From Pyrobaculum sp. (GTDB taxonomy: Archaea; Thermoproteota; Thermoprotei; Thermoproteales; Thermoproteaceae): a stretch of 64,000 bases of DNA. Numbering within the stretch: position 1 is the first letter of the stretch; each line of letters starts with the position of its first letter. The position numbers were made by a program, and so were the translations under genes. The notes below the pieces were generated by a model. The model did no database searches and was not told the origin of the DNA. It saw only the letters and a program-made list of their open reading frames with translations. Of this stretch, positions 1 through 64,000 are shown piece by piece. Location of the stretch: assembly GCA_046293555.1 (NCBI GenBank), contig JBKBOT010000004.1, forward strand, positions 5,485 to 69,484, in the 5' to 3' direction.

Positions 1-605
1 AGAGCCAGCGACTTCACCTCATCCAACCCGGCTAGAAACTCCATGAGTTCAATCTCGGTGACGTCTATCCGGTTGCCAAAACTTGCCGCAATCCCCACGC
101 CGATGTTGGCGCCAGCCGCCCAGTCAAGCGCGGCGGTCATCACGGCGCCGCTCTGGCTAAGAAAGGCTATGGGGCCGGGGGGAGGGCGCGCCGCCCTCTC
201 TAGGGGTATAAACATGGTGTCTAGGCCGATGTGGGCGTTGTAGACGCCGAGGCAGTTTGGCCCCAGTACCCTCACGCCGTGTCTCCTCGCCGCCTCTAGC
301 AGCTCCTCCTCTAGGTCCCGCCTCCCCACTTCTGCAAATCCTCCAGACACCACAATGGCGGCTTTTACGCCGGTCTTGCCTGCCTCCTCTATAATTGCCG
401 GCACGGTGGGGGCTGGGGTGGCCACCACCAGGAGGTCTGGCGGCTCTGGGAGCTCGGAGATAGATCTGTAGTAATATTTGGGGTTCACGGGGTAGACCCT
501 CCCCCTGAATCGGGAGAGTTGTCTCAATATCTGGCCCCCCACGGTGTGGGGGTTGGGGGAGGCCCCCACCACCGCTATGGAGTTTGGGAAGAGGAATTCC
601 CTCAC
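1..605 (-). CDS. ADP-forming acyl-CoA synthetase alpha subunit (CoA-binding domain), 5' part; runs off the window
   Basis: Manual translation from GTG at 605 (GTGA overlap with the upstream stop): MREFLFPNSIAVVGASPN...VYPVNPK...SGGFAE...RVLGPNCLG...FLSQSGA, typical AcdA motifs. Not in the ORF track. Confidence 0.85.
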   Translation of the reverse strand, partial: MREFLFPNSIAVVGASPNPHTVGGQILRQLSRFRGRVYPVNPKYYYRSISELPEPPDLLVVATPAPTVPAIIEEAGKTGVKAAIVVSGGFAEVGRRDLEEELLEAARRHGVRVLGPNCLGVYNAHIGLDTMFIPLERAARPPPGPIAFLSQSGAVMTAALDWAAGANIGVGIAASFGNRIDVTEIELMEFLAGLDEVKSLA

Positions 606-1828
606 CCCCTGAGCGCCTTGGAGATAGCGGCGGGGTTGTAGCCCACTATTACCGTATATGTGCCGTTGGGGTATATCACCGCCACCATGGGGGTTCCCAC
701 AGACTCGCCGGCCTGTCCGGCGAGGATTTCAGCCAACCGGCGTGACGACTGGACGTCTACCGTACAGCTCTCTGTGGGCAGTATGTCGGTATAGTTCCTG
801 TCGCCAGCTAGAAACCGCGCGTAGATCTCCAGGAGGGTGGGGACTACGGACTGTGGCGACTTCTGGTAGAGACATCTTAACCTCTGGTGGTCTGGCAGAG
901 CTGCCTCATGTACCACGAGGTCTATTAACACCACCTTGTGGCCTTGAAACAACGTGTAGTTATACCTAAAGAGCTGGGCGCAGTAGGGACAGTCCAGGTC
1001 GAAAAAGATCACCGCCGCCGGCCAGCCGCCGTCGTAACTCATGCCGATTTTCTCAGCCACGCGTAGTACGTCCAGCCCGCCTCCAACCGCCGCCGTCACG
1101 TTTTGCATAAGCTCGGCCACGGCTTGTCTCACCTCTGGGGCCATCTCTGCTGCCTTCTGGAGGACATACGTCAAGGTGGCTGCCGGCTGTGTGCCATAAG
1201 TCAGCTGGACTTTAAGCATGTAGACAGCGCCGTCTGGAAGCTGTTGTTTTTCATAATTCAAGACGGCGTTAAGGCCGGGGAAGATGGGCACAGTGGTGGT
1301 GTTTACATAAACCACCGCCTGGCCGAACGGCGTCTGGGCGACCCCGGCCCTAGTCCAGCTGGCGGGAGGGGGTAGCCCCACCACCAGGAAGACGGCGTCT
1401 TCAAAACTTCTGGCTGTGGGAAGTGGCGTGTAGGAAGTGCGGCACTGGCTATTTGAAAGCGTGACCTGTTCCCCAGCTATAGTTAGAGAGGTGGTGGAGT
1501 TTATACATAGGCCAAGCGGCTTGCTGTAATATGTAGATTTCTGTATCTCGCCCCGCGGCCCTCTCGCCAAGACGTTTATGTGGCTCTCTCTAAATAGGAT
1601 GTAGGTTAACGACTCGTTTCTCACGTCGCCATACACCACGCCTTCTTTCAACGCGATGAAATACGCCGTGCCCACCTGTTGGTCTCCTATCCTCACCGTG
1701 TAGACATACATCTTGCCGACAGACGGCTGGGCGGCTAGAGGGGCAGGCTGGTTTTGGAAAGCCAGTAGGACCACGACGGCTACTGCCACCACGACTAGAA
1801 GGGCCCCGATGAGGACATATCTGTTCAT
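602..1828 (-). CDS. Membrane-anchored DsbA/thioredoxin-fold protein
   Basis: N-terminal TM/signal from ATG 1828; C-terminal FFDLDCPYC (CxxC) and GTP cis-Pro motif. TTTTTTATAT box upstream supports 1828 over 1900. Confidence 0.7.
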   Translation of the reverse strand: MNRYVLIGALLVVVAVAVVVLLAFQNQPAPLAAQPSVGKMYVYTVRIGDQQVGTAYFIALKEGVVYGDVRNESLTYILFRESHINVLARGPRGEIQKSTYYSKPLGLCINSTTSLTIAGEQVTLSNSQCRTSYTPLPTARSFEDAVFLVVGLPPPASWTRAGVAQTPFGQAVVYVNTTTVPIFPGLNAVLNYEKQQLPDGAVYMLKVQLTYGTQPAATLTYVLQKAAEMAPEVRQAVAELMQNVTAAVGGGLDVLRVAEKIGMSYDGGWPAAVIFFDLDCPYCAQLFRYNYTLFQGHKVVLIDLVVHEAALPDHQRLRCLYQKSPQSVVPTLLEIYARFLAGDRNYTDILPTESCTVDVQSSRRLAEILAGQAGESVGTPMVAVIYPNGTYTVIVGYNPAAISKALRG

Positions 1829-1978
1829 TGGCAAACCTTCAGATAGATATAAAAAATTTTGGGCGTTTAAGACCTTCCGTACCCGCCAGCCGTCTCCCAC
1901 GCCGGCGTCAAACTGCCCGCGGGGCTTCCCGCCGCCAATGTCTCCCGGCGTTGTGGCCAGCCTTGAGGCAGCCCCTCC

Positions 1979-3262
1979 CTATATGTCTTTCAACACTTTT
2001 CTTAGCGACTCTGGGTTGGCTGTATTTACCTTGACTGTGGGCACGTGGGCTTTAATTACCTCGTTTGTGCCTCCAATTAGGATGGCCTTTACCTCTCTGA
2101 AGGCGCTTTTCGCCGCCTTTAGGACCTCTGGGTTTACCATGTCGTCCTCGCCATCTGTAATCAAGACTAGTTTATACCCCTGTAGGCCCTGTTGTCTAGA
2201 GTCGCGAATTGCCGTGTGGACTGCGGCAGTTATGTCTGTCCCCCCCAGCGGCAGTACCTTAAGTAGAGATTTTATGATGTCTTTCGTGCTGGTGATGGGG
2301 GGGTAGACCATCTGGTCGAAAAACCGCATCACGACCCTCCTACATTTTCTCATCAACGCCACCGCCAGCGCCGTGGCCCAAGTGATTTTTTGCGTCATGT
2401 CCATAGCTACGCCGTCGTATACGGCGTAGAACATAGAGCCGGATTTATCCACGAGGAGGTACACCTTTTCCCGTATCTCAATCGACGTGTCGTATATAGA
2501 GAGAGATTTTGTGGCCAGCTTGTAGCCAAAAAGCTCTCTAGACTGGAGGTATATAGCCTTGCTGAGATTTGTGGCCTTCTGTAAGTCGGAAAATGTCCTT
2601 ATCCTAGTGACCCCAGAGATGACGCCACGGCGTTCTGCCAGCTGGCTTTCTTCTAGCTCCGGGGCTATGCCGGAGATTAGGGTCACCAGAGACTCCAGTA
2701 TTTTGGCCAGCCTGGCCCTATAGGGGTCAATATCTATGTCGAACAGAAGCTCTGCCGCCTCTTTCCCCACGTCATCGCCGAGAGCCTTGGCTACAGACCT
2801 CCTTATCTTCTCTATGTTCTTTATGTTGCCCATATAGAAGCGGAGGAGGCTACTTATCTCGTGGCGTAACAGCTGGTTTTGGCTAAGCTCCTCGTAATCC
2901 CCCCTCTCCTTTACCCCCTCCACGGCCCCCCTCTCTATTCTAGACAGGAGGCTGTTGTATGCACGTAGCAGCTTTATGGAGGCAGATCTGGAGACCTGGT
3001 AGTTATACCTACTTATCTTAGAGATCTCCTGGTAGATATCACTATTTATATATGTCCGCAGGAAGAGATTCCACAGAGCCTCTTCTTTAGAGTCCTTGAG
3101 GATAGGCGTCCTGTAGTGTACGTAGAAGGAGTCTGCAATTATGTGGTTAGAAATTTTAGCCAGCTTGAGGGGGATGCCGAGCCTTTGGAAGTATCTTACT
3201 ACCTCGTGCGTTCTAAGTCTTGTAAGCTCGTCCTCATAGTCGACGTTTAGCAGGGCGCCCAT
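1979..3262 (-). CDS. VWA-domain protein (ViaA/CoxE-like)
   Basis: MIDAS motif VDKSGSM, GGTDI, ITDGED; directly downstream of an AAA+ ATPase. Confidence 0.85.
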   Translation of the reverse strand: MGALLNVDYEDELTRLRTHEVVRYFQRLGIPLKLAKISNHIIADSFYVHYRTPILKDSKEEALWNLFLRTYINSDIYQEISKISRYNYQVSRSASIKLLRAYNSLLSRIERGAVEGVKERGDYEELSQNQLLRHEISSLLRFYMGNIKNIEKIRRSVAKALGDDVGKEAAELLFDIDIDPYRARLAKILESLVTLISGIAPELEESQLAERRGVISGVTRIRTFSDLQKATNLSKAIYLQSRELFGYKLATKSLSIYDTSIEIREKVYLLVDKSGSMFYAVYDGVAMDMTQKITWATALAVALMRKCRRVVMRFFDQMVYPPITSTKDIIKSLLKVLPLGGTDITAAVHTAIRDSRQQGLQGYKLVLITDGEDDMVNPEVLKAAKSAFREVKAILIGGTNEVIKAHVPTVKVNTANPESLRKVLKDI

Positions 3263-4369
3263 TTACAGCTGGCTTTTCAACATGTCTAACGTAGATCTGA
3301 TCTCCTCAAGCTCTATATAGAAGAAGCGGTACATCAGGGGGTCTGCCACAGCTTTTTCCAACAGGCTGTACGCCTCCCTAAGCCTCTCTCTGGCTATATT
3401 AACCGCGTTGTTTGTCACCAACGCCTTTATTTCGTTCGCCATGTCGTATAGTATAGACAGGTTGCCCGGCATGTGTGTAGAGAGGAAGGACTCATATTCC
3501 GCGAAGTCGTCTCTGTCTTTCACCAGGTATTTCAACACCTTGATGGTCCCCGCCCTCAACGTGGCTGCGTCGAGATCTGAGGGCCTTACCCCAAGGACTG
3601 TGAGGTAGGCCACCACGTAGAACGGCACCTTTACCCTAGTGCGGTTTGAGATCACCACGTGGTCTAGATAGGCGGCCACCACGGGGGATATCTGTTTGAC
3701 CAAGGCCCCCATGTTCTCATAGACGTAGTTCTGGATGTAGTCATTTACCTTCTTGATGCCTTCCATCGTCATCACTGGGCTCAGCCTTTCGAACTCCCGC
3801 CTTAACTTGAGGCCCGTCTTGATTAACTCCTCCGTCTCGTCGGGCTGGGCGTATTTCGTGAAGACTCTTAACGGAAATCTGTCGTATAGGGCTTGTAGCT
3901 CCTCCTCGTCTGGCACGCGGTTGCTGGCGCCAAAGACAGTCCAGGTCTTCACGGGGATTATGTTCCCCCCGTCGTAAATCACCCTCTCGTTGAGAATAGT
4001 CAACATGGCGTTAAGAATGGCGCTAGAGACGTTAAAAATCTCGTCCAATAGGGCGAGGTCTGCCTCCACGATGGAGTTTGTATAAATCCTCTTTACGTTA
4101 CCCTTTAGGAGCTCCACCACGTCTATGGGGCCTATCACCTCCTCAATTTCTGTAAATTTTGTCAACAGTCTGTAAAACCACCTGGCCTTAAGTAGCCTCG
4201 ATATTGACGCCACCAACATGGTCTTGGCGGTGCCGGGGGGGCCAATCAGGATGATGTTTTCTCTTGTCAACACCGCCGTGAGGCTGGCGTTTATCTCGTC
4301 TGAAAACTTGAAGAAGTGCGAGTCCAGTACTTTCCTTATATGTGTGATGTCAGACAGCAGATCTTCCAC
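3263..4369 (-). CDS. MoxR-family AAA+ ATPase (RavA-like)
   Basis: Walker A GPPGTAKT, Walker B LLDEIF, ASN and LYDRF motifs. Confidence 0.88.
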   Translation of the reverse strand: MEDLLSDITHIRKVLDSHFFKFSDEINASLTAVLTRENIILIGPPGTAKTMLVASISRLLKARWFYRLLTKFTEIEEVIGPIDVVELLKGNVKRIYTNSIVEADLALLDEIFNVSSAILNAMLTILNERVIYDGGNIIPVKTWTVFGASNRVPDEEELQALYDRFPLRVFTKYAQPDETEELIKTGLKLRREFERLSPVMTMEGIKKVNDYIQNYVYENMGALVKQISPVVAAYLDHVVISNRTRVKVPFYVVAYLTVLGVRPSDLDAATLRAGTIKVLKYLVKDRDDFAEYESFLSTHMPGNLSILYDMANEIKALVTNNAVNIARERLREAYSLLEKAVADPLMYRFFYIELEEIRSTLDMLKSQL

Positions 4370-4374
4370 AGTTC

Positions 4375-4431
4375 ACATTCGTTTCTCCATTAATATTTTT
4401 TGCTTTTACATTCGTTTCTCCATTAATATTT
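4375..4431. repeat. Direct repeat, 2 x 24 bp (ACATTCGTTTCTCCATTAATATTT), period 33 bp
   Basis: Identical copies at 4375-4398 and 4408-4431 in the divergent intergenic gap. Confidence 0.95.
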
Positions 4432-4508
4432 GCTAGGCCAAAACTTACGGCCTACTCTCCTGTAGGTAGTTATGCCTTGACTATATAAATACTGTAGATA
4501 AAATTGCT

Positions 4509-5792
4509 GTGGACCTGTTTTTCGACTTGTTTGTCCCCCAGGCGGAGAGGCGGCTTGGAGAATATCTCCGCGTCGAGAGAGAAAGAGAGACCCCACCGCT
4601 TTATGTACCCCAGCGGGAGGTAGAAAGCCGTAACTCTAGCCTCAAGGCTGCCGGCGTGGACGGCGGCGTGGGGGTAGTGAGGCTGTCTAACGGCCACCAG
4701 GTGGTAATAGCCAGGGCGGCGGCGGTGGGGCCAGACTTCATGGAGAGAGACCTTGTGGCAGATGTGGCCACTATTGACGGCTCTCTACACTGGGCCTACC
4801 TGGTGATTACGGAGTCTCTAGCGGGGCTAAAGGCCGTGGGGAGACACGGCGTTGACGTCTTGTTTATGGACGGGTCGCTTTACGCCAAGATCATGAGGCT
4901 TGTTCACAACCTCATACTGGCTAGAGAGTTCCAAAATCTTTACTACATCCCGGAGTTCGCCCTGGCGTTACACACGCTCTCCAGGCTGATAGAAGAGGCG
5001 GCAACACGGGGCGTGAGGCTGGTCTTCGTCTCCAAGGACCATAACTTTAGGCTTGTGAAAGAACACCTTATTTTCGACAGGCTTTATGCAAAACACCGCG
5101 ACGCCCTATTCCAGAGGGGGCTTTTGTGGCACTCAGTGTTGTGGATCAGGAGGTTTAGAAAAGAGCTTCTAGAGAGCTACAGGAGGGCCCAGAGGTATGA
5201 CTACGAGGCGGCCAGACTGCTGGCTCTCCTCATAAACCAGTCTATAACTGACTCCCTGCTGCTTGACGCCTTGTTGCCTCCAGGGCGTTATACAGTCCCC
5301 ATGTTGGTAGGCAGCTGCGACGCCTATATTAACTACAAGGACCTCACCACAGTGGAGAAGCTAGCCAAAGCTGCGGAGGACAGGCTGGAAGACTCTCTGA
5401 TATTTAGGCTTAGAGAAGATTTTAACTACGACGTGGCTGGACTGGTGAGAAACGCGTTGGAGAAATTGCCAAAGATATATTTCTTCTACATTAAGCTCAG
5501 ACATGAGGACAAGCCGCTGTTGGCCGAGGTGCCTGCAGAAGGCAGGATGTTCGACGGCGCTCCAGTCAAGGCCTTCCACCCCGCCGCCGACGTGGGAGAT
5601 GTGGCGGGCTTTTTGGCAAGTCACTACAAAGACCCAATTCATTACAACACCTGGCTTTGGTATGCCCACACACACGCCTCGTTTAGATCAAGCCAGCTGG
5701 CGGAGTATGCGGTATATCTAAAGAAGATAATTGCCGAGAGGGGGGCCAACCTGGGCGTCGCCAGGAGGGTAAAGCTGGCCTGGGGGTTATGA
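4509..5792 (+). CDS. nurA: NurA 5'-3' nuclease
   Basis: AGVDGG, LFMDGSL, FVSK, YNTWL..AH motifs; first gene of the herA-mre11-rad50 operon. Confidence 0.85.
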   Translation: MDLFFDLFVPQAERRLGEYLRVERERETPPLYVPQREVESRNSSLKAAGVDGGVGVVRLSNGHQVVIARAAAVGPDFMERDLVADVATIDGSLHWAYLVITESLAGLKAVGRHGVDVLFMDGSLYAKIMRLVHNLILAREFQNLYYIPEFALALHTLSRLIEEAATRGVRLVFVSKDHNFRLVKEHLIFDRLYAKHRDALFQRGLLWHSVLWIRRFRKELLESYRRAQRYDYEAARLLALLINQSITDSLLLDALLPPGRYTVPMLVGSCDAYINYKDLTTVEKLAKAAEDRLEDSLIFRLREDFNYDVAGLVRNALEKLPKIYFFYIKLRHEDKPLLAEVPAEGRMFDGAPVKAFHPAADVGDVAGFLASHYKDPIHYNTWLWYAHTHASFRSSQLAEYAVYLKKIIAERGANLGVARRVKLAWGL

Positions 5793-7636
5793 AGGTAGGC
5801 CACGTGATGGCGGCGGCAACGCCCTTTGAGTTTCTCGCCACCATAGACCCCGAGAGCCCGGTGGGGCTTTATGAATACGTGGCGGTAGACCATATAGACG
5901 GGGGGCGGCTGTTGGGACAAATCATAAGGCTCTACAGAGATCCCTACTCCCTCAAGAAGGACCTCCCCCTCTATTACGTCATGTCGGAGGTATCTAACAA
6001 CCTCCTGGAGGTGCAGGTGGCGAGAGTGAAGATTCTGGGCTATCTAGATGGCGGCAAGTTAAAACTTCCCAAACAGCCCCCGAGAATTGGCGCCGCGGTG
6101 TATCTCGCAGAGGATGAAGAAGTGGCCGAGTTGTATAAAGTAGACAACGGGCTGTGTGTGGGGAAGTCCATCGGGAGGGAGGTAGAGATATGTCTAGACC
6201 TCAACGGGGTGAGGAGACATATGGCCATAATGGCCGCCACTGGTAGCGGCAAGACGTGGCTTTCGGTGGTGTTAATTGAAGAGCTTTTGAAAAAAGGCGG
6301 CAAGATCGTGGTGTTTGACCCACACGGCGAGTACATCCCCATTAGAGATACTATCCACAAGCTGGGGCCATATGAGGCTAGGGTGATCACAGTGTCTGAA
6401 CGGTATCCGGGAGATCTGAGGTATAAAATCGGGGTGCTACATAGCGACCCGGAGGCCTTGGGAGACGCGGCGGGAGTCCCGCCGAAAGCCACAAAGATAA
6501 GATACGCCATATATCTGGCACAGGCTTTAGCCAAGAGGGTGAGGGAGGCTGACGGAAGGCCTAGAGGCTTGGCCTTTATGTACAAAACGCTCCGCGCCGC
6601 CTTAGGGGGGGGTTTGAGGAAATACCTATCTAGAGAGGTAAAAAACGCGCTGGAGGACGACAGGAGGCTGGACCTACTAGTGGAAGACCTGGAGGCCTTG
6701 GCGCAGAGAGATAGGCACTCTGTCTTCAGCGCCGTTATGTACCTCAAGCGGCTGAGGCGGCTGGGGGTATTTGCCCCCCGGTCCACCCCACTGTCTAAAC
6801 TGCTGGCCGACGTGACTATAGTAAACCTGGCGGGAGTGAGACAGGAGGTACAGGACTACGTCGTGGCCCATCTAACCGATAGGATCTTTGAGGCTAGAGT
6901 ACGGCATGTGAGATCTCTAAAAGGCGAGGCCCTCCCCTGGCCGGTGGTGTTGTTTGTAGAGGAGGCACATAGGTTCGCGCCCCCCAAGACGTTAAAGAGG
7001 ACTAGGGCATATGAGGCACTCTCCCGGGTAGCCGCCGAGGGGAGGAAATTTGGCGTCTTTCTGGTGGTGATAAGCCAGAGGCCAAGTAGGGTGGATCCAG
7101 ACGTCATAAGTCAGTGCCAAAGCCAGGTGGTGATGCGTATAATCAACCCCAAGGACCAGGAGGCCGTTAGAGACAGCAGTGAGTTCATGGCGCAGGAGTT
7201 TTTAGAAAACCTCCCCGGCCTAGACGTGGGGGAGGCTGTGGTACTAGGGCCCGTGGTGAGACTGCCGGCGGTAGTAAAGGTGAGAGATAGGGCCCTGGAG
7301 TACGGGGGACAGGACATAGATCTAGCGCAGGAGTGGCAGAAAGCCAGGGGGCAAGTGGGCAATATGGCCCTCTATAGAGTCTGGAGGGAGGTCTTTAAAT
7401 CCACGCCGTCGCCCCAGGTGGTGCTGGCGGCGCAGGCCTTGGAGGTTGTATCTGTGAGTAAAGACGGCGCCGTGGCAAAAGTGGTGTTAAAAGACGGCGG
7501 GGGGAAAGTAGTTGTGACAATAGAGGGGGGCCACGTGGCGTGTAGCCACTGCGGCGTTGGGAGGGGCTGCCCCCATGTCTACAAGGCGATGGAGGCGGCT
7601 GTAGACATAATTTGCCCCCAGCCGGGGTGTAGATGA
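5789..7636 (+). CDS. herA: HerA bipolar helicase/translocase with C-terminal Cys/His extension
   Basis: HAS-barrel-like N-terminus, RHMAIMAATGSGKT, VEEAHRF, EGRKFG, SQRPS. Confidence 0.92.
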   Translation: MKVGHVMAAATPFEFLATIDPESPVGLYEYVAVDHIDGGRLLGQIIRLYRDPYSLKKDLPLYYVMSEVSNNLLEVQVARVKILGYLDGGKLKLPKQPPRIGAAVYLAEDEEVAELYKVDNGLCVGKSIGREVEICLDLNGVRRHMAIMAATGSGKTWLSVVLIEELLKKGGKIVVFDPHGEYIPIRDTIHKLGPYEARVITVSERYPGDLRYKIGVLHSDPEALGDAAGVPPKATKIRYAIYLAQALAKRVREADGRPRGLAFMYKTLRAALGGGLRKYLSREVKNALEDDRRLDLLVEDLEALAQRDRHSVFSAVMYLKRLRRLGVFAPRSTPLSKLLADVTIVNLAGVRQEVQDYVVAHLTDRIFEARVRHVRSLKGEALPWPVVLFVEEAHRFAPPKTLKRTRAYEALSRVAAEGRKFGVFLVVISQRPSRVDPDVISQCQSQVVMRIINPKDQEAVRDSSEFMAQEFLENLPGLDVGEAVVLGPVVRLPAVVKVRDRALEYGGQDIDLAQEWQKARGQVGNMALYRVWREVFKSTPSPQVVLAAQALEVVSVSKDGAVAKVVLKDGGGKVVVTIEGGHVACSHCGVGRGCPHVYKAMEAAVDIICPQPGCR

Positions 7637-8766
7637 AGATCCTCCATCTTTCAGACGCCCACCTGGGGAGGGCGCAGTACGGCCTCGCCGAGAGGGCTGA
7701 GGATTACTTCAACGCCTTTGAGGAGGCGTTGCGGCTGGGGAAATCCGCCGACGTGGTCCTGGCGACGGGGGACCTTTTCGACTCCAGGCAGGTACCCGTG
7801 CGGAGGCTCATGCGTTTTATAGACGTGGTGGAGGCGGCTGGGGTGAGGCTGTACGTCATCGGGGGGAATCACGACTTCAGCTATCTTGCCTACAGGTCGG
7901 ATAGATACCACACGGTGTTGAGCCTACTGGACAGGCTGGGGCTAGTCCAGCTGCTATGCTGGAAGGAGGCAGAGGTGGGGGGCGTATATATCTACGGCGC
8001 CTGTGCCACGCCTAGAGAACACGTGGCTGAATACAGGGCTTACCTCCAGAGGATGCCTCCAGGCTCCATACTGGCCATACACCAGGCCATAGAGGGCGTG
8101 AGGGCGAGATACCCCACGGAGTCTGACGACTTCACCATGCCGCAAAAAGTCTTTCAGGGCCTCCCCTATGTCCACATCGCCGCCGGCCATGTACATGACC
8201 ACTACGTGAGCCACCCCGTCGGCGCGGTGTGGGCAGGGTCGCTGGAGCTGTGGGACGCCGGGGAGTTCGAGACGTGGGATTTCGACGGGAGGTGGGAAAG
8301 GGGGCAGGAGGCCGCCGGGAAGGGGGTGGTGTTGATAGACGTCGCCGGGAGGGGGGTGGTCCACAAGTCGTTACTTCTCTCACGGCGGCGGCCCATGTAT
8401 AGAGTGAGGCTGCATGTAGGGGGTAGGGAGATACACCCCGCCGTGGAGGAAGCCGCCAGGCGTTTTGACCGAAGTGGGGCCGTGGTGAGGCTTGAGATAT
8501 ACGGCTCGGCGGAGGGGGTGAGGCTGGGGGAGCTGGCGGCCTATTTCCCCAAGGCCCTACATGTGGAGGTTGTAGACAAGACCTCCGCCCCGCGGCGGGC
8601 GGTAGAGCTGAGGGGCCCCGCCATGGGGGAGGTGATGCGGTTTTTAAAGGAGAGGCTGGGCGAACACGGGGAGGTGGTGCTAAAAGCCATGGAGTACCTC
8701 AGGGATGGAGATAGGGAGGCCGCAGAGAGGCTTCTCGCGGGGGTTCTGTATGATAAGGAGGGTTGA
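7633..8766 (+). CDS. mre11: Mre11 nuclease
   Basis: HLSDAHLG, GDLFD, GNHD, GHVH phosphoesterase motifs. Confidence 0.93.
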   Translation: MKILHLSDAHLGRAQYGLAERAEDYFNAFEEALRLGKSADVVLATGDLFDSRQVPVRRLMRFIDVVEAAGVRLYVIGGNHDFSYLAYRSDRYHTVLSLLDRLGLVQLLCWKEAEVGGVYIYGACATPREHVAEYRAYLQRMPPGSILAIHQAIEGVRARYPTESDDFTMPQKVFQGLPYVHIAAGHVHDHYVSHPVGAVWAGSLELWDAGEFETWDFDGRWERGQEAAGKGVVLIDVAGRGVVHKSLLLSRRRPMYRVRLHVGGREIHPAVEEAARRFDRSGAVVRLEIYGSAEGVRLGELAAYFPKALHVEVVDKTSAPRRAVELRGPAMGEVMRFLKERLGEHGEVVLKAMEYLRDGDREAAERLLAGVLYDKEG

Positions 8767-10885
8767 GTTGACAAACTTTAAGGCCCACGAGAGGGCTGTC
8801 TTCAGGCTTGAAGAGGGGGTTGTTTTTATCCATGGCCCCAACGGCGCCGGCAAGACCTCGTTGATGGAAGCCATATCGGTGGCGTTATTTGGGTCACAGT
8901 GGGTGAGGAGAGTCGGCGGGAGGTGGTCCGACTTCTTGAGGCTAGGCGCGCCCTACGGCGAGGTGAAGCTGGCGTTAGAACATAGGGGAGATGAGGTGGT
9001 TGTGACTAGACGTTTTGAAAGAGAGGGAGGTGACGCCAGGCTGTATGTCAACAACGTCCTGGCGGCGCGGGGGGATAAAGAGGTTACCACAGAGCTTATG
9101 GCCAGGCTTGGGCTAAATGTCGAGGAGTATCGCCACCTGCTTTATATCAGACAGGGCGAGCTGCGGAGGATTCTAGAGGAGGATTATCTAGACCGCCTCT
9201 TTAGGCTAGACGAGTTCGACAAGGTGGCTGAAATAATTAAAGAGATACGGCTAGAGCTGGAGAAAAAGAGGGAGAGAGCCGCCGGGAGGGTCGAGACTTT
9301 AGAGAGAGAGGTGGCTAGCCTTAAGAGAGAGGTGGAGGAGCTAAAAGCCAGATTGGGGGAGGTGGAGGGGAGGCTGAAAGAGCTAGAAAAGACGGCGGCC
9401 GGGTTTAGAGAGGTGGAGGAGAGATATCTAAAGCTGAGGGAGCGACAAGCCTCATTGGCCAAAGAGGCGGAAAGTCTCGAAAGGCGATGGGGGGAGTACG
9501 TACAGACGGCGGTAGACCTCGAGAGAGAGGTAGAGGGGTTAAAAAAAGAGCTGGAGGCCATCTGGAAGGCCAGAGAGGAGCTACAGTTGTTACCACAGCT
9601 GGGGGACATAGAGGGGGAGTACTTCACCCTAAGGGAGCGGGTGGAAAAAGCCGAGAGGACGCCGCCAGCGGTGAGGAGTTTCAACCCACAGGTGTTAGAG
9701 GAGAAGAGGAGAGAACGAGATGAGACAATGAGGAGACACGCAGCGCTTAGCTCCAAGCTGAAACTCTTGAGAGATGTGATCAAACTGGCTAAATCCGCAC
9801 AGGGCGGCCGTTGTCCCATATGTAACTCGCCGCTAGGTAGAGATGTGGTGTGGCGCCACGAGCTGGAGGCGACGGAGCTCGAGAAGGAGGTCGAGGAGCT
9901 TGGGGCCCTCCTCCAGAGGCTTCACGACGAGGTGAAAAAACTAGAGGAGATAGAGAGACTTTACCAGAAGTATAAAGAGCTAGACGTAGACGAGACAGCC
10001 AAAAGGAGGCTTAGAGAGCTAGAGGATCTCTACAATATGAAAAAAGAGGTGGAGAGAAAAAGGGCGGCCCTCTTGGCGCAATTGGCCAGAGAGGCTGAGG
10101 TGCTCCGGCGGCTTGAGGAGAAGGAGAGGAAGAAGAGCGAGACGGAGAGAAAGGCGGAGGAGATGGGGCGGCGGATAAGAGAGGTTGAAGCTGAGCTTAA
10201 AGATGTAGAGACCCAGCTGGCCGAGGTGGAGTCAACCTATCGACAAGCCAAGACGCTTTATGAAGAATATCTCCAGAAGTCCTCTCTGGCGGCTCAGTGG
10301 AGGAAAGAACTAGGGGGGAAAGAGGGGAGGTTAGCTAAAGCCGTGGAGGAGTTAGAGAGGGAGAAAAGGGAGCTTCAGAAGCTAGAAAAAGCTGTGGAGT
10401 TAGGAAGACATATGGAGAAAGTAATTAAGGAGGTGAAGCCGGCGGTACGCCAGATCTTAATAAAAGGGGTGAACACAGAGTTAAACAAGATATTTCTACA
10501 GTTACGCCATAAGGAGTCCTTCCGGTCTATACAGCTGGTGGAAAACAACGGGCGGTACTCCGTGCGGGTAAACACGGAGGGGGGGCCTATAGACTTCAGA
10601 CAGCTCTCGTTGGGGGAACAGAACCTGGTGGCCCTCTCGCTTAGGGTGGCGGTCGCCAGGGCGTTATTGGGATGGGCCCCCTTTATGATGTTAGACGAGC
10701 CCACTGAACATCTGGACGAAAGCCACAGGAGGGGAATTGTGGAGCTCGTGAGGGGGCTGGCCTCCGTGGTGCCTCTCGTTATTGTCACCTCCCACCTGGG
10801 CGAGTTTGAAGAAGCCGCAAGCCTCACCGTGGAGCTGGCCTACCGCTCTAGAAGCCAGACGGGGGCTGAAAGCAGGGCGACATAG
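8750..10885 (+). CDS. rad50: Rad50 ATPase
   Basis: ATG 8750 (MIRRVELTNF), GPNGAGKT, coiled coil with CPIC zinc hook, LSLGEQ, LDEPTEHLD. Confidence 0.93.
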   Translation: MIRRVELTNFKAHERAVFRLEEGVVFIHGPNGAGKTSLMEAISVALFGSQWVRRVGGRWSDFLRLGAPYGEVKLALEHRGDEVVVTRRFEREGGDARLYVNNVLAARGDKEVTTELMARLGLNVEEYRHLLYIRQGELRRILEEDYLDRLFRLDEFDKVAEIIKEIRLELEKKRERAAGRVETLEREVASLKREVEELKARLGEVEGRLKELEKTAAGFREVEERYLKLRERQASLAKEAESLERRWGEYVQTAVDLEREVEGLKKELEAIWKAREELQLLPQLGDIEGEYFTLRERVEKAERTPPAVRSFNPQVLEEKRRERDETMRRHAALSSKLKLLRDVIKLAKSAQGGRCPICNSPLGRDVVWRHELEATELEKEVEELGALLQRLHDEVKKLEEIERLYQKYKELDVDETAKRRLRELEDLYNMKKEVERKRAALLAQLAREAEVLRRLEEKERKKSETERKAEEMGRRIREVEAELKDVETQLAEVESTYRQAKTLYEEYLQKSSLAAQWRKELGGKEGRLAKAVEELEREKRELQKLEKAVELGRHMEKVIKEVKPAVRQILIKGVNTELNKIFLQLRHKESFRSIQLVENNGRYSVRVNTEGGPIDFRQLSLGEQNLVALSLRVAVARALLGWAPFMMLDEPTEHLDESHRRGIVELVRGLASVVPLVIVTSHLGEFEEAASLTVELAYRSRSQTGAESRAT

Positions 10886-11967
10886 CCGCCGAAGGCTTGC
10901 ATCAAGGTCTTTCCCTCCTCCACGCCTCTTGGCACCACCTCGATCTTTACGTCTTTCCTCTCGGCCATGGTGACCACTTCTAACACCGCCTCCTCGCCTA
11001 GCTCTTCTGCCACCACCACTGTGTCCACGGCGCCGTGTTCCAACGCCTTCAGCACCTTGTCTCTGCCGTAGATAATATAGTCAGATTTCCTCACGGCGTA
11101 GTACATCACTCTCTCCATCACCTCCTTCGCCCTCACGTATTCACTCTCTTTTAGCTGCTCCTGGGCGTTCCTTATGGCCTCCACCACGCCGTACTCGTTG
11201 GCACAACATGACGACACTACCGCCAGCACCTTGTCTTTTAGCCTGTAGTCAAGTCCCCCCACCTCTAGAAACTCCTCCTTCGTGGGGCCTGGCCCCGCCA
11301 CAATTATGCCCTTTAGGGTGGGTATCTGTAGAAATATCCTGTTGACCTCCTCGGCCAGCACCTTGTAGAAAGCCTCGGCTAGGTGTTCTGTCTGTCTCTT
11401 AAAGCGGTTGGCCGACTGGCCCCCGGCGTGGTGTTTACCCGGCACGTAGAACTCCACAGTTTTTACCACCTCCCACTGGCCTCCCTTCAGAAGGGCTATC
11501 ACCGCCTCGCCCCTCTCTACAACCACAATGCCGTATGTAGTGCCGCCGTGGAGCTGTTCCTCCAGCATCTCGACGTGAAAAGCCGTGTCGCAGATATACT
11601 TAAAGGTGTGGACAGGCTGTGGCGGCACCACCACGTAGTAAACCCACTCGTAGCTACCCTGGTTGACCATATGGAAGCCGGCGAAGACCGCCATGCCGTT
11701 TTCCGGCGCCTTGGCCTCCCCCTTCAGGTTGTTCACTATACGCTCCAACGTGTCCTGGACGTGAGTCCTCGTGGTCTTGTCCTTTATGTTGGCGGCAGTG
11801 GCCCACTCGGAACGCAGGAGGTTTAACACGTCTGGGATAGGCCGCCCCGAGTTTACATATAGCGTTATGAGCGTTGTGGCATACCCCCTGAATTTTTTCA
11901 ACAGGTTTATAAATGCCCTAAGCTCCGTGGGGGTCTTGAGGTAATACACGCCGTTGGGAAGCCTCAT
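10840..11967 (-). CDS. prf1: Peptide chain release factor aRF1
   Basis: NIKD, YxCD, HAGGQSANRF; ATG at 11967. Confidence 0.95.
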   Translation of the reverse strand: MRLPNGVYYLKTPTELRAFINLLKKFRGYATTLITLYVNSGRPIPDVLNLLRSEWATAANIKDKTTRTHVQDTLERIVNNLKGEAKAPENGMAVFAGFHMVNQGSYEWVYYVVVPPQPVHTFKYICDTAFHVEMLEEQLHGGTTYGIVVVERGEAVIALLKGGQWEVVKTVEFYVPGKHHAGGQSANRFKRQTEHLAEAFYKVLAEEVNRIFLQIPTLKGIIVAGPGPTKEEFLEVGGLDYRLKDKVLAVVSSCCANEYGVVEAIRNAQEQLKESEYVRAKEVMERVMYYAVRKSDYIIYGRDKVLKALEHGAVDTVVVAEELGEEAVLEVVTMAERKDVKIEVVPRGVEEGKTLMQAFGGYVALLSAPVWLLER

Positions 11968-12035
11968 GTCTACACAGTGGAGATGTACTTTATATATTTT
12001 GGAGAAGGTTTTTAAACACATGTTTTAGACACCAC

Positions 12036-12356
12036 GTGTCTCTTGCCTCTAGGAGAAAAGTGAGGATTAGGCTATATGGCACCAACCCGACAGATTTAGA
12101 ACAAGTGGCTAGAGAGATCGTAGAGCTAGCCAAAAAGATGGGCGTAGAGGTGAGAGGCCCCATCCCGCTGCCTACCCGCAGGCTTGTGGTAACAGTGAGG
12201 AGAGCGCCGTCGGGACAGGGGTATCACACTTACGACCACTGGGAGATGCGAATCTCCAAGAGGCTTATAGACATAGAGGCCTCAGAGAGAGTGTTGAGAA
12301 GACTTATGACCATACGTGTGCCAGACACAGTAAAGATAGAACTACAACTGATTTAA
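12036..12356 (+). CDS. rps10: 30S ribosomal protein uS10
   Basis: VRGPIPLPT...WEMRISKRLIDI. Confidence 0.97.
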   Translation: MSLASRRKVRIRLYGTNPTDLEQVAREIVELAKKMGVEVRGPIPLPTRRLVVTVRRAPSGQGYHTYDHWEMRISKRLIDIEASERVLRRLMTIRVPDTVKIELQLI

Positions 12357-12448
12357 TGTCAATTTACAAATTTGTGTTATTTCTAGCCACGGCGATTTTA
12401 ATTGCGGCCATTGTGGTGATAATCTTCCTATCTCTCCATGCCCCTTAA
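12356..12448 (+). CDS. 30-aa single-TM microprotein (MSIYKFVLFLATAILIAAIVVIIFLSLHAP)
   Basis: ATG overlaps the rps10 stop (TAATG); about 22 consecutive hydrophobic residues; below the ORF-track cut-off. Confidence 0.55.
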   Translation: MSIYKFVLFLATAILIAAIVVIIFLSLHAP

Positions 12449-12655
12449 GACGTAATAGCTCCTGTGGTTTATCACAACTCTTTTCACAAGCCCCTCGCGC
12501 TCTAGGACATATAGATGCCACTGAAGCCTCCCCCACTCCATCCCCGTGAGTCTCATCAACTGGCTCTGTGTGAAAGGCCCTTTCTCGCTGAGAAGTTCCA
12601 ATAGTCTCACTCTGTCTGAATGCCCCAACGCCGTTGTGTGTTTCCATCTAGCCAT
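12428..12655 (-). CDS. Small winged-helix DNA-binding protein
   Basis: RLLELLSEKG..TQSQL..LTGM..GRLQWHLYVLEREGLV. Confidence 0.75.
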   Translation of the reverse strand: MARWKHTTALGHSDRVRLLELLSEKGPFTQSQLMRLTGMEWGRLQWHLYVLEREGLVKRVVINHRSYYVLRGMER

Positions 12656-12663
12656 GCGCGGCC

Positions 12664-13347
12664 CTATTTGCCAAAATAAAAACTCTCCGTAGTGGCGTTA
12701 ATTGTGTCTAGACAGCGGGCGACCTCCCTAATGGCTTTTCTGATCTCCTCGCCGCTGGGCGCCTCTATGCCGAAAAGCTCTGCCTCCAGCCTGGCTGCCA
12801 GCCAGTAGAGCCTCAGTTTTGCCAAAACTAGGGTCTTGTTGGCCATCTCCACAGCCGGTTGTATGGGAGTCTCAATGCCGCGGTGTTTTAGTGGGATGTC
12901 AAGCCTCTCCTCGCCCAATATCTCTACAAAAATACCCCCCTTGTTTATTGTAATAATACCGCTGTGTTTGTGGCCAGTCTCTCTCCCAATTTCTACAATC
13001 TTATATGCAGTCCTCACATCGGCTGTGGCCACGTGGATAATTGCCCCCCTTACCATAAGCCAGGCGTGATCTAGCTCAGAAATGGCCTCTTCTATCAACT
13101 CTGTAGGCACTGGATGATGCCACTTCGCCACAGGCCGGAAGCCCTTGCCCTTGCTATAACTAGGCCTGACTGCCTCTGCCACCATGATCCTGCCGCTACA
13201 GCTAGAGGTGGTATATATATTGGGGTGGCTGTTTAAAAGCCTGAGGAGGGGCAGTATGTCGCCGTCTACTCTGTCTTGCAACGCCTCCAGCTCAAGTCTT
13301 TCTAAAAAGACCTTTTTACGGAGTTGAAAGACTTGTCTATCTACCAC
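12664..13347 (-). CDS. taw3: tRNA wyosine derivative methyltransferase Taw3 (TYW3 family)
   Basis: YTTSSCSGRI, KWH, IIHV, G.KHSG motifs. Confidence 0.9.
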   Translation of the reverse strand: MVDRQVFQLRKKVFLERLELEALQDRVDGDILPLLRLLNSHPNIYTTSSCSGRIMVAEAVRPSYSKGKGFRPVAKWHHPVPTELIEEAISELDHAWLMVRGAIIHVATADVRTAYKIVEIGRETGHKHSGIITINKGGIFVEILGEERLDIPLKHRGIETPIQPAVEMANKTLVLAKLRLYWLAARLEAELFGIEAPSGEEIRKAIREVARCLDTINATTESFYFGK

Positions 13348-14237
13348 AGGTCTTTTAAAAGCCGCTCTAGCTCCTTCCTATCTTTGTCGTCTACAGGCGG
13401 CAGGGGCTCACGGGGCGGGCCCATGTCTATGCCGTGTACTATCTGCGCCGCCAGTTTGTAAAGCGTGGGCCACTTGCCCCCTAGCCTGCCCACCAGCCCA
13501 CAGCCCCCCATAAAACGCCAGAGGGGCATCAGCCTGTTGTGTAACGCCAAGGCCTCTGAGATCTTGCCCTCCCTCACGAGGCGGTACTGGTCAAGAGTAA
13601 TACGGCCGAGGAAGTTAGGCCCCGCCAACACCCCGCCGCGGGCGCCCATAACCAGCGAGGGGACAAACAACATGTCTAACCCCTGTAGTACAGAAAGGCG
13701 GCGGCCTAATAAATATATGAGGTCTAGGTGGTATCTAAAGTCGCCGCTGCTGTCCTTAACGGCCACCACCTGGCTGTACTCCTGCGCCACGAGTTCAAAA
13801 ACCTCGACAGGGATGTTATAGCCGGTGGCAAGCGGGATGGTGTAGAGAATTACAGACATATCCACTTTATCTAACACCTTTTTATAAAAGGCGTAGACTG
13901 CGGCCCAGTCGGGCTGTAGGTAATAAGGTGGCGTGATTAACAACATGTCTACCCCAACGTCTTTATATCTCCTCGCCATTTCTATAGTGGAAAGGTGGTC
14001 GCCGGTGCCGGTGCCTGCAACCACCAACGCCTTGCCGCCGGCAGCCTCCCTTGCCACCTCCATGGCCTTCACCCTCTCATCTGGCGTCAGCTTGGTCACC
14101 TCACCTGTAGAGGAGGTGGGGAAGACGCCGTGGTACCCCTCGGCCACGATTTTGGAGAGGAGTTCTCTCAAGCCGTCATAGTTGACCCCCTCTTTCGTAA
14201 AGGGGGTTACAGTGGCCACTATAACTCCCTCAATCAT
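13341..14237 (-). CDS. DHDPS/KDG-aldolase family lyase
   Basis: TPF, STGE, YTIP..TG, VKDSSGD (Schiff-base Lys). Confidence 0.88.
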   Translation of the reverse strand: MIEGVIVATVTPFTKEGVNYDGLRELLSKIVAEGYHGVFPTSSTGEVTKLTPDERVKAMEVAREAAGGKALVVAGTGTGDHLSTIEMARRYKDVGVDMLLITPPYYLQPDWAAVYAFYKKVLDKVDMSVILYTIPLATGYNIPVEVFELVAQEYSQVVAVKDSSGDFRYHLDLIYLLGRRLSVLQGLDMLFVPSLVMGARGGVLAGPNFLGRITLDQYRLVREGKISEALALHNRLMPLWRFMGGCGLVGRLGGKWPTLYKLAAQIVHGIDMGPPREPLPPVDDKDRKELERLLKDLW

Positions 14238-14259
14238 AGAAAAATACTACTGGGGTTTT

Positions 14260-15516
14260 TTAATACAACTCCTCTAGCCTCCTCCTGGCGCTCTCCACGC
14301 CGCGGGAGGCCCACGCCAAGGCGGCCGTCAGCCCCAAAAGCCACAAGACTGCGTTAATAGCTAAAAACTGGCCGGCGGTGAGAAAAGCCTCGGCTAAGAC
14401 TAGGCTTGTGTTTATTAACCACGCAGTGGCTGTGACTAGCCCCACTACAGAGGCCCTGACGCCTGTGGGGAATAACTCGCTTTCTAATACGCTAAGCGAG
14501 GCCCACGCCCATTCTGAAAAAACAAGATTAGAAAAGAGAATAGACAAATATAGAGAGAGGCCTCCCGGCATGGTGGCCAGCAGGAGGGCGGTGGCGAGGC
14601 CCCCGACGTAAGACGACAATAGGGCAAACCGCCTCGACTTGTCTATTGCCGGGATTAACAAAAAGGCGCCGATAGAGGCGCCTAGGTTAGCCACCGCCAC
14701 AATTACGGGTGCTGTCTCAACGCCTAGCGGGAAGCCCTCTGCATATGGCGAGTAGTATGCCGCTATGTTGTAGGTGGCTAATTGTGTAGAGGTCACCATA
14801 AGCAAAACCGCTAGCCTAAATAGATGGCGCCTTAACGCCTCTTTAAGCCCCACAGCTCCCTCTATAGGCATCTCAGACATCCCCATTTTTCTCAACAAGG
14901 TCTCTGCCTCAGCCCGCCTGCCCGCTGTCACAAGCCACCTGGGGGACTCGGGAAGGTGTAGCCTAGCCATAAACACAACAGTGGCCAACGCAATTGCCGT
15001 CAGGAAGGTGTAAAACACCGCCACGTCTGGCTCCTCAGCTAACGATTTATACCAAAGCGAGAGGCCGGCAATTATGGCGGCGCCGATATTCCAAAAATTA
15101 GTGGCAAGCATTAACGCCCTCCCCCTGAGGCGAGGCGGCGAGAGTTCAGCCATGGCGGCATAGGAAGGCCCCACCTCGCCCCCCACCCCGAAGTTAATCA
15201 CGCTGGTGAGTAAAACTAATGTCCCAAAAGTGAGTAGGCCGCCCCAGTAGAAGGAGACAAATAGGATAGACCCCACGGTGTAGGTGAGAAGAGATAATAT
15301 CAGCCCAAGCCGCCTCCCCACTACATCTGTCACTTTGCCAAAGGCAAAGGCCCCCGCCATAAATGCCAAAGAGTTGGCGGCAAAGACATAGGAGGCTAGG
15401 TGGGGCTGTATGAGATATATAGTGACGGGGACAAGGCTAAACAAAACGCCGTCGAGGAAAAAGCTGGCGGACACCACGGCGAAGAGGCCCCAATGCGTCT
15501 TTCCCCATCTCTCCAT
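14260..15516 (-). CDS. MFS transporter (sugar/aromatic acid type)
   Basis: TDVVGRR motif A, AELSPPRLRG, PESPRWL, SELFPTGVRAS. Confidence 0.88.
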   Translation of the reverse strand: MERWGKTHWGLFAVVSASFFLDGVLFSLVPVTIYLIQPHLASYVFAANSLAFMAGAFAFGKVTDVVGRRLGLILSLLTYTVGSILFVSFYWGGLLTFGTLVLLTSVINFGVGGEVGPSYAAMAELSPPRLRGRALMLATNFWNIGAAIIAGLSLWYKSLAEEPDVAVFYTFLTAIALATVVFMARLHLPESPRWLVTAGRRAEAETLLRKMGMSEMPIEGAVGLKEALRRHLFRLAVLLMVTSTQLATYNIAAYYSPYAEGFPLGVETAPVIVAVANLGASIGAFLLIPAIDKSRRFALLSSYVGGLATALLLATMPGGLSLYLSILFSNLVFSEWAWASLSVLESELFPTGVRASVVGLVTATAWLINTSLVLAEAFLTAGQFLAINAVLWLLGLTAALAWASRGVESARRRLEELY

Positions 15517-15559
15517 CAATAAGTAGTTAATTTTGATATAAAAACTTACTTATTTGGCT

Positions 15560-15790
15560 TCACCCAGTTTTACTATCTCTCTTCTCCACCTTGACGAGCC
15601 CTGCTTCCTCAAGCCGCCTTACTGCTTTAAATACCGTAGTGCGCGGAATCCCTAAATCAGACTCAAAAAAACCCCGCCTCTCTCCCTAACGTGACGGAGA
15701 ATCAACATGTCTACTTCTGAAAGACCTCCTGGCGTCTTTCCCCACCCGTTTTACATTTGTATACCCCCTAGCCGTGTAACCTAAACCACA
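15560..15790 (-). pseudogene. Frameshifted winged-helix regulator remnant
   Basis: Frame 1 LSEVDMLILRHVRERGGVF joins frame 2 ESDLGIPRTTVFKAVRRLEEAGLVKVEKRDSKTG* across a T7 run (A7 on + strand, 15665-15671); stops upstream. Confidence 0.7.
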
Positions 15791-16032
15791 ATGTTGACGT
15801 CAAGACTAAGAGTCACGACATGAGAAAATAAAAAATAGACGGCACGCTGTCTGAATTTAGAAAAACGTTAATAAGATAGGAAAAGTCACCGTGTAAAACA
15901 GTAAAACAGCCAGAGAAAACTTAAAAACTCATAAAAACAAAACGCTAGAAACCCCAGGATCTCAAAAAGAGGATTGAAAGTAAAAGAGGATTGAGAGTTA
16001 AGGAATGGGGTTATTCCACAGGCGGAAAGCCT

Positions 16033-16752
16033 CTAGAGACTTTCCGCAGGCGGAATTTTCGCCGTGGCCACGGCCAACGCCGTGAAGAGAAAACTACTGG
16101 CCAAAACCCTGCGGCCCATCTTCCTGATGTCTCCCACAGCCGACAGTTTTACATTATGCCGATAGTTCTGTATAAGGAGGTAAGTGGGCTCTACCGCCGC
16201 GACGAGAAACGGCGGGTGAGACGCCGCAATGTAGCCAACTGCAGGAGCCCACAGGAGTAGAGGCACGCCGGGGTCCACATTTCTAAAGGCCAGTCTTGAC
16301 TCTACATACAAGGCAAAGGTGACAAAATATATGACATATAGCGGGTAGAACAACGTCTCGACGCCGGCGGGGACGCCAAGTAGATACCGCATGGGGATAG
16401 CCAAGGAGGAGTATAACGCAAGGCCGGCCACATACCCTGTGGGCGTCCTTATGCGGCCTCTGGCTGCAGTTAGAAACACCACCATGGCCAACGCCACGAG
16501 GTAGACAACCCAAGGCGGCGGCATGTTCCACAACGCCGGGGCATACGGCAAGACGTTTAAAACAACAAGCGGGAGAGAAAGGCGGCGTCTAGAGGCCTCC
16601 TCAAAAAGAGGGCTGAAGGTAGTCAGGTGGATAAAAAACGCCAACGCCACGAGGGCAACGCGCCACCACTCCGCGGGGAGGCCCAGGGCGAGGACAGCCG
16701 CCAGGTTTGTAACTAACACCCCCACGATGGTCCACTCTCTGGGTAGACGCAT
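16033..16752 (-). CDS. Polytopic membrane protein, possibly YwiC-like
   Basis: Multiple TM segments; N-terminal LPREW resembles the YwiC start; follows ccmB. Confidence 0.45.
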   Translation of the reverse strand: MRLPREWTIVGVLVTNLAAVLALGLPAEWWRVALVALAFFIHLTTFSPLFEEASRRRLSLPLVVLNVLPYAPALWNMPPPWVVYLVALAMVVFLTAARGRIRTPTGYVAGLALYSSLAIPMRYLLGVPAGVETLFYPLYVIYFVTFALYVESRLAFRNVDPGVPLLLWAPAVGYIAASHPPFLVAAVEPTYLLIQNYRHNVKLSAVGDIRKMGRRVLASSFLFTALAVATAKIPPAESL

Positions 16753-16779
16753 GACACATAGACGTCATGTACATATTAA

Positions 16780-17325
16780 TTAATGTCTGTAGTCTAAAAG
16801 CGCCGCCACGAGTGTCCCCACGGCGGCTGTGAGGACCAACGCCCCTACGGCGGCTGTATGGCCTTCTGCCGCAGCTACCGCGGGGGGTAGGGCCAGAACT
16901 ATGGCCATGGCGGTGGCGGCTGGGGGCGGCAGCCCGCCGTAGACTGCAAAAAGCGCCGCCAGGGAGCTTACCGTGGAGAACAACAACGCCGTAATTACCG
17001 CCGTGGGGATGTGGGCTGGGTGGATGAAAAGAGTGGCCAACGCCGTGGCTAACGCCGTCGTGAGGCCTGTCACCACGAGTTTAGAGATGTAGATCTCCAC
17101 GTGGCTTGTGTAATATATCAGCCCTTCCAACACGCCTCTGTCCCAATCCCTAATGACGTAAAGATAGGCAGATAGCTGGGAGGCCAACAGGGCTATTAGA
17201 TAGACGGCAGGCCACCCCGCGGCGGAGGCCAACACCCCCGCGGCTATCGCCACTGTGGCTATATAAGCCGTCTCTTCCGGCCTTCTGGCCGCCGCCTTTA
17301 GGTCAGCCTTTATGATCTCCCACAT
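16780..17325 (-). CDS. ccmB: Heme exporter permease CcmB-like
   Basis: IIKADL..AAR start, RDWDRGVLE loop, about 6 TMs; follows ccmA. Confidence 0.7.
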   Translation of the reverse strand: MWEIIKADLKAAARRPEETAYIATVAIAAGVLASAAGWPAVYLIALLASQLSAYLYVIRDWDRGVLEGLIYYTSHVEIYISKLVVTGLTTALATALATLFIHPAHIPTAVITALLFSTVSSLAALFAVYGGLPPPAATAMAIVLALPPAVAAAEGHTAAVGALVLTAAVGTLVAALLDYRH

Positions 17326-17881
17326 TGATTTCTCCCATCTTGAGCTCTCTCCCCAGCCCCAGAGGAAACGGCGAGGTTAACAACGCCGCCGGCCTTTGTC
17401 TTACTATATCCATGAGTTCCCCCCGGGCCTCCTCGTCTAGCCCCGTGGTGGGCTCGTCGATTACGAGATTCGGGGGGTCTGGCAACAAGGCTCTCGCCAG
17501 GTCTACCCGCCGCCTCCAGCCAAAACTGAGGGTCTTGACGGGCTTGTCTAACACCTTACAGACGCCCAGGGGGCAGCCCTCCAGCTTTCCGCCAGAAAGC
17601 TTGGCGAAAAGCCTTAAGTTCTCCCTCACTGTGAGCTCTGGGTAGAGCGTCGGGCTGTGGAAAACCACGCCGAGAGTTCTGGCGGGGACTTTAGGCCTGG
17701 CGCCATCTATATACACCTCGCCCCTTGTGGGTTCCAACACGCCGGCAATTATTCGCACCAACGTGGTCTTGCCGGAGCCATTTGGGCCCACGAGCGTGAC
17801 GACCCCACCTATGGACAGACTTACCCCTCTAAGCACCCAGCCCTCCCCCAGCCTCTTCCATAGGTTTATCACTTCAATCAC
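17303..17881 (-). CDS. ccmA: Heme exporter ATPase CcmA
   Basis: GPNGSGKT, LSFGWRRR, IDEPTTGLD; ccm operon context. Confidence 0.8.
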   Translation of the reverse strand: MIEVINLWKRLGEGWVLRGVSLSIGGVVTLVGPNGSGKTTLVRIIAGVLEPTRGEVYIDGARPKVPARTLGVVFHSPTLYPELTVRENLRLFAKLSGGKLEGCPLGVCKVLDKPVKTLSFGWRRRVDLARALLPDPPNLVIDEPTTGLDEEARGELMDIVRQRPAALLTSPFPLGLGRELKMGEINVGDHKG

Positions 17882-18249
17882 CCCGCTGGGGCGTAGTAGG
17901 CGGAGTGACAGCCTTTGATAATCGTGGTGATATTTAACGTCCTTGTGGCTGGGCTGTATACGCCCTCTACCACCACCTCACGGTCGAACTGAAACTGGGG
18001 GCCGGCCATTTTGACCACCTCCATGTAGGGCACCACGGCCCTTATGGTAAAGCCGTCTCTCCCCCTGAGCGTTAAGTAGAGATAATCCCCCTCCCTGCCG
18101 TAATCCACAAGGACGCCGGACACCCTCACCTTGCCGCCAGGAAAGTTCTTAAGGTCAGACACGTCTTTTGGACTCCCCACATAAAGCGACATGATGCCCG
18201 CCGCGAGAAAGACGGCGGCTAGGGCAATAATTAAGACAAGCCGCCTCAT
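17878..18249 (-). CDS. ccmE: Heme chaperone CcmE (CxxxY variant)
   Basis: N-terminal TM, GKVRVSG, VVVEG, C-terminal KGCHSAY. Confidence 0.85.
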   Translation of the reverse strand: MRRLVLIIALAAVFLAAGIMSLYVGSPKDVSDLKNFPGGKVRVSGVLVDYGREGDYLYLTLRGRDGFTIRAVVPYMEVVKMAGPQFQFDREVVVEGVYSPATRTLNITTIIKGCHSAYYAPAG

Positions 18250-19178
18250 CTCTTCCCCACAGCCCGGAGGACTGCCGCCGCCGTGAGGAAATACAACGCG
18301 GCGTTTATATATGCGCTATAGTGACGCACCAGCTCTACCTCCCCATCTCTTACTAACACGAAGTTCTTTGGGAGGGTGGGGTAGCCCTCTACCTCAGCTG
18401 GCGTGAGGACTTGAGATGGGGAAATTGGGAGAGCTCTACCGTCTTCCAGCACGATAGAGGTGGCGGTGACGTCTACTACCCGCACTGGGCCGAGAAGCCA
18501 GGGGTAGAGCATGGCTAGCGCCACCACAGCCCCCGTCATGTATATCCACACGACTTTCCTCCCCCCGGCGGCGAGAAGCAATGTGAAGAAAAACGCCGCC
18601 ACTAATATAGTTCTTGCCATCATGTAGAGACGCAGCGTCCCCGTCAAGGTGGCGCCAGGCTGGGGGTGTAGCGATTTAGCCACGACGGGGGCCACTAGAG
18701 AGATAACTACCAGCACGTAGCCCGCGATGAGGTAAGACTGCGCCAGTTTGACAGATCTATCTGGGTCCTCTACCCCCCTCCTTATGGCTGGATAGAGGGA
18801 AAACACCAGAGCTACAGCCAGTATTGACATCTGCCGTGGGTCGAGGGCAAGGGGCGTGCCCCAGCTTTCGGCAGCCCAAAGGGTGCCGCTGACAAAGGCG
18901 TACCAAGCCAAGGCCGCTGTGATGTAAGCCGAGACGTCCATCAGCTGTATTACCCGAGGCGACGGCCTCTTGACGCCCCAGAGGGCGGAGGCTAACGCCG
19001 CTGTGGCCATTATGTACATAACAATACCTGCAGGCACATGTACGTAAATATTTAGATAGGCCGTGGGGGCGCCCAGCTCTTTAACCACAAGAGGGAAGGG
19101 CCCCCAGTTCACGAGGTAGATAGCCGAAATGACGTCTACAGCCGCCAGGACGGCTATGACAGACCTCACAGGACTCAC
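18246..19178 (-). CDS. ccmC: Cytochrome c maturation protein CcmC with C-terminal extension
   Basis: IYVHVP, GTLWAAESWG...DPRQ (WWD domain), SLHP. Confidence 0.85.
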   Translation of the reverse strand: MSPVRSVIAVLAAVDVISAIYLVNWGPFPLVVKELGAPTAYLNIYVHVPAGIVMYIMATAALASALWGVKRPSPRVIQLMDVSAYITAALAWYAFVSGTLWAAESWGTPLALDPRQMSILAVALVFSLYPAIRRGVEDPDRSVKLAQSYLIAGYVLVVISLVAPVVAKSLHPQPGATLTGTLRLYMMARTILVAAFFFTLLLAAGGRKVVWIYMTGAVVALAMLYPWLLGPVRVVDVTATSIVLEDGRALPISPSQVLTPAEVEGYPTLPKNFVLVRDGEVELVRHYSAYINAALYFLTAAAVLRAVGKR

Positions 19179-19188
19179 GGGCCTCTAC

Positions 19189-19638
19189 TTAATAAACCTT
19201 CTCCCCGAAGTCCTCTATTGCAAACCCCCTGCCGAGCCGCCGCTTGGCTTTTTCAATAATTGCATCTATGAGATCTCTAGGCGTTGCGTAATGCCCCTCT
19301 ACCAGCTGTAATCTCGTCAGGGCGTTTAGATGTGTGAAATACATGGGGCACTGGAGGCAATCCACCCCACAGTCCTCCTCTAGGTACACACAGTGGCGCC
19401 CCGCAATCGCCACAGGTCTTCTCAAGACTTGAAACACGCCGTCTGTCGACCTAATCGCCAGATATATGCCAGGACTGTCAAAACCACGTCGCCTAAAGAG
19501 GGCGGCCTTCCTATATAGAGTCGACAAGGGGATTCCGGTGATAAAACTGGCCTGTCTAATCCCTTTTAGAAGTATACAAAAAAGGTTAAAATCCCCCCTA
19601 TCTAGAAAAAAGTTGCGGGGAATAAAATTTATCTTCAC
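19189..19638 (-). CDS. Putative HTH protein with Cys-rich C-terminal half
   Basis: GIRQASFITGIPLSTLYRK (HTH-like); HC..EEDC..DCLQC. Confidence 0.5.
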   Translation of the reverse strand: MKINFIPRNFFLDRGDFNLFCILLKGIRQASFITGIPLSTLYRKAALFRRRGFDSPGIYLAIRSTDGVFQVLRRPVAIAGRHCVYLEEDCGVDCLQCPMYFTHLNALTRLQLVEGHYATPRDLIDAIIEKAKRRLGRGFAIEDFGEKVY

Positions 19639-20228
19639 GACTTTGTGGCAGCCATTTTGAACATCTCGACGAGAGCTGGAACCTCCTCTGTGGCGTATCC
19701 ACTCCGTTTCTTAAACGCCTCAGTTTGTGCAAACATAGTTGGCGCTAATTCTTTATCGCCCTCTATTAGGAGCTTGGCAATTAGCTGCGCCGCCCTCTCT
19801 GGATCTGCCGCCGGGTCTTTAAGGCCGTGTTTTTCGAAATATTTCATCATCATGGGGCCGCCGGCAGTGCCTTTCTCTACCCCCACGCTGCCTAACAGCG
19901 CTTTACTTAAGTCGGGGCCGAGGTTGCCCCCCACCTCAATGCCCACAGCCTTTACCGTGTGGCAAGCCACACAAGCCAGATCTTTAAACAGCTGGATGCC
20001 CTTTTTGGCCAGCTCCTCGTTGTATTTAATCTGTAACGCCGGCGTGGCGGGAGCCCCGGGAGCCCCCGCGGTTATTGTCACCGGCGGCTCTGTAACTGTG
20101 GCGGCTGGCTCTGTAACTGTGGTGACTTTAGTCGCCGTCTTTACCTCGACAGCGGGCTGGTAGGTAAACGCCGCGGCGCCAATGATAACTGCAATAATTG
20201 CTACAGCCAGATATATAGCTTTGCCCAT
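19635..20228 (-). CDS. Membrane-anchored monoheme cytochrome c (candidate c-subunit of nitrite reductase)
   Basis: TM anchor, Thr/Pro linker, CVACH, GPDLS; divergent from nirS. Confidence 0.85.
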   Translation of the reverse strand: MGKAIYLAVAIIAVIIGAAAFTYQPAVEVKTATKVTTVTEPAATVTEPPVTITAGAPGAPATPALQIKYNEELAKKGIQLFKDLACVACHTVKAVGIEVGGNLGPDLSKALLGSVGVEKGTAGGPMMMKYFEKHGLKDPAADPERAAQLIAKLLIEGDKELAPTMFAQTEAFKKRSGYATEEVPALVEMFKMAATKS

Positions 20229-20262
20229 ACGTAAGGGGAATGTGTATGTTTTTAGGAGTTTT

Positions 20263-20279
20263 GGTTTACTATGTTAACC
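20263..20279. promoter_or_regulatory. Candidate denitrification operator (GGTTTAC-TAT-GTTAACC)
   Basis: Imperfect palindrome 7 nt before TTAAG (nirS TATA-like box); also 7 nt before CTAAAAA on the - strand for the cytochrome c gene. Confidence 0.65.
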
Positions 20280-20312
20280 ACAAAGATTAAGTCACTGTGT
20301 GTAGAGAGCCAC

Positions 20313-21932
20313 ATGGGCGAGAAAGAGACCAGGAGAGATTTTCTAAAGGCGGCTGCTGCTGCGGGCATAGGCTTCGCAGTGGGGTCATGGGCGCTGGCGT
20401 TATCTAGACAAAAGGTGGTGGTAGAGACTACTGCAGAAAAGGAGACGTTAGTAAGGCCAGAGGTGAGAGTAAAGCCAGAGGTCCACATACAGCAAGCTGC
20501 GCCAACTGCGGCGGCGCCGCCCCATCCGGCTTTTGAAAAACGGGGGCTGGAGTTCCTAAACCCAGAGAATATACAAAAGACGTTAAGAGTTGTCGTGCCG
20601 GAGGACCAGCTTCCCGGCAAGCCAGTTGGCTATAACATAAACGACATAGACTGGATAGCTCTCCTCATCGAGAGTAGATACCACGAGCCGGGGGCCGAGA
20701 TGGTGGGGTCCTATACCTTCCTCGACATGAAGGAGTTTAAGATCTTAAAGCGGGTGAAAAACGCCGGCGATCGCGTCCATGTGGTGCGGTTTGGCAGAGA
20801 GGAGTGGCCTGAACACAAGAGGCGGTTTGCGGTGGGGATGTCTAGAGACTGCTGGCTCTCTAAGATAGACCTATACTCAATGCAGGTGGTGAGACAGATA
20901 AAAATTGGCGTAGATTGTAGAAGCGCCATCTTTGACAAAGATGGGAAGTACGTAATAGCGGGCTCTAAAGACCCGGGCCACGCCGTGATACTAGATGCAG
21001 ACACCTTTAAGGTCTTAAAGGTAATACCGTTTCTAGGCGTCAGTAAGTACTTCCCCACGCCAATGATGGGGAGACAGGGGGCAATACTGGCCTCAGACTT
21101 GGGCTACTGGCTTGTCAACGTGAAAGACGCAGAGATGGTGTTAGTAATTGACTACAGGCAGCCTGACTTCCCCATCGTCCACGTCTTTACTAGTTATGAT
21201 ACAAACAAGAAGGGCAGCTCGGTGAAAGTAAGAATTGGCGACAAGGAGTATGAGACAACAGGTATTGGCAAAAGCCCCCACGAGCTTAATAAGTTAGATA
21301 AGGAGGGTAGATATGTCGCAGTTACAGGACAGGAGGGCAATACCATATCTATAGTAGACATGAAGACTTTCGAAATTGTTAATACAGTATACTGTGGCAA
21401 AAAGCCGCATCCAGGCCCCGGCACGCTGGTACCTGGAAAATACTTCCTTACAAACGCCATAGCGGAGGGTTTAATCACAGTGATAAACCTACAGACCATG
21501 GATGTAGAGAAATACATCAAGTATCCAAAAGAGTTCCCGCCAGAGACAGGCGGTGGCCTGTACTCCACCCCGCCCCTGCCTGACGGCAGAGTTCCCCACA
21601 ACTTGGCGTGGTTTGACACCAGCTTCAATATAAACAAGGGCGTATTTGCAGTAGACATTACGTTAATGGACGTGGCCACTAGGCCCCCGGAGCCCGCCGT
21701 CTTTGCCCCCAACAAGCCCGGCAAGTGGGCTATGCATCCCGGACATACCCCAGACGGGAGATATGTGGTGTCTGCCCTCGAGAGGACCGACATGGTGTAC
21801 AAAGTGGATGCCGAAAGCGGCAAGATTGTCTCCACCATCGAGCTAAAGAAGGTGGAGCCAGTCCAGCTGGTGGAAGAGCCGAGCCCCACCGGGATATTCC
21901 CGTTGTGGCGTATAAAGGCGCCGTGGTTTTAG
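20313..21932 (+). CDS. nirS: cd1-type nitrite reductase, d1 beta-propeller domain only
   Basis: Tat signal RRDFLK; RVHVVRF, PHE, PHPGPG, MHPG repeats of the d1 propeller; no CxxCH. Confidence 0.75.
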   Translation: MGEKETRRDFLKAAAAAGIGFAVGSWALALSRQKVVVETTAEKETLVRPEVRVKPEVHIQQAAPTAAAPPHPAFEKRGLEFLNPENIQKTLRVVVPEDQLPGKPVGYNINDIDWIALLIESRYHEPGAEMVGSYTFLDMKEFKILKRVKNAGDRVHVVRFGREEWPEHKRRFAVGMSRDCWLSKIDLYSMQVVRQIKIGVDCRSAIFDKDGKYVIAGSKDPGHAVILDADTFKVLKVIPFLGVSKYFPTPMMGRQGAILASDLGYWLVNVKDAEMVLVIDYRQPDFPIVHVFTSYDTNKKGSSVKVRIGDKEYETTGIGKSPHELNKLDKEGRYVAVTGQEGNTISIVDMKTFEIVNTVYCGKKPHPGPGTLVPGKYFLTNAIAEGLITVINLQTMDVEKYIKYPKEFPPETGGGLYSTPPLPDGRVPHNLAWFDTSFNINKGVFAVDITLMDVATRPPEPAVFAPNKPGKWAMHPGHTPDGRYVVSALERTDMVYKVDAESGKIVSTIELKKVEPVQLVEEPSPTGIFPLWRIKAPWF

Positions 21933-22489
21933 GCAGGGTATACATCGTCGGCGCCGGCCCCGGCGACCCGGAGTTATTAACGGTCAAGGCCCTTTTTCTC
22001 CTTCTAACAGCAGACGTGGTCTTCGCCGCCTCCCTCGTCCCCAGCTCAATTCTCAGCCTAGCTGACGGCAAAGTGGTGAAGTGCGGCCGCCTTACCTCTA
22101 GCCGACATGTAGGGCTGACAGCAAAAGTAATAGAGGAGGCCAAGTCTGGAAAGACGGTAGTGGTGTTAAAAAACGGGGATCCAGTCATATTCGGCCGGGG
22201 GGTGGCCATGTGTAGAGAGATAGAGAAGGCCGGCGTGCCTTGTGAAATTGTGCCCGGAGTCTCCTCCTTCTCTGCAGCTGCGGCGAAGTACAAAATACCC
22301 ATAACTGAGGGGGGCAGGCCTCTCCTCCTGACTACAGCCAGAAGTGGGGGGGAGCCAGACGTGGTGGTATTTATGCCTGAACAGAGGGCTGAGGGGCTTG
22401 TGGTGGAGGACCTATATGGAGAGGGCGAGAGGGCGTATTTTGGGGTGCCACAAAAGACGCCGGCGCTAGTCTTTAAACTAAGGCAGTAA
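21923..22489 (+). CDS. Uroporphyrinogen-III C-methyltransferase (NirE/CobA family)
   Basis: VYIVGAGPGDPELLT, LKNGDPVIFGRG, IVPGVSS; GTG at 21923 overlaps the nirS end. Confidence 0.88.
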   Translation: MVLGRVYIVGAGPGDPELLTVKALFLLLTADVVFAASLVPSSILSLADGKVVKCGRLTSSRHVGLTAKVIEEAKSGKTVVVLKNGDPVIFGRGVAMCREIEKAGVPCEIVPGVSSFSAAAAKYKIPITEGGRPLLLTTARSGGEPDVVVFMPEQRAEGLVVEDLYGEGERAYFGVPQKTPALVFKLRQ

Positions 22490-22928
22490 TTTTTTTCAAC
22501 ACATTTTTAAAGGTCTTATATACAGCTGTCTTAGATATCTGATATCTCTCCGCCAATGTGGCCAAGTTGCCTCCATTAGCCATAGACTGCAACACCTCCC
22601 TCTGTCGAGGCGTGAGGAAAAGCTCCCGGCTGTCTAAAGTCTTTATTTCAACCACCTGGTCTTTACTCAAGATCTTTCTCACAGCTGCATTATCGCTCAC
22701 AATGACTTTAATCCTTTGGTTTTCAAGTATAGGCCCGCGTAACACATAGCCGGCGGCAAGTAGGCGGTAGAAAACACACTCCTCACATCGCGCCGCCATG
22801 ACCTCCACGCCGCGGTGTGTATGTAGGAGGTAGAAAATCTTGTCGCCACGTATTTTAAAACCAACGATGGCCTTCACGTCGGGGGGAAGTTTGTCACAAG
22901 GACGTAAAATAACTTTTAAAAATTTCAT
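22473..22928 (-). CDS. Transcription regulator, C-terminal HTH (Bat/HTH_10-like), paralog 1
   Basis: LTPRQREVL...LAERYQISKTAVYK; N-terminal C..CxxC. Confidence 0.8.
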   Translation of the reverse strand: MKFLKVILRPCDKLPPDVKAIVGFKIRGDKIFYLLHTHRGVEVMAARCEECVFYRLLAAGYVLRGPILENQRIKVIVSDNAAVRKILSKDQVVEIKTLDSRELFLTPRQREVLQSMANGGNLATLAERYQISKTAVYKTFKNVLKKITALV

Positions 22929-22931
22929 AGC

Positions 22932-22986
22932 AATAGGTTATTATCTTTATTTAAATTTTATCTTAAATATATTTTTATAACCTATT
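22932..22986. promoter_or_regulatory. Perfect 10-bp inverted repeat AATAGGTTAT-N35-ATAACCTATT
   Basis: Arms at 22932-22941 and 22977-22986 flank the AT-rich promoter of the HTH gene. Confidence 0.5.
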
Positions 22987-23097
22987 ACATCTTTATATAT
23001 GTGAATAGATTTTTATGTAAAATTGTGTATATTTATAAATTCCTGTTTTTAACGATTATTTACACAAAAATTTTTATAGCTCTCTTTATTTTAAAAC

Positions 23098-23940
23098 GTG
23101 TTGCCCTATTTAGTATTGCTAAAGCCTAGAGTAATTTGGCTTTTAATATTGGCGTCAGTGGCTGGGTATATATATGCAACTCCACAAATAGATCCCATAC
23201 TCTTGTTGTCTTTATTACTTGTAGCTTTTCTTTCTACAGGAGGATCTGCGGCCTTTAATCATTACTGGGAGAGAGATATTGACAGCGCCATGACTCGCAC
23301 CGCCAAAAGGCCTCTACCCATGGGCCTTGTGGCGCCGAAAAACGCCTTGACCTACTCCCTAATGCTTTCAGCTGTTGGCGTGTTATGCGGCTTTCTATTA
23401 TTGGGGCCTCTCCCGACATTTTTCGTGGCATTGGGGTGGGTCTTTTATTCTGTAGTATATACGATATTGCTAAAAAGGAGAAGTTGGCTAAATGTGTTGG
23501 GCGGCGGCTTTGCTGGAAACGCCACTTTTCTAGGTGGTTATGCCTTGGGTAAGGGGTATATAGACCTTACAGCCCTGTTGCTCTCTTTTGCGATATATCT
23601 CTGGATTCCTTCACACATATGGGCTCTTGCGTATAGATATAGACATGACTACAGAGCCGCCGGGGTGCCCATGTTGCCCACAGTGGTGAGTGAAGGCAAT
23701 GCAATAAAGATAATCTCGACGTTAAATATCTTAAGCGCTTTTTACATCCTGTGGCTATATCTCACTCTCGCGGGGGCAGACCACCTCTTTTTGTTAGTGG
23801 CGGCAGGCGCCGCGGCGTCTATATATACAAGCATAAAAGCCCTCATTGAGAAGAGCGACGAGGCGATGTGGAAGATGTATAAAGCCTCTAGCCCCATCCT
23901 CATGTTGTTTCTCCTCGCCCTTATTTTCGCCAAGCTTTAA
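23098..23940 (+). CDS. ctaB: Protoheme IX farnesyltransferase
   Basis: [51 protein letters not shown]. Confidence 0.93.
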
Positions 23941-24905
23941 GGAAGGGGGATAGGCTTCTGTCTGGCCAGCCTCCAGGCCACATATAGCACCGTGGCGATA
24001 GTCAAAACGCCGGCTGCTGTGATCTGGCCTAATAGCCGTAGGGCAGTTGCGATAGTGGCCAGCGCCAACAGCTCCAGCCCGTAGGTGGGGGCCCCCCTAT
24101 ATAAGACAGAGGGGAGGAAATAGGGCACGCACAACACGGACATCACCAAGGCGAAGGCCATGTACATAAAGTGGTGGTGTACCCCCGCGAGGGCTATGGC
24201 CCATCTAAACGCAAGGGCCCCCACGCCGTAGGGGTCTCTCACCTTGGGCGGAGCCACGGCGGTTAACACAAGTGACGGCAGTAAGAAGGCCCAGAGGTGC
24301 CCCAGCCTAAACGCCAGATAGGCGGCGACATATGTGGAGGCGAGGGCGAGAGAGCTGGCGAGAGAAAACCTCCGCCTAGCCTTAGAGCTGTCGATACGAT
24401 ATAGCAACGTGTAGACTGACGCCAGAGGGTAGGAGGCTATGGCGTCGAGGTGGCTTCCGGCCGTCGGCAGAAATAATAGCCCCGGCACTGTGACGAGATT
24501 GGGGACATATGTGGGCTTCCCCCCAAGGCCCTTTATATATAAGATGGCGTAAGTTAGAGAAAAGGGGAGGTAGGCTATGTACCCAACCCAGTAGGAGACC
24601 ACGGCGGCGGAGAAAAACGCGGCGGCTAGCAGCCATGTGGCTGGCCTTTTGGGGACTGCGTTTATAAATCCCGGCAGCTGTATATACATGACGGAGAAAT
24701 AGAAGGCCAGAAGCCCCACTGCCATGAGGTGGGCGTGAAACAAATGGCGACCAGCCACGGCGTCATATATGGCCAGGAGGAAAGATGCGGCGGAGACATA
24801 TAACGCGATTTGTGCCGACTTGATTACAGCCACAGTGGCTTTAAAAAAGGCGTGGGGGTTAGACCTCCCGATTTCTAGCCACACGCCGCTTCTCACATGT
24901 CTCAT
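23937..24905 (-). CDS. Polytopic membrane protein, NnrS-like
   Basis: FHAHLMAVG...QLPGF resembles the NnrS N-terminal His motif; HHHFM later; about 10 TMs. Confidence 0.45.
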
Positions 24906-24915
24906 GTACCTGCAG

Positions 24916-25365
24916 TCACGTCAATAACGTCACGACTTTTCTTAACGCCTTTTTGAAGTGTTTGTAGACCGCCGATTTGGAGACGCCGTATTTATCTGCA
25001 ACGTCAGACAGACTGTAGCCGCCGGCCACCTGTCTAAGTACTTCTCTCTGGCGGGGAGTTAGAGTGAGGTCGCTAAGCCGCAGGGCCTCTACTATACGGC
25101 CTCTATATGTCTCCACCACCTGTCTAACTGCCCTACTGTCTCTCACCACAATCACAACTTTTCTTCCCTCAAAAATGGGGCCTTTTGCCACATATCCCGT
25201 GGTGAGTAACCTATAGAGGGGACAATTCTCACATTTCGCGACGACGATCTTAACTCCAGCCGTGGTTTGCACTATGTGGTACATCTTGCCATGTCTAATC
25301 TTGACGCCAATTATGTCAAACGGAACGGCGTCGCAGTGATTTAATGTGAGCTTCAAAAATCTCAT
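24916..25365 (-). CDS. Transcription regulator, C-terminal HTH (Bat/HTH_10-like), paralog 2
   Basis: LTPRQREVL...VADKYGVSKSAVYK; C..CxxC aligned with paralog 1. Confidence 0.8.
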   Translation of the reverse strand: MRFLKLTLNHCDAVPFDIIGVKIRHGKMYHIVQTTAGVKIVVAKCENCPLYRLLTTGYVAKGPIFEGRKVVIVVRDSRAVRQVVETYRGRIVEALRLSDLTLTPRQREVLRQVAGGYSLSDVADKYGVSKSAVYKHFKKALRKVVTLLT

Positions 25366-25391
25366 GATATTACTAATCTCTCTCTTTTTAA

Positions 25392-25814
25392 CTAGTGTAT
25401 ATGGATTTCGAGGGTGGTGGGCGGCGCCTCGAATTGTATCTTGGCGCCGTCGTCTAGACGTATGGCTACTCTTATGGTTCCCTCTACGGCGCCATATATC
25501 ATGAGGTGGTATGTGAGGTGTCTAAAAGACGCCGTGCTGAAGGGAGCCACACAGACCTTATCTACAGGCAGCATGGCCACCACAGTGCCGTTAACTACAG
25601 TTTTGTGTAACTCCGCCGTGGCTGTATGTGGTTTTTCCAGCTCGGCGCCTATGATACATCTGGTGAAAGGCGTTGGGTTTACAAAGGTGAAGTATACCAT
25701 CCCCACGTCTGGCGCCGTCATGACGTAACTGGCGTCTTTCACATAGGGCCTGGCTAGGCCTATATAGGCGAGGGTAATTACGGCGACTGTCAGCACTATG
25801 GCGAGAAGCCGCAT
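25392..25814 (-). CDS. PCu(A)C copper chaperone
   Basis: ELHKT..(10)..M..(~21)..HLM motif; N-terminal signal. Confidence 0.85.
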   Translation of the reverse strand: MRLLAIVLTVAVITLAYIGLARPYVKDASYVMTAPDVGMVYFTFVNPTPFTRCIIGAELEKPHTATAELHKTVVNGTVVAMLPVDKVCVAPFSTASFRHLTYHLMIYGAVEGTIRVAIRLDDGAKIQFEAPPTTLEIHIH

Positions 25815-25817
25815 GTC

Positions 25818-26168
25818 TTAATATGGCCTTAAAAATATTGCATATGCCATAGCCACCAACGCCACGAGGCCAATAAAGTGGTCTATAGGTATGTCTGTAT
25901 GGGGGATGTGCCAGACGTAGCCCGTGTACATAGATATGGAGAGAGCCAGCTCTCTTGCCAGCAGTAGGAGAAACGCCACGAGGAGCCACCTAAATCTGGG
26001 GGTTCTCACCCTCACATATCCAGAAATAGCCACGTAGAGCAAAACTGCCGCCACCACCACTGTGGCTGTATGTAACATGGCGTGTCCTGGCGACAGCCCC
26101 TCGTGTTTATGTCCCAAAGAGAGGAGGAGGACGGCTATGGGTATTAGGAAAAACAACAGGCTTCTCAT
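25818..26168 (-). CDS. Small His-containing membrane protein
   Basis: 3-4 TMs, GHAMLH and DHF motifs. Confidence 0.55.
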   Translation of the reverse strand: MRSLLFFLIPIAVLLLSLGHKHEGLSPGHAMLHTATVVVAAVLLYVAISGYVRVRTPRFRWLLVAFLLLLARELALSISMYTGYVWHIPHTDIPIDHFIGLVALVAMAYAIFLRPY

Positions 26169-26908
26169 AGGTCTATTTTTTTAGAGTTGTCGTATATGGC
26201 TAAAGCCAACGCGGCGAGCCACGCCGCGTATATGCCTGAAAACACCACAAAGATCCACTCTGGTCCCATATGTATGACGTATTCCCCCAGAGGCCCTAGA
26301 GTTAAGAGGTGGCGGTCTACAAGCGCCGTGGCTGTAAGCGCCACCAGCTTTATGGGGTTTGCCAGCTGTATGGCCAACAGGGCTTCACTCCCCAGCGGCA
26401 GTATGAGGTTTATAAAAGCCACAACTATGTCGTATATTATGGCCAGCCCCGTCCACGCCACCACCGAGTAGAGAAAAGCCGACTCCCGGCTTTTAGAGAT
26501 AAGGCCTATATATGTGCCAAGTAGCGACGCCACCGCCGAGACGGACAAGGTGAAAAAAACGGCGGGGGTCCCCCGCAGTAGGAAATACGGCGTTATGGCC
26601 ACAAGGGTGTACGCCAGCGCCAGCGCCAGGTTTGCCACAGCTCTACTCCAGAAATAACCCGCCCTCCCCCAGCTGGAGAGATAGGCCTCCACAAGGCCCT
26701 CTCTATCTCCCACCGTGGAGGCAGTGGAGGCCATCATGGCTATAAAGGAGGCCACCACCGTGAGGAAGTTTATAGAGGTTACCACAGCCGCAAAGCCGCC
26801 GCCTAGAGATGCCAAAGCCACAGAGACAGCCCACCCTAAGGCCAACATGGCGAGATATGGCGGAGTTAAGGCGTCGCGTTTAAGTGTAAATATAAGCAGT
26901 TTAGCCAT
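26165..26908 (-). CDS. nosY: NosY-like ABC permease (set 1)
   Basis: 6 TMs, DREG..E..LS, LANP; follows the nosF-like ATPase. Confidence 0.7.
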   Translation of the reverse strand: MAKLLIFTLKRDALTPPYLAMLALGWAVSVALASLGGGFAAVVTSINFLTVVASFIAMMASTASTVGDREGLVEAYLSSWGRAGYFWSRAVANLALALAYTLVAITPYFLLRGTPAVFFTLSVSAVASLLGTYIGLISKSRESAFLYSVVAWTGLAIIYDIVVAFINLILPLGSEALLAIQLANPIKLVALTATALVDRHLLTLGPLGEYVIHMGPEWIFVVFSGIYAAWLAALALAIYDNSKKIDL

Positions 26909-27557
26909 AGCCCACCACATATCGCATCTCTCCCCACTTGACACATATCTCGTCCCCACAGGCCTCCAGATACGCCGCCTTGGCTTTCTCCCAGCTGGCC
27001 ACAGAGGTGACTCTCCCCTCCTGTATATATATCAAGGTGGGTTTAAGTACCAGAAATGGCGCCGGGTCGTGTGTAGCCAGTATGAAGGGCCTCCCGGCTA
27101 GAGACCTAACTAGCTCTACCCTAAACCTAGTCTCTAGGTAGGAAAGCGGCTCGTCCAGAAGAGGTATTTTATCTAGAGAGGCCGCCACCGTGAGTAAAAC
27201 CCGCGCCGCCATGCCGGAAGAAAGCTCCGCCCCCCTCTTGGCGAGAAAGTCCTCTACTCCAAACCTGGGCCTAATGTCCCTCTGGAAGACCTCAGAGAGG
27301 TGTTGTAAATACTCCCCCACAGTTACTGTAGGCGGCAGGCGGGGGGCAGGCGGCAGGTAGTAAAACAGGCCGGGGCCTGCCGGCATGCCGTCAATCTCCA
27401 CACGGCTCTTACAGCTATATACGCCGGAGAGGCAGCGGAGGACTGTGGACTTGCCGCTGCCGTTTGGCCCTAACAACAGGGCGGGGCCGCTCCACCTGGC
27501 GTCAAATCTCAGCGAGAAGCCTCTAAACCTCTTCTCTACCGCCGCGTAAATATCCAT
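26901..27557 (-). CDS. nosF: NosF-like ABC ATPase (set 1)
   Basis: GPNGSGKS, LSSGM, LLDEP. Confidence 0.7.
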   Translation of the reverse strand: MDIYAAVEKRFRGFSLRFDARWSGPALLLGPNGSGKSTVLRCLSGVYSCKSRVEIDGMPAGPGLFYYLPPAPRLPPTVTVGEYLQHLSEVFQRDIRPRFGVEDFLAKRGAELSSGMAARVLLTVAASLDKIPLLDEPLSYLETRFRVELVRSLAGRPFILATHDPAPFLVLKPTLIYIQEGRVTSVASWEKAKAAYLEACGDEICVKWGEMRYVVGYG

Positions 27558-28696
27558 AACGCCGCCGGCAGTAAGGCAAAGACGGCCAGCCAGCTGGGTT
27601 GACGTACGTCCGGCTGGGGGGTTGGGTCGGCCACGACGGGCCTCCCGGCTAGGGAGTCAATTAGGGCTTTGGCTGGAGATGCGGCCAGAAAGGCGAGGTC
27701 TCCCTCTGTGGCTGTCATGAGGTCTGAAAAGGCGCTGGAGTATACATAGGGCCTGTCTGACGGGTGGCCGCCCCAGAGGTTGTGTATAAACGCCGCAGTG
27801 GCCGCCGCCTCCCCCACGCCGCGGTGTAATACAGCCACCACGTTGTCTCTAATGGTGTTGTTGGCAAAAAGGACGCCGGTGCCGTTTCTCCCCCATAGAG
27901 TTACCCCAAAGTAGTTCTCCACAATGTCGCAATTTTTAACTACAACACGTGTGCCGCCCCAGTAGAGGACAAAAACGCCGTGGATATTCCCACGGGAGGT
28001 ACAGCCGGCCACCTCTCCCTCTACCTCTGCCAGAAGTAGCCCGTAGCCCTCCGCCCAATTCCTGTTGTCTACCAACGTGGCGTTTTGTAACGTCGCCGCC
28101 GTGGTGTACATCAAGGCGGCTCCCACGTAGTTCTGGCGGGCGTAGAGACCCTCTATAGCCGCCCCGTGGCTAAACATCAGGTGGACGCCATATCTACAGT
28201 CCCAAGTCTCCACATTGCTGATTTTAACCCCCCTGGAGTACTCGACGTATATACAGTCGTGAAAATGTCTAAAAGAGGCCCACGCCGCCTCCACGTTGCT
28301 GGAGTTATATAGATACAGCCCCACGCCCCTCTTGTATATAGGGAGTCCCTCAAGCCCGACGGCGTTAATACCCCTAATGGCGACATTTGTGGAGTTAAAG
28401 ACCAGCACCCCCGAGCTACACCAGAGCTCTAGCCTCTCGACGGTTATATTCCTGCCCACAATTAACATACAGCCGGCTGTGGGCTTTAGCCTATATGCGG
28501 TCATAACTGCCGGGAGCTCTACGGCCACCTCCCCGCCTTTAACCACGGCGTTTTTTAAAACCACGTCGCTGGCGTTTATCACAAGCCTAGAGGCTGTGAT
28601 GTTTTCATAAACGCCTGGCTTGTCTATTATAACTACAGCCGCTAACGCCTTAACAGCTATTATACCAGCCAGGAGGAGAAGACCAAGCAGGGCCAT
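27536..28696 (-). CDS. nosD: NosD-like beta-helix protein (set 1)
   Basis: RGVGLYLYNS, DCIYVEYS, RYGVHLMFS, HNLWG. Confidence 0.8.
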   Translation of the reverse strand: MALLGLLLLAGIIAVKALAAVVIIDKPGVYENITASRLVINASDVVLKNAVVKGGEVAVELPAVMTAYRLKPTAGCMLIVGRNITVERLELWCSSGVLVFNSTNVAIRGINAVGLEGLPIYKRGVGLYLYNSSNVEAAWASFRHFHDCIYVEYSRGVKISNVETWDCRYGVHLMFSHGAAIEGLYARQNYVGAALMYTTAATLQNATLVDNRNWAEGYGLLLAEVEGEVAGCTSRGNIHGVFVLYWGGTRVVVKNCDIVENYFGVTLWGRNGTGVLFANNTIRDNVVAVLHRGVGEAAATAAFIHNLWGGHPSDRPYVYSSAFSDLMTATEGDLAFLAASPAKALIDSLAGRPVVADPTPQPDVRQPSWLAVFALLPAALWIFTRR

Positions 28697-29252
28697 AGTG
28701 GAAGTTATTTAAGACACATTTATAACTAACCACCTTCCTCACCTCTCCGCTAGGCTTCGGGGGGCTGTAGACATCGCCACCAATGGCTTTAACCCGCCAG
28801 GGGCTTGACGCCTCGCCTCTCTTGTACCTCTCCAGGTTTTGGGGTGCCACAGCCAATATCCCGGTGCCCATAGCGGTGAACTCCGTAGTGACCAAAAGGC
28901 TGGCCTCCCGCGCCTCTATCCATCTGCCCTCCACTCTATCTATCACACAGACTTGTAACACCTCCCCGCCCGAGTTCTCTACTTCTCTATGCCATGTGGC
29001 TAGACAGCCCACGTCGTCAAAAAAATACCACCGCTCTACTCCCCTCAACCTGACTTTCATCGCCGCGGCTGAGGGGGGGTAATCTACCACCATCTTGCAG
29101 ACTGGACACTCCTCCCGGCCGAAGACAAGCGGCGGCTCCTCCCCACAGTAAAGACCCCCCTCCCCGCCCCTCAGGCGGGACAATACGCCAAATAACGCCG
29201 CCGTCCCCACGAGGCCTAGGAGGAGGGCGAAAAAAGTGCGGCGGGTTGGCAT
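28650..29252 (-). CDS. nosL: NosL-like Cu chaperone with Tat-like signal
   Basis: RRTFF signal, CPVCKM, FFDDVGCL, TAMGTG. Confidence 0.8.
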   Translation of the reverse strand: MPTRRTFFALLLGLVGTAALFGVLSRLRGGEGGLYCGEEPPLVFGREECPVCKMVVDYPPSAAAMKVRLRGVERWYFFDDVGCLATWHREVENSGGEVLQVCVIDRVEGRWIEAREASLLVTTEFTAMGTGILAVAPQNLERYKRGEASSPWRVKAIGGDVYSPPKPSGEVRKVVSYKCVLNNFHYGPAWSSPPGWYNSC

Positions 29253-29941
29253 TAGTGGGTGTGCGTCGCCGCGCCTCTACACCAGTTGGGTCTAGGCATC
29301 CCGGTCTTCTGCATCACCTCTCTATATAGCTGAAGCATTTGGTCAAAAGTGTAGATAGTGGCGTTGTGTTTCTTGGCGTCGTCGGGGTTAGAGAAGGCAA
29401 ACACACAATCGCCCATGGGGGTCTTCCTGTCTTGTAAGATCACGTAATACGCCCTCTTGGCGTCTACATATAGCTCGACGCCACGTCTGTGAGCTTCATA
29501 ATCTGGCACCAACACCTGCTTGACCCCACCCAATACGTTCTTTATGTCATCCACAGTGGCGTTTAGCCTGGCGAGAAAACGCCATTTCTCTATAGGTATT
29601 AACTGCATCCTGAATATACAGCCGATGTCGTCAGTTCTGGCAGCTACCCCCTTGTCGAATATAACTCGCGCCGAGACTCCCATCTTTACAGCCTCAGCCA
29701 CATCCATGCCGCAGAATATACAACGGCGTTCAAAAGTGCCGTTTTTGACAAGTTGTTCCAACAGTGGAACAGGCTTGGCGACAGTTTGAGTCACCGTAGC
29801 GGTCTCGGTTGTTGTCACTGTTTGAGTCACCGTAGTGGCGACAGTTTGAGTCACCACCTTCGCCGGGGCTGTCGCTGTGCCAGCCAGATAGGCGGCGACC
29901 CCCACCACAATCGCCACCAGAAGTGGAACTACTATTTTCAT
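29252..29941 (-). CDS. nosL: NosL-like Cu chaperone with Thr-rich stalk
   Basis: CIFCGM, DDIGC, TPMG; N-terminal TM plus VTQTV repeats. Confidence 0.75.
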   Translation of the reverse strand: MKIVVPLLVAIVVGVAAYLAGTATAPAKVVTQTVATTVTQTVTTTETATVTQTVAKPVPLLEQLVKNGTFERRCIFCGMDVAEAVKMGVSARVIFDKGVAARTDDIGCIFRMQLIPIEKWRFLARLNATVDDIKNVLGGVKQVLVPDYEAHRRGVELYVDAKRAYYVILQDRKTPMGDCVFAFSNPDDAKKHNATIYTFDQMLQLYREVMQKTGMPRPNWCRGAATHTH

Positions 29942-30230
29942 AAAGGCCCATGTAATATTTTTGTTTAAACCTTATGGAACAACATGTGGGGAGTCTCCCG
30001 CGGGGGTGTTCTAGAGCGTTAGGCGTTGAGGTAGATATGGCCACATTAAGACATAGGCAAGGGAAAAATATGTAAAATATGCTGGACGACGCCGGCGGCC
30101 CTGAGGAGTCTCACAGGCTTTGTATATTAAAACGGCGCCGCTGCGATATTCCTTCAGAAGGAGGCCCCCTACAAGCTTATAACAGATAGGCGCTGGGGGA
30201 GGCCTAGAATTCTAAAAAGCCTAACGGACA

Positions 30231-30704
30231 CTACTTAACTTTAGACATGGCCACGCCTAACAAAACAAAGGCGTAGGCGAGTAGGAATACCCCAGCCTTT
30301 AGGTAAAACAAGGCTGCCCCAGCCACGTAGACCATCCCGGCGGCCTTAAAGAGGCCTACCCCCGTGGCCTTATATGCCCTTTCCATTAATATATAAAACG
30401 GCACTGTTGTGACTATCCAGGCGGCGGCCACGTGGGCTAGGTAGGGAGAGTTGGTGAGAAAGGCGGTGATAATAGTTAGCCTCAACGCCGCGGCTGTGGT
30501 CAGAGAGGCTGTAAGAGCTGTGGCAAACCAAAACAAGCCCATGGTGTAGATCTGCCTGTTGTTATAGTAATACGCCATCCATCTAGAGGCCAGTAGTAGA
30601 AAGATGTGGGCCACCACGGCCACTGGCAGTAATATCCCCTCAATTATAAAAGAGAGGGCGCCAACAACGCCGAAGACCTTGATAGGGCCGGGGTCTAGAG
30701 ACAT
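30231..30704 (-). CDS. Hypothetical membrane protein
   Basis: Hydrophobic ORF downstream of the aa3 operon. Confidence 0.55.
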   Translation of the reverse strand: MSLDPGPIKVFGVVGALSFIIEGILLPVAVVAHIFLLLASRWMAYYYNNRQIYTMGLFWFATALTASLTTAAALRLTIITAFLTNSPYLAHVAAAWIVTTVPFYILMERAYKATGVGLFKAAGMVYVAGAALFYLKAGVFLLAYAFVLLGVAMSKVK

Positions 30705-30709
30705 AACAG

Positions 30710-30895
30710 CTAAGACCTGGACTCATGTAGCCACCGCTCGTACCACCGCTCAAAATAATAATAAGCCAGCGCCATCATTCCAAGAACTAGAAATGAGGAG
30801 AAGAGCGGCGGGTCGAAGTGTATAAACGCCACAGCTACGGCGGCGGTCAGTAGAACTACGGCGACTGTTAGAGAAAACCACTTGAGAATCCTCAT
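30710..30895 (-). CDS. Small 2-TM protein, possible oxidase subunit IV-like
   Basis: ATG 30895 overlaps the upstream stop (ATGA); 61 aa, two TMs. Confidence 0.55.
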   Translation of the reverse strand: MRILKWFSLTVAVVLLTAAVAVAFIHFDPPLFSSFLVLGMMALAYYYFERWYERWLHESRS

Positions 30896-33487
30896 GCCGC
30901 CGTGGGCACAGGCCTTATGGCATGTATGGCGCCGAGGTAAAAGGTGACGAACAACACCACCCACACTCCGTCTACAAAATGCCAGTAGTACTCGGCGGCC
31001 TCCACGCCCTGAGGCCTCTTCTGGCTCCAGTAGCCCAACGCCACCAACACCGCCACTAGAGACCAGAAGACTAGACCAATTATCACGTGAAAGCCGTGAA
31101 GTGTGACTATGGCGTAGAAGTAGTTAGCCACTATGGAGGACGCCGGCGTAAAGCCTTCTTTTTGTAACGCCGGATACTCCACTAAAAACTGGCTGCCTGC
31201 AAAAAAGGCCCCCAGGGCCGTGGTTACAGCAAGCCATAGATAGAACTGACGCAAGTTGCCTCTCTGGAGGCTTCTCCTGGCGGCCATGGCCGTGAAGCTA
31301 CTTCCCCACAAGGCAAAAGTCATGGCTAGAGACAGGGGGCCTATTAAAGAGGGTAGATGCGTCAAGGCGGCGTTCCAGTTGTCAAATAGCACCACCCTGG
31401 CGTAATATGCCGAAGATATCAACGTGCCGAAGAGGGCTACCTCAGACAGGATTATCCACACCATAGACAGCCTCAAGTCCCCCCAGAGGGTGGGCGGCTT
31501 TGGCATCTCCACATGTGCCCCATTTAACATGCGGAGAGCCTTGGCGTGTTTTACCTGGTCTGCGAGAAACCACGCGACGCCAAGTGACATAAACACGGCT
31601 ATAGCCACAAGCCCAAATTGTGGCGCGGAGAGAAATGGATAGTTTTGAAGTATGGGGGAGACGCCTTTGAGCAGCGAGAGGACGCCGAGCCCCAACGGGA
31701 TCAAGCCGGTGGCTAAGATAAATGGCCACGGGTTTGGCGAGTGGTGTGGCTTCACCAACGGCGGTATTACGTCCGGAAGGCCATATCTAGCAGAGCCCCA
31801 GGGGTCTTCCCTATTTTTAACCGCAGGCCCGTTGAGCAGGCTATAGAGGAGGTTTATGAAATACAACACAACACCCGTGGTGAGGATAATTGTGAAGATA
31901 GACATGGCGGCGTGGTATGGATAGAGGTCTGGGGTGGGGGCTGCCGAGTATCTCCTAGGCGACCCCAAAACGCCGGCGGCAGACATTAGCGTATATGTGA
32001 CAAAACCCCCTATGGTTATCAGACCCCAGCTAAACACAGCAAGCCTCTCGTTATACCATCTGCCAGTTAAGTGAGGGAAGTAGTACAGCAAGGCGCCGAA
32101 GATAGAGAAGGCGATGGCGTTGACGATGTAGTGGAAGTGTCCAATCACAAAGTAGGTGTCTTGTAGGGTTAAGCGTAACTACTGGGAAAAACACGCCGGT
32201 GACGCCGCCTACGATAAAAAAGAGGAGAAAGGTAAACATAAACAACATGGGGGCTCTTAGCAATATCCTGCCGCCGTATAGGGTGGCGGTCCAGTTAAAG
32301 ACCTTTACGCCAGAGGGGATGGCCACAGCCATGGTGGCAATAGCCATGGCTAGCCTAGGGGCGTAGTCCTGCACTGCGGTAAACATGTGGTGCATCCAGA
32401 CGGCGAAGCTTATGGAGGCTATAGCCACAGACGACACGGCAATAGCTGTGTAGCCATAGGCCCTCCTCCTGGCCATCCTCTGTATAACCTCTGAGACAAG
32501 CCCCATGGCTGGCAACACCAGGATGTAGACCTCCGGATGGCCAAAGAACCAGAAGATGTGTTGAAACAGCCGCGGGTCTCCCGACGCCGCCGGGTTGTTA
32601 GGCACCACCGTGAAGAAGTGAAGGCCCAGGTGTCTCTCTACTAACAACATGATCGCCCCGGCCGCCAGGGGGGGCAGCGCCACAACCATGAGAAGAGACG
32701 TGGCGAGGATAGACCAGGCAAAGAGAGACATATCTAACATCTTTATGTCAGGTCTCCTCAGCCTAGTTATGGTGAGGAGGAAGTTTATCCCAGTTAAGGT
32801 AGAGGACATGCCGGAGATTATTACCGCCAACAGTATGAGATCTACGCCGATAGACCTGCTAAATGTGCTAAGCGGGGGGTATAACGTCCAGCCTATAGAG
32901 TCGCCGTGTTGCCAAAAGAGGAGGCTACTCCACATGAAGGCCGTTGCGGGGACCTGCATCCAGAGGGAGAGGGCGTTTACCCGAGGCCAGTAGAGGTCAG
33001 GCGCCCCGATTAGCTTAGGCACAAGAATGTTTGCCACCCCCGTCACGGCCTGCATGGCAAATAGTAATAACATGCCAAGGCCGTGAAGAGACATAAACCA
33101 TGTATATAACAAGTCGTCGAAGGGTGGCGAGACGCCAGGGGTAGCCACGGCGGTGGTAGGAGGGCTATTGGCGATAGCAAGCCGCATGTAAATAGCGACA
33201 AAGCCCGCCAAGGCGAAGTTTACTATAGAAAAGAGTATGTACATTATGCCTATCTTGTGGGCATCGGTAGTGGTTAGGTAGTCGCCCAATATCTCTGACA
33301 CGGGCTTCCCCCCCTTTCTCTGTTCACTATTTGCGGGTTCATTAGGGGCCACCACGGAAGCAGAGCCATACGGCTCCACCCCCGCCTCAGATGGCGCCGG
33401 TCCCATGGAGGCGGGGCGAGATTTTCCAAAAGCCTTTCTAACGAAACTACCCAAAATGTATGGTAGGTAGAACTTTTGGCTCTTCAT
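30892..33487 (-). pseudogene. aa3-type heme-copper oxidase fused subunit I+III, frameshifted near 32165-32177
   Basis: Frame 1: TTDAHKIG, SLHG, WFFGHPEVY, WMHHMF, GGVTGV. Frame 2 resumes LQDTYFVIGHFHY and continues into subunit III (SEVALF, LHGFHV, YWHFVD). Confidence 0.85.
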
Positions 33488-34154
33488 GTGGCCACCACCT
33501 GGCCTAACATTAGGTAGTGTTTTGCTCCACAAAACTCTGCACAGAATATGTGATATACGCCGGGTTTCTCCACTTGTAGCCACATGGTGTACCACCGGCC
33601 GGGCACTGCGTCGTATTTATACCCCAGCTCTCTGATGTAGAAGGAGTGTACTACATCTCTAGACGTGGCCTCTAGCCTATACAACTTACCCGCCTTTATG
33701 TATAGGGTATTTACCGTAGTTGTGCCGTTTGGATATTCAAATATCCAACTATATCTAACTGCATATACCTTGATAGCCTCGTATTCCCCGGCGCCGAAAG
33801 CCCTGCCGGCGGCTGCCCTCCCGTAGTTTGATAAAGACCCACGGCGGTTATATAGGCTAGGTACCCCAATATAGCCGCCGCGCCTAATATGGTGGCGTAT
33901 TCAAGAGCTTTCCCCCTCTCCATGGCCTCTCTCTCTGAACCTGTACATGAAGAAAACTATGGCGCCCAGAAATAAGGCCACCACAACGCCGGCCGATATC
34001 GCCACGATTGTATACGCCTCAACTTGCGATATTGGAGATGCGGGGTCAAAGGGGGGCTTTCCGAAGTTTACTATATAAAGCCACGTGGCCAGTATGGCAT
34101 GGCCAGTATGGCGACAACCACCCCCATATAGACCCCGAGGTCTTTCAAAGTCAT
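33484..34154 (-). pseudogene. aa3-type oxidase subunit II (CuA), three frameshifts
   Basis: Fragments MTLKDLGVY / ATWLYIVNFG..YRFRERGHGE / KALEYATILG..SAPG / EYEAIKVYAVRYSW..DVVHSF..CAEFCGAKHYLM. Breaks at a 14-bp duplication (34086-34112), near a C5 run (33912-33916) and at a C4 run (33786-33789). Confidence 0.88.
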
Positions 34155-34214
34155 GTAAAAAAGTAGAGAATTCTATTTAAAAATCTTATTCTATCTAAAA
34201 TTGGAGTAAATTCT

Positions 34215-34230
34215 GTATCTATGTAGATAC
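34215..34230. promoter_or_regulatory. Palindrome GTATCTA-TG-TAGATAC just upstream of the ctaA-like BRE/TATA
   Basis: Perfect 7-bp arms, 6 nt before TTATATA (34237). Confidence 0.55.
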
Positions 34231-34262
34231 CAAGGCTTATATACCACGAAATAAGTAGGGCC

Positions 34263-35111
34263 ATGCGCCTTCCTGTCGCGGTGAGGAGCGCCTTTATTTC
34301 TGTGCTCTTGGTCAGCTTTACAGGCGGCTTAACTGCGGGGCTTGGCCATGGTTTTGACTTAGGCACCGCGTGGCCTGGCGAGCCGCTGGTAGTTTTGCTT
34401 ACGCTTATACAGGGGAGCCTAGAGCCAGTCCACAGGCTTTTAACCATAGCTGCCGGCGTCTTGTATGTAGTAGTCTTTGCGCTCGCCCTGAGGACTGGGG
34501 CTAGGCCTCTCGTCTATCTGGCCGCTACGGCTCTGGCGTTTCTAATAGCCACAGCCCTCACCGGCAGGGTGGTGTTGTTAGTTCTCGGCGGCGAGGTGCC
34601 GGCGCCGTGGTCTTACGCCGTATACCCCCTAAACAACGCCTTAGCTCTCGCCGCAGCCATGTCTATGGCCCTGTTGGCCTCTATGTTTACACCTCCTGTT
34701 TCCACAAGGGGGGGTTATCTCTTCAGGGGGGCTGCCTTCTGGGGCGCCGTGGCTTCTATCTCTGGCGCATATATCCTCGGCTACCACAAGATAACGCGGA
34801 CGCCACTTCAATACGGCCTAATCCCCACCTTTGACGACCTGCCGTGGTTAATACACCTACTTTCTGCAACGGTTGCGGTAGCTCTAGCTGCGGCAGGTCT
34901 GGCTATAAACAAGAGGGGGGTTTGGCATTGGCTTCTTCTAGCGTCGCTTTTGGCACAGCCGGCTACAGGCCTGTTGATGTATCTAGGGGCTTCCACAGAC
35001 CCGTGGGCCCCTGGCCCCCAGGCGGGTCTCCACGCCGCATTTGCCCACCTGTTTGTTATCTCCGCCTTTGTTATCTATGTGAGGGGTAGACAATGGACAT
35101 CCCGTACCTAG
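34263..35111 (+). CDS. ctaA: Heme A synthase-like (CtaA/COX15) protein
   Basis: 8 TMs, G..G.AWP, EPVHRLL, LIHLL, GLHAAFA; oxidase context. Lacks the usual Cys pair. Confidence 0.65.
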   Translation: MRLPVAVRSAFISVLLVSFTGGLTAGLGHGFDLGTAWPGEPLVVLLTLIQGSLEPVHRLLTIAAGVLYVVVFALALRTGARPLVYLAATALAFLIATALTGRVVLLVLGGEVPAPWSYAVYPLNNALALAAAMSMALLASMFTPPVSTRGGYLFRGAAFWGAVASISGAYILGYHKITRTPLQYGLIPTFDDLPWLIHLLSATVAVALAAAGLAINKRGVWHWLLLASLLAQPATGLLMYLGASTDPWAPGPQAGLHAAFAHLFVISAFVIYVRGRQWTSRT

Positions 35112-37231
35112 CCCTCCTCATAGCGGCCATAGCTCTCAACGCCGCGGCGGCATTTTACAGAAGGCTGGGCCCTCTGGCTTTTGTATCAGTTGGAGCCCTA
35201 GTGGCGTATCACTACGCCCTTTTTCTTCTCGGAGATTTTAGACTCGTCTTGGTGTATATAAACGCGGCTGTGGGCCAGACGGCGTTAGAGAGGGCTACAG
35301 CCGCCATAGCCTCCATCCCGGGCGCCGTATATCTAATGGCGTTGCCCACAGCCGCCGTGTTTAAAAGAGGCGGCCACCTGGCGGCCGCCTTGTTGTTAAC
35401 ATACGCCGCCCTCGAGAGGCCCTTCTTGACTATAGACGACGTCCTCCCTGGATATATCCCCCAGTCTGGAATGGGGCTAAACCCCCTCCTCCGAAGCGTA
35501 TGGGCAGTGCCACATCCCGTGGCGGTGTTGGTGGGCTACGGCCTTATCGTCGCGGCGGCGGCGTCAAGCTCTGAGAGGCTTCTCAAATGGGGCTGGGCCT
35601 CTGTCTCCCTCGGCTTACTTCTCGGCGCCATATGGAGCTACCAGACTTTCGGCTGGGCTGGCTACTGGGCGTGGGACCCCGTGGAAAACGCCCTGCTGGC
35701 CGTCTGGCTTGTGACGACTGCCGCGTTGCACCTCAAAAACCGCGGCGGGATGGTGGCGGCCGTGGGGGTCGTGCTAGGCGCCGTGGGACTAAACCAAGGC
35801 GGTTTTTCCGCCCTCCATAGCTTCGTCGGGGGGACCCCCACGCCGCAGGTAATGCTGGCGGCGTCTTTAGCCCTGTTGACATACGGCATCTATAAGTCCA
35901 CAGAGGGGGTAAAAGATGGCATGTTGGCAATGGCGGCGTTTGGCATGATGGCAGTAGGTGTGGTTATATACATAACGGCGGCGGTTCCAGCTCTCTACTC
36001 TATAGCCACCTCTACGGCTGTACAGCCCCCAGCTGGCGACGTCTTTGTGGCAAGCTTTCTCTACCCCCTGGCGGCCTCTGTGTTGTCGGGGCTCTTCCTG
36101 GCGGCTGTATATCACGGCGTTGGGGTGAAGAGGGGGGTTGTGATTTTTGCCGCCATATTAGCCCTCTCGGCAGTTCTCTCCTGGGTTTTTAAGCCGGCCT
36201 TCGAGAGCCCCATTGCCACAAACTTTTTTGTATATGCCATAGCCGCCGCGGCTCTAGCTGCGGCATACCAGACGGCTAGAAGTAACTACGGGAGGTGGCA
36301 TAAGGCTCTTCACGTTGTTGCCTTCCTGCTGGTGGCCCTACTGGCCGCCAGCGGGCCTTTTTCATACAGCCAGAGTTACTACAAGCTGCTGGCAGTAGAT
36401 AGAGTCGGCGCGGTTTACTTCACCCTACTGGATTGGCCCTACCCACAACAGGTCTCCCTAGTCGACATAGCCGTCACGCAAGATGGGAGAGTTGTGGAGG
36501 TTCCCCCAACGGCGCAGGTGGAGCCCCCGCCTAACTATACGGCATTTGTCAAAAGGGTTGACGGCAAGTTTAGCCTAGGCGGGCTGAACTACAGCGTCGT
36601 GGAGCTAGGGGGGATCCCATATGTGGTAGTATGGGGAGGCGGGCAGGAGCTGGGCCGGGTCGGCGGCGTGCCGGTAGTAGAGGTGGAGAGAAACGGCACC
36701 GTGGTGGTCTTCCCCGCACCGCTGGACTTAATAAAGGCGCTGGAGACAAGCCCCAGGTGGGCGAAAAGGTTCTTAGAGTGTTTTAACTCCAGCCGCCTGG
36801 CCCCCGGCGGCGTGGAGGTCAGGGGGGTTCTGTCGATAGACGGCGTGGAGGCGCCCTTCGTGGTGAGGTACGACATATCCGGCTGGCTTAAGGGCGTTGG
36901 GGCTTTAACCGCCGGCGTGGTGGACATCTATAAGCCCGTGGTGGGCTACCACGCGGTGGCGATACCCCCAACTACCCTAGAGGGCGTCGCGTGGGATTAC
37001 GCCACACGTCAATACGCCGCCTTGTTGTTACAACAATGCAACGCCCCCATGGCATATGCCGTGTTAAAAACAACAGGCGTCAAAAACCTCACCTCCGCCG
37101 TGACCTATCTTGAAGCCACACAAGACATCTGGGTGGTGGGATTCAAGCCCGTACCCCTAATTTTAGAGCTGTGGGTATTTTCCGCAATACTTATAATTGT
37201 CGCGATATATAAGTACAAAGACAAAGTTTAA
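35093..37231 (+). CDS. ccmF: Cytochrome c heme lyase CcmF
   Basis: PHP..L.GY, GAIWSYQTFGWAGYWAWDPVENA, LHSF. Confidence 0.9.
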   Translation: MDIPYLALLIAAIALNAAAAFYRRLGPLAFVSVGALVAYHYALFLLGDFRLVLVYINAAVGQTALERATAAIASIPGAVYLMALPTAAVFKRGGHLAAALLLTYAALERPFLTIDDVLPGYIPQSGMGLNPLLRSVWAVPHPVAVLVGYGLIVAAAASSSERLLKWGWASVSLGLLLGAIWSYQTFGWAGYWAWDPVENALLAVWLVTTAALHLKNRGGMVAAVGVVLGAVGLNQGGFSALHSFVGGTPTPQVMLAASLALLTYGIYKSTEGVKDGMLAMAAFGMMAVGVVIYITAAVPALYSIATSTAVQPPAGDVFVASFLYPLAASVLSGLFLAAVYHGVGVKRGVVIFAAILALSAVLSWVFKPAFESPIATNFFVYAIAAAALAAAYQTARSNYGRWHKALHVVAFLLVALLAASGPFSYSQSYYKLLAVDRVGAVYFTLLDWPYPQQVSLVDIAVTQDGRVVEVPPTAQVEPPPNYTAFVKRVDGKFSLGGLNYSVVELGGIPYVVVWGGGQELGRVGGVPVVEVERNGTVVVFPAPLDLIKALETSPRWAKRFLECFNSSRLAPGGVEVRGVLSIDGVEAPFVVRYDISGWLKGVGALTAGVVDIYKPVVGYHAVAIPPTTLEGVAWDYATRQYAALLLQQCNAPMAYAVLKTTGVKNLTSAVTYLEATQDIWVVGFKPVPLILELWVFSAILIIVAIYKYKDKV

Positions 37232-37253
37232 ATATTGTGAGATTTCTAACTCC

Positions 37254-37811
37254 ATGAAGTGGGTAACTGTAGTAATAATAATAGCGGTGGTGGTGATAGC
37301 AGCCGTAACGGCAATAACCCTCTCAGGACTTGGCGCAACGCCTGCACACACACCAACACCTACTCCCACAACGGCGACACCTACCCCCCCTACGACTCCC
37401 ACCACGCCGACAGCGCCCGGCACGCCGGCCCCCACTCCAGGCGGCGTTAAATACAACGCCGAACTTGCCCAAAAGGGAGTAAAGTATTTCAGTGAACTTG
37501 GATGTACGGCTTGTCACAGCGTGAAGTCTTTAGGCATTTCTGGCGGCGCCGTGGGGCCTGATTTAAGCAAGGCGTTATCCAGCGAGACTCAATGGCTCGG
37601 TAAGTACTATAAGGAAAACGGCCTGACTAACCCGGCGGCCGACCCAGAAAAAGCTGCTGAGTTACTTGCCAAGTATTTTGAGTCGCCACCTTCTTATTCG
37701 GTAACTATGTTGGCGCAGGTTCAGACATATAAGTCGCTTTATGGCGACGACTGGGTTAAGCAGTATGTGCCGGCGTTTGTAGAAATGTTTAAAATGGCGG
37801 CGTCGAGGTGA
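37254..37811 (+). CDS. Membrane-anchored monoheme cytochrome c (bc-complex partner)
   Basis: TM, Thr/Pro stalk, CTACH, GPDLSKAL; clear paralog of 19635-20228. Confidence 0.85.
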   Translation: MKWVTVVIIIAVVVIAAVTAITLSGLGATPAHTPTPTPTTATPTPPTTPTTPTAPGTPAPTPGGVKYNAELAQKGVKYFSELGCTACHSVKSLGISGGAVGPDLSKALSSETQWLGKYYKENGLTNPAADPEKAAELLAKYFESPPSYSVTMLAQVQTYKSLYGDDWVKQYVPAFVEMFKMAASR

Positions 37812-38362
37812 TGACTGACGAAAAGAGGAGGGAAACCCTCAAGTTTTTTATCGGCACCTCTGCCGCGTTGGGCGTCGGCATGTTGGCCACACCCCTTGTG
37901 GCTTCTCTAGTGGGCAACCGCGCCGCCTTGCTGGGAGAAAGTTCTACAGTTAGCGCAATACCTGTAGAGATCTGTAAGTCGCCGGAGGGATGTCCCCACG
38001 GCGTCCCGCTGGAAGAGCTCCGCGGCGGGCCTGTGTTTAGGCTTATTAAGGTAAACACCATGGCCATACCGGCGGTGTTCGGCCTCGTGAGGGCTACAGA
38101 CGGGAAGGAGTACCCAGCCGCCTATGTGGCCATATGTACACATTTCGGCTGCCCTCTAAACGTCTCTGGCGGCAAGTACCTCACTGGCTTCTTCTGTCCA
38201 TGTCACGGCAGCTTCTTTGCGGTATGTAACAACCCCAACGGCTGCCCCAAGGGGAGGTTTCTGGAGATGTTTGTACAAGGAGGCCCGGCGGTAAGGTCCC
38301 TTAGGGCGATAAAGGTGGAGGTAAAAGACGGGGTTGTGTACCCGCTGGTTGCCTACATATGA
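37808..38362 (+). CDS. Rieske [2Fe-2S] protein
   Basis: Tat RRETLK, CTHFGC, CPCHGS. Confidence 0.95.
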   Translation: MMTDEKRRETLKFFIGTSAALGVGMLATPLVASLVGNRAALLGESSTVSAIPVEICKSPEGCPHGVPLEELRGGPVFRLIKVNTMAIPAVFGLVRATDGKEYPAAYVAICTHFGCPLNVSGGKYLTGFFCPCHGSFFAVCNNPNGCPKGRFLEMFVQGGPAVRSLRAIKVEVKDGVVYPLVAYI

Positions 38363-39591
38363 GGGTCTTCAGCAGGCTTTGGGAACTCATCCTGGAGCGT
38401 TTCCACCTAAAGGAGTTTTTAGAACACCCGGTGCCCCGCTATTCTAACATAAACCCCCTCTACTGGTTTGGCGACGTGGCGGCCGTCAGCTTCTTTCTGT
38501 TGGCTCTCACAGGCTTCTTCCTGGCGCTTATGTACACCCCCAGCGTAAATGTGGCGACTATACCCACCACAGCGCTTGCCCCTTGGGATATCCTCCACGT
38601 GCCTGCCTCAGCTGAGGTTCAAGCCACTGGGAGTTACCTCAGCGTCTATAAGACCGCCTATCTGACCCCATTTGGCTTTATACTGAGGCAATTCCACCTA
38701 TGGGCGGCATATATGATGATTATGGCCGTCTTGGTGCACTTTTTTGCCAAATTTGTCCTAGGTGCCTACAAGAGGAGGGGCGGCGGCGCCCTCTGGCTGT
38801 TAGGCGTCCTGTTGGGCTTCCTCACTATAAACCAGGCGGTTCTGGGGTACATACTGCCTCTCCATCTTGACGGCATCTTGGCCCTCATGATTGGGCTAAA
38901 TCTCTTCCGCTATTTTGACTACCTTGGAATACCTGTGGGCAACGCCATAATTGCGCTGGTGGGCTCTAACTACCCCACCAACGGCGTGATTCAAGTAATC
39001 TACGTGGCCCACATCTTGATCGTACCTGCCATAATTTTAATACTTCTAGCCCTTAAGATACAGGGGATTCTCTACGGCGGCGTGTCCCCCCCGCCCATAA
39101 GAGACGAGGCTGTGAGAGAGAGGCTGGTTAAAGACGTGGAGCCCTTCTACCCCCACAGGTTTGCACTAATGGTGGGGCAAGTCTTTCTACAGATTTCCCT
39201 CCTGTTGCTACTAGTTGCCTTCTTCCCACAGCCTCTACTAGAGCCGTGGGCCCCTGGCGAGCTTGTGCCGGCTGGAGTCAGGCCGCCCTGGCCGGTCATG
39301 TGGTATTACACATACGTGAAGATGATCGACCCGTTTATCTCTGTGGGCATGCCGATAATAATGGTCCTCTTCGCGCTGGTAGTGCCCCTGCTAGATAGAA
39401 GCAAGGGGATTACCGTGGGAGAGAGGTGGGTGTGGGTAGTAATCGCAATTATATACATGGCCATTATTGGCTACGGCTCGGTGTTGGGCTTTATAATCGA
39501 CATCCCGCGGCAAATTACGCCATTTACGCAAATCGCCGTACCTCCAGAGAGCGCAGTTCCCTATATCTCAACGCCGCAGCCTGTGGGCTAA
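38359..39591 (+). CDS. Cytochrome b of a Rieske/cytochrome b complex
   Basis: LRQFHLWAA, VHFF, GYILP, YVAHI, RPPWPVMWYY. Confidence 0.92.
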   Translation: MRVFSRLWELILERFHLKEFLEHPVPRYSNINPLYWFGDVAAVSFFLLALTGFFLALMYTPSVNVATIPTTALAPWDILHVPASAEVQATGSYLSVYKTAYLTPFGFILRQFHLWAAYMMIMAVLVHFFAKFVLGAYKRRGGGALWLLGVLLGFLTINQAVLGYILPLHLDGILALMIGLNLFRYFDYLGIPVGNAIIALVGSNYPTNGVIQVIYVAHILIVPAIILILLALKIQGILYGGVSPPPIRDEAVRERLVKDVEPFYPHRFALMVGQVFLQISLLLLLVAFFPQPLLEPWAPGELVPAGVRPPWPVMWYYTYVKMIDPFISVGMPIIMVLFALVVPLLDRSKGITVGERWVWVVIAIIYMAIIGYGSVLGFIIDIPRQITPFTQIAVPPESAVPYISTPQPVG

Positions 39592-39592
39592 T

Positions 39593-39928
39593 ATGGAGCC
39601 GCTGTCTCCTTCCACGCTCGCGTGGATTACTGCCGGCGTAGCCGTGCCGGCGGTGGTGCTGGTATATGCGCTAAATGGGGTAGACAGGAGGTGGGCTACC
39701 GCAGTTGGGCTAATCTCTGTGATAGCGCTAATGGCCATATTTGGATATACGGCAAACGTCATAATGTCTTTCTACAGCGCCGTGGAGTTTCCGCCAGATG
39801 TCCACACCATAGAGCTGGGCGTGGCCTACCAGAGGGTGGCCGCCGGACAGCTGGCTGCAGCATCTATGGTCATAGGCCTTCTCGCAATTGGTTACTACAT
39901 GGAGATTTCGAAGAGGGGCCATGAGTAG
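39593..39928 (+). CDS. Small membrane protein in the bc operon
   Basis: 3 TMs, 1 nt after the cytochrome b stop. Confidence 0.65.
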   Translation: MEPLSPSTLAWITAGVAVPAVVLVYALNGVDRRWATAVGLISVIALMAIFGYTANVIMSFYSAVEFPPDVHTIELGVAYQRVAAGQLAAASMVIGLLAIGYYMEISKRGHE

Positions 39929-40172
39929 AGAGTCCATATTGATAATACTGGCCGCCATTGTCGCGGTGGGGATGGTGTTGCTAAACTACGGCCTTACTTA
40001 CGTCCAGGAGGTGTATAACGCCCTCGCCAACGCGCCAAGAGACCTAGCAGAGCTGAGGGCAGACAAGGTGGAAAGCCTCTGGATGCTTCAAAGCGCCGTG
40101 TGGACCGGTGTATTTGCCCTCTCGATGGTGGCAGTAATGGCATATTTATATTACCTAACTCAAGAAAAATAA
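39921..40172 (+). CDS. Small 2-TM membrane protein in the bc operon
   Basis: ATG 39921 overlaps the previous gene; two TMs. Confidence 0.6.
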   Translation: MSRESILIILAAIVAVGMVLLNYGLTYVQEVYNALANAPRDLAELRADKVESLWMLQSAVWTGVFALSMVAVMAYLYYLTQEK

Positions 40173-40343
40173 AATCTATAAAACCCAGATTTTCTACAAA
40201 AAAGTTGAACTTTATATAAATTTATGTCATAGTGTACATATTTATGAATTTGTGTAAAATTATATAGCTTTATAGATGAAATTCTATATTTATTAAAAAA
40301 TCCTTCGGAAAAAAATTTATAAATAACTTGAATTCTGTTCTAT

Positions 40344-40463
40344 ATGGAGGGCAGAGAAGAAGCAAAAGGCGCTTTGGCTACTATGTTGATATATGCTGCA
40401 ATATTTGCCGCACTTTGGTTTTTGGTTTATACAGTCACGTTAGGTAGAGGCATAGTGGGGTAG
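40344..40463 (+). CDS. cbaD: ba3 oxidase subunit IIa (CbaD-like, 39 aa)
   Basis: MEGREEAKGALATMLIYAAIFAALWFLVYTVTLGRGIVG; KGA..W..VY..RG pattern of subunit IIa; 2 nt before cbaB. Confidence 0.8.
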   Translation: MEGREEAKGALATMLIYAAIFAALWFLVYTVTLGRGIVG

Positions 40464-40465
40464 CT

Positions 40466-40942
40466 ATGACGATACACAGAGAAGAGAAGATCTGGGCCGC
40501 CGTGGTAGCGGCGATGGTCGCCATATTTCTGGCGGCGCTTGCCTACGCCGCGTGGGTAATCGGCCTCCAGGTCCCCGGCGGGGAGGTAGAGTTAGTCAAC
40601 CCCAAGACTGTCCTACAGGAGTTTAAGCCTGGCGTGAGGGAGGTGGCGCCGGGGAGATATGAGGTGACTCTAGTGGGGCGGATGTTTTCGTGGTTTCCCT
40701 CAGAGATCACGCTAAAGGACCCCGTAGAGGTGAAGTTCAGGCTTACCTCTCTCGACGTGATACACGGCTTTCAGATTGTCGGCACTAATGTAAACGTCAT
40801 GGTGTTTCCAGGCTATGTGGCAGAAATCACGTGGAGAGTGCCGCCAAATGCAGAGGGGAAATACCTAGTGGTATGTAACGAGTACTGTGGCATCGGCCAT
40901 CAGAACATGTACGGCGTCGTGAATATAGTTCGTAGTAAATAA
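40466..40942 (+). CDS. cbaB: ba3-type oxidase subunit II (CuA)
   Basis: EEKIW, DVIHGF, CNEYCGIGHQNM. Confidence 0.93.
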   Translation: MTIHREEKIWAAVVAAMVAIFLAALAYAAWVIGLQVPGGEVELVNPKTVLQEFKPGVREVAPGRYEVTLVGRMFSWFPSEITLKDPVEVKFRLTSLDVIHGFQIVGTNVNVMVFPGYVAEITWRVPPNAEGKYLVVCNEYCGIGHQNMYGVVNIVRSK

Positions 40943-40989
40943 GTGTAAAGAATAGAAAAGTTTATAAATTGAACTTCTTTTTTTATTAC

Positions 40990-42651
40990 ATGTTAAGTCA
41001 AAAATTTGTGGTTGAAGATAAGGTGGCCAAGATTGCGTTGGTGTTTAGCTTTGTGCTCCTGTTGTTAGGGGGGCTTTTTGGCTTTCTACAGGTGATTTCT
41101 AGAGCTCCCGGCATGCCTGCGTTACAGACTGCAGATATTTACTATATGGGCTTGACTCTTCACGGAGTTGCTCTGGCGGTGTTATGGACTGCCTTTTTTA
41201 TCGTGGGGCTTGCCGTGTTTGTACTGACGAGAGAACTGGGGCTAAACATGAACGCGCCGCTTCTACTAGGCGGCGCCGTCTTGGCTATCTTAGGTAGCTT
41301 GATGGGCGCCGTGGCTATACTTTCTGGCCAGGCCTCAGTTCTATATACCTTCTACCCGCCGCTGCAAGCCACGCCGCTGTTTTTCATAGGCCTTGCGGTA
41401 GTTTTAATCGGCACGTGGCTAATTGGCGCCGCTGTGATTGAAGTTTTTCTGAGGTGGCGGCGGCTGAATCCAGGCAAGGAGGTGCCCCTAGGTACCTACG
41501 GGGTGCTTACAACCATTGTGATCTGGCTTTTAGCCACGCCGCCTTTGGCCTATGCCGTAATTTTCTTCTCTATCCCCATGTCGTTGATGAATGCGCCGGT
41601 AGATGTGCTATGGTGGCGCCTCTGGTTCTGGTTTTTCGGCCACCCCCTGGTTTACTTCTGGCTTGTGCCCGCCATCACGGTCTGGTACGTAGTTTTGCCT
41701 AAAGTGTTGGGAACTGAGGTGTTTAGCAAGACTATGGCTAAGGTCGCCTTTATGTTGTATATCATCGCCTCGGTGCCGGTGGGGCTACACCACCAGTTTG
41801 TAGACCCCGGCGTCCACCCGGTCTATAAGTATCTACACACCGTGTTGACATATCTAGTGGCTGTGCCGTCTTTCCTCACGGCGCTAAACGTGTTGGCTAC
41901 TTTAGAGAGGGCAGGCCGCATGAGGGGTGGGAAGGGGCTCTTTGGCTGGATTGCCAAACTGCCTTGGGGGAAAGACCCGGTCTTTACGGGCATAACTTTT
42001 GCCATCATCCTCTTCGGCATTGCGGGGTTTTCGGGCGTTGTCAACGCCTCCTTTAATGTGAACTACATGGTGCACAACACCGCGTGGGTGGTGGGACATT
42101 TCCACCTCACGGTAGGTGGAGGAATCACGTTGACCTTTATAGCCACCTCGTTCCTACTAGTCCCCCTGTTGTTTGGCAGAGATTACGTCGGCAAGAAGTT
42201 ATTAATCGCGGTGCCAGCCCTGTGGTTTGTAGGCCAGCTGATTTTCGGCTTTGCCTACCACCTTGCGGGCATTTATGGCGCCCCCAGAAGGACGTTTCTA
42301 GCTGAAGCCGGCTACTTCCACCAGACGGACCTCCTGCAGTCGTTACATTTTGTCCCTCAGTGGGTTCCACTACTTCAAATTGGGGCTGTGGGCGGGGTTA
42401 TTTTCGCCATAGGCGGCGCCTTGTTCATACTGCTAACTTTCGCCACTATAGCTAGAGGCCCTAGGGTACAGCTAAGCGGCGGCGAGGCGTCGCCGGAGCT
42501 AGGGCCAGCTGGCTTTTTAGACAGGCTGGGGCTGTTAGTGCTAATCGCCATAGTGATAATTGTGATTGCCTACGCGCTGCCTGTTGTAGAGATATACAGC
42601 AGGGGCTTTTCGCCGGCGCCGCCGTATTGGCCCACGGGGGCGGCAAGTTAA
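40990..42651 (+). CDS. cbaA: ba3-type (family B) oxidase subunit I
   Basis: LTLHG, WFFGHPLVY, GLHHQFVDP, VVGHFHLTV; intact frame. Confidence 0.93.
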   Translation: MLSQKFVVEDKVAKIALVFSFVLLLLGGLFGFLQVISRAPGMPALQTADIYYMGLTLHGVALAVLWTAFFIVGLAVFVLTRELGLNMNAPLLLGGAVLAILGSLMGAVAILSGQASVLYTFYPPLQATPLFFIGLAVVLIGTWLIGAAVIEVFLRWRRLNPGKEVPLGTYGVLTTIVIWLLATPPLAYAVIFFSIPMSLMNAPVDVLWWRLWFWFFGHPLVYFWLVPAITVWYVVLPKVLGTEVFSKTMAKVAFMLYIIASVPVGLHHQFVDPGVHPVYKYLHTVLTYLVAVPSFLTALNVLATLERAGRMRGGKGLFGWIAKLPWGKDPVFTGITFAIILFGIAGFSGVVNASFNVNYMVHNTAWVVGHFHLTVGGGITLTFIATSFLLVPLLFGRDYVGKKLLIAVPALWFVGQLIFGFAYHLAGIYGAPRRTFLAEAGYFHQTDLLQSLHFVPQWVPLLQIGAVGGVIFAIGGALFILLTFATIARGPRVQLSGGEASPELGPAGFLDRLGLLVLIAIVIIVIAYALPVVEIYSRGFSPAPPYWPTGAAS

Positions 42652-42673
42652 AATACCCCTCCCTTTTTTTCCC

Positions 42674-43291
42674 GTGAGGTTTTTCCCCATCCTCATCCTG
42701 GCCGTAGCAATTCCCTTCATAGTGGCTATAGTTATGCAGCTTGGGGGCACCACCGCCGAGGAGCACTCAGGTCTTTTTGAGAGAGTTGTCCCCATTTGCT
42801 ACCCCCCGGGCCGGGAGCCAGAGGCGTATGACTTCCAGCTGGTGGACCAGTTCGGCAGGTCGGTGAGGCTCTCCCAGCTGTGGGGTGGGGCGGTGTTGAT
42901 TACTTTTACCTATAGCTACTGTCCCGACGTCTGTCCGTTAATGCACCTAGTGCTCAACAGGTCGCTCCCCCACATAAGGCCGTATATAGCCCATGTGTTA
43001 GACGTCTCTCTCGACCCCGAGAGAGACACTGTGGAGAGGTTATATCACTACGCTATGGGCAATCGTTACAACTGGACCTTTCTTACGGGCGACTTGAGGG
43101 CTCTGGAGGCCGTCTGGAGGGCATATGGCGTGACCCGCTCTGTGACATATGTGGGCGGCCAGCCGTATATAGTACACGACGTGGTTTGGGCCGTGGTAAA
43201 AGACGGCAGGCTGTTAGGCATGGTGAGGGGGCTCCCGTCGCCCGAAACGCTTTCGCAATATCTGGCGAGAATTGTGGAGAGGAGATGTTAG
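42674..43291 (+). CDS. SCO1/SenC copper chaperone
   Basis: FTYSYCPDVCP, distal His (VHD). Confidence 0.9.
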   Translation: MRFFPILILAVAIPFIVAIVMQLGGTTAEEHSGLFERVVPICYPPGREPEAYDFQLVDQFGRSVRLSQLWGGAVLITFTYSYCPDVCPLMHLVLNRSLPHIRPYIAHVLDVSLDPERDTVERLYHYAMGNRYNWTFLTGDLRALEAVWRAYGVTRSVTYVGGQPYIVHDVVWAVVKDGRLLGMVRGLPSPETLSQYLARIVERRC

Positions 43292-43650
43292 ACCTAATAC
43301 TTAGGGCCTTGTTGCAATGTCCAGGCCCCTACTTCCGCCAGCTTTCAAAAGAGCTGTCCATACCGGTGGGCACTCTTGACTACTACCTCACAAAGCTGAC
43401 TAGAGAAAGGCTGGCATATAGGCTGGGGTCTCGGCCCCGGTATTACCACATCAAGACAGCCCTCGAGGAGGCCCTGGCGATATATATACTACGGGAGGGT
43501 CCGAGGGCACTGGCGGAATTTCCAGAGGCTAAATGTGGCAAGTCTCTATGCCCAACAGTCAGAAACCTCATGGCTGCTGCGTTAGATAAATATCCATGTC
43601 TAAGGAGAGACGTTGTGGAAAACTACATAACCCTCATGATGTTGATATAG
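43285..43650 (+). CDS. Winged-helix regulator
   Basis: PGPYFRQLSKELSIPVGTLDYYL; ATG 43285. Confidence 0.7.
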   Translation: MLDLILRALLQCPGPYFRQLSKELSIPVGTLDYYLTKLTRERLAYRLGSRPRYYHIKTALEEALAIYILREGPRALAEFPEAKCGKSLCPTVRNLMAAALDKYPCLRRDVVENYITLMMLI

Positions 43651-43750
43651 CCGCGTTTTTACCGCAGCGATACTAGAACAGCTTTTGGAGATTTTTGAAG
43701 GTTGTTGTTCCAAAACTTTTATAAAGTCTTGTGTGACAAGTGGAGGGGGA

Positions 43751-43767
43751 GGTTAATGTGATTAACC
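43751..43767. promoter_or_regulatory. Candidate denitrification operator (GGTTAAT-GTG-ATTAACC)
   Basis: Perfect 7-bp palindrome 7 nt before TTATAT (43775); nosZ ATG at 43802. Confidence 0.7.
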
Positions 43768-43801
43768 TAAAGGCTTATATGTGTAGTGGTAGGCATGGAT
43801 C

Positions 43802-45928
43802 ATGAGCCGGGTTAGAGTTTATGGATCTGCGGCGTCGGGTGGGGGCAAGCCCACGAGGGTCAAGATCTCGAGGCGTGAGGTGATTGCAGGTGTCGGCGGG
43901 TTGGCGGTAGGCCTTGTGGGTGGCTATGCGTTAAGCACTCTCTTGCAGAAAGGCGCCGTGGCGCCGGCGCCGCCTGGCGTGTGGGAAGAGGTACAGAAGA
44001 TAGCAACTGCGCGGAAGCTCTCTCCTGACGACGTCACAGCTGCCGTCAAGACCTATCTGCCGGGCACTATGCATGACGAGTTTTATCTATTCTCGAGCGG
44101 CGGCCACTCCGGCCAGGTGGGGGTTATGGGGATACCGTCGATGAAGCTATATCGCATTATTGCCGTATTTACTCCAGAGCCTTGGCAGGGGTGGGGATAT
44201 CACGACAAGAAGACTATGGAGACTTTATTTAGCGAAAGAGCCACTGCCGGCAGGCCGCTGGCGTGGGGTGACACACACCACCCGGAGTTTGATAGACAAA
44301 ATGCAGAGTATGTAGGCAGGTGGCTTTTCATAGGCGACAAAGTCCACGGCAGGGCTGCCGCCATTTCTCTATTGGACTTTGAGCCTAAAGACATTGTGAA
44401 GATACCAAACGTCCAGACTATCCACGGCGGCGCCTTCACTACGCCGAACACCGAATATGTGCTCTACGCCACGCAGTACCCAGCGCCATGGGAGCCCGGG
44501 AGGGGGTATAAGCCCGGCGTGACTAAAGTGCCGTGGTTACAGGTTGTAAAAGAGGAGAAATACTTCTTTGAATATATGAGGGGGGCTCTCACCTTCCTTG
44601 CCTTTGATAGAGGCACCGGGCGGTTTGACCTCACGAGGAGCTTCCAGATCGAGGTTCCGCCCTACGTCCAGGACTTGGCGACAATTAGCTGGGGTCCCGG
44701 CGACGGCTTGGCGTTTGTAAATTCTTTCGGCACTGAGGGCATGTTCGGCGAGGTGCCTTACGAGGCCAAGTTGTCTAAAAACGACTTTGACCTCCTCCAC
44801 ATCGTGCAGTGGAAGAAGGCGGAGGAGCTTTGTCTAAAGCAGGGACGTTGTAAGGAGATAAACGGCATTAAGGTGTTATCTCTAGAAGACGCGGTGAGGG
44901 AGGGAGTGTTGTTTTTCGCTAGAGAGCCCAAGAGCCCACACGGCGTGGACACCTCGCCGGGAGGTAATTTCATATCGGTCGGCGGGAAGCTTGCCCCCTA
45001 TGCCACAATCTACGGCGCTGAGAGAGTGAAGAGGGCAATTGCAGATGGGAAGTTTGAGGGGAGGGATAGATATGGCGTGCCTATACTAGATTTCGGCTCT
45101 ATAGTGGCCGGGCAGGTGGAGGCGTGTCTAGGGCCTCTCCACACGGAGTTCGACGGGAGGGGCAATGCGTATATAAGCTGTTTTGTGGAAAACGTGGTTA
45201 CTAAATTCTCTCTCGGCCCTCCAGAGTATAGAGGCGATAAGCCGTTTTCTGTATTAGATAAGGTGGCTATTCACTACAATGTTGGCCATATCTGTGTGCC
45301 TGAGTCCAACTCGCCGAATCCCGCCGGCAAGTATCTAGTGGCTATGAACAAGTGGTCAATTGACCGCTTCATGTCCGCAGGCCCGTTACTGCCGCAAAAC
45401 TTCCAGCTGATTGACATATCTGGCGAGAAGATGAAATTGTTGCTAGATGTCCCCATTGGCTGGGGCGAGCCTCATTACGCCAAGGCGATTAGGTCTGAGA
45501 AGCTCAAGCCTCCAGCTGTATATCCAGTTGGCGCCAATCCGCATGTGATGAAAGGTGGCGAGTTCCAGATAGACCCCAACGCCGTGACTGAGGTGGGGAA
45601 GGAGAGGGTTGAGCGCCGCCAGCTGCCAGACGGGCGTTGGGTCACAGAGGTGTGGGGGACTGTCATCAGATCTACGATAAGGCCCATCATAATTGTGGCA
45701 AAGAGGGGAGACTTGGTGAGACTACATTTAACCAACGTGGAGAAGAGTATAGACGCCACACATGGCCTCGCCATTGCGGAATACAATGTGGCCGCATCTC
45801 TAGAGCCTGGGGAATATGCGTTAATAGAGTTTGTAGCTGACATACCTGGCGTGTTTGCGTTTTACTGCTACGAGTTCTGCTCGCCGCTTCACCTAGAAAT
45901 GGTCGGATGGCTGGTGGTGGAGGAATAA
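43802..45928 (+). CDS. nosZ: Nitrous oxide reductase
   Basis: Tat SRREV, FSSGGHSGQ, GDTHH, IHG, SPHG, GPLHT, GEPH, CuA CYEFCSPLHLEM. Confidence 0.96.
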   Translation: MSRVRVYGSAASGGGKPTRVKISRREVIAGVGGLAVGLVGGYALSTLLQKGAVAPAPPGVWEEVQKIATARKLSPDDVTAAVKTYLPGTMHDEFYLFSSGGHSGQVGVMGIPSMKLYRIIAVFTPEPWQGWGYHDKKTMETLFSERATAGRPLAWGDTHHPEFDRQNAEYVGRWLFIGDKVHGRAAAISLLDFEPKDIVKIPNVQTIHGGAFTTPNTEYVLYATQYPAPWEPGRGYKPGVTKVPWLQVVKEEKYFFEYMRGALTFLAFDRGTGRFDLTRSFQIEVPPYVQDLATISWGPGDGLAFVNSFGTEGMFGEVPYEAKLSKNDFDLLHIVQWKKAEELCLKQGRCKEINGIKVLSLEDAVREGVLFFAREPKSPHGVDTSPGGNFISVGGKLAPYATIYGAERVKRAIADGKFEGRDRYGVPILDFGSIVAGQVEACLGPLHTEFDGRGNAYISCFVENVVTKFSLGPPEYRGDKPFSVLDKVAIHYNVGHICVPESNSPNPAGKYLVAMNKWSIDRFMSAGPLLPQNFQLIDISGEKMKLLLDVPIGWGEPHYAKAIRSEKLKPPAVYPVGANPHVMKGGEFQIDPNAVTEVGKERVERRQLPDGRWVTEVWGTVIRSTIRPIIIVAKRGDLVRLHLTNVEKSIDATHGLAIAEYNVAASLEPGEYALIEFVADIPGVFAFYCYEFCSPLHLEMVGWLVVEE

Positions 45929-46371
45929 GTCGGCGGGTTGTAGTCATGTCTCTTGTCGCCATTGCCTCCGGGGCGGCAGTTTTTTTCCTCCCTCCAAGGA
46001 GGGAGAATTCCCCCGAAATTAGGCTGGGGGTAGATAAATGCGCCGTCTGTCAAATGGTTATTGTAGACAAGAGGTTTGCCGCCGTCTATCGCCATGAGGG
46101 GAGGTGGGAGAAATTTGACGACGTTATATGTCTCCTCCGTTATCTCAAAGAAATTGGGCGGCTTGACGATATTAAAAACGCCTATGTATATGACTACCTC
46201 TCTGGAAGGTTGGTAAAGGCGTCGGAGGCCTATTTTGTCATAACAAAGAAGATACCTACCCCCATGGGCTCTGGAATTGTGGCGTTTATAGATAGAGAAC
46301 AAGCCGCGGCATATTCGGAAGACGGGAAGATCTACACTATAGAAGAGCTAGCGGAGAAAGTCTTGCCATGA
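45907..46371 (+). CDS. nosL: NosL
   Basis: CAVCQM, FDDVICL, TPMGSG. Confidence 0.88.
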   Translation: MAGGGGISRRVVVMSLVAIASGAAVFFLPPRRENSPEIRLGVDKCAVCQMVIVDKRFAAVYRHEGRWEKFDDVICLLRYLKEIGRLDDIKNAYVYDYLSGRLVKASEAYFVITKKIPTPMGSGIVAFIDREQAAAYSEDGKIYTIEELAEKVLP

Positions 46372-46922
46372 GGCTGGCGGTAAGGCCCATAGCCCTTGTA
46401 GGCCTCGTGTTGATTTTAATTAGCTACGCCTTCCCCTTCTGGTCTACTTACTTGTCTTCGCCTATATTTGGCTACACCCGGCAGGTATATATCAAGGTGA
46501 TGTTGGCTGGATATGTGGATTACACCCCTCCTGACGCCCTCCTGCAGTTAAATATAGCCCATCACTACGTCGGCTTGCCGCCTCTAGAGCCCGAAAAAAT
46601 GATTGAGCTGAAGCTCATGCCCCTTCTGCCGGCTGGGCTTTTTGTGGTCTACCTTCTGTATCTATTTGGCAAACTAAGGCCCAGGTGGCTTCTCTTGGTT
46701 ACATACCTGGCGCTGATAGGCGGCGTGGCTTACTTCCAGTGGTGGCTATATAACCTCGGCCACAGCATAACGCCGGGGGCGCCTGTGAAGATCGAGCCGT
46801 TTACGCCAATGGTTGTGGGCGCGTACCAAATCGCCAATTTCACGGCATTAAACCTCTTAGACGTGGGCTTCTGGCTTCTGGCCATAGCCCCGGTGTTTGC
46901 ATATCTGGGACGTAAAAAGTGA
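46368..46922 (+). CDS. NosB-like 4-TM membrane protein
   Basis: PFW...LNIAHHYVGL pattern of the accessory membrane protein of clade II nos clusters. Confidence 0.7.
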   Translation: MRLAVRPIALVGLVLILISYAFPFWSTYLSSPIFGYTRQVYIKVMLAGYVDYTPPDALLQLNIAHHYVGLPPLEPEKMIELKLMPLLPAGLFVVYLLYLFGKLRPRWLLLVTYLALIGGVAYFQWWLYNLGHSITPGAPVKIEPFTPMVVGAYQIANFTALNLLDVGFWLLAIAPVFAYLGRKK

Positions 46923-48220
46923 TTATTTTTTTACTTTTTACAGTCTTTATCTCAGCTGCCGTCATGGTGTCGCCGCCTGGGGGCGGCGCCTATCAACTAC
47001 CCACGTTTAATTTATCTCAAGTCCCCCCCGGCTCTAAGGTGTATCTCAGCGGCGTTTTTGCCGGGAGTTTTGTTGTAGATAGGCCGGTGGAGATTGTGGG
47101 GCGTGGCGCCGTGTTGTACGGAAATGGCACAGTGTTGAGAATTGTGGCCAGTGACGTTAGAGTAGCTAACTTAACTATCGCCCGCTGTGGGAGAACCGGG
47201 CTGGATTCGGGAATTTGGGTGGAGAATGCCAGAAATGTGACTATAGTCGGAATATCTATAGAGGAGTGTCTCTACCCAGTTATGGTGTATAACTCCACCG
47301 GGGTTAAAATCGTTGGCTCAAATATAGCAAGCTTTAGGGAAGTACCTAGGGTGACCTACGGCGGGGGGCCGGTGGCTATGCACGAACTGACGCAATACTT
47401 CAGGGGGCATGGGGTATATGTCTGGTTTTCACGTGGCGTCGTAGTGGAGGGTAGCCGTTTTGCCCACGTGTTAGATGGGGTCTACTGCGACCACGCCTAT
47501 GGGTTGGAGGTAGTGCAAAATGTCTTCACGTCGGGTAGTAGATATGCAGTCCACCTGATGTATTGCGAGGGGGTTAACATAGTTGGCAACTCTGTGCGGG
47601 ATTATGTGGTGGGCTTTATCCCCATGTATAGCAGCTCTGTGGTTATTAACAAAAATGTTGTAGTCGACATAAGGAGAGTCGGCGGCGCGGCTGTGGTGAT
47701 TTTTGAAAGCGACGACGTGTATATATGCAACAATATAATTACCAGAAATTACCTAGGCGTTGAGCACTTCCGTTCCCCCCTCAGGCCGGGGGGTCGGGTG
47801 GTCATTGTAAATAACACTTTTCTCTATAATAACATAGCCATAAAGCTAGACTCCTACTCTACCCCAGCCATATATGGAAATTTATTTATAGAAAACATCC
47901 GGGATGTGTTGCCGTTGTTTAACAATGGCGCGTTACTTTACAACGAGAGTTTAAAAATAGGTAACTTCTGGGGGGTTTCACGCGGCGTGTATGTAGCACG
48001 GCAGAGGGTATTTGACAAACTACTGGCCGACAATCCCCACCTCGAGCTCTTTGTATTAACGCCAGCTTTTACACTTTTGGAACAACTATTTGGCGTGACG
48101 TATCCCCGGGGGGGAGAGCTAGTGGATAAATACCCCATTTCCCGTCAAGTAGACATATCGGCGTTGTATATAGTTGTCGCCATTCTGGCGGTGGTGGCAT
48201 ATGTCTGGAGTAGAGATTAA
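46919..48220 (+). CDS. nosD: NosD (set 2)
   Basis: RGHGVYVWFS, DGVY, RYAVHLMY, GNFWG. Confidence 0.9.
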   Translation: MIIFLLFTVFISAAVMVSPPGGGAYQLPTFNLSQVPPGSKVYLSGVFAGSFVVDRPVEIVGRGAVLYGNGTVLRIVASDVRVANLTIARCGRTGLDSGIWVENARNVTIVGISIEECLYPVMVYNSTGVKIVGSNIASFREVPRVTYGGGPVAMHELTQYFRGHGVYVWFSRGVVVEGSRFAHVLDGVYCDHAYGLEVVQNVFTSGSRYAVHLMYCEGVNIVGNSVRDYVVGFIPMYSSSVVINKNVVVDIRRVGGAAVVIFESDDVYICNNIITRNYLGVEHFRSPLRPGGRVVIVNNTFLYNNIAIKLDSYSTPAIYGNLFIENIRDVLPLFNNGALLYNESLKIGNFWGVSRGVYVARQRVFDKLLADNPHLELFVLTPAFTLLEQLFGVTYPRGGELVDKYPISRQVDISALYIVVAILAVVAYVWSRD

Positions 48221-48818
48221 AGTCGCAGACCTGACTTATGCCGTAGGCGGCCATGAGATCTTGAAGAATGTAAACATGGAGATAGACAGGGGGGCATTTG
48301 TGGTGGTGACAGGGCCAAACGGCTCTGGCAAGACCACCTTCCTTAGGTGTGTTGTAGGCGTGTTGAAATGTGAGGGAATCGTGGAGGTTATGGGGAGAGA
48401 CCCGCGGAGAGATGTAGAGGTGAGAAGGGGGGTGGGGTATGTTCCACAACTGCTCCCCTTCCCCCCACTCGCCGTGAGGGAGGTGGTGTGGCTACACTAC
48501 AAGATCTACGGGATTTCAAACGGCGAGGTGTTAAAAGAGTGGGGGCTGGCGGCTCTGCTCGACAGAAAGGTGGCTAGGCTTTCTGGCGGCGAGAGGCAAA
48601 GGCTGGCGTGGGCCCTCGCCCTATCTCACAAGCCGAGGGTGTTAATTCTCGACGAGCCTTTTAACAACCTAGATGCAGAGGGGAAAAGGTTGGCTTTAGA
48701 GAAGTTAAGAGAGTTGAGAGAAAAGGTGACAGTAGTTATGGCCATACATGAGGCGTATGAGGTGGAGAAGTTGGCAGACGCCGTGGTGAGATTTGAGGGG
48801 GGGATGGCGAGGATATGA
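48201..48818 (+). CDS. nosF: NosF ABC ATPase (set 2)
   Basis: GPNGSGKTT, LSGGERQRL, LDEP. Confidence 0.85.
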   Translation: MSGVEIKVADLTYAVGGHEILKNVNMEIDRGAFVVVTGPNGSGKTTFLRCVVGVLKCEGIVEVMGRDPRRDVEVRRGVGYVPQLLPFPPLAVREVVWLHYKIYGISNGEVLKEWGLAALLDRKVARLSGGERQRLAWALALSHKPRVLILDEPFNNLDAEGKRLALEKLRELREKVTVVMAIHEAYEVEKLADAVVRFEGGMARI

Positions 48819-49597
48819 TAGTCTGTCTCTTCACGGTGAGGCAGTGGCTTCTCCACAGGTGGGTTTTTTCCTACGCCGCCTCTCTTGTTTTAATACTGCT
48901 TTTCATATTCTACACGGCCTATTTTGGCCTCGCCTGGATACAACCAGAGTTTTACGGCAGGGTGGCCGTGGCTGTAGTCAACGCCGCTCTTTTTCTAGTC
49001 TCTCTCTCCGCTCTGTTGATTCCGCTGTTTGTATATCAAGACGATAGAGAGACTGGGCTTTACGAGTGGTTTATCTCCAGGCCTGTGAGGCGATTTCATC
49101 TATGCCGCTGGCTGGGCGTGGCGGCTTCCCTCTCGGCGGCCACCATTGCCTCCTTCCTCGTCGCCATGTCTCTTAACTACCTGATGTTCCGCCTTTTTGT
49201 CTCGCAGATGTTAATAATCGCCGCGGTTTTTATGGCCTTAATCTTCTCGCTGTCTGCAGTTAGCTATCTCATCTCCATGGCTCTTCCCGACAAGGCCTCT
49301 GCCTTAGGCGCCGGGTTTTTCCTCTGGCTTTACCTCAATATTATCCACACCATTGTGGCTATGGTTTTTGCCCTGGGGTCCCCTCCAGATGTCGCCTTTG
49401 TGATATATGTCCTCAGCCCCGTGGAGTCCGCCAGATTTCTCAGCTTCTATGTGGTAGACCCCACTCTCTCTTTTTTAAACCCAGTGACGGCGATAGACCT
49501 CACGCTCTCGCTACAAGGCCTCCTCTTTTACCTACCTGTAGCCGTATTGGCAACACCTATTGTGATCGCCCTGGCGGTGTTTCGAACTCTTCCTTAA
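48815..49597 (+). CDS. nosY: NosY permease (set 2)
   Basis: 6 TMs, DRETG.YE..ISRP. Confidence 0.8.
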   Translation: MIVCLFTVRQWLLHRWVFSYAASLVLILLFIFYTAYFGLAWIQPEFYGRVAVAVVNAALFLVSLSALLIPLFVYQDDRETGLYEWFISRPVRRFHLCRWLGVAASLSAATIASFLVAMSLNYLMFRLFVSQMLIIAAVFMALIFSLSAVSYLISMALPDKASALGAGFFLWLYLNIIHTIVAMVFALGSPPDVAFVIYVLSPVESARFLSFYVVDPTLSFLNPVTAIDLTLSLQGLLFYLPVAVLATPIVIALAVFRTLP

Positions 49598-50090
49598 ATA
49601 TAGCCCACAGCGCCCTGGCTAGGTGTCTATATGGACTCTTGTGTTTTTCTAGACATTCCACAAATTTCTTAAACCACGGCGCAATAAAACGTCGGTAGAA
49701 TTCTCTCCTAAGTTCCTCCCTGCCGCCTGTGGTGGCGCCGAGAAATTCCAACATGGCTGGGAGGTAGTCTGGTAGCTCCCGCCGTATGTCCATAGTGAAG
49801 CCCAGGGCCTTGTAGTAAGTCAATATTTGGTACATATAGAGGCCTCTCTCCCTGCTGTCTTCCCCCAGGGCGTAGTAGCCGGCATATGGGGGACATCTGG
49901 GCGTGAGTTCAAACATCTCCACCCTGTGGCTTTCCAGATCTACACCCTCTGCCTCCTCGAGGAAGGCCTTAAGTTCCTCAAGGCCTAGCTCTTCTGCCAG
50001 CGTGGAGATCTGTTCTCTAGCTTGTAGAAATGCCGTGGGGCTGTCCACAGCCCTGGCGGCTATTATGTACAAAACGCCTACCAAATCCAC
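49557..50090 (-). CDS. narJ: Nitrate reductase chaperone NarJ
   Basis: Y.EMFE, GEDSRERG..M, ELPDYLP.MLEF. Confidence 0.88.
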   Translation of the reverse strand: MDLVGVLYIIAARAVDSPTAFLQAREQISTLAEELGLEELKAFLEEAEGVDLESHRVEMFELTPRCPPYAGYYALGEDSRERGLYMYQILTYYKALGFTMDIRRELPDYLPAMLEFLGATTGGREELRREFYRRFIAPWFKKFVECLEKHKSPYRHLARALWAIFKEEFETPPGRSQ

Positions 50091-50115
50091 AGATGTAGAA
50101 AAGAGCTATAGATAA

Positions 50116-50132
50116 AGTTAATGTGGTTAACC
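50116..50132. promoter_or_regulatory. Candidate denitrification operator (AGTTAAT-GTG-GTTAACC)
   Basis: 15/17 identical to the nosZ site; 7 nt before TTTAAC (50140); nor ATG at 50171. Confidence 0.7.
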
Positions 50133-50170
50133 CAAGGGATTTAACGCCCATATCGACATAGTTTCGACAT

Positions 50171-52345
50171 ATGAAAAACGGCTGGACCTACTTAGTGCTG
50201 GCAGCCACGGTGTTTGTCTATGTGGTATATATCGCCATGGCCGTCTGGACGTTTTTCAACATGCCGCCAATTCCAGAGAGGGTGGAGACCGCCGGCGGCA
50301 AGCTGCTTTTCACCGGGCGGGATGTCGTAGAGGGTAAAATACTGGCGCAGAAATATGGCCTTCTTGACTACGGCTCTTTTCTCGGCTTCGGCGGCTATTT
50401 CGGCATTGACTACACTGCATACACCATGAAGATCTACGTAGAGAAGGTGGCCAAAATGCGGGGAGTGGAGTTCACGCCAGAGGCGGCTACTCAAGTCAGG
50501 CGGCTGCTTACGCCGAGGTTTGAGGTCAAGGCTGCCTTTTTTGGGTCTCAGAGCGGGAGGGTTGTAGTAAGCGAAGAGTTCGGCACGGCGTTTGAAGAAG
50601 TGGTGAAGTTCTACAAGGAGTACTTTGGGCCCAAGGCCGAGTCTGTTGGCCTAAAGCCCAACCTAATTACCGACGAGAGTCATGTCAGAAAAATTGCGGC
50701 GTTTTTCACATGGGGGGTGTTGATCTCCATGGCTAATTACACCAACGGCTTTCCCTACATGCCGGGGATACTGGAGCCTACAGTACACGTCACGGTCTCC
50801 ACCTGGGTCACCTTCTTCGTACTTCTACTCGTCATAATGCCCGTCGCCGGCTATATAATCATCAAGTTTCTTGACTACTGGAAGGAGCCGAGGATTTCGC
50901 TACAGCTCCCACCGCCCACGTCAACACAGAGGCTGGCGTTACTGGGCTTCGTGCTGGCGGTCCTGGGGCTGTCAATACAGGGGCTGCTGGGGGGCTACCT
51001 AATGCATAAATACACAGAGCCTTCTGACCTCTATGGAGTGTCTGGCGTAAACTCCATACTGCCCTTCAACGTGGCTAGAGCCCTTCACTACAACCTAGCC
51101 ATCTTGTGGATCGCCGTGTCTTGGGTCTCTTTCGCCCTCTTTGTGTTGCCATATCTAGGCGTCCAGCTAAACAGGGCGAAGGTGTTAGCCATATTAGGCG
51201 CCGGCGCCTTTACGGCTTTTGGCATCCTTCTCGGCATCTGGGCTTCATACCTCCAGCTCATCCCAGAGCCGTGGTGGTTTATAGTGGGGTCCCAGGGGAG
51301 GCCTGTGGTTAATCAAGGCACCTTGTGGCTTCTGCTGGTGGCAGCCCTCTTGGGCTACCTCTCCCTCGCCGTGTGGAGGGCGTCGAGGACATCCCCAGAG
51401 CCCATACAGCCGCTAGTCAAGATTCTGGCCATAGCTCTCGCCGGCACTGCCTTCGGGGCTGTGATGGGGGCATTGCCTGTAGTGTCGCCGTGGGGCCACT
51501 TCACGATAGATGAGTACTTCCGGTGGGTTTTAATACACGCCTTTGTGGAGGGCTTCTGGCCGGCCATCGTGATACCCATATTACTCATACTGTTGGTAAT
51601 TGCCGGCATGGTGCCGCCCAAGATGGCGGTAGCTGCTGCAGGTATTGACGCCACGTTGGAAATAGCTACAGGCATGATTGGCACGGCCCACCACTACTAT
51701 TGGGGGGGACAGCCCACCCTCTGGATGTATGTCGGCGCGGTGACGTCCACATTAGAGGTAATCCCCATAGGTTTCCTCATAGCCTACGCCCTGGTGTTAT
51801 GGCGCCGCGGCGAGTATAAGACAGAGCTCCAGAAGACTTTGCTGACCTTCGTCCTCGTGGCGGCCTTCGGCGGCGCAGTCGGCGTAGTGGCCTTTGGCGC
51901 AGGTATGATAAACATGCCTGTAGTTAACTACTATCTACACGGCTCGCAGGGAACTATGACACACGCCCATCTTGCGATGCCGCTTGCCTACGGCGTCCCC
52001 ACAATGTTGATGTGGGTAGTAGCCTTCACTCTGGCCGGGGCATTTGGCGATGTCCAGTTAAGGCGTCTTCGCTTAGCTGTAGTAATAATGGCCGTCGGGT
52101 TCTACTTACAAGTGCTGCTTTCGCTAGGCCTCTTAATGACAGCCCAATTTGTGGTCACGACAACAGAGGGGTACTGGGCTTCTAAGGCCTTGTTTGCCCC
52201 AGACGGGACGCCGGCGTTTTGGCAGAGGCCAGACGTAAAGACTTTTGTCTGGCTTAGAATGATAGGCGACGTAATTGCCGCGGCGGGTATAGCCGTCTTT
52301 TTGGTATATATGTTGAGGGGACTTCCTAAAGCATTAAGGCCATAA
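50171..52345 (+). CDS. norZ: Quinol-dependent nitric oxide reductase (qNor)
   Basis: GSFLG.G.YFG.DYTA, LIHAFVEG, GTAHHYYW, HAHLAM. Confidence 0.93.
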   Translation: MKNGWTYLVLAATVFVYVVYIAMAVWTFFNMPPIPERVETAGGKLLFTGRDVVEGKILAQKYGLLDYGSFLGFGGYFGIDYTAYTMKIYVEKVAKMRGVEFTPEAATQVRRLLTPRFEVKAAFFGSQSGRVVVSEEFGTAFEEVVKFYKEYFGPKAESVGLKPNLITDESHVRKIAAFFTWGVLISMANYTNGFPYMPGILEPTVHVTVSTWVTFFVLLLVIMPVAGYIIIKFLDYWKEPRISLQLPPPTSTQRLALLGFVLAVLGLSIQGLLGGYLMHKYTEPSDLYGVSGVNSILPFNVARALHYNLAILWIAVSWVSFALFVLPYLGVQLNRAKVLAILGAGAFTAFGILLGIWASYLQLIPEPWWFIVGSQGRPVVNQGTLWLLLVAALLGYLSLAVWRASRTSPEPIQPLVKILAIALAGTAFGAVMGALPVVSPWGHFTIDEYFRWVLIHAFVEGFWPAIVIPILLILLVIAGMVPPKMAVAAAGIDATLEIATGMIGTAHHYYWGGQPTLWMYVGAVTSTLEVIPIGFLIAYALVLWRRGEYKTELQKTLLTFVLVAAFGGAVGVVAFGAGMINMPVVNYYLHGSQGTMTHAHLAMPLAYGVPTMLMWVVAFTLAGAFGDVQLRRLRLAVVIMAVGFYLQVLLSLGLLMTAQFVVTTTEGYWASKALFAPDGTPAFWQRPDVKTFVWLRMIGDVIAAAGIAVFLVYMLRGLPKALRP

Positions 52346-52421
52346 AATCGGGAAAACTTCCCCTTTTTCCGCCTTTCTTTTCCCGATGTGACAATTTTAA
52401 TGGCCGTTAGTATTGTTCTCT

Positions 52422-55400
52422 ATGTTGACCACACGCAGGCGGCTTCTATCCGCCACTGCCGCTGTGGGCACAGCTGCCGGCGTGTTGGCGTTGGCGCAAA
52501 ACCTCCAGTATTTAAAGCCGCTTACGCAGTTTGTAGAGACTAGGCTACAGTATCCAGATCGCAGCTGGGAGTCGTTTTATAGAGGCAGGTGGCAGTTTGA
52601 CCGGGTAGTCCGCTCTACCCACGGCGTGAACTGTACCGGCTCTTGTTCGTGGAATGTATATACCAAGGAGGGTCTCGTGGTGTGGGAGCTACAGGCCACG
52701 GACTATCCCGACATCTCGCCAGAGATCCCCAATTACGAGCCCAGGGGCTGCCCCAGGGGGGCTAGCTTCTCCTGGTATATATACTCCCCACTGAGGGTGA
52801 AATATCCCTACGTCCGCAAGGTGCTTATCGACATGTATAGACGATATAAGGCCGAGGCCGGAGACCCGGTGGAGGCCTGGCGGCGTATTGTAGAGAACCC
52901 CGCAAACCGCTCGGCGTATCAAAAGGCCAGGGGCAAGGCGGGGTGGGCTAGAGTCAGCTGGGACGAAGTCACAGAGTTAATCGCAGCGGCGTTAATATAT
53001 ACTATTAAGAAATACGGCCCCGACAGGATTTACGGATTTACACCAATCCCCGCCATGTCGCCTGTGAGTTACGCCAGTGGGGCTAGGTTTATCGAACTAA
53101 TCGGCGGCGCCATGGGCTCTTTCTATGACTGGTACTGCGACCTCCCGCCCGCCAGCCCGCAGATGTGGGGGGAGCAGACTGACGTGCCTGAATCTGCCGA
53201 CTGGTACCATGCGCAGTATATGATCGTGTGGGGGACAAACCTCCCCATGACTAGAACTCCCGACGCCCATATGTACGTCGAGGCGCGGTACCGCGGGGCA
53301 AAAGTGGTGGTGGTTAGCCCAGACTATAGCGAACATGTCAAATTTGCCGACGTCTGGGTGCCGGCGGCCGCCGGCACAGACGCAGCTTTAGGCGTCGCGC
53401 TGGCGCACGTGGCCCTAAAGGAGTTTTACGTAGAGAGGCAGTTTAAGTGCCTGAGGGAATACGCCAGGCGGTATACAGACCTGCCGTTTTTAGTAATACT
53501 AGAGCCGTTGGGAGACGGCACGTATGTCGCCGGCAGGTTCCTCCGCGCTAGCGACGTGGCTGAGCTTAAAGAGGCCGTTGGGAAAAACCCAGAGTGGAAA
53601 ACCGTAGTGGTTCAGAAAGACGGCACTCTGGCTGCGCCCTACGGCTCTATTGGCTTTAGGTGGGACGGCAGCGGCAAGTGGAGCCTCCAGCTAAAAGGCT
53701 ATACGGCGAAAGGGGAGGGAGACATAGACCCAGTTCTCTCCGTAATGGAGTTAGGGAGGTATGAAAAAGTGCCTGTGAAGTTCCACGCGGTGGATTTCGA
53801 CCAGAAGGTGTTTGTGAGAGAGGTGCCGGCAGTTAAAATTGGCGACAAATATGTCGCTACAGTGTTTGACCTCCTGGCGGCACACCTGGGGGTAAAGAGG
53901 GGGGATCTGGGCGGAGACTATCCCGCCGGCTACGACGACCCCAAGCCCTTCACGCCGGCGTGGCAGGAGGCCATAACTGGCGTCTCTAGAGATCTGGCGG
54001 TGCAGATGGCTAGAGACTTTATGAATACCGCAGTCTACTCCAGGCCAGTATACGGAAAGCCCAGCGACCCGCCTTATTTTGGCGATGACAACACGCCGTG
54101 TGGCGGGAGGGCAATGATATTTGTAGGGCCTGGGATAAACCACTGGTACCACAACGACTTGATCTACCGCTCAGTATTGTTGTTAGTATTGCTAGGGGGC
54201 ACACAGGGGAAGAACGGCGGCGGCTGGGCTCACTACGTGGGGCAGGAGAAGATAAGGACGTTGATAGGCTGGGCCACCCTAGCCTTCGCTCTAGACTGGC
54301 GGAGGCCGCCTAGGCAACAGAACTCGCCTAGCTATTGGTATGTCCACACAGACCAGTGGCGTTATGACTCCATCACGACTGAGAGCATCTACCCCACGCC
54401 ATGGGCTAAAAAATGGAAGAACCTACATGAAATGGATGCAAACGTAATCGCCGCGAGGCTTGGGTGGCTTCCCTTCTACCCAAGCCTAAATGTGAACCCC
54501 CTGGAGCTAGGCCGCCGTCTAGTTGTAGAAGAGAAAGTGCCGGTGTCCGACGTCCCCAAGAGAGTGGCGGAGATGTTAAAGAGGGGTGAGATCAAGCTGG
54601 CGATTGAGGACCCAGACGCCCCCGAGAACTGGCCTAGGGTGTTATTTGTGTGGAGGGCAAACCTGTTGGGCTCTTCCTCCAAGGGCCATGAGTACTTCCT
54701 TAAACACTTACTGGGAACAGATAGCAACGCCAGGGCGGAGGAGGTGGGGACAAAGCTTGTGAGAGAGGTAACTATAAGAGACGCGCCTGTGGGCAAGCTG
54801 GACCTGTTGGTTGTATTAGACTTCCGTATGGCCACCTCTGCGGTTTATGCCGACGTGGTGTTGCCAGCAGCCACCTGGTATGAGAAATATGACATCTCTA
54901 TGACTGACCTACATACCTTTATCCATCCCTTCACTCCAGCTGTAGACCCGCCGTGGGAGGCTAAAAGCGATTGGGAGATCTTTAAGGCTATTGCCAAGAA
55001 GTTCTCAGAGCTGGCGCCCAAGTATTTACCACAGGTGGCACACGACGTCGTGTTGACGCCGTTGATGCACGACAGCCCCGGAGAGATTGCCCAACCCTTC
55101 GGCGAGGTGAAAGACTGGAAAAAAGGCGAGGTTGACCCAATACCGGGTAAAACCATGCCGGCAGTCTCAGTTGTGGAAAGAAGGTATTGGGACGTATATG
55201 ACATGTACACCTCTCTTGGGCCTCTAGTGGTCACCGCAGGGCTTACGGCAAAGGGCATACCGCTTTTCAAGCCTGAGGAGCAATACAGGTGGCTTAGAGA
55301 GAGAAACGGCGTGTGTAAACCCGCCTCTGAATACGTAAGAGGCGAATGTGGGAAAGTTGGGGGGTGTCCAAGCCTTGTGTTTGATAAATACGCCGCGGAG

Positions 55401-56276
55401 ACTATATTAGCCCTCTCCCCAGAGTCTAACGGCGGGGTGAGCTACATGGCTTGGAAAAACCTAGAGAAGGTGGTTGGATTGCCTCTAGCCGACCTGCCGT
55501 CTAAGGAGTTACAGATGACTTTTGACGACATAGTGGCGCAGCCCCGTAGGGTGACCACATCCCCCGTGTGGAACGGCGTTGAGGCTCCGGGTAGGACCTA
55601 CTCGCCGTTTACGGTAAATACCGAGAGGCTTGTGCCCTGGCGTACTTTAACCGGCAGACAACATTTCTATATAGACCACGAGTGGTTTAGAGAACTGGGG
55701 GAGTCCTTCCCACTATACAAACGTCCTCTAGACCGTGAGGAGATCAAAGCGGTGGCGGAGGTCGGCATTAAGGACTTCTGGTACGACCCGGCTAAGTATA
55801 GAGTTGAGAAAGGCGGCACGCGGCAGTTAGTGTTGAGATTCTTGACGCCACATGGTAAGTGGGTTATACACAGCACCTATTGGGATAACCTCATCATGCT
55901 TACTTTATTCCGCGGGGGGCAAGTGGTTTGGATTAACGACGAGGACGCCAAATGGGCCGGCGTTAAGGACAACGACTGGGTTGAGGTGATAAACTCCCAC
56001 GGCGTGGTTGTGGCGAGAGCTGCCGTAAGTCCTAGAATACCTAGAGGCACGATATTTATGTATCACGCACAGGAGCGCCATGTTTACGTCCCGCTGTCCC
56101 CCACCACCGGCAGGAGGGCGGGGATGCACAACAGCCCTACTCTCACTCATTTAAAGCCTACCGAAATGGTTGGGGGGTATGCCCAGTTGAGCTGGTTCTT
56201 TAACTACTATGGCCCTACTGGCGTAAATAGAGACACGCTTGTGATAGTAAGACCTCTCCGTGAGGTGAGGCTATGA
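52422..56276 (+). CDS. narG: Respiratory nitrate reductase alpha subunit, Tat-exported (pNar)
   Basis: TRRRLL Tat signal, THGVNCTGSC, CPRG, FYDWYCDLP, TPHGKW.IHS. Confidence 0.97.
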   Translation: MLTTRRRLLSATAAVGTAAGVLALAQNLQYLKPLTQFVETRLQYPDRSWESFYRGRWQFDRVVRSTHGVNCTGSCSWNVYTKEGLVVWELQATDYPDISPEIPNYEPRGCPRGASFSWYIYSPLRVKYPYVRKVLIDMYRRYKAEAGDPVEAWRRIVENPANRSAYQKARGKAGWARVSWDEVTELIAAALIYTIKKYGPDRIYGFTPIPAMSPVSYASGARFIELIGGAMGSFYDWYCDLPPASPQMWGEQTDVPESADWYHAQYMIVWGTNLPMTRTPDAHMYVEARYRGAKVVVVSPDYSEHVKFADVWVPAAAGTDAALGVALAHVALKEFYVERQFKCLREYARRYTDLPFLVILEPLGDGTYVAGRFLRASDVAELKEAVGKNPEWKTVVVQKDGTLAAPYGSIGFRWDGSGKWSLQLKGYTAKGEGDIDPVLSVMELGRYEKVPVKFHAVDFDQKVFVREVPAVKIGDKYVATVFDLLAAHLGVKRGDLGGDYPAGYDDPKPFTPAWQEAITGVSRDLAVQMARDFMNTAVYSRPVYGKPSDPPYFGDDNTPCGGRAMIFVGPGINHWYHNDLIYRSVLLLVLLGGTQGKNGGGWAHYVGQEKIRTLIGWATLAFALDWRRPPRQQNSPSYWYVHTDQWRYDSITTESIYPTPWAKKWKNLHEMDANVIAARLGWLPFYPSLNVNPLELGRRLVVEEKVPVSDVPKRVAEMLKRGEIKLAIEDPDAPENWPRVLFVWRANLLGSSSKGHEYFLKHLLGTDSNARAEEVGTKLVREVTIRDAPVGKLDLLVVLDFRMATSAVYADVVLPAATWYEKYDISMTDLHTFIHPFTPAVDPPWEAKSDWEIFKAIAKKFSELAPKYLPQVAHDVVLTPLMHDSPGEIAQPFGEVKDWKKGEVDPIPGKTMPAVSVVERRYWDVYDMYTSLGPLVVTAGLTAKGIPLFKPEEQYRWLRERNGVCKPASEYVRGECGKVGGCPSLVFDKYAAETILALSPESNGGVSYMAWKNLEKVVGLPLADLPSKELQMTFDDIVAQPRRVTTSPVWNGVEAPGRTYSPFTVNTERLVPWRTLTGRQHFYIDHEWFRELGESFPLYKRPLDREEIKAVAEVGIKDFWYDPAKYRVEKGGTRQLVLRFLTPHGKWVIHSTYWDNLIMLTLFRGGQVVWINDEDAKWAGVKDNDWVEVINSHGVVVARAAVSPRIPRGTIFMYHAQERHVYVPLSPTTGRRAGMHNSPTLTHLKPTEMVGGYAQLSWFFNYYGPTGVNRDTLVIVRPLREVRL

Positions 56277-57676
56277 GGGTCAGGGCACATATCTCAATGG
56301 CGATGAATCTAGATAAGTGTATTGGCTGCCACACATGTTCCATCACGTGTAAAAACGTGTGGACCAACAGAGAGGGGGCGGAGTACATGTGGTGGAATAA
56401 TGTAGAGACAAGGCCGGGCCCCGGCTACCCGAGGCAGTGGGATAACCAAGATAGATACGACGGCGGCTGGGTGTTAGACGGCGGAAAGCTGAAGTTAAGA
56501 ATTGAGGTGAAGAAAGCCTACAGGCCGCCTAGCCTCGATGTTTATTACCACCCGTGGACATATGACTACGAGACGTTATTTTCAGAACGGCAGTTTGACC
56601 AACAGCCCGTAGCTAGGCCTATCTCGTTAATTACCGGCGAGCCGGTTGACGTAAAGTACGGCCCCAACTGGAATGACGACTTGGCCGGCACGGATTTTAT
56701 CCTGGAGGACATGTCGCTTGTAGAGAGGGAGGTCTACACACAGTTTGAAAAAGTCTTCATGATGTATCTACCGCGTATTTGTAACCACTGTCTCAACCCC
56801 GCCTGTCTTGCCGCGTGTTCCAGAAAGGCTATCTACAAGCGGGAGGGGGACGGGATTGTGTTAATTGACCAAAACCGCTGTAGGGGGTACCGCCATTGCG
56901 TCTCTGCGTGTCCCTACAAGAAGGCGTATTACAACTGGAAGACAGGCACGTCTGAGAAATGTATTTTCTGCTATCCGAGAGTTGAGGCGGGGGAGACTAC
57001 TGTCTGTTCGCTAACTTGCGTTGGGAGGATTCGTTACGTCGGCGTGTTGTTATATGACGTGGACAAAGTTCTCGAGGTCGCATCTGAGCCAGACCCCAAG
57101 AGGTTGGCACGACGCCTTATAGACGAGGTTATTTTAGACCCCACAGACCCCGCCGTGAGAGCCGAGGCGGAGAAGGCAGGTATACCTAGCGACTGGATCT
57201 CAGCCGCGGTGAGGTCGCCGGTGTATAAAATGGTGAAAAAGTGGCGGATAGCCCTGCCGTTACATCCAGAATACAGGACGTTGCCGATGGTGTTTTACGT
57301 GCCGCCTCTCAGCCCTGTGGTTACCACCTTTGAGAAATACTACGGCGCCAAGATTACAGACATGTTGCCTAAAGTGGCTGACCTCAGGATACCGCTGCAG
57401 TATCTAGCCAATATGTTTACTGCAGGCGACATAACGCTTGTAGAACAGGCGTTGAAGAGGCTAATCGCCGTGAGGATTTACGAGAGGTCTAGAAACGTGG
57501 TGGGGGTAGACGCCAAGGCGGCTCTAGCTGAGGCGGGCCTCACCGAGGAGGAGGCTGAAGAGATGTATAGACTGTTGGCTATAGCTAGGCTAGAGGACAG
57601 GTTTGTGGTGCCCACCACGCCTGAAGGTTATCGCAAACAGCCATACGTAATGAGGGGAGTGGCGGGGTACCCATGA
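56273..57676 (+). CDS. narH: Nitrate reductase beta subunit
   Basis: CIGCHTC, CNHCLNPAC, CRGYRHCVSACPY, CIFCYP. Confidence 0.97.
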   Translation: MRVRAHISMAMNLDKCIGCHTCSITCKNVWTNREGAEYMWWNNVETRPGPGYPRQWDNQDRYDGGWVLDGGKLKLRIEVKKAYRPPSLDVYYHPWTYDYETLFSERQFDQQPVARPISLITGEPVDVKYGPNWNDDLAGTDFILEDMSLVEREVYTQFEKVFMMYLPRICNHCLNPACLAACSRKAIYKREGDGIVLIDQNRCRGYRHCVSACPYKKAYYNWKTGTSEKCIFCYPRVEAGETTVCSLTCVGRIRYVGVLLYDVDKVLEVASEPDPKRLARRLIDEVILDPTDPAVRAEAEKAGIPSDWISAAVRSPVYKMVKKWRIALPLHPEYRTLPMVFYVPPLSPVVTTFEKYYGAKITDMLPKVADLRIPLQYLANMFTAGDITLVEQALKRLIAVRIYERSRNVVGVDAKAALAEAGLTEEEAEEMYRLLAIARLEDRFVVPTTPEGYRKQPYVMRGVAGYP

Positions 57677-58608
57677 GGCGGGTAGTTATACCCGGTTTCG
57701 CGTTGTTGATTGCAGCAATCCTGGCGTCTTTTGGGCTAGTGGTGGTGACCGCCCAGGTCCCGGCGGCGTTGGTGAAATATGTCGAGGGCGCCCTGCCGTT
57801 AGACCCGGCCTCGCCCCTCTGGCCCGCCCCAGTGGAGGTCTCGTTGACAAGCCAGACGTTGGTATACCCGCTGTCGCCTACAGTGGAGACCAGGTCGTTG
57901 TCTGTCTCTGCGGTACATAACGGCACCCATGTGGCCATACGGCTGACGTGGAGTGACGCCACGCAAGATGTAATTAAGGCCGGAGGTCTTGACGTCTTTC
58001 CAGACGCCGTGGCGGTACAGTTCCCAGTGTCGCGGGCACAGCTGCCGTATATATGTATGGGCACTGTGGACAATCCCGTCAATATAATATACTGGAGGGC
58101 TGGCGCCGGCGTGGAGAACTTAGTGGCGGGGGCGGGCTATGGGCTATCGCCACAACAAAGAGAGGCGTTAGGCCTACAGGCAACCCCAACGGCGACTTTA
58201 GAGCTATTACCACCACAGGCGCAGGTAGTTACTGCTTACAGCAAATACGAGGGAGGGAAGTGGGCTGTAGTGATCGTAAGACCTCTGGGCTCTGTACATC
58301 CACTAATGTCGTCACTAGCCGGCGGCTTTAACGCCGCCTTTGCCGTATGGGATGGCAGTAAGGGCGAGAGAGGCGGGTTGAAGGCCACCAGCGGGTGGGT
58401 ACAATTCCAGCTAGAGAGGCCAGCAGCCCCAACGCCGACAACTGTTACAGTAACAACGACAGTAACAACGCCGGTGACAGTAACCACCACTGAGGCTGTC
58501 ACCACCACTAGGCTTGTGGAGACAACGCCGACGTGGGCTTGGGTGGTAATTGGGGTGCTTATTGCATTAATAGCGCTACTGGCCGGTCTGACCCTCCGTA
58601 AAAAATAG
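57673..58608 (+). CDS. narM: Heme b subunit (EbdC/NarM-like) with Thr-rich stalk and C-terminal TM
   Basis: DAVAVQFP, ICMG, NIIYW, FAVWDGS..ER.GLK. Confidence 0.8.
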   Translation: MRRVVIPGFALLIAAILASFGLVVVTAQVPAALVKYVEGALPLDPASPLWPAPVEVSLTSQTLVYPLSPTVETRSLSVSAVHNGTHVAIRLTWSDATQDVIKAGGLDVFPDAVAVQFPVSRAQLPYICMGTVDNPVNIIYWRAGAGVENLVAGAGYGLSPQQREALGLQATPTATLELLPPQAQVVTAYSKYEGGKWAVVIVRPLGSVHPLMSSLAGGFNAAFAVWDGSKGERGGLKATSGWVQFQLERPAAPTPTTVTVTTTVTTPVTVTTTEAVTTTRLVETTPTWAWVVIGVLIALIALLAGLTLRKK

Positions 58609-59298
58609 ATGTTTTTTTCTATACTTTTTTTTCTCGAGTTTTTATTTAACCGTACGTTAAGCCGGCTCTGGGTTTTTGTCCCCCACACCGCGGTTACTTA
58701 CGTCATGTTTGTAGCCATCCAGTGGGTGGGGGTCTTGGCTATGTATGGCCTCTATGTGGCCTCATTTGTGATAATGGGCAGTTGGGGTCGTCGGTATTTG
58801 CCGCTAGGGGCGGCGGCTGTGACACTCACGGCGTTAGACCTCGCGGCGTATTATCTGGGGTGGGGCTTTCGGCTGCTTTTTTTACTCCCGCTGGCTTTTA
58901 GCGTTGTGTTTAGAGAAAGGGCCGCCGTGGGGTTTTCGACGTATTACCTCGTTAGGGGGGCGGCGGACATATATCTAGGGGGCGTGGGGAGGTTAGTGCC
59001 TTTTTTCGAGCTGGCGTGGGCGTTAATGCCGCTAGCGGGGGGCTGGAGGTTTAACAAAAAGGCTGCGGCCACTGCGGCTATGGCACTCCTGTTGGTGTTA
59101 GTCTCTCCACACTACATGGGGTTGGTTTTCGCCTTTAGCCTAGGCCTCACTCAGATATACCTACTGCCCCTCGCCGTATTTCTCGCGATGTCTTCTAGAA
59201 GTAGGTACCCCATATTTCCCCTCCTCGCCGGGCCGCAGCCACAGCTGTCTGTACATTATCTCACGCTCGCTGTCGCCGCGGGGTATATACGTAAATAG
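58609..59298 (+). CDS. Hypothetical membrane protein at the end of the nar operon
   Basis: Hydrophobic ORF abutting narM. Confidence 0.55.
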   Translation: MFFSILFFLEFLFNRTLSRLWVFVPHTAVTYVMFVAIQWVGVLAMYGLYVASFVIMGSWGRRYLPLGAAAVTLTALDLAAYYLGWGFRLLFLLPLAFSVVFRERAAVGFSTYYLVRGAADIYLGGVGRLVPFFELAWALMPLAGGWRFNKKAAATAAMALLLVLVSPHYMGLVFAFSLGLTQIYLLPLAVFLAMSSRSRYPIFPLLAGPQPQLSVHYLTLAVAAGYIRK

Positions 59299-59316
59299 TG
59301 GAAACATCTTTATCTC

Positions 59317-60687
59317 ATGGAGGAACTTCTCCTCAGGGCTGTGGACTATGGGCTTCAGCTCGGGGCAGAGTATGTAGAGGCCAGGTGGCAACTAGACGTG
59401 GGGGAGGCGGCGGGGTTGCGAAATGGCGAGTTTGAGTTCTCCTCCACCTATAGACATGGGGGGGTCTCCATACGTGTGCTAGCCGGCGGGGGGCTTGGCT
59501 TCTCCGCCACGCCTAGGGTGGAGGTAGTGGACGTGTTGGGAGCCGTGGAGAGAGCCTATAGGCTCGCCAAAGCCGCTGGCTCTTTTAGAAAACGGCCTGT
59601 AGCCCTCAGCGAGGAGAGGCTGGCCAACGTGAGGTATTTCCTGCCGGAAGTCTCCACAAGCCCTCTAGAGGTGTTGAAAGAGCTAGACGGCCATGTGGAC
59701 CGTGGGCTGTCTGTACGTAGGCTTGTCGGCGCCGTGTGGCTTACTGAGAAGCTTGTTGTGACTAGCGACGGGGGTTATGTATATAGCAAAATCCCCCGCG
59801 TCTATGTTTTCGCCATGTTTATTAAACACGGCGCGGGGGGGAGTCTGCAGAGAGATCTATTTGCCGGCGGGGTTTCCCTAAAGGCGTTAAGGGGGTTTGA
59901 AAAAGTGGTGGAGGAGGAGTCTAGAAAGGTCTCCCTCCTGTTGGAAAAGGCGAGAGCCATAACGCCCGGCAGATACGACGTGGTGTTTAGCCCAGAGATG
60001 GCGGGCATATTGGTACACGAGTCTGTGGGGCACCCCTTTGAGCTAGATAGGATTTTCGGCCGGGAGGGCGCAGAGGCTGGGGAGTCATACATAAGGCCTG
60101 GGGATCTATATGTAAAAATCGGCAGTGACCATGTAAATATTGTAGACAACCCGACGCTTCCGGAGACTTACGGCTTTTATCTAGTAGACGACGAGGGAGT
60201 TGTGGCTAGACCCAAGTGGCTAGTCAGAGAGGGACGTGCCTCCGAGTTTATCTCCAATAGGCAATACGCCGCGTTGATCAATAGCCGTAGCAACGCCGGC
60301 GCTAGGGCTTCTGCTTTCGACAGAGAGCCTATCCCCAGGATGTCAAATACGTACCTCCTCCCCGGCGGCTGGAGCCCCGAGGAGATTATTAGAGACACGA
60401 GGAGGGGAATATACGTGGTGTCATATACCGAGTGGAATATAGATGACGTGAGATATTCCGGCAGATATGGCATTTTTGAGGGGTATCTTATCGAGAATGG
60501 GGAGTTAAAACACCCAGTGAAGGGCTTTATTGAGGTAGACACGCCGGAGCTTTGGGGCGGGGTAGACGCGGTGGGGAAAGACTTCAAGCTTTTTGTTGGC
60601 ACTTGCGGCAAGGGGAACCCCGTACAAGGCGTCCCCGTCACTATGGGCGGCCCCACCTTTAGGAGTAAGTCTCTTAGGGTGATATGA
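59317..60687 (+). CDS. tldD: TldD-family metallopeptidase
   Basis: HESVGHPFELDR, DDEG, RMSNT, GTCGK. Confidence 0.93.
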   Translation: MEELLLRAVDYGLQLGAEYVEARWQLDVGEAAGLRNGEFEFSSTYRHGGVSIRVLAGGGLGFSATPRVEVVDVLGAVERAYRLAKAAGSFRKRPVALSEERLANVRYFLPEVSTSPLEVLKELDGHVDRGLSVRRLVGAVWLTEKLVVTSDGGYVYSKIPRVYVFAMFIKHGAGGSLQRDLFAGGVSLKALRGFEKVVEEESRKVSLLLEKARAITPGRYDVVFSPEMAGILVHESVGHPFELDRIFGREGAEAGESYIRPGDLYVKIGSDHVNIVDNPTLPETYGFYLVDDEGVVARPKWLVREGRASEFISNRQYAALINSRSNAGARASAFDREPIPRMSNTYLLPGGWSPEEIIRDTRRGIYVVSYTEWNIDDVRYSGRYGIFEGYLIENGELKHPVKGFIEVDTPELWGGVDAVGKDFKLFVGTCGKGNPVQGVPVTMGGPTFRSKSLRVI

Positions 60688-61961
60688 TTCTCCGCTTGTT
60701 TTCCAACAGGGTGGATGAAGCCGCCTTGGTGAAAGTCTCACAGAAGAACTACATGGCGAGATTTGCTAACGACGAGGTGACTATATTTAAACACTGGACT
60801 TCCGAAAGCCTTTACCTATACCTAGCGAGGGGGAGGAGGGCCCTCTATGTAAACATGTCTGGAGGGTTGGACATACAGATGTTAGAAAGAGAGGTGAGAC
60901 GTCTCTCCACACTGCCGGAAGACCCTCTTTACGTCCCGCTTGGAGGGCCCACGCCTGGCGTCTATCAAGAGCCTGAGGGAGACCCGGAGAGGCTTGTAGA
61001 TCTGGTGAAAACCGCTGTGGATAACACGGAGGGGGTGGAGAGAAATGCCGGCGCGGCGCGTATGATTTACTCAACTGTGGAGTATGAAGACACCGCCGGC
61101 CGCACGGGCCGGTATGCGCTTAACAAGATCTTTCTCACCATGAGGTCTTTCGCCGGGGAGCTTTCTGTAACTAACACCGCTGCCGGAAGGCAGGAGGTAG
61201 ACGCCAGGAGGCTAGCTGTCGCCAACTCGCAGCTGTTAAGTCTAGCCAGGGGGCTGCCGAAAAGGAGAGCTGAGGCCTCGAAAACACGGCTGTTGCTCTC
61301 CCCAATTGTCTTTGGCCACCTCATGGGCGAGGTGGCCATGCATTGGGTCAACGGAGGGGAGGTCATAGCGCAAACCTCTCGGTACACAAAAGAGGATTTG
61401 GGCAAGGAGGTGGCTTCTGAAAACTTGACTCTAGTGGAGACGACTTACTACCAACATGCCTACGGCTTTACTCCTTTCGACTTTGAGGGAATCCCGCCGA
61501 GGAGGGTGGGGATATTCGACAGGGGCGTGTTGAAAGAGTTTATACATAACCGACGTACTGCCGCCAGGCTTGGCGTAGAGTCTACTGGACACGCCCTAGG
61601 GGGTTGGGTCAGGCCCTCGCCTGGACATGTGGAAGTGGCGCCCGGCGATATTCCACACGACGTGGAGATATTAATGACAGAACTGAGGAGGGGGTATTAC
61701 ATACATAACAACTGGTATACAAGATATCAAAACGTCAAGACCGGCCAGTTCTCCACCGTGGGTAGAGATTTAGCGCTAGAGGTAATAGACGGGAGGCCTG
61801 TCGCCGTTGTGAAGTTTGTCAGAATTGCCGACACTTTAGAAAACATAGTGAGAAATATAGCGGCTCTCTCGAAAGAGGCAGAACAAGTGTATTGGTGGGA
61901 TATGGTCGTGCCCGCCACTGCGCCTTATGCGATAATTCAAGACGTCGGGATAACCACGTGA
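60684..61961 (+). CDS. pmbA: PmbA/TldE-family protein
   Basis: FDFEG, STGHA, G.FST; follows tldD. Confidence 0.85.
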   Translation: MILRLFSNRVDEAALVKVSQKNYMARFANDEVTIFKHWTSESLYLYLARGRRALYVNMSGGLDIQMLEREVRRLSTLPEDPLYVPLGGPTPGVYQEPEGDPERLVDLVKTAVDNTEGVERNAGAARMIYSTVEYEDTAGRTGRYALNKIFLTMRSFAGELSVTNTAAGRQEVDARRLAVANSQLLSLARGLPKRRAEASKTRLLLSPIVFGHLMGEVAMHWVNGGEVIAQTSRYTKEDLGKEVASENLTLVETTYYQHAYGFTPFDFEGIPPRRVGIFDRGVLKEFIHNRRTAARLGVESTGHALGGWVRPSPGHVEVAPGDIPHDVEILMTELRRGYYIHNNWYTRYQNVKTGQFSTVGRDLALEVIDGRPVAVVKFVRIADTLENIVRNIAALSKEAEQVYWWDMVVPATAPYAIIQDVGITT

Positions 61962-61993
61962 AAATTTAAAAAGCCGCTAATTATATATACATA

Positions 61994-62082
61994 GCGGCCG
62001 TAGCTCAGCGGGAGAGTAATGCCCCGAAAGCGCCCGGCTGAAGACCGGGCGGTCCCGGGTTCAAGTCCCGGCGGCCGCACCA
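61994..62082 (+). tRNA. tRNA-Phe(GAA) with a 14-nt intron at position 22/23 (62015-62028); CCA encoded
   Basis: Acceptor GCGGCCG/CGGCCGC, anticodon arm CCCGG-CTGAAGA-CCGGG, T-loop TTCAAGT. The D stem GCTC/GAGC forms only after removing AGTAATGCCCCGAA. CGGG/CCCG helix with AGA and AAA bulges. TTTAAAAA at 61965. Confidence 0.93.
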
Positions 62083-63407
62083 TCTTCTCGATATTACTTT
62101 CCTCTTTCATCACGCCGTTTTTCGCCACAGCCCTAAGTGTCGCTCTCCCCTCCATAGCTAGAGAGTTCGTAATTCCCTCTAGCTCCACCTTAGGCCTACT
62201 GGTGGCATTAACTACGGCAATCGCCGCGTTTGTCCTCCCGGCTGGCCAACTTGCCGACATGAAAGGCTATGCGAGAATATTTAGGGCCGGCCTTTTGATA
62301 GTCCTAACGGGACTTGTCGTAACCTCTGCTGCCCTCACGCCGGCGTGGCTTTACGCCGGCTTGACTATAGCCGGCTTAGGGCTCGCCATGGTGTTTGGCA
62401 GTAACAACGCCTTGTTGATCCAGTTGGCGCCCCCGGGGAGGCGGGCGTCTCTAGTGGGGCTAAACTCCATGGCGGTATATATAGGCTTGGTTTTAGGCCC
62501 GCCGACAGGCGGCATGTTGGCTGAAATAAGCTGGAGGCTAGTCTTCCTGCCGGCAATTGCGTTAGGCGTTATCTCTTATCTCCTCTCTTGTGGCATAAAG
62601 TCAAAGGGGGCTGCCGGCAGGTTAGACCTCCTGGGGGCAGTGGGGTGGGGCGCCACGGCCGTCTTGTTGATACTTGGCACGCAGAAATACCAACTGTTGG
62701 CCTTTGGGCTTTTGGCCTTGTTGTTAACTCTATTGGCAGAACGCAAGGCTGTAAACCCGCTTATAGACCCCGCCTCTTTTAAAAACGTGGTTTTTTCAGC
62801 CTCTGTAGCTGCCTCGTTTTTAAATTATCTCTCCACAGCTGCCCTCATCCCCGTGTTGAGTCTATTATTTCAGGAGACATACGCCCTCTCCCCCGGAGTG
62901 ACCGGCTGGATACTCGCCCTACAGGCGTTAGCCATGGCCGTGTTAGCCCCCATATCGGGGAGAATTAGCGATAGGCTATCCCCGCCCGCTGTGGCCACGG
63001 CAGGTTCGGCCGTATTGGCCGGAGGCCTCCTGTTATGTGCCCACACGCCCCACCCAATGTGGGCTATCCCCTCCCTGTTTATAATCGGCGTCGGCTTTGC
63101 CCTCTTTATAGTTCCTAACACCACAATTATACTCACCACAGCCGCCTCTAGAGGCTTTGGGTCGGCCGTAGTTGCAACATCTAGAGTATTAGGCCAATCT
63201 ATGAGTAACGCCCTGGCCGTATATATGTTAAGAGATGTCACGCCTGAAGAAGTGGCCAAATTGTTGTTCTTACTAGTAATCTTTGCAGTGATGTCAGCCT
63301 TCCTCTCGGCAGTTCGCCTATCTAAAGTCAGGAAGGGGGCTTACAGCTGTCTGCAAGACTTAAGCTGTCTGACGGCAATATTAAAACAATCTACATTAGC
63401 CCATTAG
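62019..63407 (+). CDS. MFS drug/H+ antiporter (DHA2/EmrB-like); start uncertain, overlaps the tRNA
   Basis: SFITPF..AL.VALPSI, G.LAD..G..R, GP..GG.L, G.ISDR; about 14 TMs. Confidence 0.8.
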   Translation: MPRKRPAEDRAVPGSSPGGRTIFSILLSSFITPFFATALSVALPSIAREFVIPSSSTLGLLVALTTAIAAFVLPAGQLADMKGYARIFRAGLLIVLTGLVVTSAALTPAWLYAGLTIAGLGLAMVFGSNNALLIQLAPPGRRASLVGLNSMAVYIGLVLGPPTGGMLAEISWRLVFLPAIALGVISYLLSCGIKSKGAAGRLDLLGAVGWGATAVLLILGTQKYQLLAFGLLALLLTLLAERKAVNPLIDPASFKNVVFSASVAASFLNYLSTAALIPVLSLLFQETYALSPGVTGWILALQALAMAVLAPISGRISDRLSPPAVATAGSAVLAGGLLLCAHTPHPMWAIPSLFIIGVGFALFIVPNTTIILTTAASRGFGSAVVATSRVLGQSMSNALAVYMLRDVTPEEVAKLLFLLVIFAVMSAFLSAVRLSKVRKGAYSCLQDLSCLTAILKQSTLAH

Positions 63408-63929
63408 CCCCCAGTCGGGCACTTTAAAGTCCTTACGTAGGGGGTAGAGGGGCTTTCCGGTCTTCTCGTCTATACAACAGTCTGGGTCTAGTAGAAACCT
63501 CTTGCCCATATGGGGGTTGCCCTCAAACCAGATGCCAAACATCTCGTGGCATTCTCTCTCGTCGTAATCTGCAGAGGGGAATATGTCGGCAATGCTGTCT
63601 ATCTTCGGGCTGTCTCTAGGTATTTCCGCCCGGATGTGTAAAAGCTGGCTTCTCAACTCGGGCGTTAGATAGGAGGCAAAGACGTATATCACCAGAAGTT
63701 TCCTCTCTGCCAGATAGTCCACGGCGCTTAGTGACAACACGTGGTCAAACCCCAGTTTCTTCACGGCGGCGGCCACCTCTCTGATCTTCTGTGGGGGCAC
63801 CATTACGCAGAGATGTCCCTCAGGCGTCACGCCGTGGTTAAGAAAGCTCTCCCCCAACGCCTCTCTCACCTTTTGGAGTAATGTATGTTCTCCCGCCTGT
63901 GGGCACTTGGGCGGAATTTTTGCCGACAT
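63396..63929 (-). CDS. nuoC: NADH dehydrogenase-like complex subunit C
   Basis: LSAVDY, ERECHEMFGIWFEGNP, YPLRKDF. Confidence 0.9.
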   Translation of the reverse strand: MSAKIPPKCPQAGEHTLLQKVREALGESFLNHGVTPEGHLCVMVPPQKIREVAAAVKKLGFDHVLSLSAVDYLAERKLLVIYVFASYLTPELRSQLLHIRAEIPRDSPKIDSIADIFPSADYDERECHEMFGIWFEGNPHMGKRFLLDPDCCIDEKTGKPLYPLRKDFKVPDWGLMG

Positions 63930-63930
63930 G

Positions 63931-64000
63931 TTACCCAGAGCGAGGCGCAGTTGTTGGAGGCGGCGTGGGCTTTGCCGGCGGCAAATAGGGGGCGAGGTCT
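63931..64000 (-). CDS. 3' end of the upstream gene (possibly nuoB)
   Basis: Open frame DLAPYLPPAKPTPPPTTAPRSG* ends 1 nt before the nuoC ATG; identity inferred from gene order only. Confidence 0.35.
   Translation of the reverse strand, partial: DLAPYLPPAKPTPPPTTAPRSG

Follow-up and report, generated by a model that had tools for sequence, protein, structure and literature searches.

A conserved palindrome upstream of the nirS, nosZ and nor promoters of Pyrobaculum as the candidate operator of a denitrification regulon

Introduction

In bacteria, FNR, DNR and NnrR recognize boxes of the type TTGAT-N4-ATCAA, centred near -41.5, and co-activate nir, nor and nos on NO or low oxygen. NarL binds 7-2-7 heptamer sites and TraR the tra box, and LuxR-type dimers (TraR, SdiA, RcsB, NarL) bind inverted repeats of 16-20 bp. 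In Archaea, a site adjacent to BRE/TATA usually goes with activation; the activators Ptr2, TFB-RF1 and TrmBL1/SurR bind just upstream of BRE/TATA at the promoters that they activate, and repressors bind over or beyond the TATA box or the transcription start site (TSS). For Pyrobaculum aerophilum, Cozen et al. 2009 reportedly predicted an NO-responsive transcriptional regulator from expression patterns. Regulators of the NarO type are Cys-bearing proteins with a C-terminal HTH of the HTH_10 type. In Haloferax mediterranei, the nirK, nor and nosZ promoters carry a semi-palindromic motif, CGAAYATDKTYG, that lies 66-79 nt before the ATG; its mutagenesis supports a regulatory role, and NarO was proposed as the regulator in H. 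volcanii (PMC10062603).

We have analysed 64,000 nucleotides from the draft genome of a Pyrobaculum sp. (contig JBKBOT010000004.1), this whole stretch being called the window hereafter. As in the haloarchaeal system, an archaeal semi-palindrome is common to the nir, nor and nos promoters and the nar promoter differs. However, the haloarchaeal and Pyrobaculum sequences are unrelated, the Pyrobaculum operator is placed 7 nt before the TATA box (about 43 nt before the ATG) instead of 66-79 nt before the ATG, and the two occur in different phyla, Halobacteriota and Thermoproteota respectively.

Results

Operator sites and promoter geometry

An earlier note on this DNA had reported three related 17-mers upstream of nirS, nosZ and nor, each with 7 nt between its end and a TATA-like box 26-31 nt before the ATG. 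All three were found where it had placed them, the 7-nt gap is exact at each, and the distances to the ATG are as measured here:

20249..20255, minus strand: mirror TATA-like box CTAAAAA; 7-nt gap to the operator, 27 nt before ATG 20228 of the cytochrome c gene
20263..20279, no strand: nirS/cytochrome c operator GGTTTACTATGTTAACC (GGTTTAC-TAT-GTTAACC), palindrome, 18.3 bits
20287..20291, plus strand: nirS TATA-like box TTAAG, 7 nt past the operator and 26 nt before ATG 20313
43751..43767, no strand: nosZ operon operator GGTTAATGTGATTAACC (GGTTAAT-GTG-ATTAACC), perfect palindrome, 24.0 bits
43775..43780, plus strand: nosZ TATA-like box TTATAT, 7 nt past the operator and 27 nt before the ATG
50116..50132, no strand: nor/narJ operator AGTTAATGTGGTTAACC (AGTTAAT-GTG-GTTAACC), 22.1 bits
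50140..50145, plus strand: nor TATA-like box TTTAAC, 7 nt past the operator and 31 nt before the ATG

The 17-mers form a family arranged 7-3-7 with the consensus GGTTAAC-N3-GTTAACC, and since all sites read this way, they are indeed unlike the bacterial FNR/DNR box. The nosZ and nor copies, about 6 kb apart, are identical at 15 of 17 positions and in part of the downstream flank. Between nirS and the cytochrome c gene, the operator is central in a mirror-symmetric divergent promoter. Between nor and narJ, a TATA-like element likewise lies on the narJ side, where TTATCTATA immediately adjoins the operator. The gap of 7 nt between operator and TATA recurs outside the three window promoters: when non-redundant orthologous promoters are aligned at the motif, most of them show it.

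The mRNAs of this Pyrobaculum genome look leaderless. Across 437 of its genes, the TATA signal is strongest from -27 to -21 and an A-rich element stands out from -32 to -30, counted from the ATG, and the TATA-like boxes next to the three operators fall at the usual position of about -27; with this leaderless geometry, BRE being at -32 to -30, the operator comes to lie at about -51 to -35, with its centre at about -43. The denitrification operator is the immediate upstream neighbour of BRE/TATA and covers neither the TATA box nor the TSS.

Target genes

The genes at these promoters are as follows:

19635..20228, minus strand: membrane-anchored cytochrome c, divergent partner of nirS; weak Pfam Cytochrom_C match, CxxCH in the translation
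20313..21932, plus strand: nirS, cytochrome d1 nitrite reductase; Pfam PF02239 at 101.5 bits, Tat signal RRDFLK
43802..49597, plus strand: nosZ-nosL-orf-nosD-nosF-nosY operon; Pfam nos_propeller, NosL, NosD and ABC_tran
49557..50090, minus strand: narJ, nitrate reductase chaperone, divergent from nor; NCBIfam TIGR00684 at 78.7 bits against a cut-off of 59.35
50171..52345, plus strand: qNor, quinol-type nitric oxide reductase; Pfam COX1 and NorB_cytochrome_c-like

Pfam detects only the d1 domain in nirS. The first ATG of its reading frame (20271) falls inside the palindrome and was rejected as the start in favour of ATG 20313, the start already assumed in the earlier note, which is followed by the twin-arginine motif. 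As for nitrate reductase, the nor stop codon is followed by T-tracts, and the narG promoter contains a TTTTAAT box of its own and no palindrome. The proposal that denitrification genes are regulated separately from nitrate reductase thus stands for narG and only in part overall; the nor operator is common to the divergent narJ, so the separation is incomplete.

Specificity within the genome

A weight matrix built from 19 sites of other genomes only was scanned over the 1.75-Mb draft, and the nosZ (24.0 bits), nor (22.1 bits) and nirS (18.3 bits) sites took genome ranks 1, 2 and 3. The fourth-best match, at 16.0 bits, is intragenic, and no other site above 14 bits with promoter geometry was found in the whole draft. 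In the window, the nosZ 17-mer with up to 3 mismatches matches only at nosZ and nor (0.14 expected; 0 of 100 shuffles reach the observed value), and the pattern GTTAAY-N3-RTTAAC occurs in the whole assembly at these two places only. GTTAAC itself counts 340 in the genome against 449 expected, so that its avoidance is not strong. The pattern search and the matrix scan agree that the motif is not frequent in intergenic DNA, a point on which the earlier reading could have failed, and the scan together with a reading of the narG promoter bears out that no copy precedes narG, the oxidases or housekeeping genes. Since the assembly is a draft of 145 contigs, 96% complete, further operator sites may be missing from it.

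Conservation in orthologous promoters

Conservation in orthologous promoters had been named beforehand as a refutation test, and the motif passed it. Of the orthologous nosZ, nor and nirS promoters, 24 were taken from other genomes; a site scoring 17 bits or more stands at the corresponding position in 22 of them, and in 15 the site is strict, with no more than 1 mismatch in either half, where 0.07 strict sites would be expected. The nirS operator is kept in 8 other genomes, the nor operator in 12, and the nosZ operator in G003 and G017; G008 has a half-site there. Altogether, some 12 genomes of Pyrobaculum and Thermoproteus keep the palindrome, with its 7-nt spacing to TATA, ahead of nosZ, nor and nirS, and the flanks diverge. 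Only three parts of the alignment stand out in information content, namely the palindrome, an AA where BRE lies and TTAT.T; the flanks are unconserved. In addition, the nirS promoters of relatives have mirrored AT-rich boxes on the upstream side of the site. The motif is thus specific to a coherent gene set (nirS, nor, nosZ) and conserved in its orthologous promoters, as is expected of a regulon.

Candidate regulators

Three genes near nirS encode candidate binding proteins:

19189..19638, minus strand: family B candidate, a small protein encoded by the second gene of the cytochrome c operon; putative N-terminal HTH, invariant C-x6-C-x3-C-x2-CP
22473..22928, minus strand: family A candidate, paralog b; Pfam GerE at 27.7 bits, N-terminal Cys/His domain and C-terminal LuxR/GerE-type HTH
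24916..25365, minus strand: family A candidate, paralog a; Pfam GerE at 32.5 and HTH_10 at 29.7 bits, with C11, H30, C45 and C48

The earlier note had proposed four local HTH proteins as binders. The two family A paralogs (22473 and 24916) emerge as the best candidates; the ArsR-like gene at 43186/43285 has no counterpart in the related nosZ loci examined. Pfam gives these four GerE/HTH_10, a weak ArsR-like HTH_5 or nothing, and no regulator of the CRP/FNR family (cNMP-binding plus HTH_Crp) is among them; nor does any of ten local proteins scanned against Pfam match a CRP/FNR domain.

Family A proteins are about 150 aa long, with Cys11, His30, Cys45 and Cys48 conserved in the N-terminal domain of the alignments; these residues probably form a metal or Fe-S site. 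A C-terminal four-helix GerE/LuxR HTH was found in both paralogs by Pfam (cut-offs 23.5 bits for GerE, 23.1 for HTH_10). The PDB matches given by Foldseek and HMMER (NarL, GerE, TraR, SdiA, RcsB) cover residues about 100-150 only, and among them are LuxR-type dimers in complex with DNA (TraR, SdiA, RcsB, NarL). In the AF2 model of 24916-25365 (pLDDT 91.5), the N-terminal domain, for which Foldseek found no fold match in the PDB, is predicted to be a new, beta-rich domain. The HTH_10 match and the conserved Cys and His residues of this paralog may correspond to those of NarO-type regulators; a profile search returned no NarO-like full-length match.

Among close relatives, G003, G012 and G017 have family A genes next to nirS or nor, and in Thermoproteus-type genomes family A is divergent from nor, the palindrome having a TATA box at a distance of 7 nt on either side. 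Contigs were read for nine distinct distant members of the family, at 25-35% identity. Five of the nine are divergent from a qNor 60-63% identical to that of the window; on a 717-bp contig, a sixth is preceded by the first nor codons only. Of the other three, one has a hemerythrin gene as its divergent neighbour and two, on very short contigs, have no such neighbour; the remaining neighbours are housekeeping genes. One distant intergenic region carries GGTTAAC-CCC-GTTAACC (26.8 bits) 7 nt before CTATCAAA, and others carry GTTAAC-AGT-GTTAAC, GGTTAAC-ACAT-GTTAACC, GGGTAAC-CCAG-GTTACCC and GGTTAAC-ACGT-GTAAACC, spacers of N4 or N5 being found among the distant relatives. No palindrome was seen at the distant loci L044 and L046, and neither family A gene of the window genome is preceded by one.

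Discussion

We consider it likely that the palindrome is the operator of one dimeric factor co-regulating nirS/cytochrome c, nosZLDFY and qNor (possibly narJ), most likely a family A protein that activates, with NO as the likely signal. One dimeric transcription factor would occupy the 17-bp operator and would recruit or stabilise TFB/TBP at the weak, non-consensus TATA boxes, leading to activation, and at divergent promoters a single site would drive both directions. Such a factor would co-control nirS with the divergent cytochrome c operon, the nosZLDFY operon, qNor and possibly the divergent narJ. From its association with these genes, a family A member is most likely the binding factor, and the 17-bp 7-3-7 palindrome is compatible with a putative dimer of a LuxR/GerE-type HTH protein. 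Because family A travels with qNor across Archaea, the signal would most likely be NO or a closely linked redox cue. That the bound factor would activate transcription is suggested by analogy with other archaeal promoters.

This last point bears on the opposite reading, in which the palindrome is a repressor operator and the bound factor blocks TFB/TBP under oxic conditions or without nitrogen oxides until the signal releases it. The operator does adjoin BRE with only 7 nt to TATA, and on the narJ side here, as on the regulator side in locus L042, a TATA box directly touches the palindrome, which would favour occlusion. However, in the archaeal cases known (TrmBL1/Tgr, SurR, Ptr2, TFB-RF1) sites upstream of BRE/TATA activate, and the TATA boxes (TTAAG, TTTAAC, TTTTCC, TTATCT) are weak and non-consensus, as expected for activator-dependent promoters; repression is, in our estimation, unlikely. 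We hold it equally improbable that the operator is real but bound by another protein, either the Cys4 family B or a factor encoded elsewhere, family A then regulating another target or serving as a co-factor. The Cys-rich putative HTH protein at 19189 is a real alternative binder, since its gene belongs to the operon that the nirS/cytochrome c site drives. It is kept beside nirS/cytochrome c in several Pyrobaculum genomes, directly downstream of that palindrome, and besides its invariant Cys motif it has an SKSAVYRR-like segment resembling the recognition region of family A. Yet the family B protein (AF2 pLDDT 75.8) has neither a PDB fold match nor a significant Pfam match to any DNA-binding domain, the 1.5-kb flanks of Thermoproteus-type nor loci hold no family B homolog even though the palindrome and a divergent family A gene are present, and the distant linkage of family A to qNor and the GGTTAAC palindrome has no family B counterpart.

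The likeness of the sites might also stem from chance, from a recent promoter duplication within the island or from an extended core-promoter element that an alternative TFB recognizes. The close similarity of the neighbouring nosZ and nor copies, flank included, and the rigid, core-promoter-like TATA spacing would fit such origins, but three different genes retain the element across two genera while its flanks diverge, its dyad symmetry and its service to divergent promoters suit a dimeric factor and not an oriented BRE, and strict sites far exceed the chance expectation (15 against 0.07). Judged from this sequence conservation, such an origin appears already contradicted, and we regard it as highly improbable.

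The favoured reading, a family A activator at a shared operator, has features in common with several regulators described elsewhere. As with the CRP/FNR type, one dimeric factor is proposed to act at a palindrome whose centre lies some 40-43 nt before the start, yet the motif is different and, given the archaeal TBP/TFB machinery, the contact partner of the Pyrobaculum factor cannot be sigma or alpha-CTD. With NarL/GerE/LuxR-type regulators, family A shares the type of DNA-binding domain (Pfam GerE; PDB matches), and NarL sites, like the Pyrobaculum operator, are inverted repeats of two heptamers with a short spacer. Unlike these regulators, family A has no receiver or autoinducer domain, carries instead a Cys/His-bearing N-terminal fold without a solved relative, and has an archaeal host. 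Similarly, Ptr2, TFB-RF1 and TrmBL1/SurR resemble the Pyrobaculum case in that the operator immediately precedes BRE and keeps a constant distance from it, which would fit recruitment of TBP/TFB, but they belong to other protein families with other motifs, and the Pyrobaculum site appears to serve two mirror-image promoters. The prediction attributed to Cozen et al. 2009 concerns this organism group and these denitrification genes. The denitrification operator system of Pyrobaculum would thus be a lineage-specific version of a known regulatory logic.

Results

A shared element before nirS, nosZ and nor

An earlier note had proposed that nirS, nosZ and nor share a palindromic 17-bp operator, and all three 17-mers (consensus GGTTAAC-N3-GTTAACC) were found in place. 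The positions of the sites were read from the sequence and the genes were identified by their Pfam domains:

20263-20279, GGTTTACTATGTTAACC, 17-mer before nirS
43751-43767, GGTTAATGTGATTAACC, 17-mer before nosZ
50116-50132, AGTTAATGTGGTTAACC, 17-mer before nor
20313-21932, nirS, Cytochrom_D1
43802-45928, nosZ, nos_propeller
50171-52345, nor (quinol-type nitric oxide reductase, qNor), COX1 and NorB_cytochrome_c-like
52413-56276, narG, molybdopterin oxidoreductase

Each palindrome is followed, after a gap of exactly 7 nt, by a TATA-like box (TTATAT at nosZ, TTTAAC at nor, TTAAG at nirS), and these boxes lie 27, 31 and 26 nt before the respective start codons, as the earlier note had it (26-31 nt). 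The mechanical ORF of nirS opens at ATG 20271, within the palindrome itself; the true start is ATG 20313, which a twin-arginine (Tat) signal follows. Pfam detects the d1 domain alone in NirS, while a membrane-anchored cytochrome c gene (19635-20228) diverges from nirS, and the nitrite reductase thus appears to be split over two genes.

Rarity in the genome

The assembly scanned is a draft of 1.75 Mb in 145 contigs, and the window corresponds to C4:5485-69484 in it. With up to 3 mismatches allowed, the nosZ 17-mer matched only at nosZ and nor in the window (0.14 expected; no shuffle equalled the observed count), and GTTAAY-N3-RTTAAC was confined to the same two promoters in the whole 1.75-Mb assembly. 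A weight matrix built from 19 non-redundant sites, all from other genomes and none from the source genome, placed nosZ (24.0 bits), nor (22.1) and nirS (18.3) as the best three sites in the genome; the fourth-best (16.0 bits) falls within a coding region, and apart from the known three no site above 14 bits lay 15-90 nt before any gene start. In intergenic DNA at large the motif is not frequent. The relaxed form TTAAY-N3-RTTAA gave 18 sites, most of them in AT-rich intergenic DNA; lacking the flanking G and C, this pattern was dropped as uninformative. Neither is the rarity a restriction-site artefact, because the GTTAAC hexamer is not strongly avoided (340 occurrences vs 449 expected).

Conservation in orthologous promoters

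Whole genomes of relatives were searched with the products of nosZ, nor and nirS, and the DNA upstream of the matches was read. Conservation in orthologous promoters had been set beforehand as the test that could refute a shared operator, and in 22 of 24 such promoters from other genomes a site of 17 bits or more stands at the same position; 15 of the 24 hold a strict site (no half with more than one mismatch), against an expectation of 0.07. The palindrome precedes nor in seven other genomes of the genus and in five of a second genus, Thermoproteus, nirS in eight other genomes, and nosZ in two (G003 and G017), with a half-site only in a third (G008). When promoters were aligned on the motif, information content rose at three places only, namely GGTTAA...GGTTAACC, AA at four to five bases 3′ of the motif (the BRE position), and TTAT.T beginning exactly 7 nt past it; the flanks outside these places are not conserved. 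Of the two halves of the palindrome, the one nearer the promoter, GTTAACC, is more strongly conserved. The nirS ortholog of one relative (L036, G002:C1:1531961-1533145) is a possible pseudogene, its match beginning at residue 145 and containing one internal TGA; the palindrome upstream of it, GGTTAATCAAGTTAACC, is intact (23.5 bits).

Promoter geometry and divergent genes

The upstream regions of 437 genes of the source genome (ATG start, spacer of 70 nt or more) show a maximum of AT content at -27 to -21 and, at -32 to -30, an element rich in A, as in leaderless promoters of Crenarchaeota. At nosZ and nirS the TATA-like box coincides exactly with this maximum, and at nor it lies 4 nt farther upstream; with the boxes at the genome's usual position, the palindrome spans about -51 to -35, directly adjoining the BRE. 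The nirS region is laid out as a mirror image: reading the minus strand from the palindrome, CTAAAAA comes after 7 nt and the cytochrome c ATG 27 nt farther on. A mirrored AT-rich box likewise stands upstream of the motif in most of the relatives' nirS and nor promoters.

Divergent from nor lies narJ (49557-50090, minus strand; TIGR00684, 78.7 bits), and in the spacer between the two (50091-50170) a TTATCTATA box adjoins the narJ-facing end of the palindrome with no gap; on that side G003 and G017 have an AT-rich box at a distance of 4-6 nt. This nitrate reductase chaperone gene is detached from narGHI and has the palindrome region in common with nor. Downstream of nor on the same strand, narG is separated from it by T-tracts and has its own TTTTAAT box and no palindrome. 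The claim that the regulon is controlled separately from nitrate reductase is supported for narG and weakened for narJ, which shares the palindrome region of nor.

A candidate regulator family

Two paralogous genes, 22473-22928 and 24916-25365 (43% identical), encode candidate regulators of about 150 aa, here called family A. They have in common C11, a CxxC motif and, at the C-terminus, an HTH scoring above the Pfam cut-offs for GerE and HTH_10. In the predicted structure (pLDDT 91.5), residues about 100-149 match DNA-binding domains of the LuxR/NarL/GerE type; the beta-rich N-terminal domain has no PDB match by fold or sequence. Among 1.84 billion representative proteins searched with a profile, only about 30 full-length relatives turned up; in these C11 and C48 never vary, and H30 and C45 hardly do. 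A protein homology search with 24916-25365 as query returned only the protein itself. Family A homologs adjoin nor in one relative (G012) and nirS in G003 and G017, and they diverge from nor in four Thermoproteus-type genomes; in these, a TATA box lies 7 nt from the palindrome on the regulator side too.

Other members lie elsewhere. A contig scan gave 5 loci, three in genomes already examined and two additional: in Thermoproteus sp. KM4324-17 (L041, about 9765-10459) the gene stands beside a 70-aa nor fragment, and in an uncultured Thermoproteales (L037, about 7549-10456) it accompanies a 44-aa cytochrome c fragment and a gene of the Cys-rich family B. Both loci keep only remnants of nir or nor and no palindrome scoring over 13 bits, and look like decayed denitrification islands. 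The source genome holds a third, distant paralog outside the window (C28:20349-20810, minus strand; 27% identity; cluster P0035), immediately 5′ of the gene for a KaiC/RecA-like ATPase and with no denitrification genes nearby. The gene that diverges from nosZ in G003 (L002, 2692-3117) is a very distant relation of family A, with 27% identity and extra cysteines; the window has an unrelated ArsR-like gene (43186-43650) at that position. Between the family A gene 22473-22928 and a divergent ctaB-like gene lies a very AT-rich 170-nt spacer (22929-23097) with a 9-nt inverted repeat, ATAGGTTAT ... ATAACCTAT, whose arms are about 40 nt apart.

For nine distinct distant members (about 25-35% identity) we also read the surrounding contig. 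In five, the gene diverges from a qNor gene 60-63% identical to that of the window; a sixth, on a 717-bp contig, has only the first nor codons upstream; one diverges from a hemerythrin gene; and two, both on very short contigs, have no nor or hemerythrin neighbour. The remaining surroundings are housekeeping genes. Palindromes occur in these intergenic regions. GGTTAAC-CCC-GTTAACC (26.8 bits by the Pyrobaculum matrix) precedes the TATA-like box facing nor by 7 nt, and GTTAAC-AGT-GTTAAC precedes the TTATCA facing the hemerythrin gene by the same distance; the others are the N4 variants GGTTAAC-ACAT-GTTAACC, GGGTAAC-CCAG-GTTACCC and GGTTAAC-ACGT-GTAAACC. The qNor/regulator pairs L043, L045, L047, L048 and L052 have a spacer of 4 nt rather than 3, with 5 nt in L052 (GGCTAC-N5-GTAGCC), which suggests that the dimer geometry of the factor and the spacing of its site changed together.

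Discussion

A rare dyad-symmetric element is specific to the three N-oxide reductase promoters, is conserved with rigid TATA spacing in two genera and is linked to one regulator family. This specificity, spacing and linkage support its reading as the shared operator of a nir-nos-nor regulon. That family A would be the binding protein, with an NO-related signal, is argued for chiefly by the three-way linkage, seen in distant lineages, between nor, the family and the palindrome type. A family A dimer would bind the palindrome and activate by helping TFB/TBP onto weak TATA boxes, a single site could serve both divergent promoters, and the Cys3-His site may sense NO or a linked redox cue.

The rule that a site upstream of BRE/TATA brings about activation comes from other archaeal regulators, and the palindrome may instead be a repressor operator. 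Perhaps, as a minority alternative, the palindrome is bound by family B, whose window member (19189-19638), the product of the second gene in the cytochrome c operon, combines the invariant motif C-x6-C-x3-C-x2-CP with a possible HTH at the N-terminus and whose genes lie beside nirS in several Pyrobaculum genomes; yet family B was not seen adjoining Thermoproteus nor promoters, and fold prediction gave it no DNA-binding match. No equivalent of the ArsR-like protein upstream of nosZ (43186/43285) was found at those related nosZ loci that were examined. With family A as the preferred binder, a wider reading is conceivable, which we hold tentatively and with less than even confidence: the family would be an undescribed class of archaeal NO sensor belonging to a portable module of qNor and palindrome, extended in Pyrobaculum to a complete nir-nor-nos regulon. 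Such a sensor would join a new Cys3-His metal or Fe-S domain to a LuxR-type HTH; factor, qNor and GGTTAAC-type palindrome would form a two-gene NO detoxification module across thermophilic Archaea; factor and box would have been extended in Pyrobaculum to nirS/cytochrome c and nosZ; and a single dimer exactly 7 nt from TATA would activate two mirror-image promoters at once.

The regulatory design is familiar. Bacterial FNR/DNR/NnrR boxes follow the same logic with a different motif, and no Pfam match to a CRP/FNR domain was found among the local candidate proteins scanned. NarL, with its DNA-binding domain and 7-2-7 sites, resembles the family A HTH and the 7-3-7 site, although family A lacks the receiver domain. 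The closest archaeal parallel is in Haloferax mediterranei, which has the semi-palindrome CGAAYATDKTYG in common to its nirK, nor and nosZ promoters, with nar behaving otherwise (PMC10062603); yet sequence, position and phylum all differ here. The system is thus a new, lineage-specific variant of a known design and not a new kind of system. The element was undescribed in the literature searched for the motif and for Pyrobaculum denitrification promoters, an absence that is no proof of novelty, and that literature yielded no demonstrated cis-element or regulator of crenarchaeal (Thermoproteota) denitrification. From expression data, the 2009 abstract of Cozen et al. reportedly predicts that P. 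aerophilum has a regulator responding to NO.

The outcome is a solid regulon prediction that can be tested directly and that names a family of candidate regulators; the predicted targets are nirS with its cytochrome c, nosZLDFY, qNor and perhaps narJ, with narG excluded. If the Cys/His-HTH family is indeed the sensor, it would represent a new type of archaeal NO or redox sensor and a clean model of an archaeal activator contacting TBP/TFB from a rigidly fixed position, including two-way activation from a single site, and it would aid genome-based prediction of N2O and NO turnover in hot-spring communities.

Follow-up and report, generated by a model that had tools for sequence, protein, structure and literature searches.

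Three small indels in the A-type cytochrome oxidase operon of an uncultured Pyrobaculum: a probable young pseudogene cluster

Why does the operon for a terminal oxidase appear as fragments when its metal-ligand motifs survive and a second oxidase in the same region is intact? The question is raised by a 64,000-nucleotide stretch of DNA (the window; contig C4, positions 5485–69484) from G000, the draft genome of an uncultured Pyrobaculum lineage (1.75 Mb, 145 contigs, N50 42.7 kb, possibly a MAG). An earlier note on this DNA had proposed that an aa3-type operon is decaying through four independent lesions. The operon is indeed broken, but the count is three; the fourth supposed break, a shift at a run of five G residues, belongs to a family-wide natural split of subunit II.

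Identity and layout of the operon

The fragmented A1/SoxM-type oxidase operon is real and comprises four genes on the minus strand, read from 34154 to 30710:

33901–34154, minus strand: ORF-a, a small two-helix membrane protein (alignment; TIGR02866)
33484–33923, minus strand: ORF-b, subunit II proper (MERGK...), with one TM helix and a CuA cupredoxin domain (Pfam COX2, PF00116, 8.1e-15; TIGR02866; alignment)
30892–33487, minus strand: SoxM-like fused subunit I+III (CoxAC), split here (COX1 and COX3 domains; alignment)
30710–30895, minus strand: a 61-aa two-helix ORF, intact and conserved in relatives, whose ATG overlaps the I+III stop (ATGA)
33300–33476, minus strand: a window-specific 177-nt insertion, in frame and open (operon alignment)

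By its sequence, the operon is assigned to the A1-family, SoxM-like cytochrome oxidases of Thermoproteaceae. Subunit I+III is a single open frame of 800–875 aa in relatives, and the window holds two pieces contiguous with these ORFs, one of 478 aa (COX1 positions 1–338) and one of 418 aa (the end of COX1 plus COX3), which match PF00115 (5.9e-94 and 7.7e-15) and PF00510 (2.5e-17); the frame is split between them by a 5-nt deletion. The translation of the pieces contains the motifs SLHG, GHPEVY, HHMF, GHFHY, APDLYWPR, and GVKVFNW, and with them the six His ligands (of heme a, heme a3, and CuB), the cross-linked Tyr, the Glu of GHPEVY, and the D- and K-channel residues; we take the roles of these ligand and channel residues from established knowledge of A1 oxidases. 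In the cupredoxin domain of subunit II, the CuA motif H...CxExCx3Hx2M is intact (VVHSFY...CAEFCGAKHYLM). The statement of the earlier note that all CuA, CuB, and heme ligand motifs survive thus holds, and extends to both proton channels.

A CoxAC oxidase with a PoxB subunit II is known from aerobic Pyrobaculum species and is sister to Sulfolobus SoxM (PMC3512248). The aa3-type oxidases of P. oguniense, P. aerophilum, and P. calidifontis resemble that of the window in operon order, split subunit II, ligands, and a divergent 282-aa neighbour, with 73–80% amino-acid identity to the window I+III. The window differs from them in three frame-breaking indels and in the 177-nt insertion, which keeps the frame, at the 5′ end of I+III. 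This insertion follows the stop of subunit II, ahead of the conserved I+III start, and is unique in the genome; its single occurrence rules out a repeat or mobile element.

The natural split of subunit II

The frame change that the earlier note had taken for a +1 shift at a G5 run is present, but it reflects a conserved overlap of the ORF-a stop with the ORF-b ATG, and not damage:

33912–33916, minus strand: G5 run within the ORF-a stop/ORF-b ATG overlap (GGCCATGGAGAGGGGGAAAG), identical in G003, no lesion

The overlap is read ..CAT-GGA-GAG-GGG.. in ORF-a and ATG-GAG-AGG-GG.. in ORF-b, which lies in the +1 frame. When 62 genomes of the order were searched in six frames, the operon turned up in nine other genomes from three genera, and subunit II was always recovered as two matches in different frames (query residues 1–79 and 77–225). 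In every relative, ORF-a ends in ...GHGEG (give or take a few residues) followed by a stop, and ORF-b opens at a conserved ATG with MERGK...; the ATG and the frame change were conserved in all 8 genomes in which the overlap was compared. The operon-bearing relatives presumably include the aerobic species P. aerophilum, P. oguniense, and P. calidifontis.

In the canonical subunit II, a single polypeptide holds the CuA domain together with two N-terminal TM helices. In the ten operon-bearing Thermoproteaceae genomes (window included), TM1 is instead encoded by ORF-a, and TM2 with CuA by ORF-b, in different frames that overlap by 14–26 nt. Positions 2–42 of TIGR02866 (NCBIfam CoxB), which cover TM1, match ORF-a residues 35–75, so that the second helix of ORF-a is the counterpart of canonical TM1, whereas positions 68–191 align with ORF-b. 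An artificial ORF-a/ORF-b fusion scores 133 bits in one stretch, compared with 113 bits for ORF-b alone. Unsplit homologues of 226 aa occur in metagenomes (P0005 and P0006; 52% and 49% identity, 93–98% coverage). On these comparisons, subunit II is naturally split across Thermoproteaceae, the family in which the split was examined, O2-respiring species included, and the split looks like an ancestral frameshift in the TM1–TM2 loop that became fixed. Two ORFs for subunit II are therefore normal in this family rather than a sign of damage, and annotation should count the upstream one among the oxidase genes.

A two-polypeptide anchor of subunit II is likewise found in B-type ba3 oxidases of Thermus and Aquifex, where subunit IIa (CbaD) accompanies a one-helix subunit II (PMC3128077). 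In both cases, a small helix protein is encoded just upstream of a one-helix CuA subunit. However, the oxidase described here is of the A family, its small protein has two helices of which the second aligns with canonical TM1, its ORFs overlap in different frames, and unsplit homologues exist. It is decidedly improbable that the overlap is a programmed +1 recoding site across Thermoproteaceae, yielding two polypeptides plus a three-helix full-length subunit II; if it were, such a system would have its first natural knock-out background in this window.

Three lesions and their reality

When the operon DNA is aligned with its intact orthologues from five Pyrobaculum genomes (G003, G012, G002, G017, and G008), three frame-breaking lesions emerge, one in each of the first three operon genes, each also reproduced in the Logan assembly L043:

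34084–34111, minus strand: lesion 1, a 14-nt tandem duplication in ORF-a
33829–33831, minus strand: lesion 2, a net 7-nt deletion in subunit II
32166–32170, minus strand: lesion 3, a 5-nt deletion in helix X of I+III, just upstream of the GHFHY heme ligands

The copies of lesion 1 (34111–34098, CCATACTGGCCATG; 34097–34084, CCATACTGGCCACG) are identical at 13 of 14 positions, and the five relatives carry a single copy. The earlier note had correctly recognized this 14-bp duplication, which it placed in subunit II, at 34086–98 and 34100–112, where a 13-nt repeat of period 14 is exact. Read with a single copy, ORF-a gives ...VAILATWLYIVNFGKPPF..., matching the relatives. In the duplicated form, the frame of the start codon meets a stop after 27 codons, and the remainder lies in another frame that runs to a TGA at 33903–33901.

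Lesion 2 has 2 nt in place of 9 nt in the stretch where relatives encode GLY-EID-NYG: the relatives read GGx-CTx-TAC-GAA-ATx-GAC-AAC-TAC (GLYEIDNY), and the window reads ...TAT-CA-AACTAC. ORF-b thereby falls into two parts, one of 70 aa and the other a cupredoxin piece that lacks a start. A second shift in subunit II had been described as a −1 shift at a G4 run (33786–89); the shift is real, but the G4 run itself aligns without a gap, and the true site lies about 40 nt upstream of it. As a side observation, the 7-nt deletion returns the cupredoxin domain to the frame of ORF-a, with the TGA and a misread TM2 still in between.

Lesion 3 falls at ...PVVTL(DLH)LQDTYFVIGHFHY, where relatives have L-D-L-H-L-Q-D-T-Y-F. 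The relatives' reading bears out the 5-nt deletion that had been predicted for a break at about 32165–77. The remaining window-specific indels in the operon are all multiples of three (−6, +177, +15, and −3 nt). Comparison with orthologous operons, which the earlier note had suggested as a check, thus placed three lesions and cleared the G5 and G4 sites.

The view that the breaks arose by slippage-type mutation goes too far, since two of the three are multi-nucleotide deletions. In particular, homopolymer slippage is ruled out for the subunit II and I+III breaks, whose 7-nt and 5-nt gaps lie away from runs; judged from its sequence, the tandem duplication alone appears slippage-like. Work on Sulfolobus by Grogan, Carver and Drake in 2001 is said to have found that small duplications and deletions rank among the main types of spontaneous mutation in thermophilic Crenarchaeota.

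A second assembly was reached through an exact-product look-up of the 478-aa truncated subunit I, whereas equivalent look-ups of the 418-aa fragment and the 282-aa neighbour returned no match. Logan contig 1608 (run SRR31360860; possibly the same reads as the window assembly) corresponds without gaps to window positions 29051–36487 (7437 nt). It reproduces all three indels and differs from the window by a single SNP, at 31504. Gene calls on it yield proteins of 70, 478, 381, and 61 aa, in accordance with the expectation that automated annotation would show fragments.

The SNP implies that at least two haplotypes exist, and minor variants are dropped from assembled contigs, so a broken haplotype might coexist with intact alleles in the same hot-spring population. 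The lineage would then not have lost the enzyme, although this arrangement would be compatible with decay of the operon; we nevertheless consider it unlikely, because all three lesions are present in both assemblies, and scans of genome and metagenome contigs with exact patterns allowing 0–12 nt at the I+III lesion recovered no further allele (records near the window are possibly absent from the scanned set). In addition, a haplotype that bears three lesions must have persisted without selection for the enzyme.

It is less probable still that the cells carry intact genes and that the indels arose during assembly or polishing, even though the genome is a fragmented draft. A second assembler yields identical indels. 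No sequencing platform is known to produce, as its usual errors, indels of 5, 7, and 14 nt away from homopolymers. The frameshift background of the genome was also estimated from nineteen 20-kb samples of G012 (380 kb), whose stop-to-stop ORFs of at least 150 aa were compared by tblastn with the whole G000 genome. Of 218 ORFs with orthologue-grade matches, 6 were matched in two frames: 2 are the oxidase genes, 3 are artefacts of query ORFs that extend into neighbouring or antisense sequence (as judged by eye), and 1 is a true frameshift, a deletion of about 7 nt in a 702-aa thioredoxin-domain gene (C32, about 15920). The background is thus about 1 in 216 other genes (~0.5%), against three lesions in three adjacent genes here. 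On the basis of the Logan reproduction, this low background, and the type of indel, the mutations are taken to be real.

Age, relatives, and meaning of the loss

The damage contrasts with a second oxidase in the window, which the earlier note had called an intact ba3 and which is indeed full-length in both subunits:

40466–42651, plus strand: B-type (ba3/SoxB-like) oxidase, intact
40466–40942, plus strand: B-type subunit II, 158 aa
40969–42651, plus strand: B-type subunit I, an open frame of about 560–570 aa

This comparator is assigned to the B family by sequence, and ba3 denotes a likeness, the heme type (b/a3) being no part of the assignment. Its subunit I, with an open frame of 570 aa, shares 82% identity with G003 and G001 and is 559–576 aa long in relatives. 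Subunit II aligns in one frame over residues 1–158 with most of six relatives, and with the rest from residue 3 or to residues 153–157. In G014, a 38-aa match lies near the end of the 1.7-kb stretch examined, which says nothing about decay. Also open in the window are genes for a cytochrome c, a Rieske protein, cytochrome b, and an SCO1 protein, as well as NosZ, a quinol NO reductase (50171–52345), and NarG. A search of G000 for heme A synthase (PF02628, COX15/CtaA) gave no match, and the Sulfolobus control was also unmatched.

The six pieces of the operon, read in their ancestral frames, span 3081 nt with zero stop codons. As 3.5% of possible substitutions would create a stop, neutral divergence has a 95% upper bound of about 2.8%, assuming uniform substitution. 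In subunit I+III, 30 of 454 otherwise invariant sites (6.6%) carry a private change, compared with 5.4% for the intact SoxB-type subunit I in a common taxon set; the I+III/SoxB ratio of 1.2 lies within the spread of functional relatives (0.3–5.1), and the changes are conservative. Because the frames have no stops and divergence is not above that of the intact B-type oxidase, inactivation is placed at under about 3% neutral divergence, which upholds the earlier suggestion of recent loss. The single mismatch between the duplication copies likewise fits an event that would not be long past.

That the operon still functions, through split subunits or through ribosomal or transcriptional recoding, is hardly credible, although all ligands are intact and the naturally split subunit II of Thermoproteaceae indicates that an oxidase can function with split subunits: none of the relatives has the new breaks, and three recoding events at non-slippery sites would be required. 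A functional enzyme is not expected, because ORF-a stops after 27 codons, the cupredoxin domain lacks its anchor helix and start, and helix X of subunit I, which bears two heme histidines, is cut from helices I–IX by a break inside it.

The sequence comparisons make it very probable, in our judgement, that the operon is a cluster of recently formed pseudogenes. On this reading, the low-affinity A-type oxidase came under relaxed selection, three independent small indels (the 14-nt duplication and the 7-nt and 5-nt deletions) then broke the first three genes, and substitutions have yet to start eroding the frames, while the cell would rely on the B-type oxidase and a full denitrification set for respiration. 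We infer that the relaxed selection was tied to a low-oxygen niche. The shift to micro-oxic or denitrifying life that the earlier note had proposed is plausible and fits the sister genome G001, in which the operon is lacking and the B-type oxidase is retained.

The sister relationship of G000 and G001 has support of 100/98 in a tree of SoxB subunit I. A six-frame search of G001 found no A-type oxidase, and at the syntenic site a NosL-like gene abuts the 282-aa membrane gene, the 4.5-kb operon stretch of the window being gone. The losses in G000 and G001 must be independent, because the window copy is barely eroded although SoxB subunit I differs by about 18% between the two genomes. In G005, which is presumably P. 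arsenaticum, the operon is reduced to a 5′-truncated I+III that is 96.4% identical to that of G002 and free of internal damage, with ORF-a and subunit II gone. The aerobic terminal cytochrome cluster is reported to be absent from the obligate anaerobe P. arsenaticum relative to P. oguniense (PMC3558965); the G005 relic agrees with this published absence and likewise matches a recent event.

Loss of the aerobic oxidase cluster is thus already documented in Pyrobaculum, and G000 is an ordinary case of gene loss. Its interest lies in offering what may be a dated, early-stage snapshot of respiratory streamlining in a hyperthermophilic archaeon. Taken together, G000, G001, and P. arsenaticum point to repeated, independent loss of the A-type oxidase in the genus, with the B-type enzyme and denitrification retained in the G000 lineage and its sister. 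For MAG annotation, the organism should not be scored as having a working aa3 oxidase. P. arsenaticum shares with G000 the loss of an O2-respiring oxidase within the genus, but the route differs: in P. arsenaticum, a large deletion has its edge within roughly the first dozen codons of I+III, whereas G000 carries three small indels and keeps its B-type oxidase.

Subunit II as two overlapping reading frames

All operon-bearing genomes of the Thermoproteaceae, which span three genera, split the coding sequence for subunit II of their A-type oxidase between two overlapping ORFs in different frames.

Window 33901-33923: overlap of ORF-a and ORF-b of subunit II, with an equivalent site in L045-L053 (loci in relatives' genomes)

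ORF-a encodes two transmembrane helices and ORF-b a single transmembrane helix followed by the CuA domain, and the ATG of ORF-b is kept across these genomes. The annotated subunit II of P. aerophilum consists of the 149-aa ORF-b only, and subunit II homologues of 226 aa, without the split, are present in metagenomes.

The second genus has a divergent arrangement (L012/L051; G018:C79:1537-3418) in which I+III and the two genes of the split subunit II occupy opposite strands; subunit II is not placed upstream of I+III in the same operon.

Changes in the Pyrobaculum genome carrying the window

One insertion is specific to this genome, and a further frameshift lies outside the window.

Window 33300-33476, minus strand: 177-nt insertion
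Contig C32, ~15907-15931: frameshift by a ~7-nt deletion in a gene for a 702-aa thioredoxin-domain (DUF255-like) protein

The insertion, located between the stop of subunit II and the conserved N-terminus of I+III, contains no stops and keeps the frame; it is either an added 59-aa hydrophilic extension or a spacer. No second copy was found in the genome. The window and the Logan contig (from run SRR31360860) differ at one position in 7.4 kb, a substitution at window 31504 within the pseudogene (ATG vs ATA, Met/Ile), and therefore at least two haplotypes have all three lesions in common. Among ~216 sampled orthologues, the thioredoxin-domain gene has the sole other true frameshift; its identity to the relative G012 is 49% in the downstream half, the more diverged, versus 66%.

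A neighboring membrane protein gene and an operon relic

Window 34263-35111, plus strand: gene for a polytopic membrane protein of 282 aa, oriented divergently to the oxidase operon
G005:C1:519247-523344 (L009): truncated I+III relic, with P. oguniense homology beginning at position ~1514

The 282-aa protein has no match in Pfam or NCBIfam, and may represent either an assembly factor or a heme A synthase of divergent sequence; Pfam COX15/CtaA has no match in the genome, a profile that also misses the Sulfolobus control. Relatives keep the gene in the equivalent position, and the sister genome G001, which lacks the operon, retains it.

In G005, the genome likened to P. arsenaticum, ORF-a, subunit II and the start of I+III are absent, and homology to P. 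oguniense begins ~10 codons inside I+III. The 2.6 kb that is kept (I+III and a small downstream ORF) has open frames and 96.4% identity, and this locus is the relic of a recent deletion.

Follow-up and report, generated by a model that had tools for sequence, protein, structure and literature searches.

The window analysed here is a stretch of 64,000 nucleotides from a Pyrobaculum MAG (G000) that is 96% complete. On its forward strand a tRNA-Phe gene, interrupted by an intron in the D arm, runs directly into the coding sequence of an MFS transporter, Table 1. The same arrangement is found in a second Pyrobaculum genome, G001.

The gene upstream of the tRNA encodes a PmbA/TldD-family metallopeptidase, with orthologs in all ten Pyrobaculum genomes tested (58-65% identity), and its TGA stop overlaps the tRNA-Phe promoter. 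Read-through from this gene, which is in the same frame as the transporter, was ruled out by three intervening in-frame stops. The downstream neighbour, a gene for the NADH dehydrogenase 30-kDa subunit, is conserved and is also present in G001 and in G005, a genome with an unfused transporter ortholog whose upstream DNA was read. An assembly chimera was also considered. It was ruled out by the independent Logan assembly of run SRR31360860, which reproduces the junction between tRNA and transporter base for base, and by the second genome, which has the junction as well.

Table 1. Features of the tRNA-Phe/MFS locus, in the coordinates of the window.
Feature	Position	Strand	Remarks
PmbA/TldD-family metallopeptidase gene	60684..61961	+	Pfam PF19289, E 8e-45
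BRE/TATA promoter of tRNA-Phe (GAAAATTTAAAAAG)	61960..61973	+	Conserved in G001
Second TATA-like element (CTAATTATATATAC)	61977..61990	+	Weak candidate promoter, RNA start near 62010
tRNA-Phe(GAA) including encoded CCA	61994-62082	+	Interrupted by the D-arm intron
tRNA-Phe exon 1	61994..62014	+	Acceptor 5' strand, D-stem 5' strand, D-loop and first base of the D-stem 3' strand; from Rfam and an alignment with 17 relatives
Non-canonical D-arm intron, 14 nt (AGTAATGCCCCGAA)	62015..62028	+	Insertion relative to intron-less tRNA-Phe genes
Intron-loop ATG, proposed start codon	62019..62021	+	No other ATG/GTG/TTG precedes TM1 in the MFS frame
MFS transporter ORF, 462 aa from the intron ATG	62019..63407	+	Pfam MFS_1, 108 bits (cutoff 33.4)
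tRNA-Phe exon 2 and encoded CCA	62029..62082	+	MFS frame reads KRPAEDRAVPGSSPGGRT(I), the proposed N-terminal tail
ATC codon, rival near-cognate start	62082..62084	+	Shares its A with the CCA end; ATA in G001
ATA codon, start in the NCBI gene call	62091..62093	+	438-aa product; P0001 begins MLLSSF
T5 run in the Phe-Phe codons of TM1	62118..62122	+	36 nt past the tRNA end; T6 in G001
NADH dehydrogenase 30-kDa subunit gene	63396..63929	-	Pfam PF00329; convergent with the MFS gene

A tRNA-Phe gene with a proposed start codon in its intron

The Rfam tRNA model (RF00005) matches positions 61994-62079 with 57 bits, above the gathering threshold of 29, and leaves an excess of 14 nt in the D arm. Read directly, the anticodon arm is CCCGG-CTGAAGA-CCGGG, i.e. 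a 5-bp stem and a 7-nt loop that carries the anticodon GAA (Phe). Excising 62015-62028 in silico restores the D-stem GCTC/GAGC in the alignment, and the mature tRNA is near-identical to the tRNA-Phe of congeners. The original prediction of an intron-containing tRNA-Phe that overlaps the transporter frame is thus borne out, and direct reading of the sequence also places the ATG inside the 14-nt intron, as had been claimed.

The tRNA-Phe gene is single copy. A search with an anticodon/T-arm pattern, allowing up to three mismatches, gave one match each in G000 and G001, and a second copy missed in a MAG of this completeness is unlikely but possible. ARAGORN assigns the wrong type to this gene, either Ser(cga) or Phe(aaa). 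The same program reports a second 'Phe' on contig C10, which was rejected: judged by eye it does not fold as Phe and is a multi-intron tRNA of another type.

The intron is flanked by a 4-bp helix formed by CGGG (62009-12) and CCCG (62023-26), and both predicted cuts fall 2 nt 3' of the helix strands. It is a putative splice motif of a relaxed form, with a 3x2 internal loop beside the D stem on the outer side and an inner helix of at most 1 bp. This candidate motif is conserved in G001 and in Thermoproteus AZ2, whose homologous tRNA-Phe intron lies at the same position with no gene downstream and was used as a control. The 3' half of the intron, CCCCGAA, is conserved among the three and the 5' half is variable. 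The G001 intron has 17 nt, 3 nt more than that of G000, and its sequence differs, the start region being AGTAATG... in G000 and CGTGGCGCAA... in G001. It contains an in-frame GTG one codon further 5' than the ATG of G000. The AZ2 intron contains no ATG, GTG or TTG and instead folds into a GC hairpin. In simulation, an in-frame start arises by chance with a probability of 0.09 and 0.13 for the individual genomes and of about 0.011 for G000 and G001 jointly.

The transporter frame opens after a TAG at 62001-03 and runs from the intron ATG through exon 2 into TM1. The next in-frame ATG, GTG or TTG is a GTG at 62202 (codon 62), after TM1, which confirms the claim that no conventional start occurs until about 60 codons on. 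Between 62083 and 62201 ATG, GTG and TTG are absent from this frame, and only ATC and ATA are found. A start at GTG 62202, i.e. a protein without TM1, was ruled out by the strong purifying selection on TM1 described below. The open frame through exon 2 was dropped as evidence, as two of the three frames through this exon are open anyway.

Position 1 of the Pfam MFS_1 profile falls at residue 25 of the transporter. The best hit is DHA2/EmrB-like; however, the score for TIGR00711 (93 bits) is below the curated cutoff of 230, and the protein is therefore called DHA2-like here, by its best hit, rather than assigned to the DHA2/EmrB subfamily.

The fusion among relatives and selection on the transporter

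Within the family, 2 out of 29 genomes (G000 and G001) carry the fusion. The ten congeneric orthologs of the transporter have their own start, 7-8 codons before the conserved LSSF motif of TM1, and no overlap with a tRNA. In G005, the one ortholog for which the upstream DNA was read, a TATA box of the gene's own precedes this start, a leaderless GTG. Conservation of the overlap and of the intron start among orthologs, raised in the original prediction, was found in part: it extends to G001, where the start is a GTG, and not to the ten congeners. A pattern search of genome contigs matched only G001 and the AZ2 control, and a search of 5.8 billion proteins found only the two fused proteins in the clade. 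In metagenome contigs there was no match to an intron-specific pattern, nor to a pattern for the junction from the tRNA end to FITPF.

The tRNA is identical in the two genomes, and the junction behind it has the same length in both, with 18 nt to a shared ATATTAC. In the MFS tree the two are sisters with a support of 100/98, and their terminal branches are 0.34 and 0.53 substitutions per site long. By this comparison the fusion is shared and homologous. Set against the unfused orthologs, it shows that a rearrangement in the ancestor of G000 and G001 placed the tRNA-Phe gene against codon 3-4 of a DHA2-like MFS gene and removed that gene's own TATA box and leaderless start codon. In both genomes the sole tRNA-Phe gene has left the transporter without a promoter or start codon of its own.

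The transporters of G000 and G001 are 59% identical, i.e. 41% of the residues differ. The G001 gene has a 1-nt deletion in a run of C, present both in the ENA/NCBI and in the Logan contigs, which ends its product at 356 aa; one of the two witnesses of the fusion may therefore be a recent pseudogene. Between the two genes, pN is 0.28 and pS 0.68, with dN/dS about 0.2. Past the frameshift, pN is 0.24 and pS 0.76, the sequences are 65% identical and no stops are found in the corrected frame. Synonymous sites are saturated (pS 0.68-0.76). In G000 the frame of 462 codons is intact. Over TM1 and the residues that follow it (29 codons, 62082-62168), 15 codons have synonymous changes only and 6 have amino-acid changes.

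These substitution patterns show purifying selection on the transporter in both lineages since the fusion, TM1 included. With such a deep divergence and a dN/dS of about 0.2, the fusion is of old date, and the transporter gene is no dead relic of a 5' truncation. In the sense of a dead relic, the suggestion of a 5'-truncated gene captured behind the tRNA was consequently rejected, on the junction common to two lineages, their 41% divergence, the dN/dS and the ratio of 15 to 6 in TM1. Among the marks of a pseudogene (a dN/dS near 1, stops or frameshifts), only the single 1-nt deletion of G001 was found.

Transcription and the start of translation

Two TATA-like boxes had been noted upstream of the tRNA, one spaced for the tRNA and the other for a separate start in the D-loop. 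Both exist. The boxes were scored with a promoter PWM built from the upstream regions of the other 42 tRNAs called by ARAGORN in G000, which have a median of 16.9 bits. The first box, TTTAAAAA at 61965-72 with an A-rich BRE, obtains 19.3 bits at the usual offset of -34. It is a strong and typical promoter and predicts a transcription start at or next to the tRNA +1. The second box, TTATATAT at 61981-88, obtains only 3.6 bits and is not present in G001, and as a dedicated mRNA promoter it is weak. There is no spacer between the tRNA-Phe and the transporter coding sequence, and no promoter can fit between them. At four other places in G000 where a gene follows a tRNA, the gene's own TATA box comes immediately behind the tRNA, and the start lies at +27 to +38. 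From the promoter scores, the tRNA-Phe promoter is the only strong one available to the transporter.

The claim that a GGAG (62011-14) lies 4 nt before the ATG is correct as to position. However, the GGAG of G001 lies just 1 nt before the GTG, and a role as ribosome-binding site is weak. For a Shine-Dalgarno comparison, no 16S 3' end was found in the MAG, which has no 16S gene.

As the only normal start codon left is in the tRNA intron, one DNA stretch probably encodes both the tRNA and the start of the protein. In the best reading of the locus, to which we assign a probability of roughly 0.45, the tRNA and the transporter are transcribed together from the tRNA promoter, and translation begins in the intron while the RNA is still unprocessed. 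The transporter mRNA would then be the primary transcript of the tRNA promoter, with its 5' end at or near the tRNA +1. A ribosome that reached this transcript before the tRNA is folded and processed would start at the intron AUG and read through exon 2, adding a basic N-terminal tail of 21 residues (MPRKRPAEDRAVPGSSPGGRT) ahead of TM1. Excision of the intron by the splicing endonuclease would remove the start codon, and 3' cleavage by tRNase Z would separate it from the body of the gene. Each transcript would give either a tRNA or a transporter protein, and the transporter would be made in small amounts, as a side product of the strongly transcribed tRNA. The weak second TATA-like box of G000 may add some tRNA-incompetent RNA that starts near 62010.

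A start in the intron is supported by the fact that an in-frame start and the frame itself were kept despite turnover of the intron (14 vs 17 nt). Neither lineage has turned the ATC/ATA at the junction into ATG, although a single substitution is needed and synonymous sites are saturated; this absence would be surprising if translation started at ATC/ATA. In addition, 10 of the 11 full-length Pyrobaculum orthologs that were aligned have an Arg in the column just before TM1, and the remaining one has a His with an Arg adjacent. In G000 this residue is R20, encoded by CGC in the acceptor stem of the tRNA. The proposal of a nested locus that starts in the intron gains comparative support from the in-frame GTG of G001, the AZ2 intron without a start and a chance of about 0.01. 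Its regulatory side would go further: the same DNA would be doubly read as exon 2 and as 20 transporter codons, processing and ribosome loading would compete for each nascent transcript, and transporter synthesis would report the balance between tRNA maturation and translation, e.g. rising when stress slows processing. This part we consider tentative and somewhat doubtful.

Some observations count against a start in the intron. The fusion is known from two genomes only, which are not fully independent. The sole tRNA-Phe has to fold efficiently, in competition with ribosome loading. The run of T5 or T6 past the tRNA is possibly a partial archaeal terminator of the tRNA transcript, and could end most transcripts. 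The spacing of the GGAG, as described above, differs between G000 and G001.

A near-cognate start is the best of the other explanations, and on the whole we find it improbable. The tRNA and the transporter would again be co-transcribed, tRNase Z would cut after the discriminator, and the released, nearly leaderless mRNA (5'-CCAUCUUC in G000 and 5'-UAAUAACG in G001) would be translated from the AUC/AUA that begins with its nucleotide 3, or else from ATA 62091, which would resemble mitochondrial tRNA punctuation. In both genomes an in-frame ATH (ATC and ATA, respectively) is indeed found exactly 2 nt after the discriminator, the ATA at 62091 is conserved and the NCBI gene call begins there. In ribosome profiling of Haloferax, about 30% of the putative alternative initiation sites were near-cognate codons (PMC7261190). 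However, for archaeal mRNAs of every class the reported start codons are AUG, GUG and UUG (PMC7531240). The ATH at the junction is weak evidence because Ile is common in TM segments (29 of the 462 codons of the ORF are Ile codons), and if the cut came behind the encoded CCA, the ATC codon of G000 would be lost. An ATG is one substitution away at two to four junction codons and was fixed in neither lineage. A start at ATC or ATA would also lose the Arg before TM1, and it leaves both the in-frame ATG/GTG of the introns and their 3-nt length difference unexplained.

Alternatively, the transporter could have a separate mRNA, from a promoter that lies within the tRNA gene or immediately before it (in G000, the second box), with an RNA start near 62010. 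Such an RNA could not fold as a tRNA and would be translated from the intron ATG, and the transporter would be uncoupled from tRNA processing. The centre of the box is about 26 nt from a pyrimidine-purine step at 62009/62010, which would give a leader of 8-9 nt with a GGGAG in it. Nevertheless, this explanation is quite unlikely given the low score of the box against the tRNA promoters of G000. G001, which shares the fusion, is without an equivalent element, and a separate mRNA therefore cannot be the ancestral solution.

Finally, it is very unlikely that expression was lost after the fusion, with the G000 frame a leftover and the intron starts a coincidence: the frameshift in G001, the dispensability of the gene (of 17 other Pyrobaculum genomes searched, 6 have no ortholog) and the per-genome chance of about 10% for an in-frame intron start agree with such a loss, but long-term neutrality is incompatible with the dN/dS and with a fusion older than a split of 41% amino-acid divergence and saturated synonymous sites, as well as with the intact G000 frame and the conserved, stop-free G001 stretch after the frameshift; at most, G001 was inactivated recently.

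Significance and comparison with known systems

If translation starts in the intron, this would be a new function for an archaeal tRNA intron, and a rare case of a structural RNA exon that doubles as protein-coding sequence in a cellular genome and is kept by selection across a deep split. The locus is a testable system for the competition between ribosomes and RNA-processing enzymes for nascent RNA in hyperthermophilic archaea, and it shows how genome reduction can push genes into each other. There is also a consequence for annotation. Gene callers disagree here, one starting at the ATA after the tRNA and the other at the intron start codon, and masking of tRNAs before gene calling would hide overlaps of this type.

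Units in which a tRNA and an mRNA are co-transcribed include the thrU-tyrU-glyT-thrT-tufB operon of E. coli and the tRNA punctuation of mitochondria. As in these, the protein gene of G000 follows immediately on a tRNA of the same strand and is without its own promoter, and tRNA-processing nucleases would set the fate of the mRNA. In those units, however, the coding sequence and its start lie outside the tRNA, whereas in G000 the tRNA gene itself contains 21 of the codons, the only canonical start among them. Maturation of the G000 tRNA would remove the start instead of releasing a translatable mRNA.

BHB introns are also found in archaeal mRNAs, such as the cbf5 pre-mRNA of Crenarchaeota and the 5'UTR of Haloferax HVO_1309 (PMC7714728). 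In our locus, too, a putative motif for the tRNA splicing endonuclease would lie within a protein-coding transcript, where the cut would alter what is translatable. However, splicing of those mRNAs is required for protein expression or improves it, while splicing in G000 would delete the start and yield a tRNA.

Second functions beyond removal are described for other archaeal tRNA introns, among them a C/D-box guide in the intron of Haloferax tRNA-Trp and the disruption of viral attB sites, and the proposed role of the G000 intron would be alike in this respect. In the passages searched of the review that covers them (PMC4090602), no other uses are described, and no tRNA intron gives a start codon to a cellular gene extending past the tRNA. 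In its structure, the intron resembles the non-canonical tRNA introns of Thermoproteales with relaxed hBH/HBh' motifs that the same review describes: it is short, lies outside the anticodon loop, and contributes to a 4-bp helix whose strands would each be cut 2 nt to their 3' side. Unlike in the AZ2 intron, the inner GC hairpin is replaced in G000 and G001 by an open loop with an ATG or GTG that is in frame with the gene downstream.

Structure of the tRNA-Phe gene and the transporter frame

The window (C4:5485-69484) belongs to a MAG, G000, whose relatives carry the name Pyrobaculum in their sources. The Rfam tRNA model scores 57 bits at positions 61994-62079 (gathering score 29), with surplus bases in the D arm. 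The anticodon arm, read directly, is CCCGG-CTGAAGA-CCGGG, and the gene is therefore a tRNA-Phe(GAA), which ARAGORN mistypes because of its intron. The CCA is encoded in the DNA (62080-62082). A tRNA-Phe pattern search gave one match in the genome of the window (G000) and one in the sister Pyrobaculum genome with the same fusion (G001), so each has only this tRNA-Phe gene.

The intron, see Table, separates bases 1 and 2 of the D-stem 3' strand. Local folding pairs CGGG 62009-62012 with CCCG 62023-62026, and the inferred cuts, AG/A and AA/A, are each located 2 nt 3' of a helix strand. This predicted geometry is what the archaeal splicing endonuclease would be expected to recognise, as a relaxed motif whose inner helix is almost absent; motif types of archaeal tRNA introns are treated in PMC4090602.

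Across the genus the position of the tRNA-Phe intron varies: P. calidifontis (G017, L004 176-264) has it in the anticodon loop, and G003 (L046) in the anticodon stem, on the 5' side. In G013, tRNA-Phe 3' halves are found at two contig ends (L047, L055); the gene could be split or duplicated there, or the assembly could be the cause. A 119-nt tRNA gene in G000 (C10:52870-52988) is called Phe(gaa) with one intron by ARAGORN, yet it lacks a Phe fold, seems to contain several introns and may be a tRNA-Val(TAC).

The MFS frame is open from after the TAG at 62001-62003 (tRNA positions 8-10) to 63407. Its first ATG, GTG or TTG is the ATG at 62019-62021, within the intron, and the second is GTG 62202, codon 62. 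The product matches Pfam MFS_1 with 108 bits (cutoff 33), with profile position 1 at residue 25, and its top NCBIfam match is the DHA2/EmrB subfamily, scoring under the cutoff. In this frame the tRNA encodes MPRKRPAEDRAVPGSSPGGRT, and TM1 (IFSILLSSFITPFF...) starts on the final base of the CCA. Direct reading bears out every statement on the sequence in the original prediction. The Logan assembly of run SRR31360860 matches the G000 junction exactly. The start of the fused gene differs among database gene calls, see Table.

Coordinates of the intron, the database gene calls and the G000 tRNA genes followed by a TATA box
Feature	Position	Length	Details
Intron of tRNA-Phe, G000	62015-62028	14 nt	AGTAATGCCCCGAA; insertion relative to 17 tRNA-Phe genes of relatives (alignment)
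NCBI call, G000 (P0001)	ATA 62091	438 aa	starts after the tRNA
Logan call, G000	intron ATG	462 aa	
Call for G001 (P0002)	L002 1492	356 aa	starts at intron GTG
tRNA gene with following TATA box	C8:1851-1944		
tRNA gene with following TATA box	C14:30733-30848		
tRNA gene with following TATA box	C6:41974-42059		
tRNA gene with following TATA box	C1:98349-98421		

Initiation of translation

Between the two fused genes, 15 of the 29 codons at 62082-62168, a stretch covering TM1 and the residues right behind it, differ synonymously only, and 6 change the residue. TM1 is therefore translated in the MFS frame, which places the start at or upstream of about 62082-62091.

Our tentative preference, with a probability of roughly 0.45, is that translation would start at the start codon of the intron. 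The G001 intron, CGTGGCGCAACCCCGAA, is 17 nt long, 3 more than in G000, and shares with it only the 3' CCCCGAA and a GT; its GTG is in the MFS frame, one codon 5' of the G000 ATG position. Random variable segments carry an in-frame start after the last in-frame stop in 9% of cases with the G000 geometry and 13% with that of G001; assuming independence, the joint chance is about 1%. The homologous intron of Thermoproteus sp. AZ2, GGCCTCGGAGGCCCCGAA, at the same tRNA position, contains no ATG, GTG or TTG in any frame, has a GC hairpin in place of the open AU-rich loop of G000, and no gene follows it. An Arg immediately precedes TM1 in ten of eleven full-length Pyrobaculum orthologs; the remaining one has a His in this column, with an adjacent Arg. 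In both fused genes the acceptor-stem CGC encodes the Arg, which is kept only if translation starts upstream.

The second reading, a start at a near-cognate codon after release of the tRNA, is in our view less likely. An ATH codon is found 2 nt past the discriminator in both genomes (ATC in G000, ATA in G001), ATA 62091 is the start in a database call, and Haloferax is reported to have near-cognate initiation sites (PMC7261190). However, for every class of archaeal mRNA the reported start codons are AUG, GUG and UUG (PMC7531240). The single change to ATG was made in neither lineage, despite saturated synonymous sites, and a near-cognate start leaves the intron observations unexplained. We therefore prefer the intron start.

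With an intron start, the tRNA promoter would fire at, or next to, tRNA +1, and GGGAG and the AUG, about 25 nt into the nascent RNA, would be exposed long before the 3' acceptor strand is synthesised. Ribosomes loading at the intron AUG would then translate through exon 2 into the transporter. Alternatively, the tRNA would fold and the intron be excised along with its AUG, and a 3' cut would part the tRNA from an untranslatable trailer. An oligo-T run may stop many transcripts and keep transporter levels low.

Probable transcription through the tRNA

A promoter PWM was built from the upstream regions of the other 42 ARAGORN-called tRNAs of G000. Its consensus, AAAAATTTAAAAAG, is located at -35 to -31 in nearly all 42 regions; the median score is 16.9 bits, and the tRNA-Phe site (61960) reaches 19.3. 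In four other tRNA-then-gene pairs of G000 a TATA box directly follows the tRNA, beginning within about 12 nt of its 3' end, and the next gene starts at +27 to +38. They have the appearance of minimal leaderless promoters set tightly behind tRNAs. Space for a promoter is lacking only in the Phe-MFS pair, and transcription of the MFS gene therefore probably passes through the tRNA.

A variant of the intron start, for G000 only, is a dedicated nested promoter, which we consider quite improbable. The original prediction had proposed a second TATA box, TTATATAT (61981-61988); it scores 3.6 bits, lacks a counterpart in G001 and would at best be accessory in G000.

A T5 run (62118-62122; T6 in G001, L002 1604-1609) is found about 36 nt downstream of the tRNA end, in the Phe-Phe codons of TM1, and could serve as an archaeal oligo-T terminator of the tRNA transcript.

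Age of the fusion and comparison with known systems

The arrangement recurs only in G001, a 1.2-Mb MAG, with the same tRNA and a junction of equal length. The junction pattern is present in 2 of the 29 genomes of the family and has no match in the metagenome collection, and a search of 5.8 billion proteins gave no additional member of the fused clade. The MFS bodies are 59% identical, and the adjacent metallopeptidase PmbA is 65% identical between the two genomes and 58-62% to other species. In the MFS tree the two are sisters (support 100/98), and their terminal branches measure 0.34 and 0.53 substitutions per site. The fused genes have a pS of 0.68 (saturated) and a pN of 0.28, giving a dN/dS of about 0.2. 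From this divergence and dN/dS we judge the fusion to be old and the MFS gene alive.

In G001 a C run has lost 1 nt (ATCCCCCGCTG, ATCCCCTCCCTG in G000; L002 about 2545-2560, window about 63075), which truncates the protein at 356 aa, with the same product on the ENA/NCBI and Logan contigs. Downstream the sequence is still 65% identical (pN 0.24, pS 0.76), and the corrected frame is free of stops; this copy may have been inactivated recently. A silent or decaying MFS gene is very improbable, and the proposal of a 5'-truncated gene captured behind the tRNA is, as a dead relic, excluded for G000 by the dN/dS and the mostly synonymous changes in TM1.

Full-length orthologs (46-54% identity) are found in ten other Pyrobaculum genomes. 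The starts inspected, in nine of the ten genomes and in aligned database orthologs, read M-(D/E/N/R)-R-x-L..., 7-8 residues ahead of the LSSF motif, and none overlaps a tRNA. The G005 ortholog, the single one with upstream DNA read, begins at a leaderless GTG, preceded at about 26 nt by a TTTTTAA box of its own.

The neighbourhood of PmbA, tRNA-Phe, MFS and nuoC(-) is conserved genus-wide, with two extra genes in G005, one either side of the tRNA. Outside the two fused genomes the tRNA and MFS genes are 0.3-3.4 kb apart, mostly on opposite strands. In G006 (C1 984336-988731) and G008 (C1 1344267-1348978) the MFS orthologs are equally similar and the orientation of tRNA-Phe relative to MFS differs, which suggests repeated inversions around the tRNA. 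The stop codon of PmbA, TGA, shares bases with the BRE/TATA of the tRNA-Phe promoter (61959-61973, GTGAAAATTTAAAAAG), and G000 has 1.75 Mb and G001 1.2 Mb, compared with 2.0-2.5 Mb in six single-contig congeners carrying the MFS gene. Both observations would fit a compaction of the genome in this clade.

Co-transcription of a tRNA with an mRNA is known from the tufB operon and mitochondrial punctuation, and this the locus would share. Introns cut by the endonuclease are likewise documented for archaeal mRNAs, in cbf5 and the HVO_1309 5'UTR (PMC7714728). Among the tRNA intron uses in the parts of PMC4090602 covered, none gives a start codon to a gene running on through a tRNA exon, and our literature search found no such case. 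The locus would join known kinds, gene overlap and tRNA-mRNA linkage, and its new element would be a start codon supplied by the intron, in two genomes.
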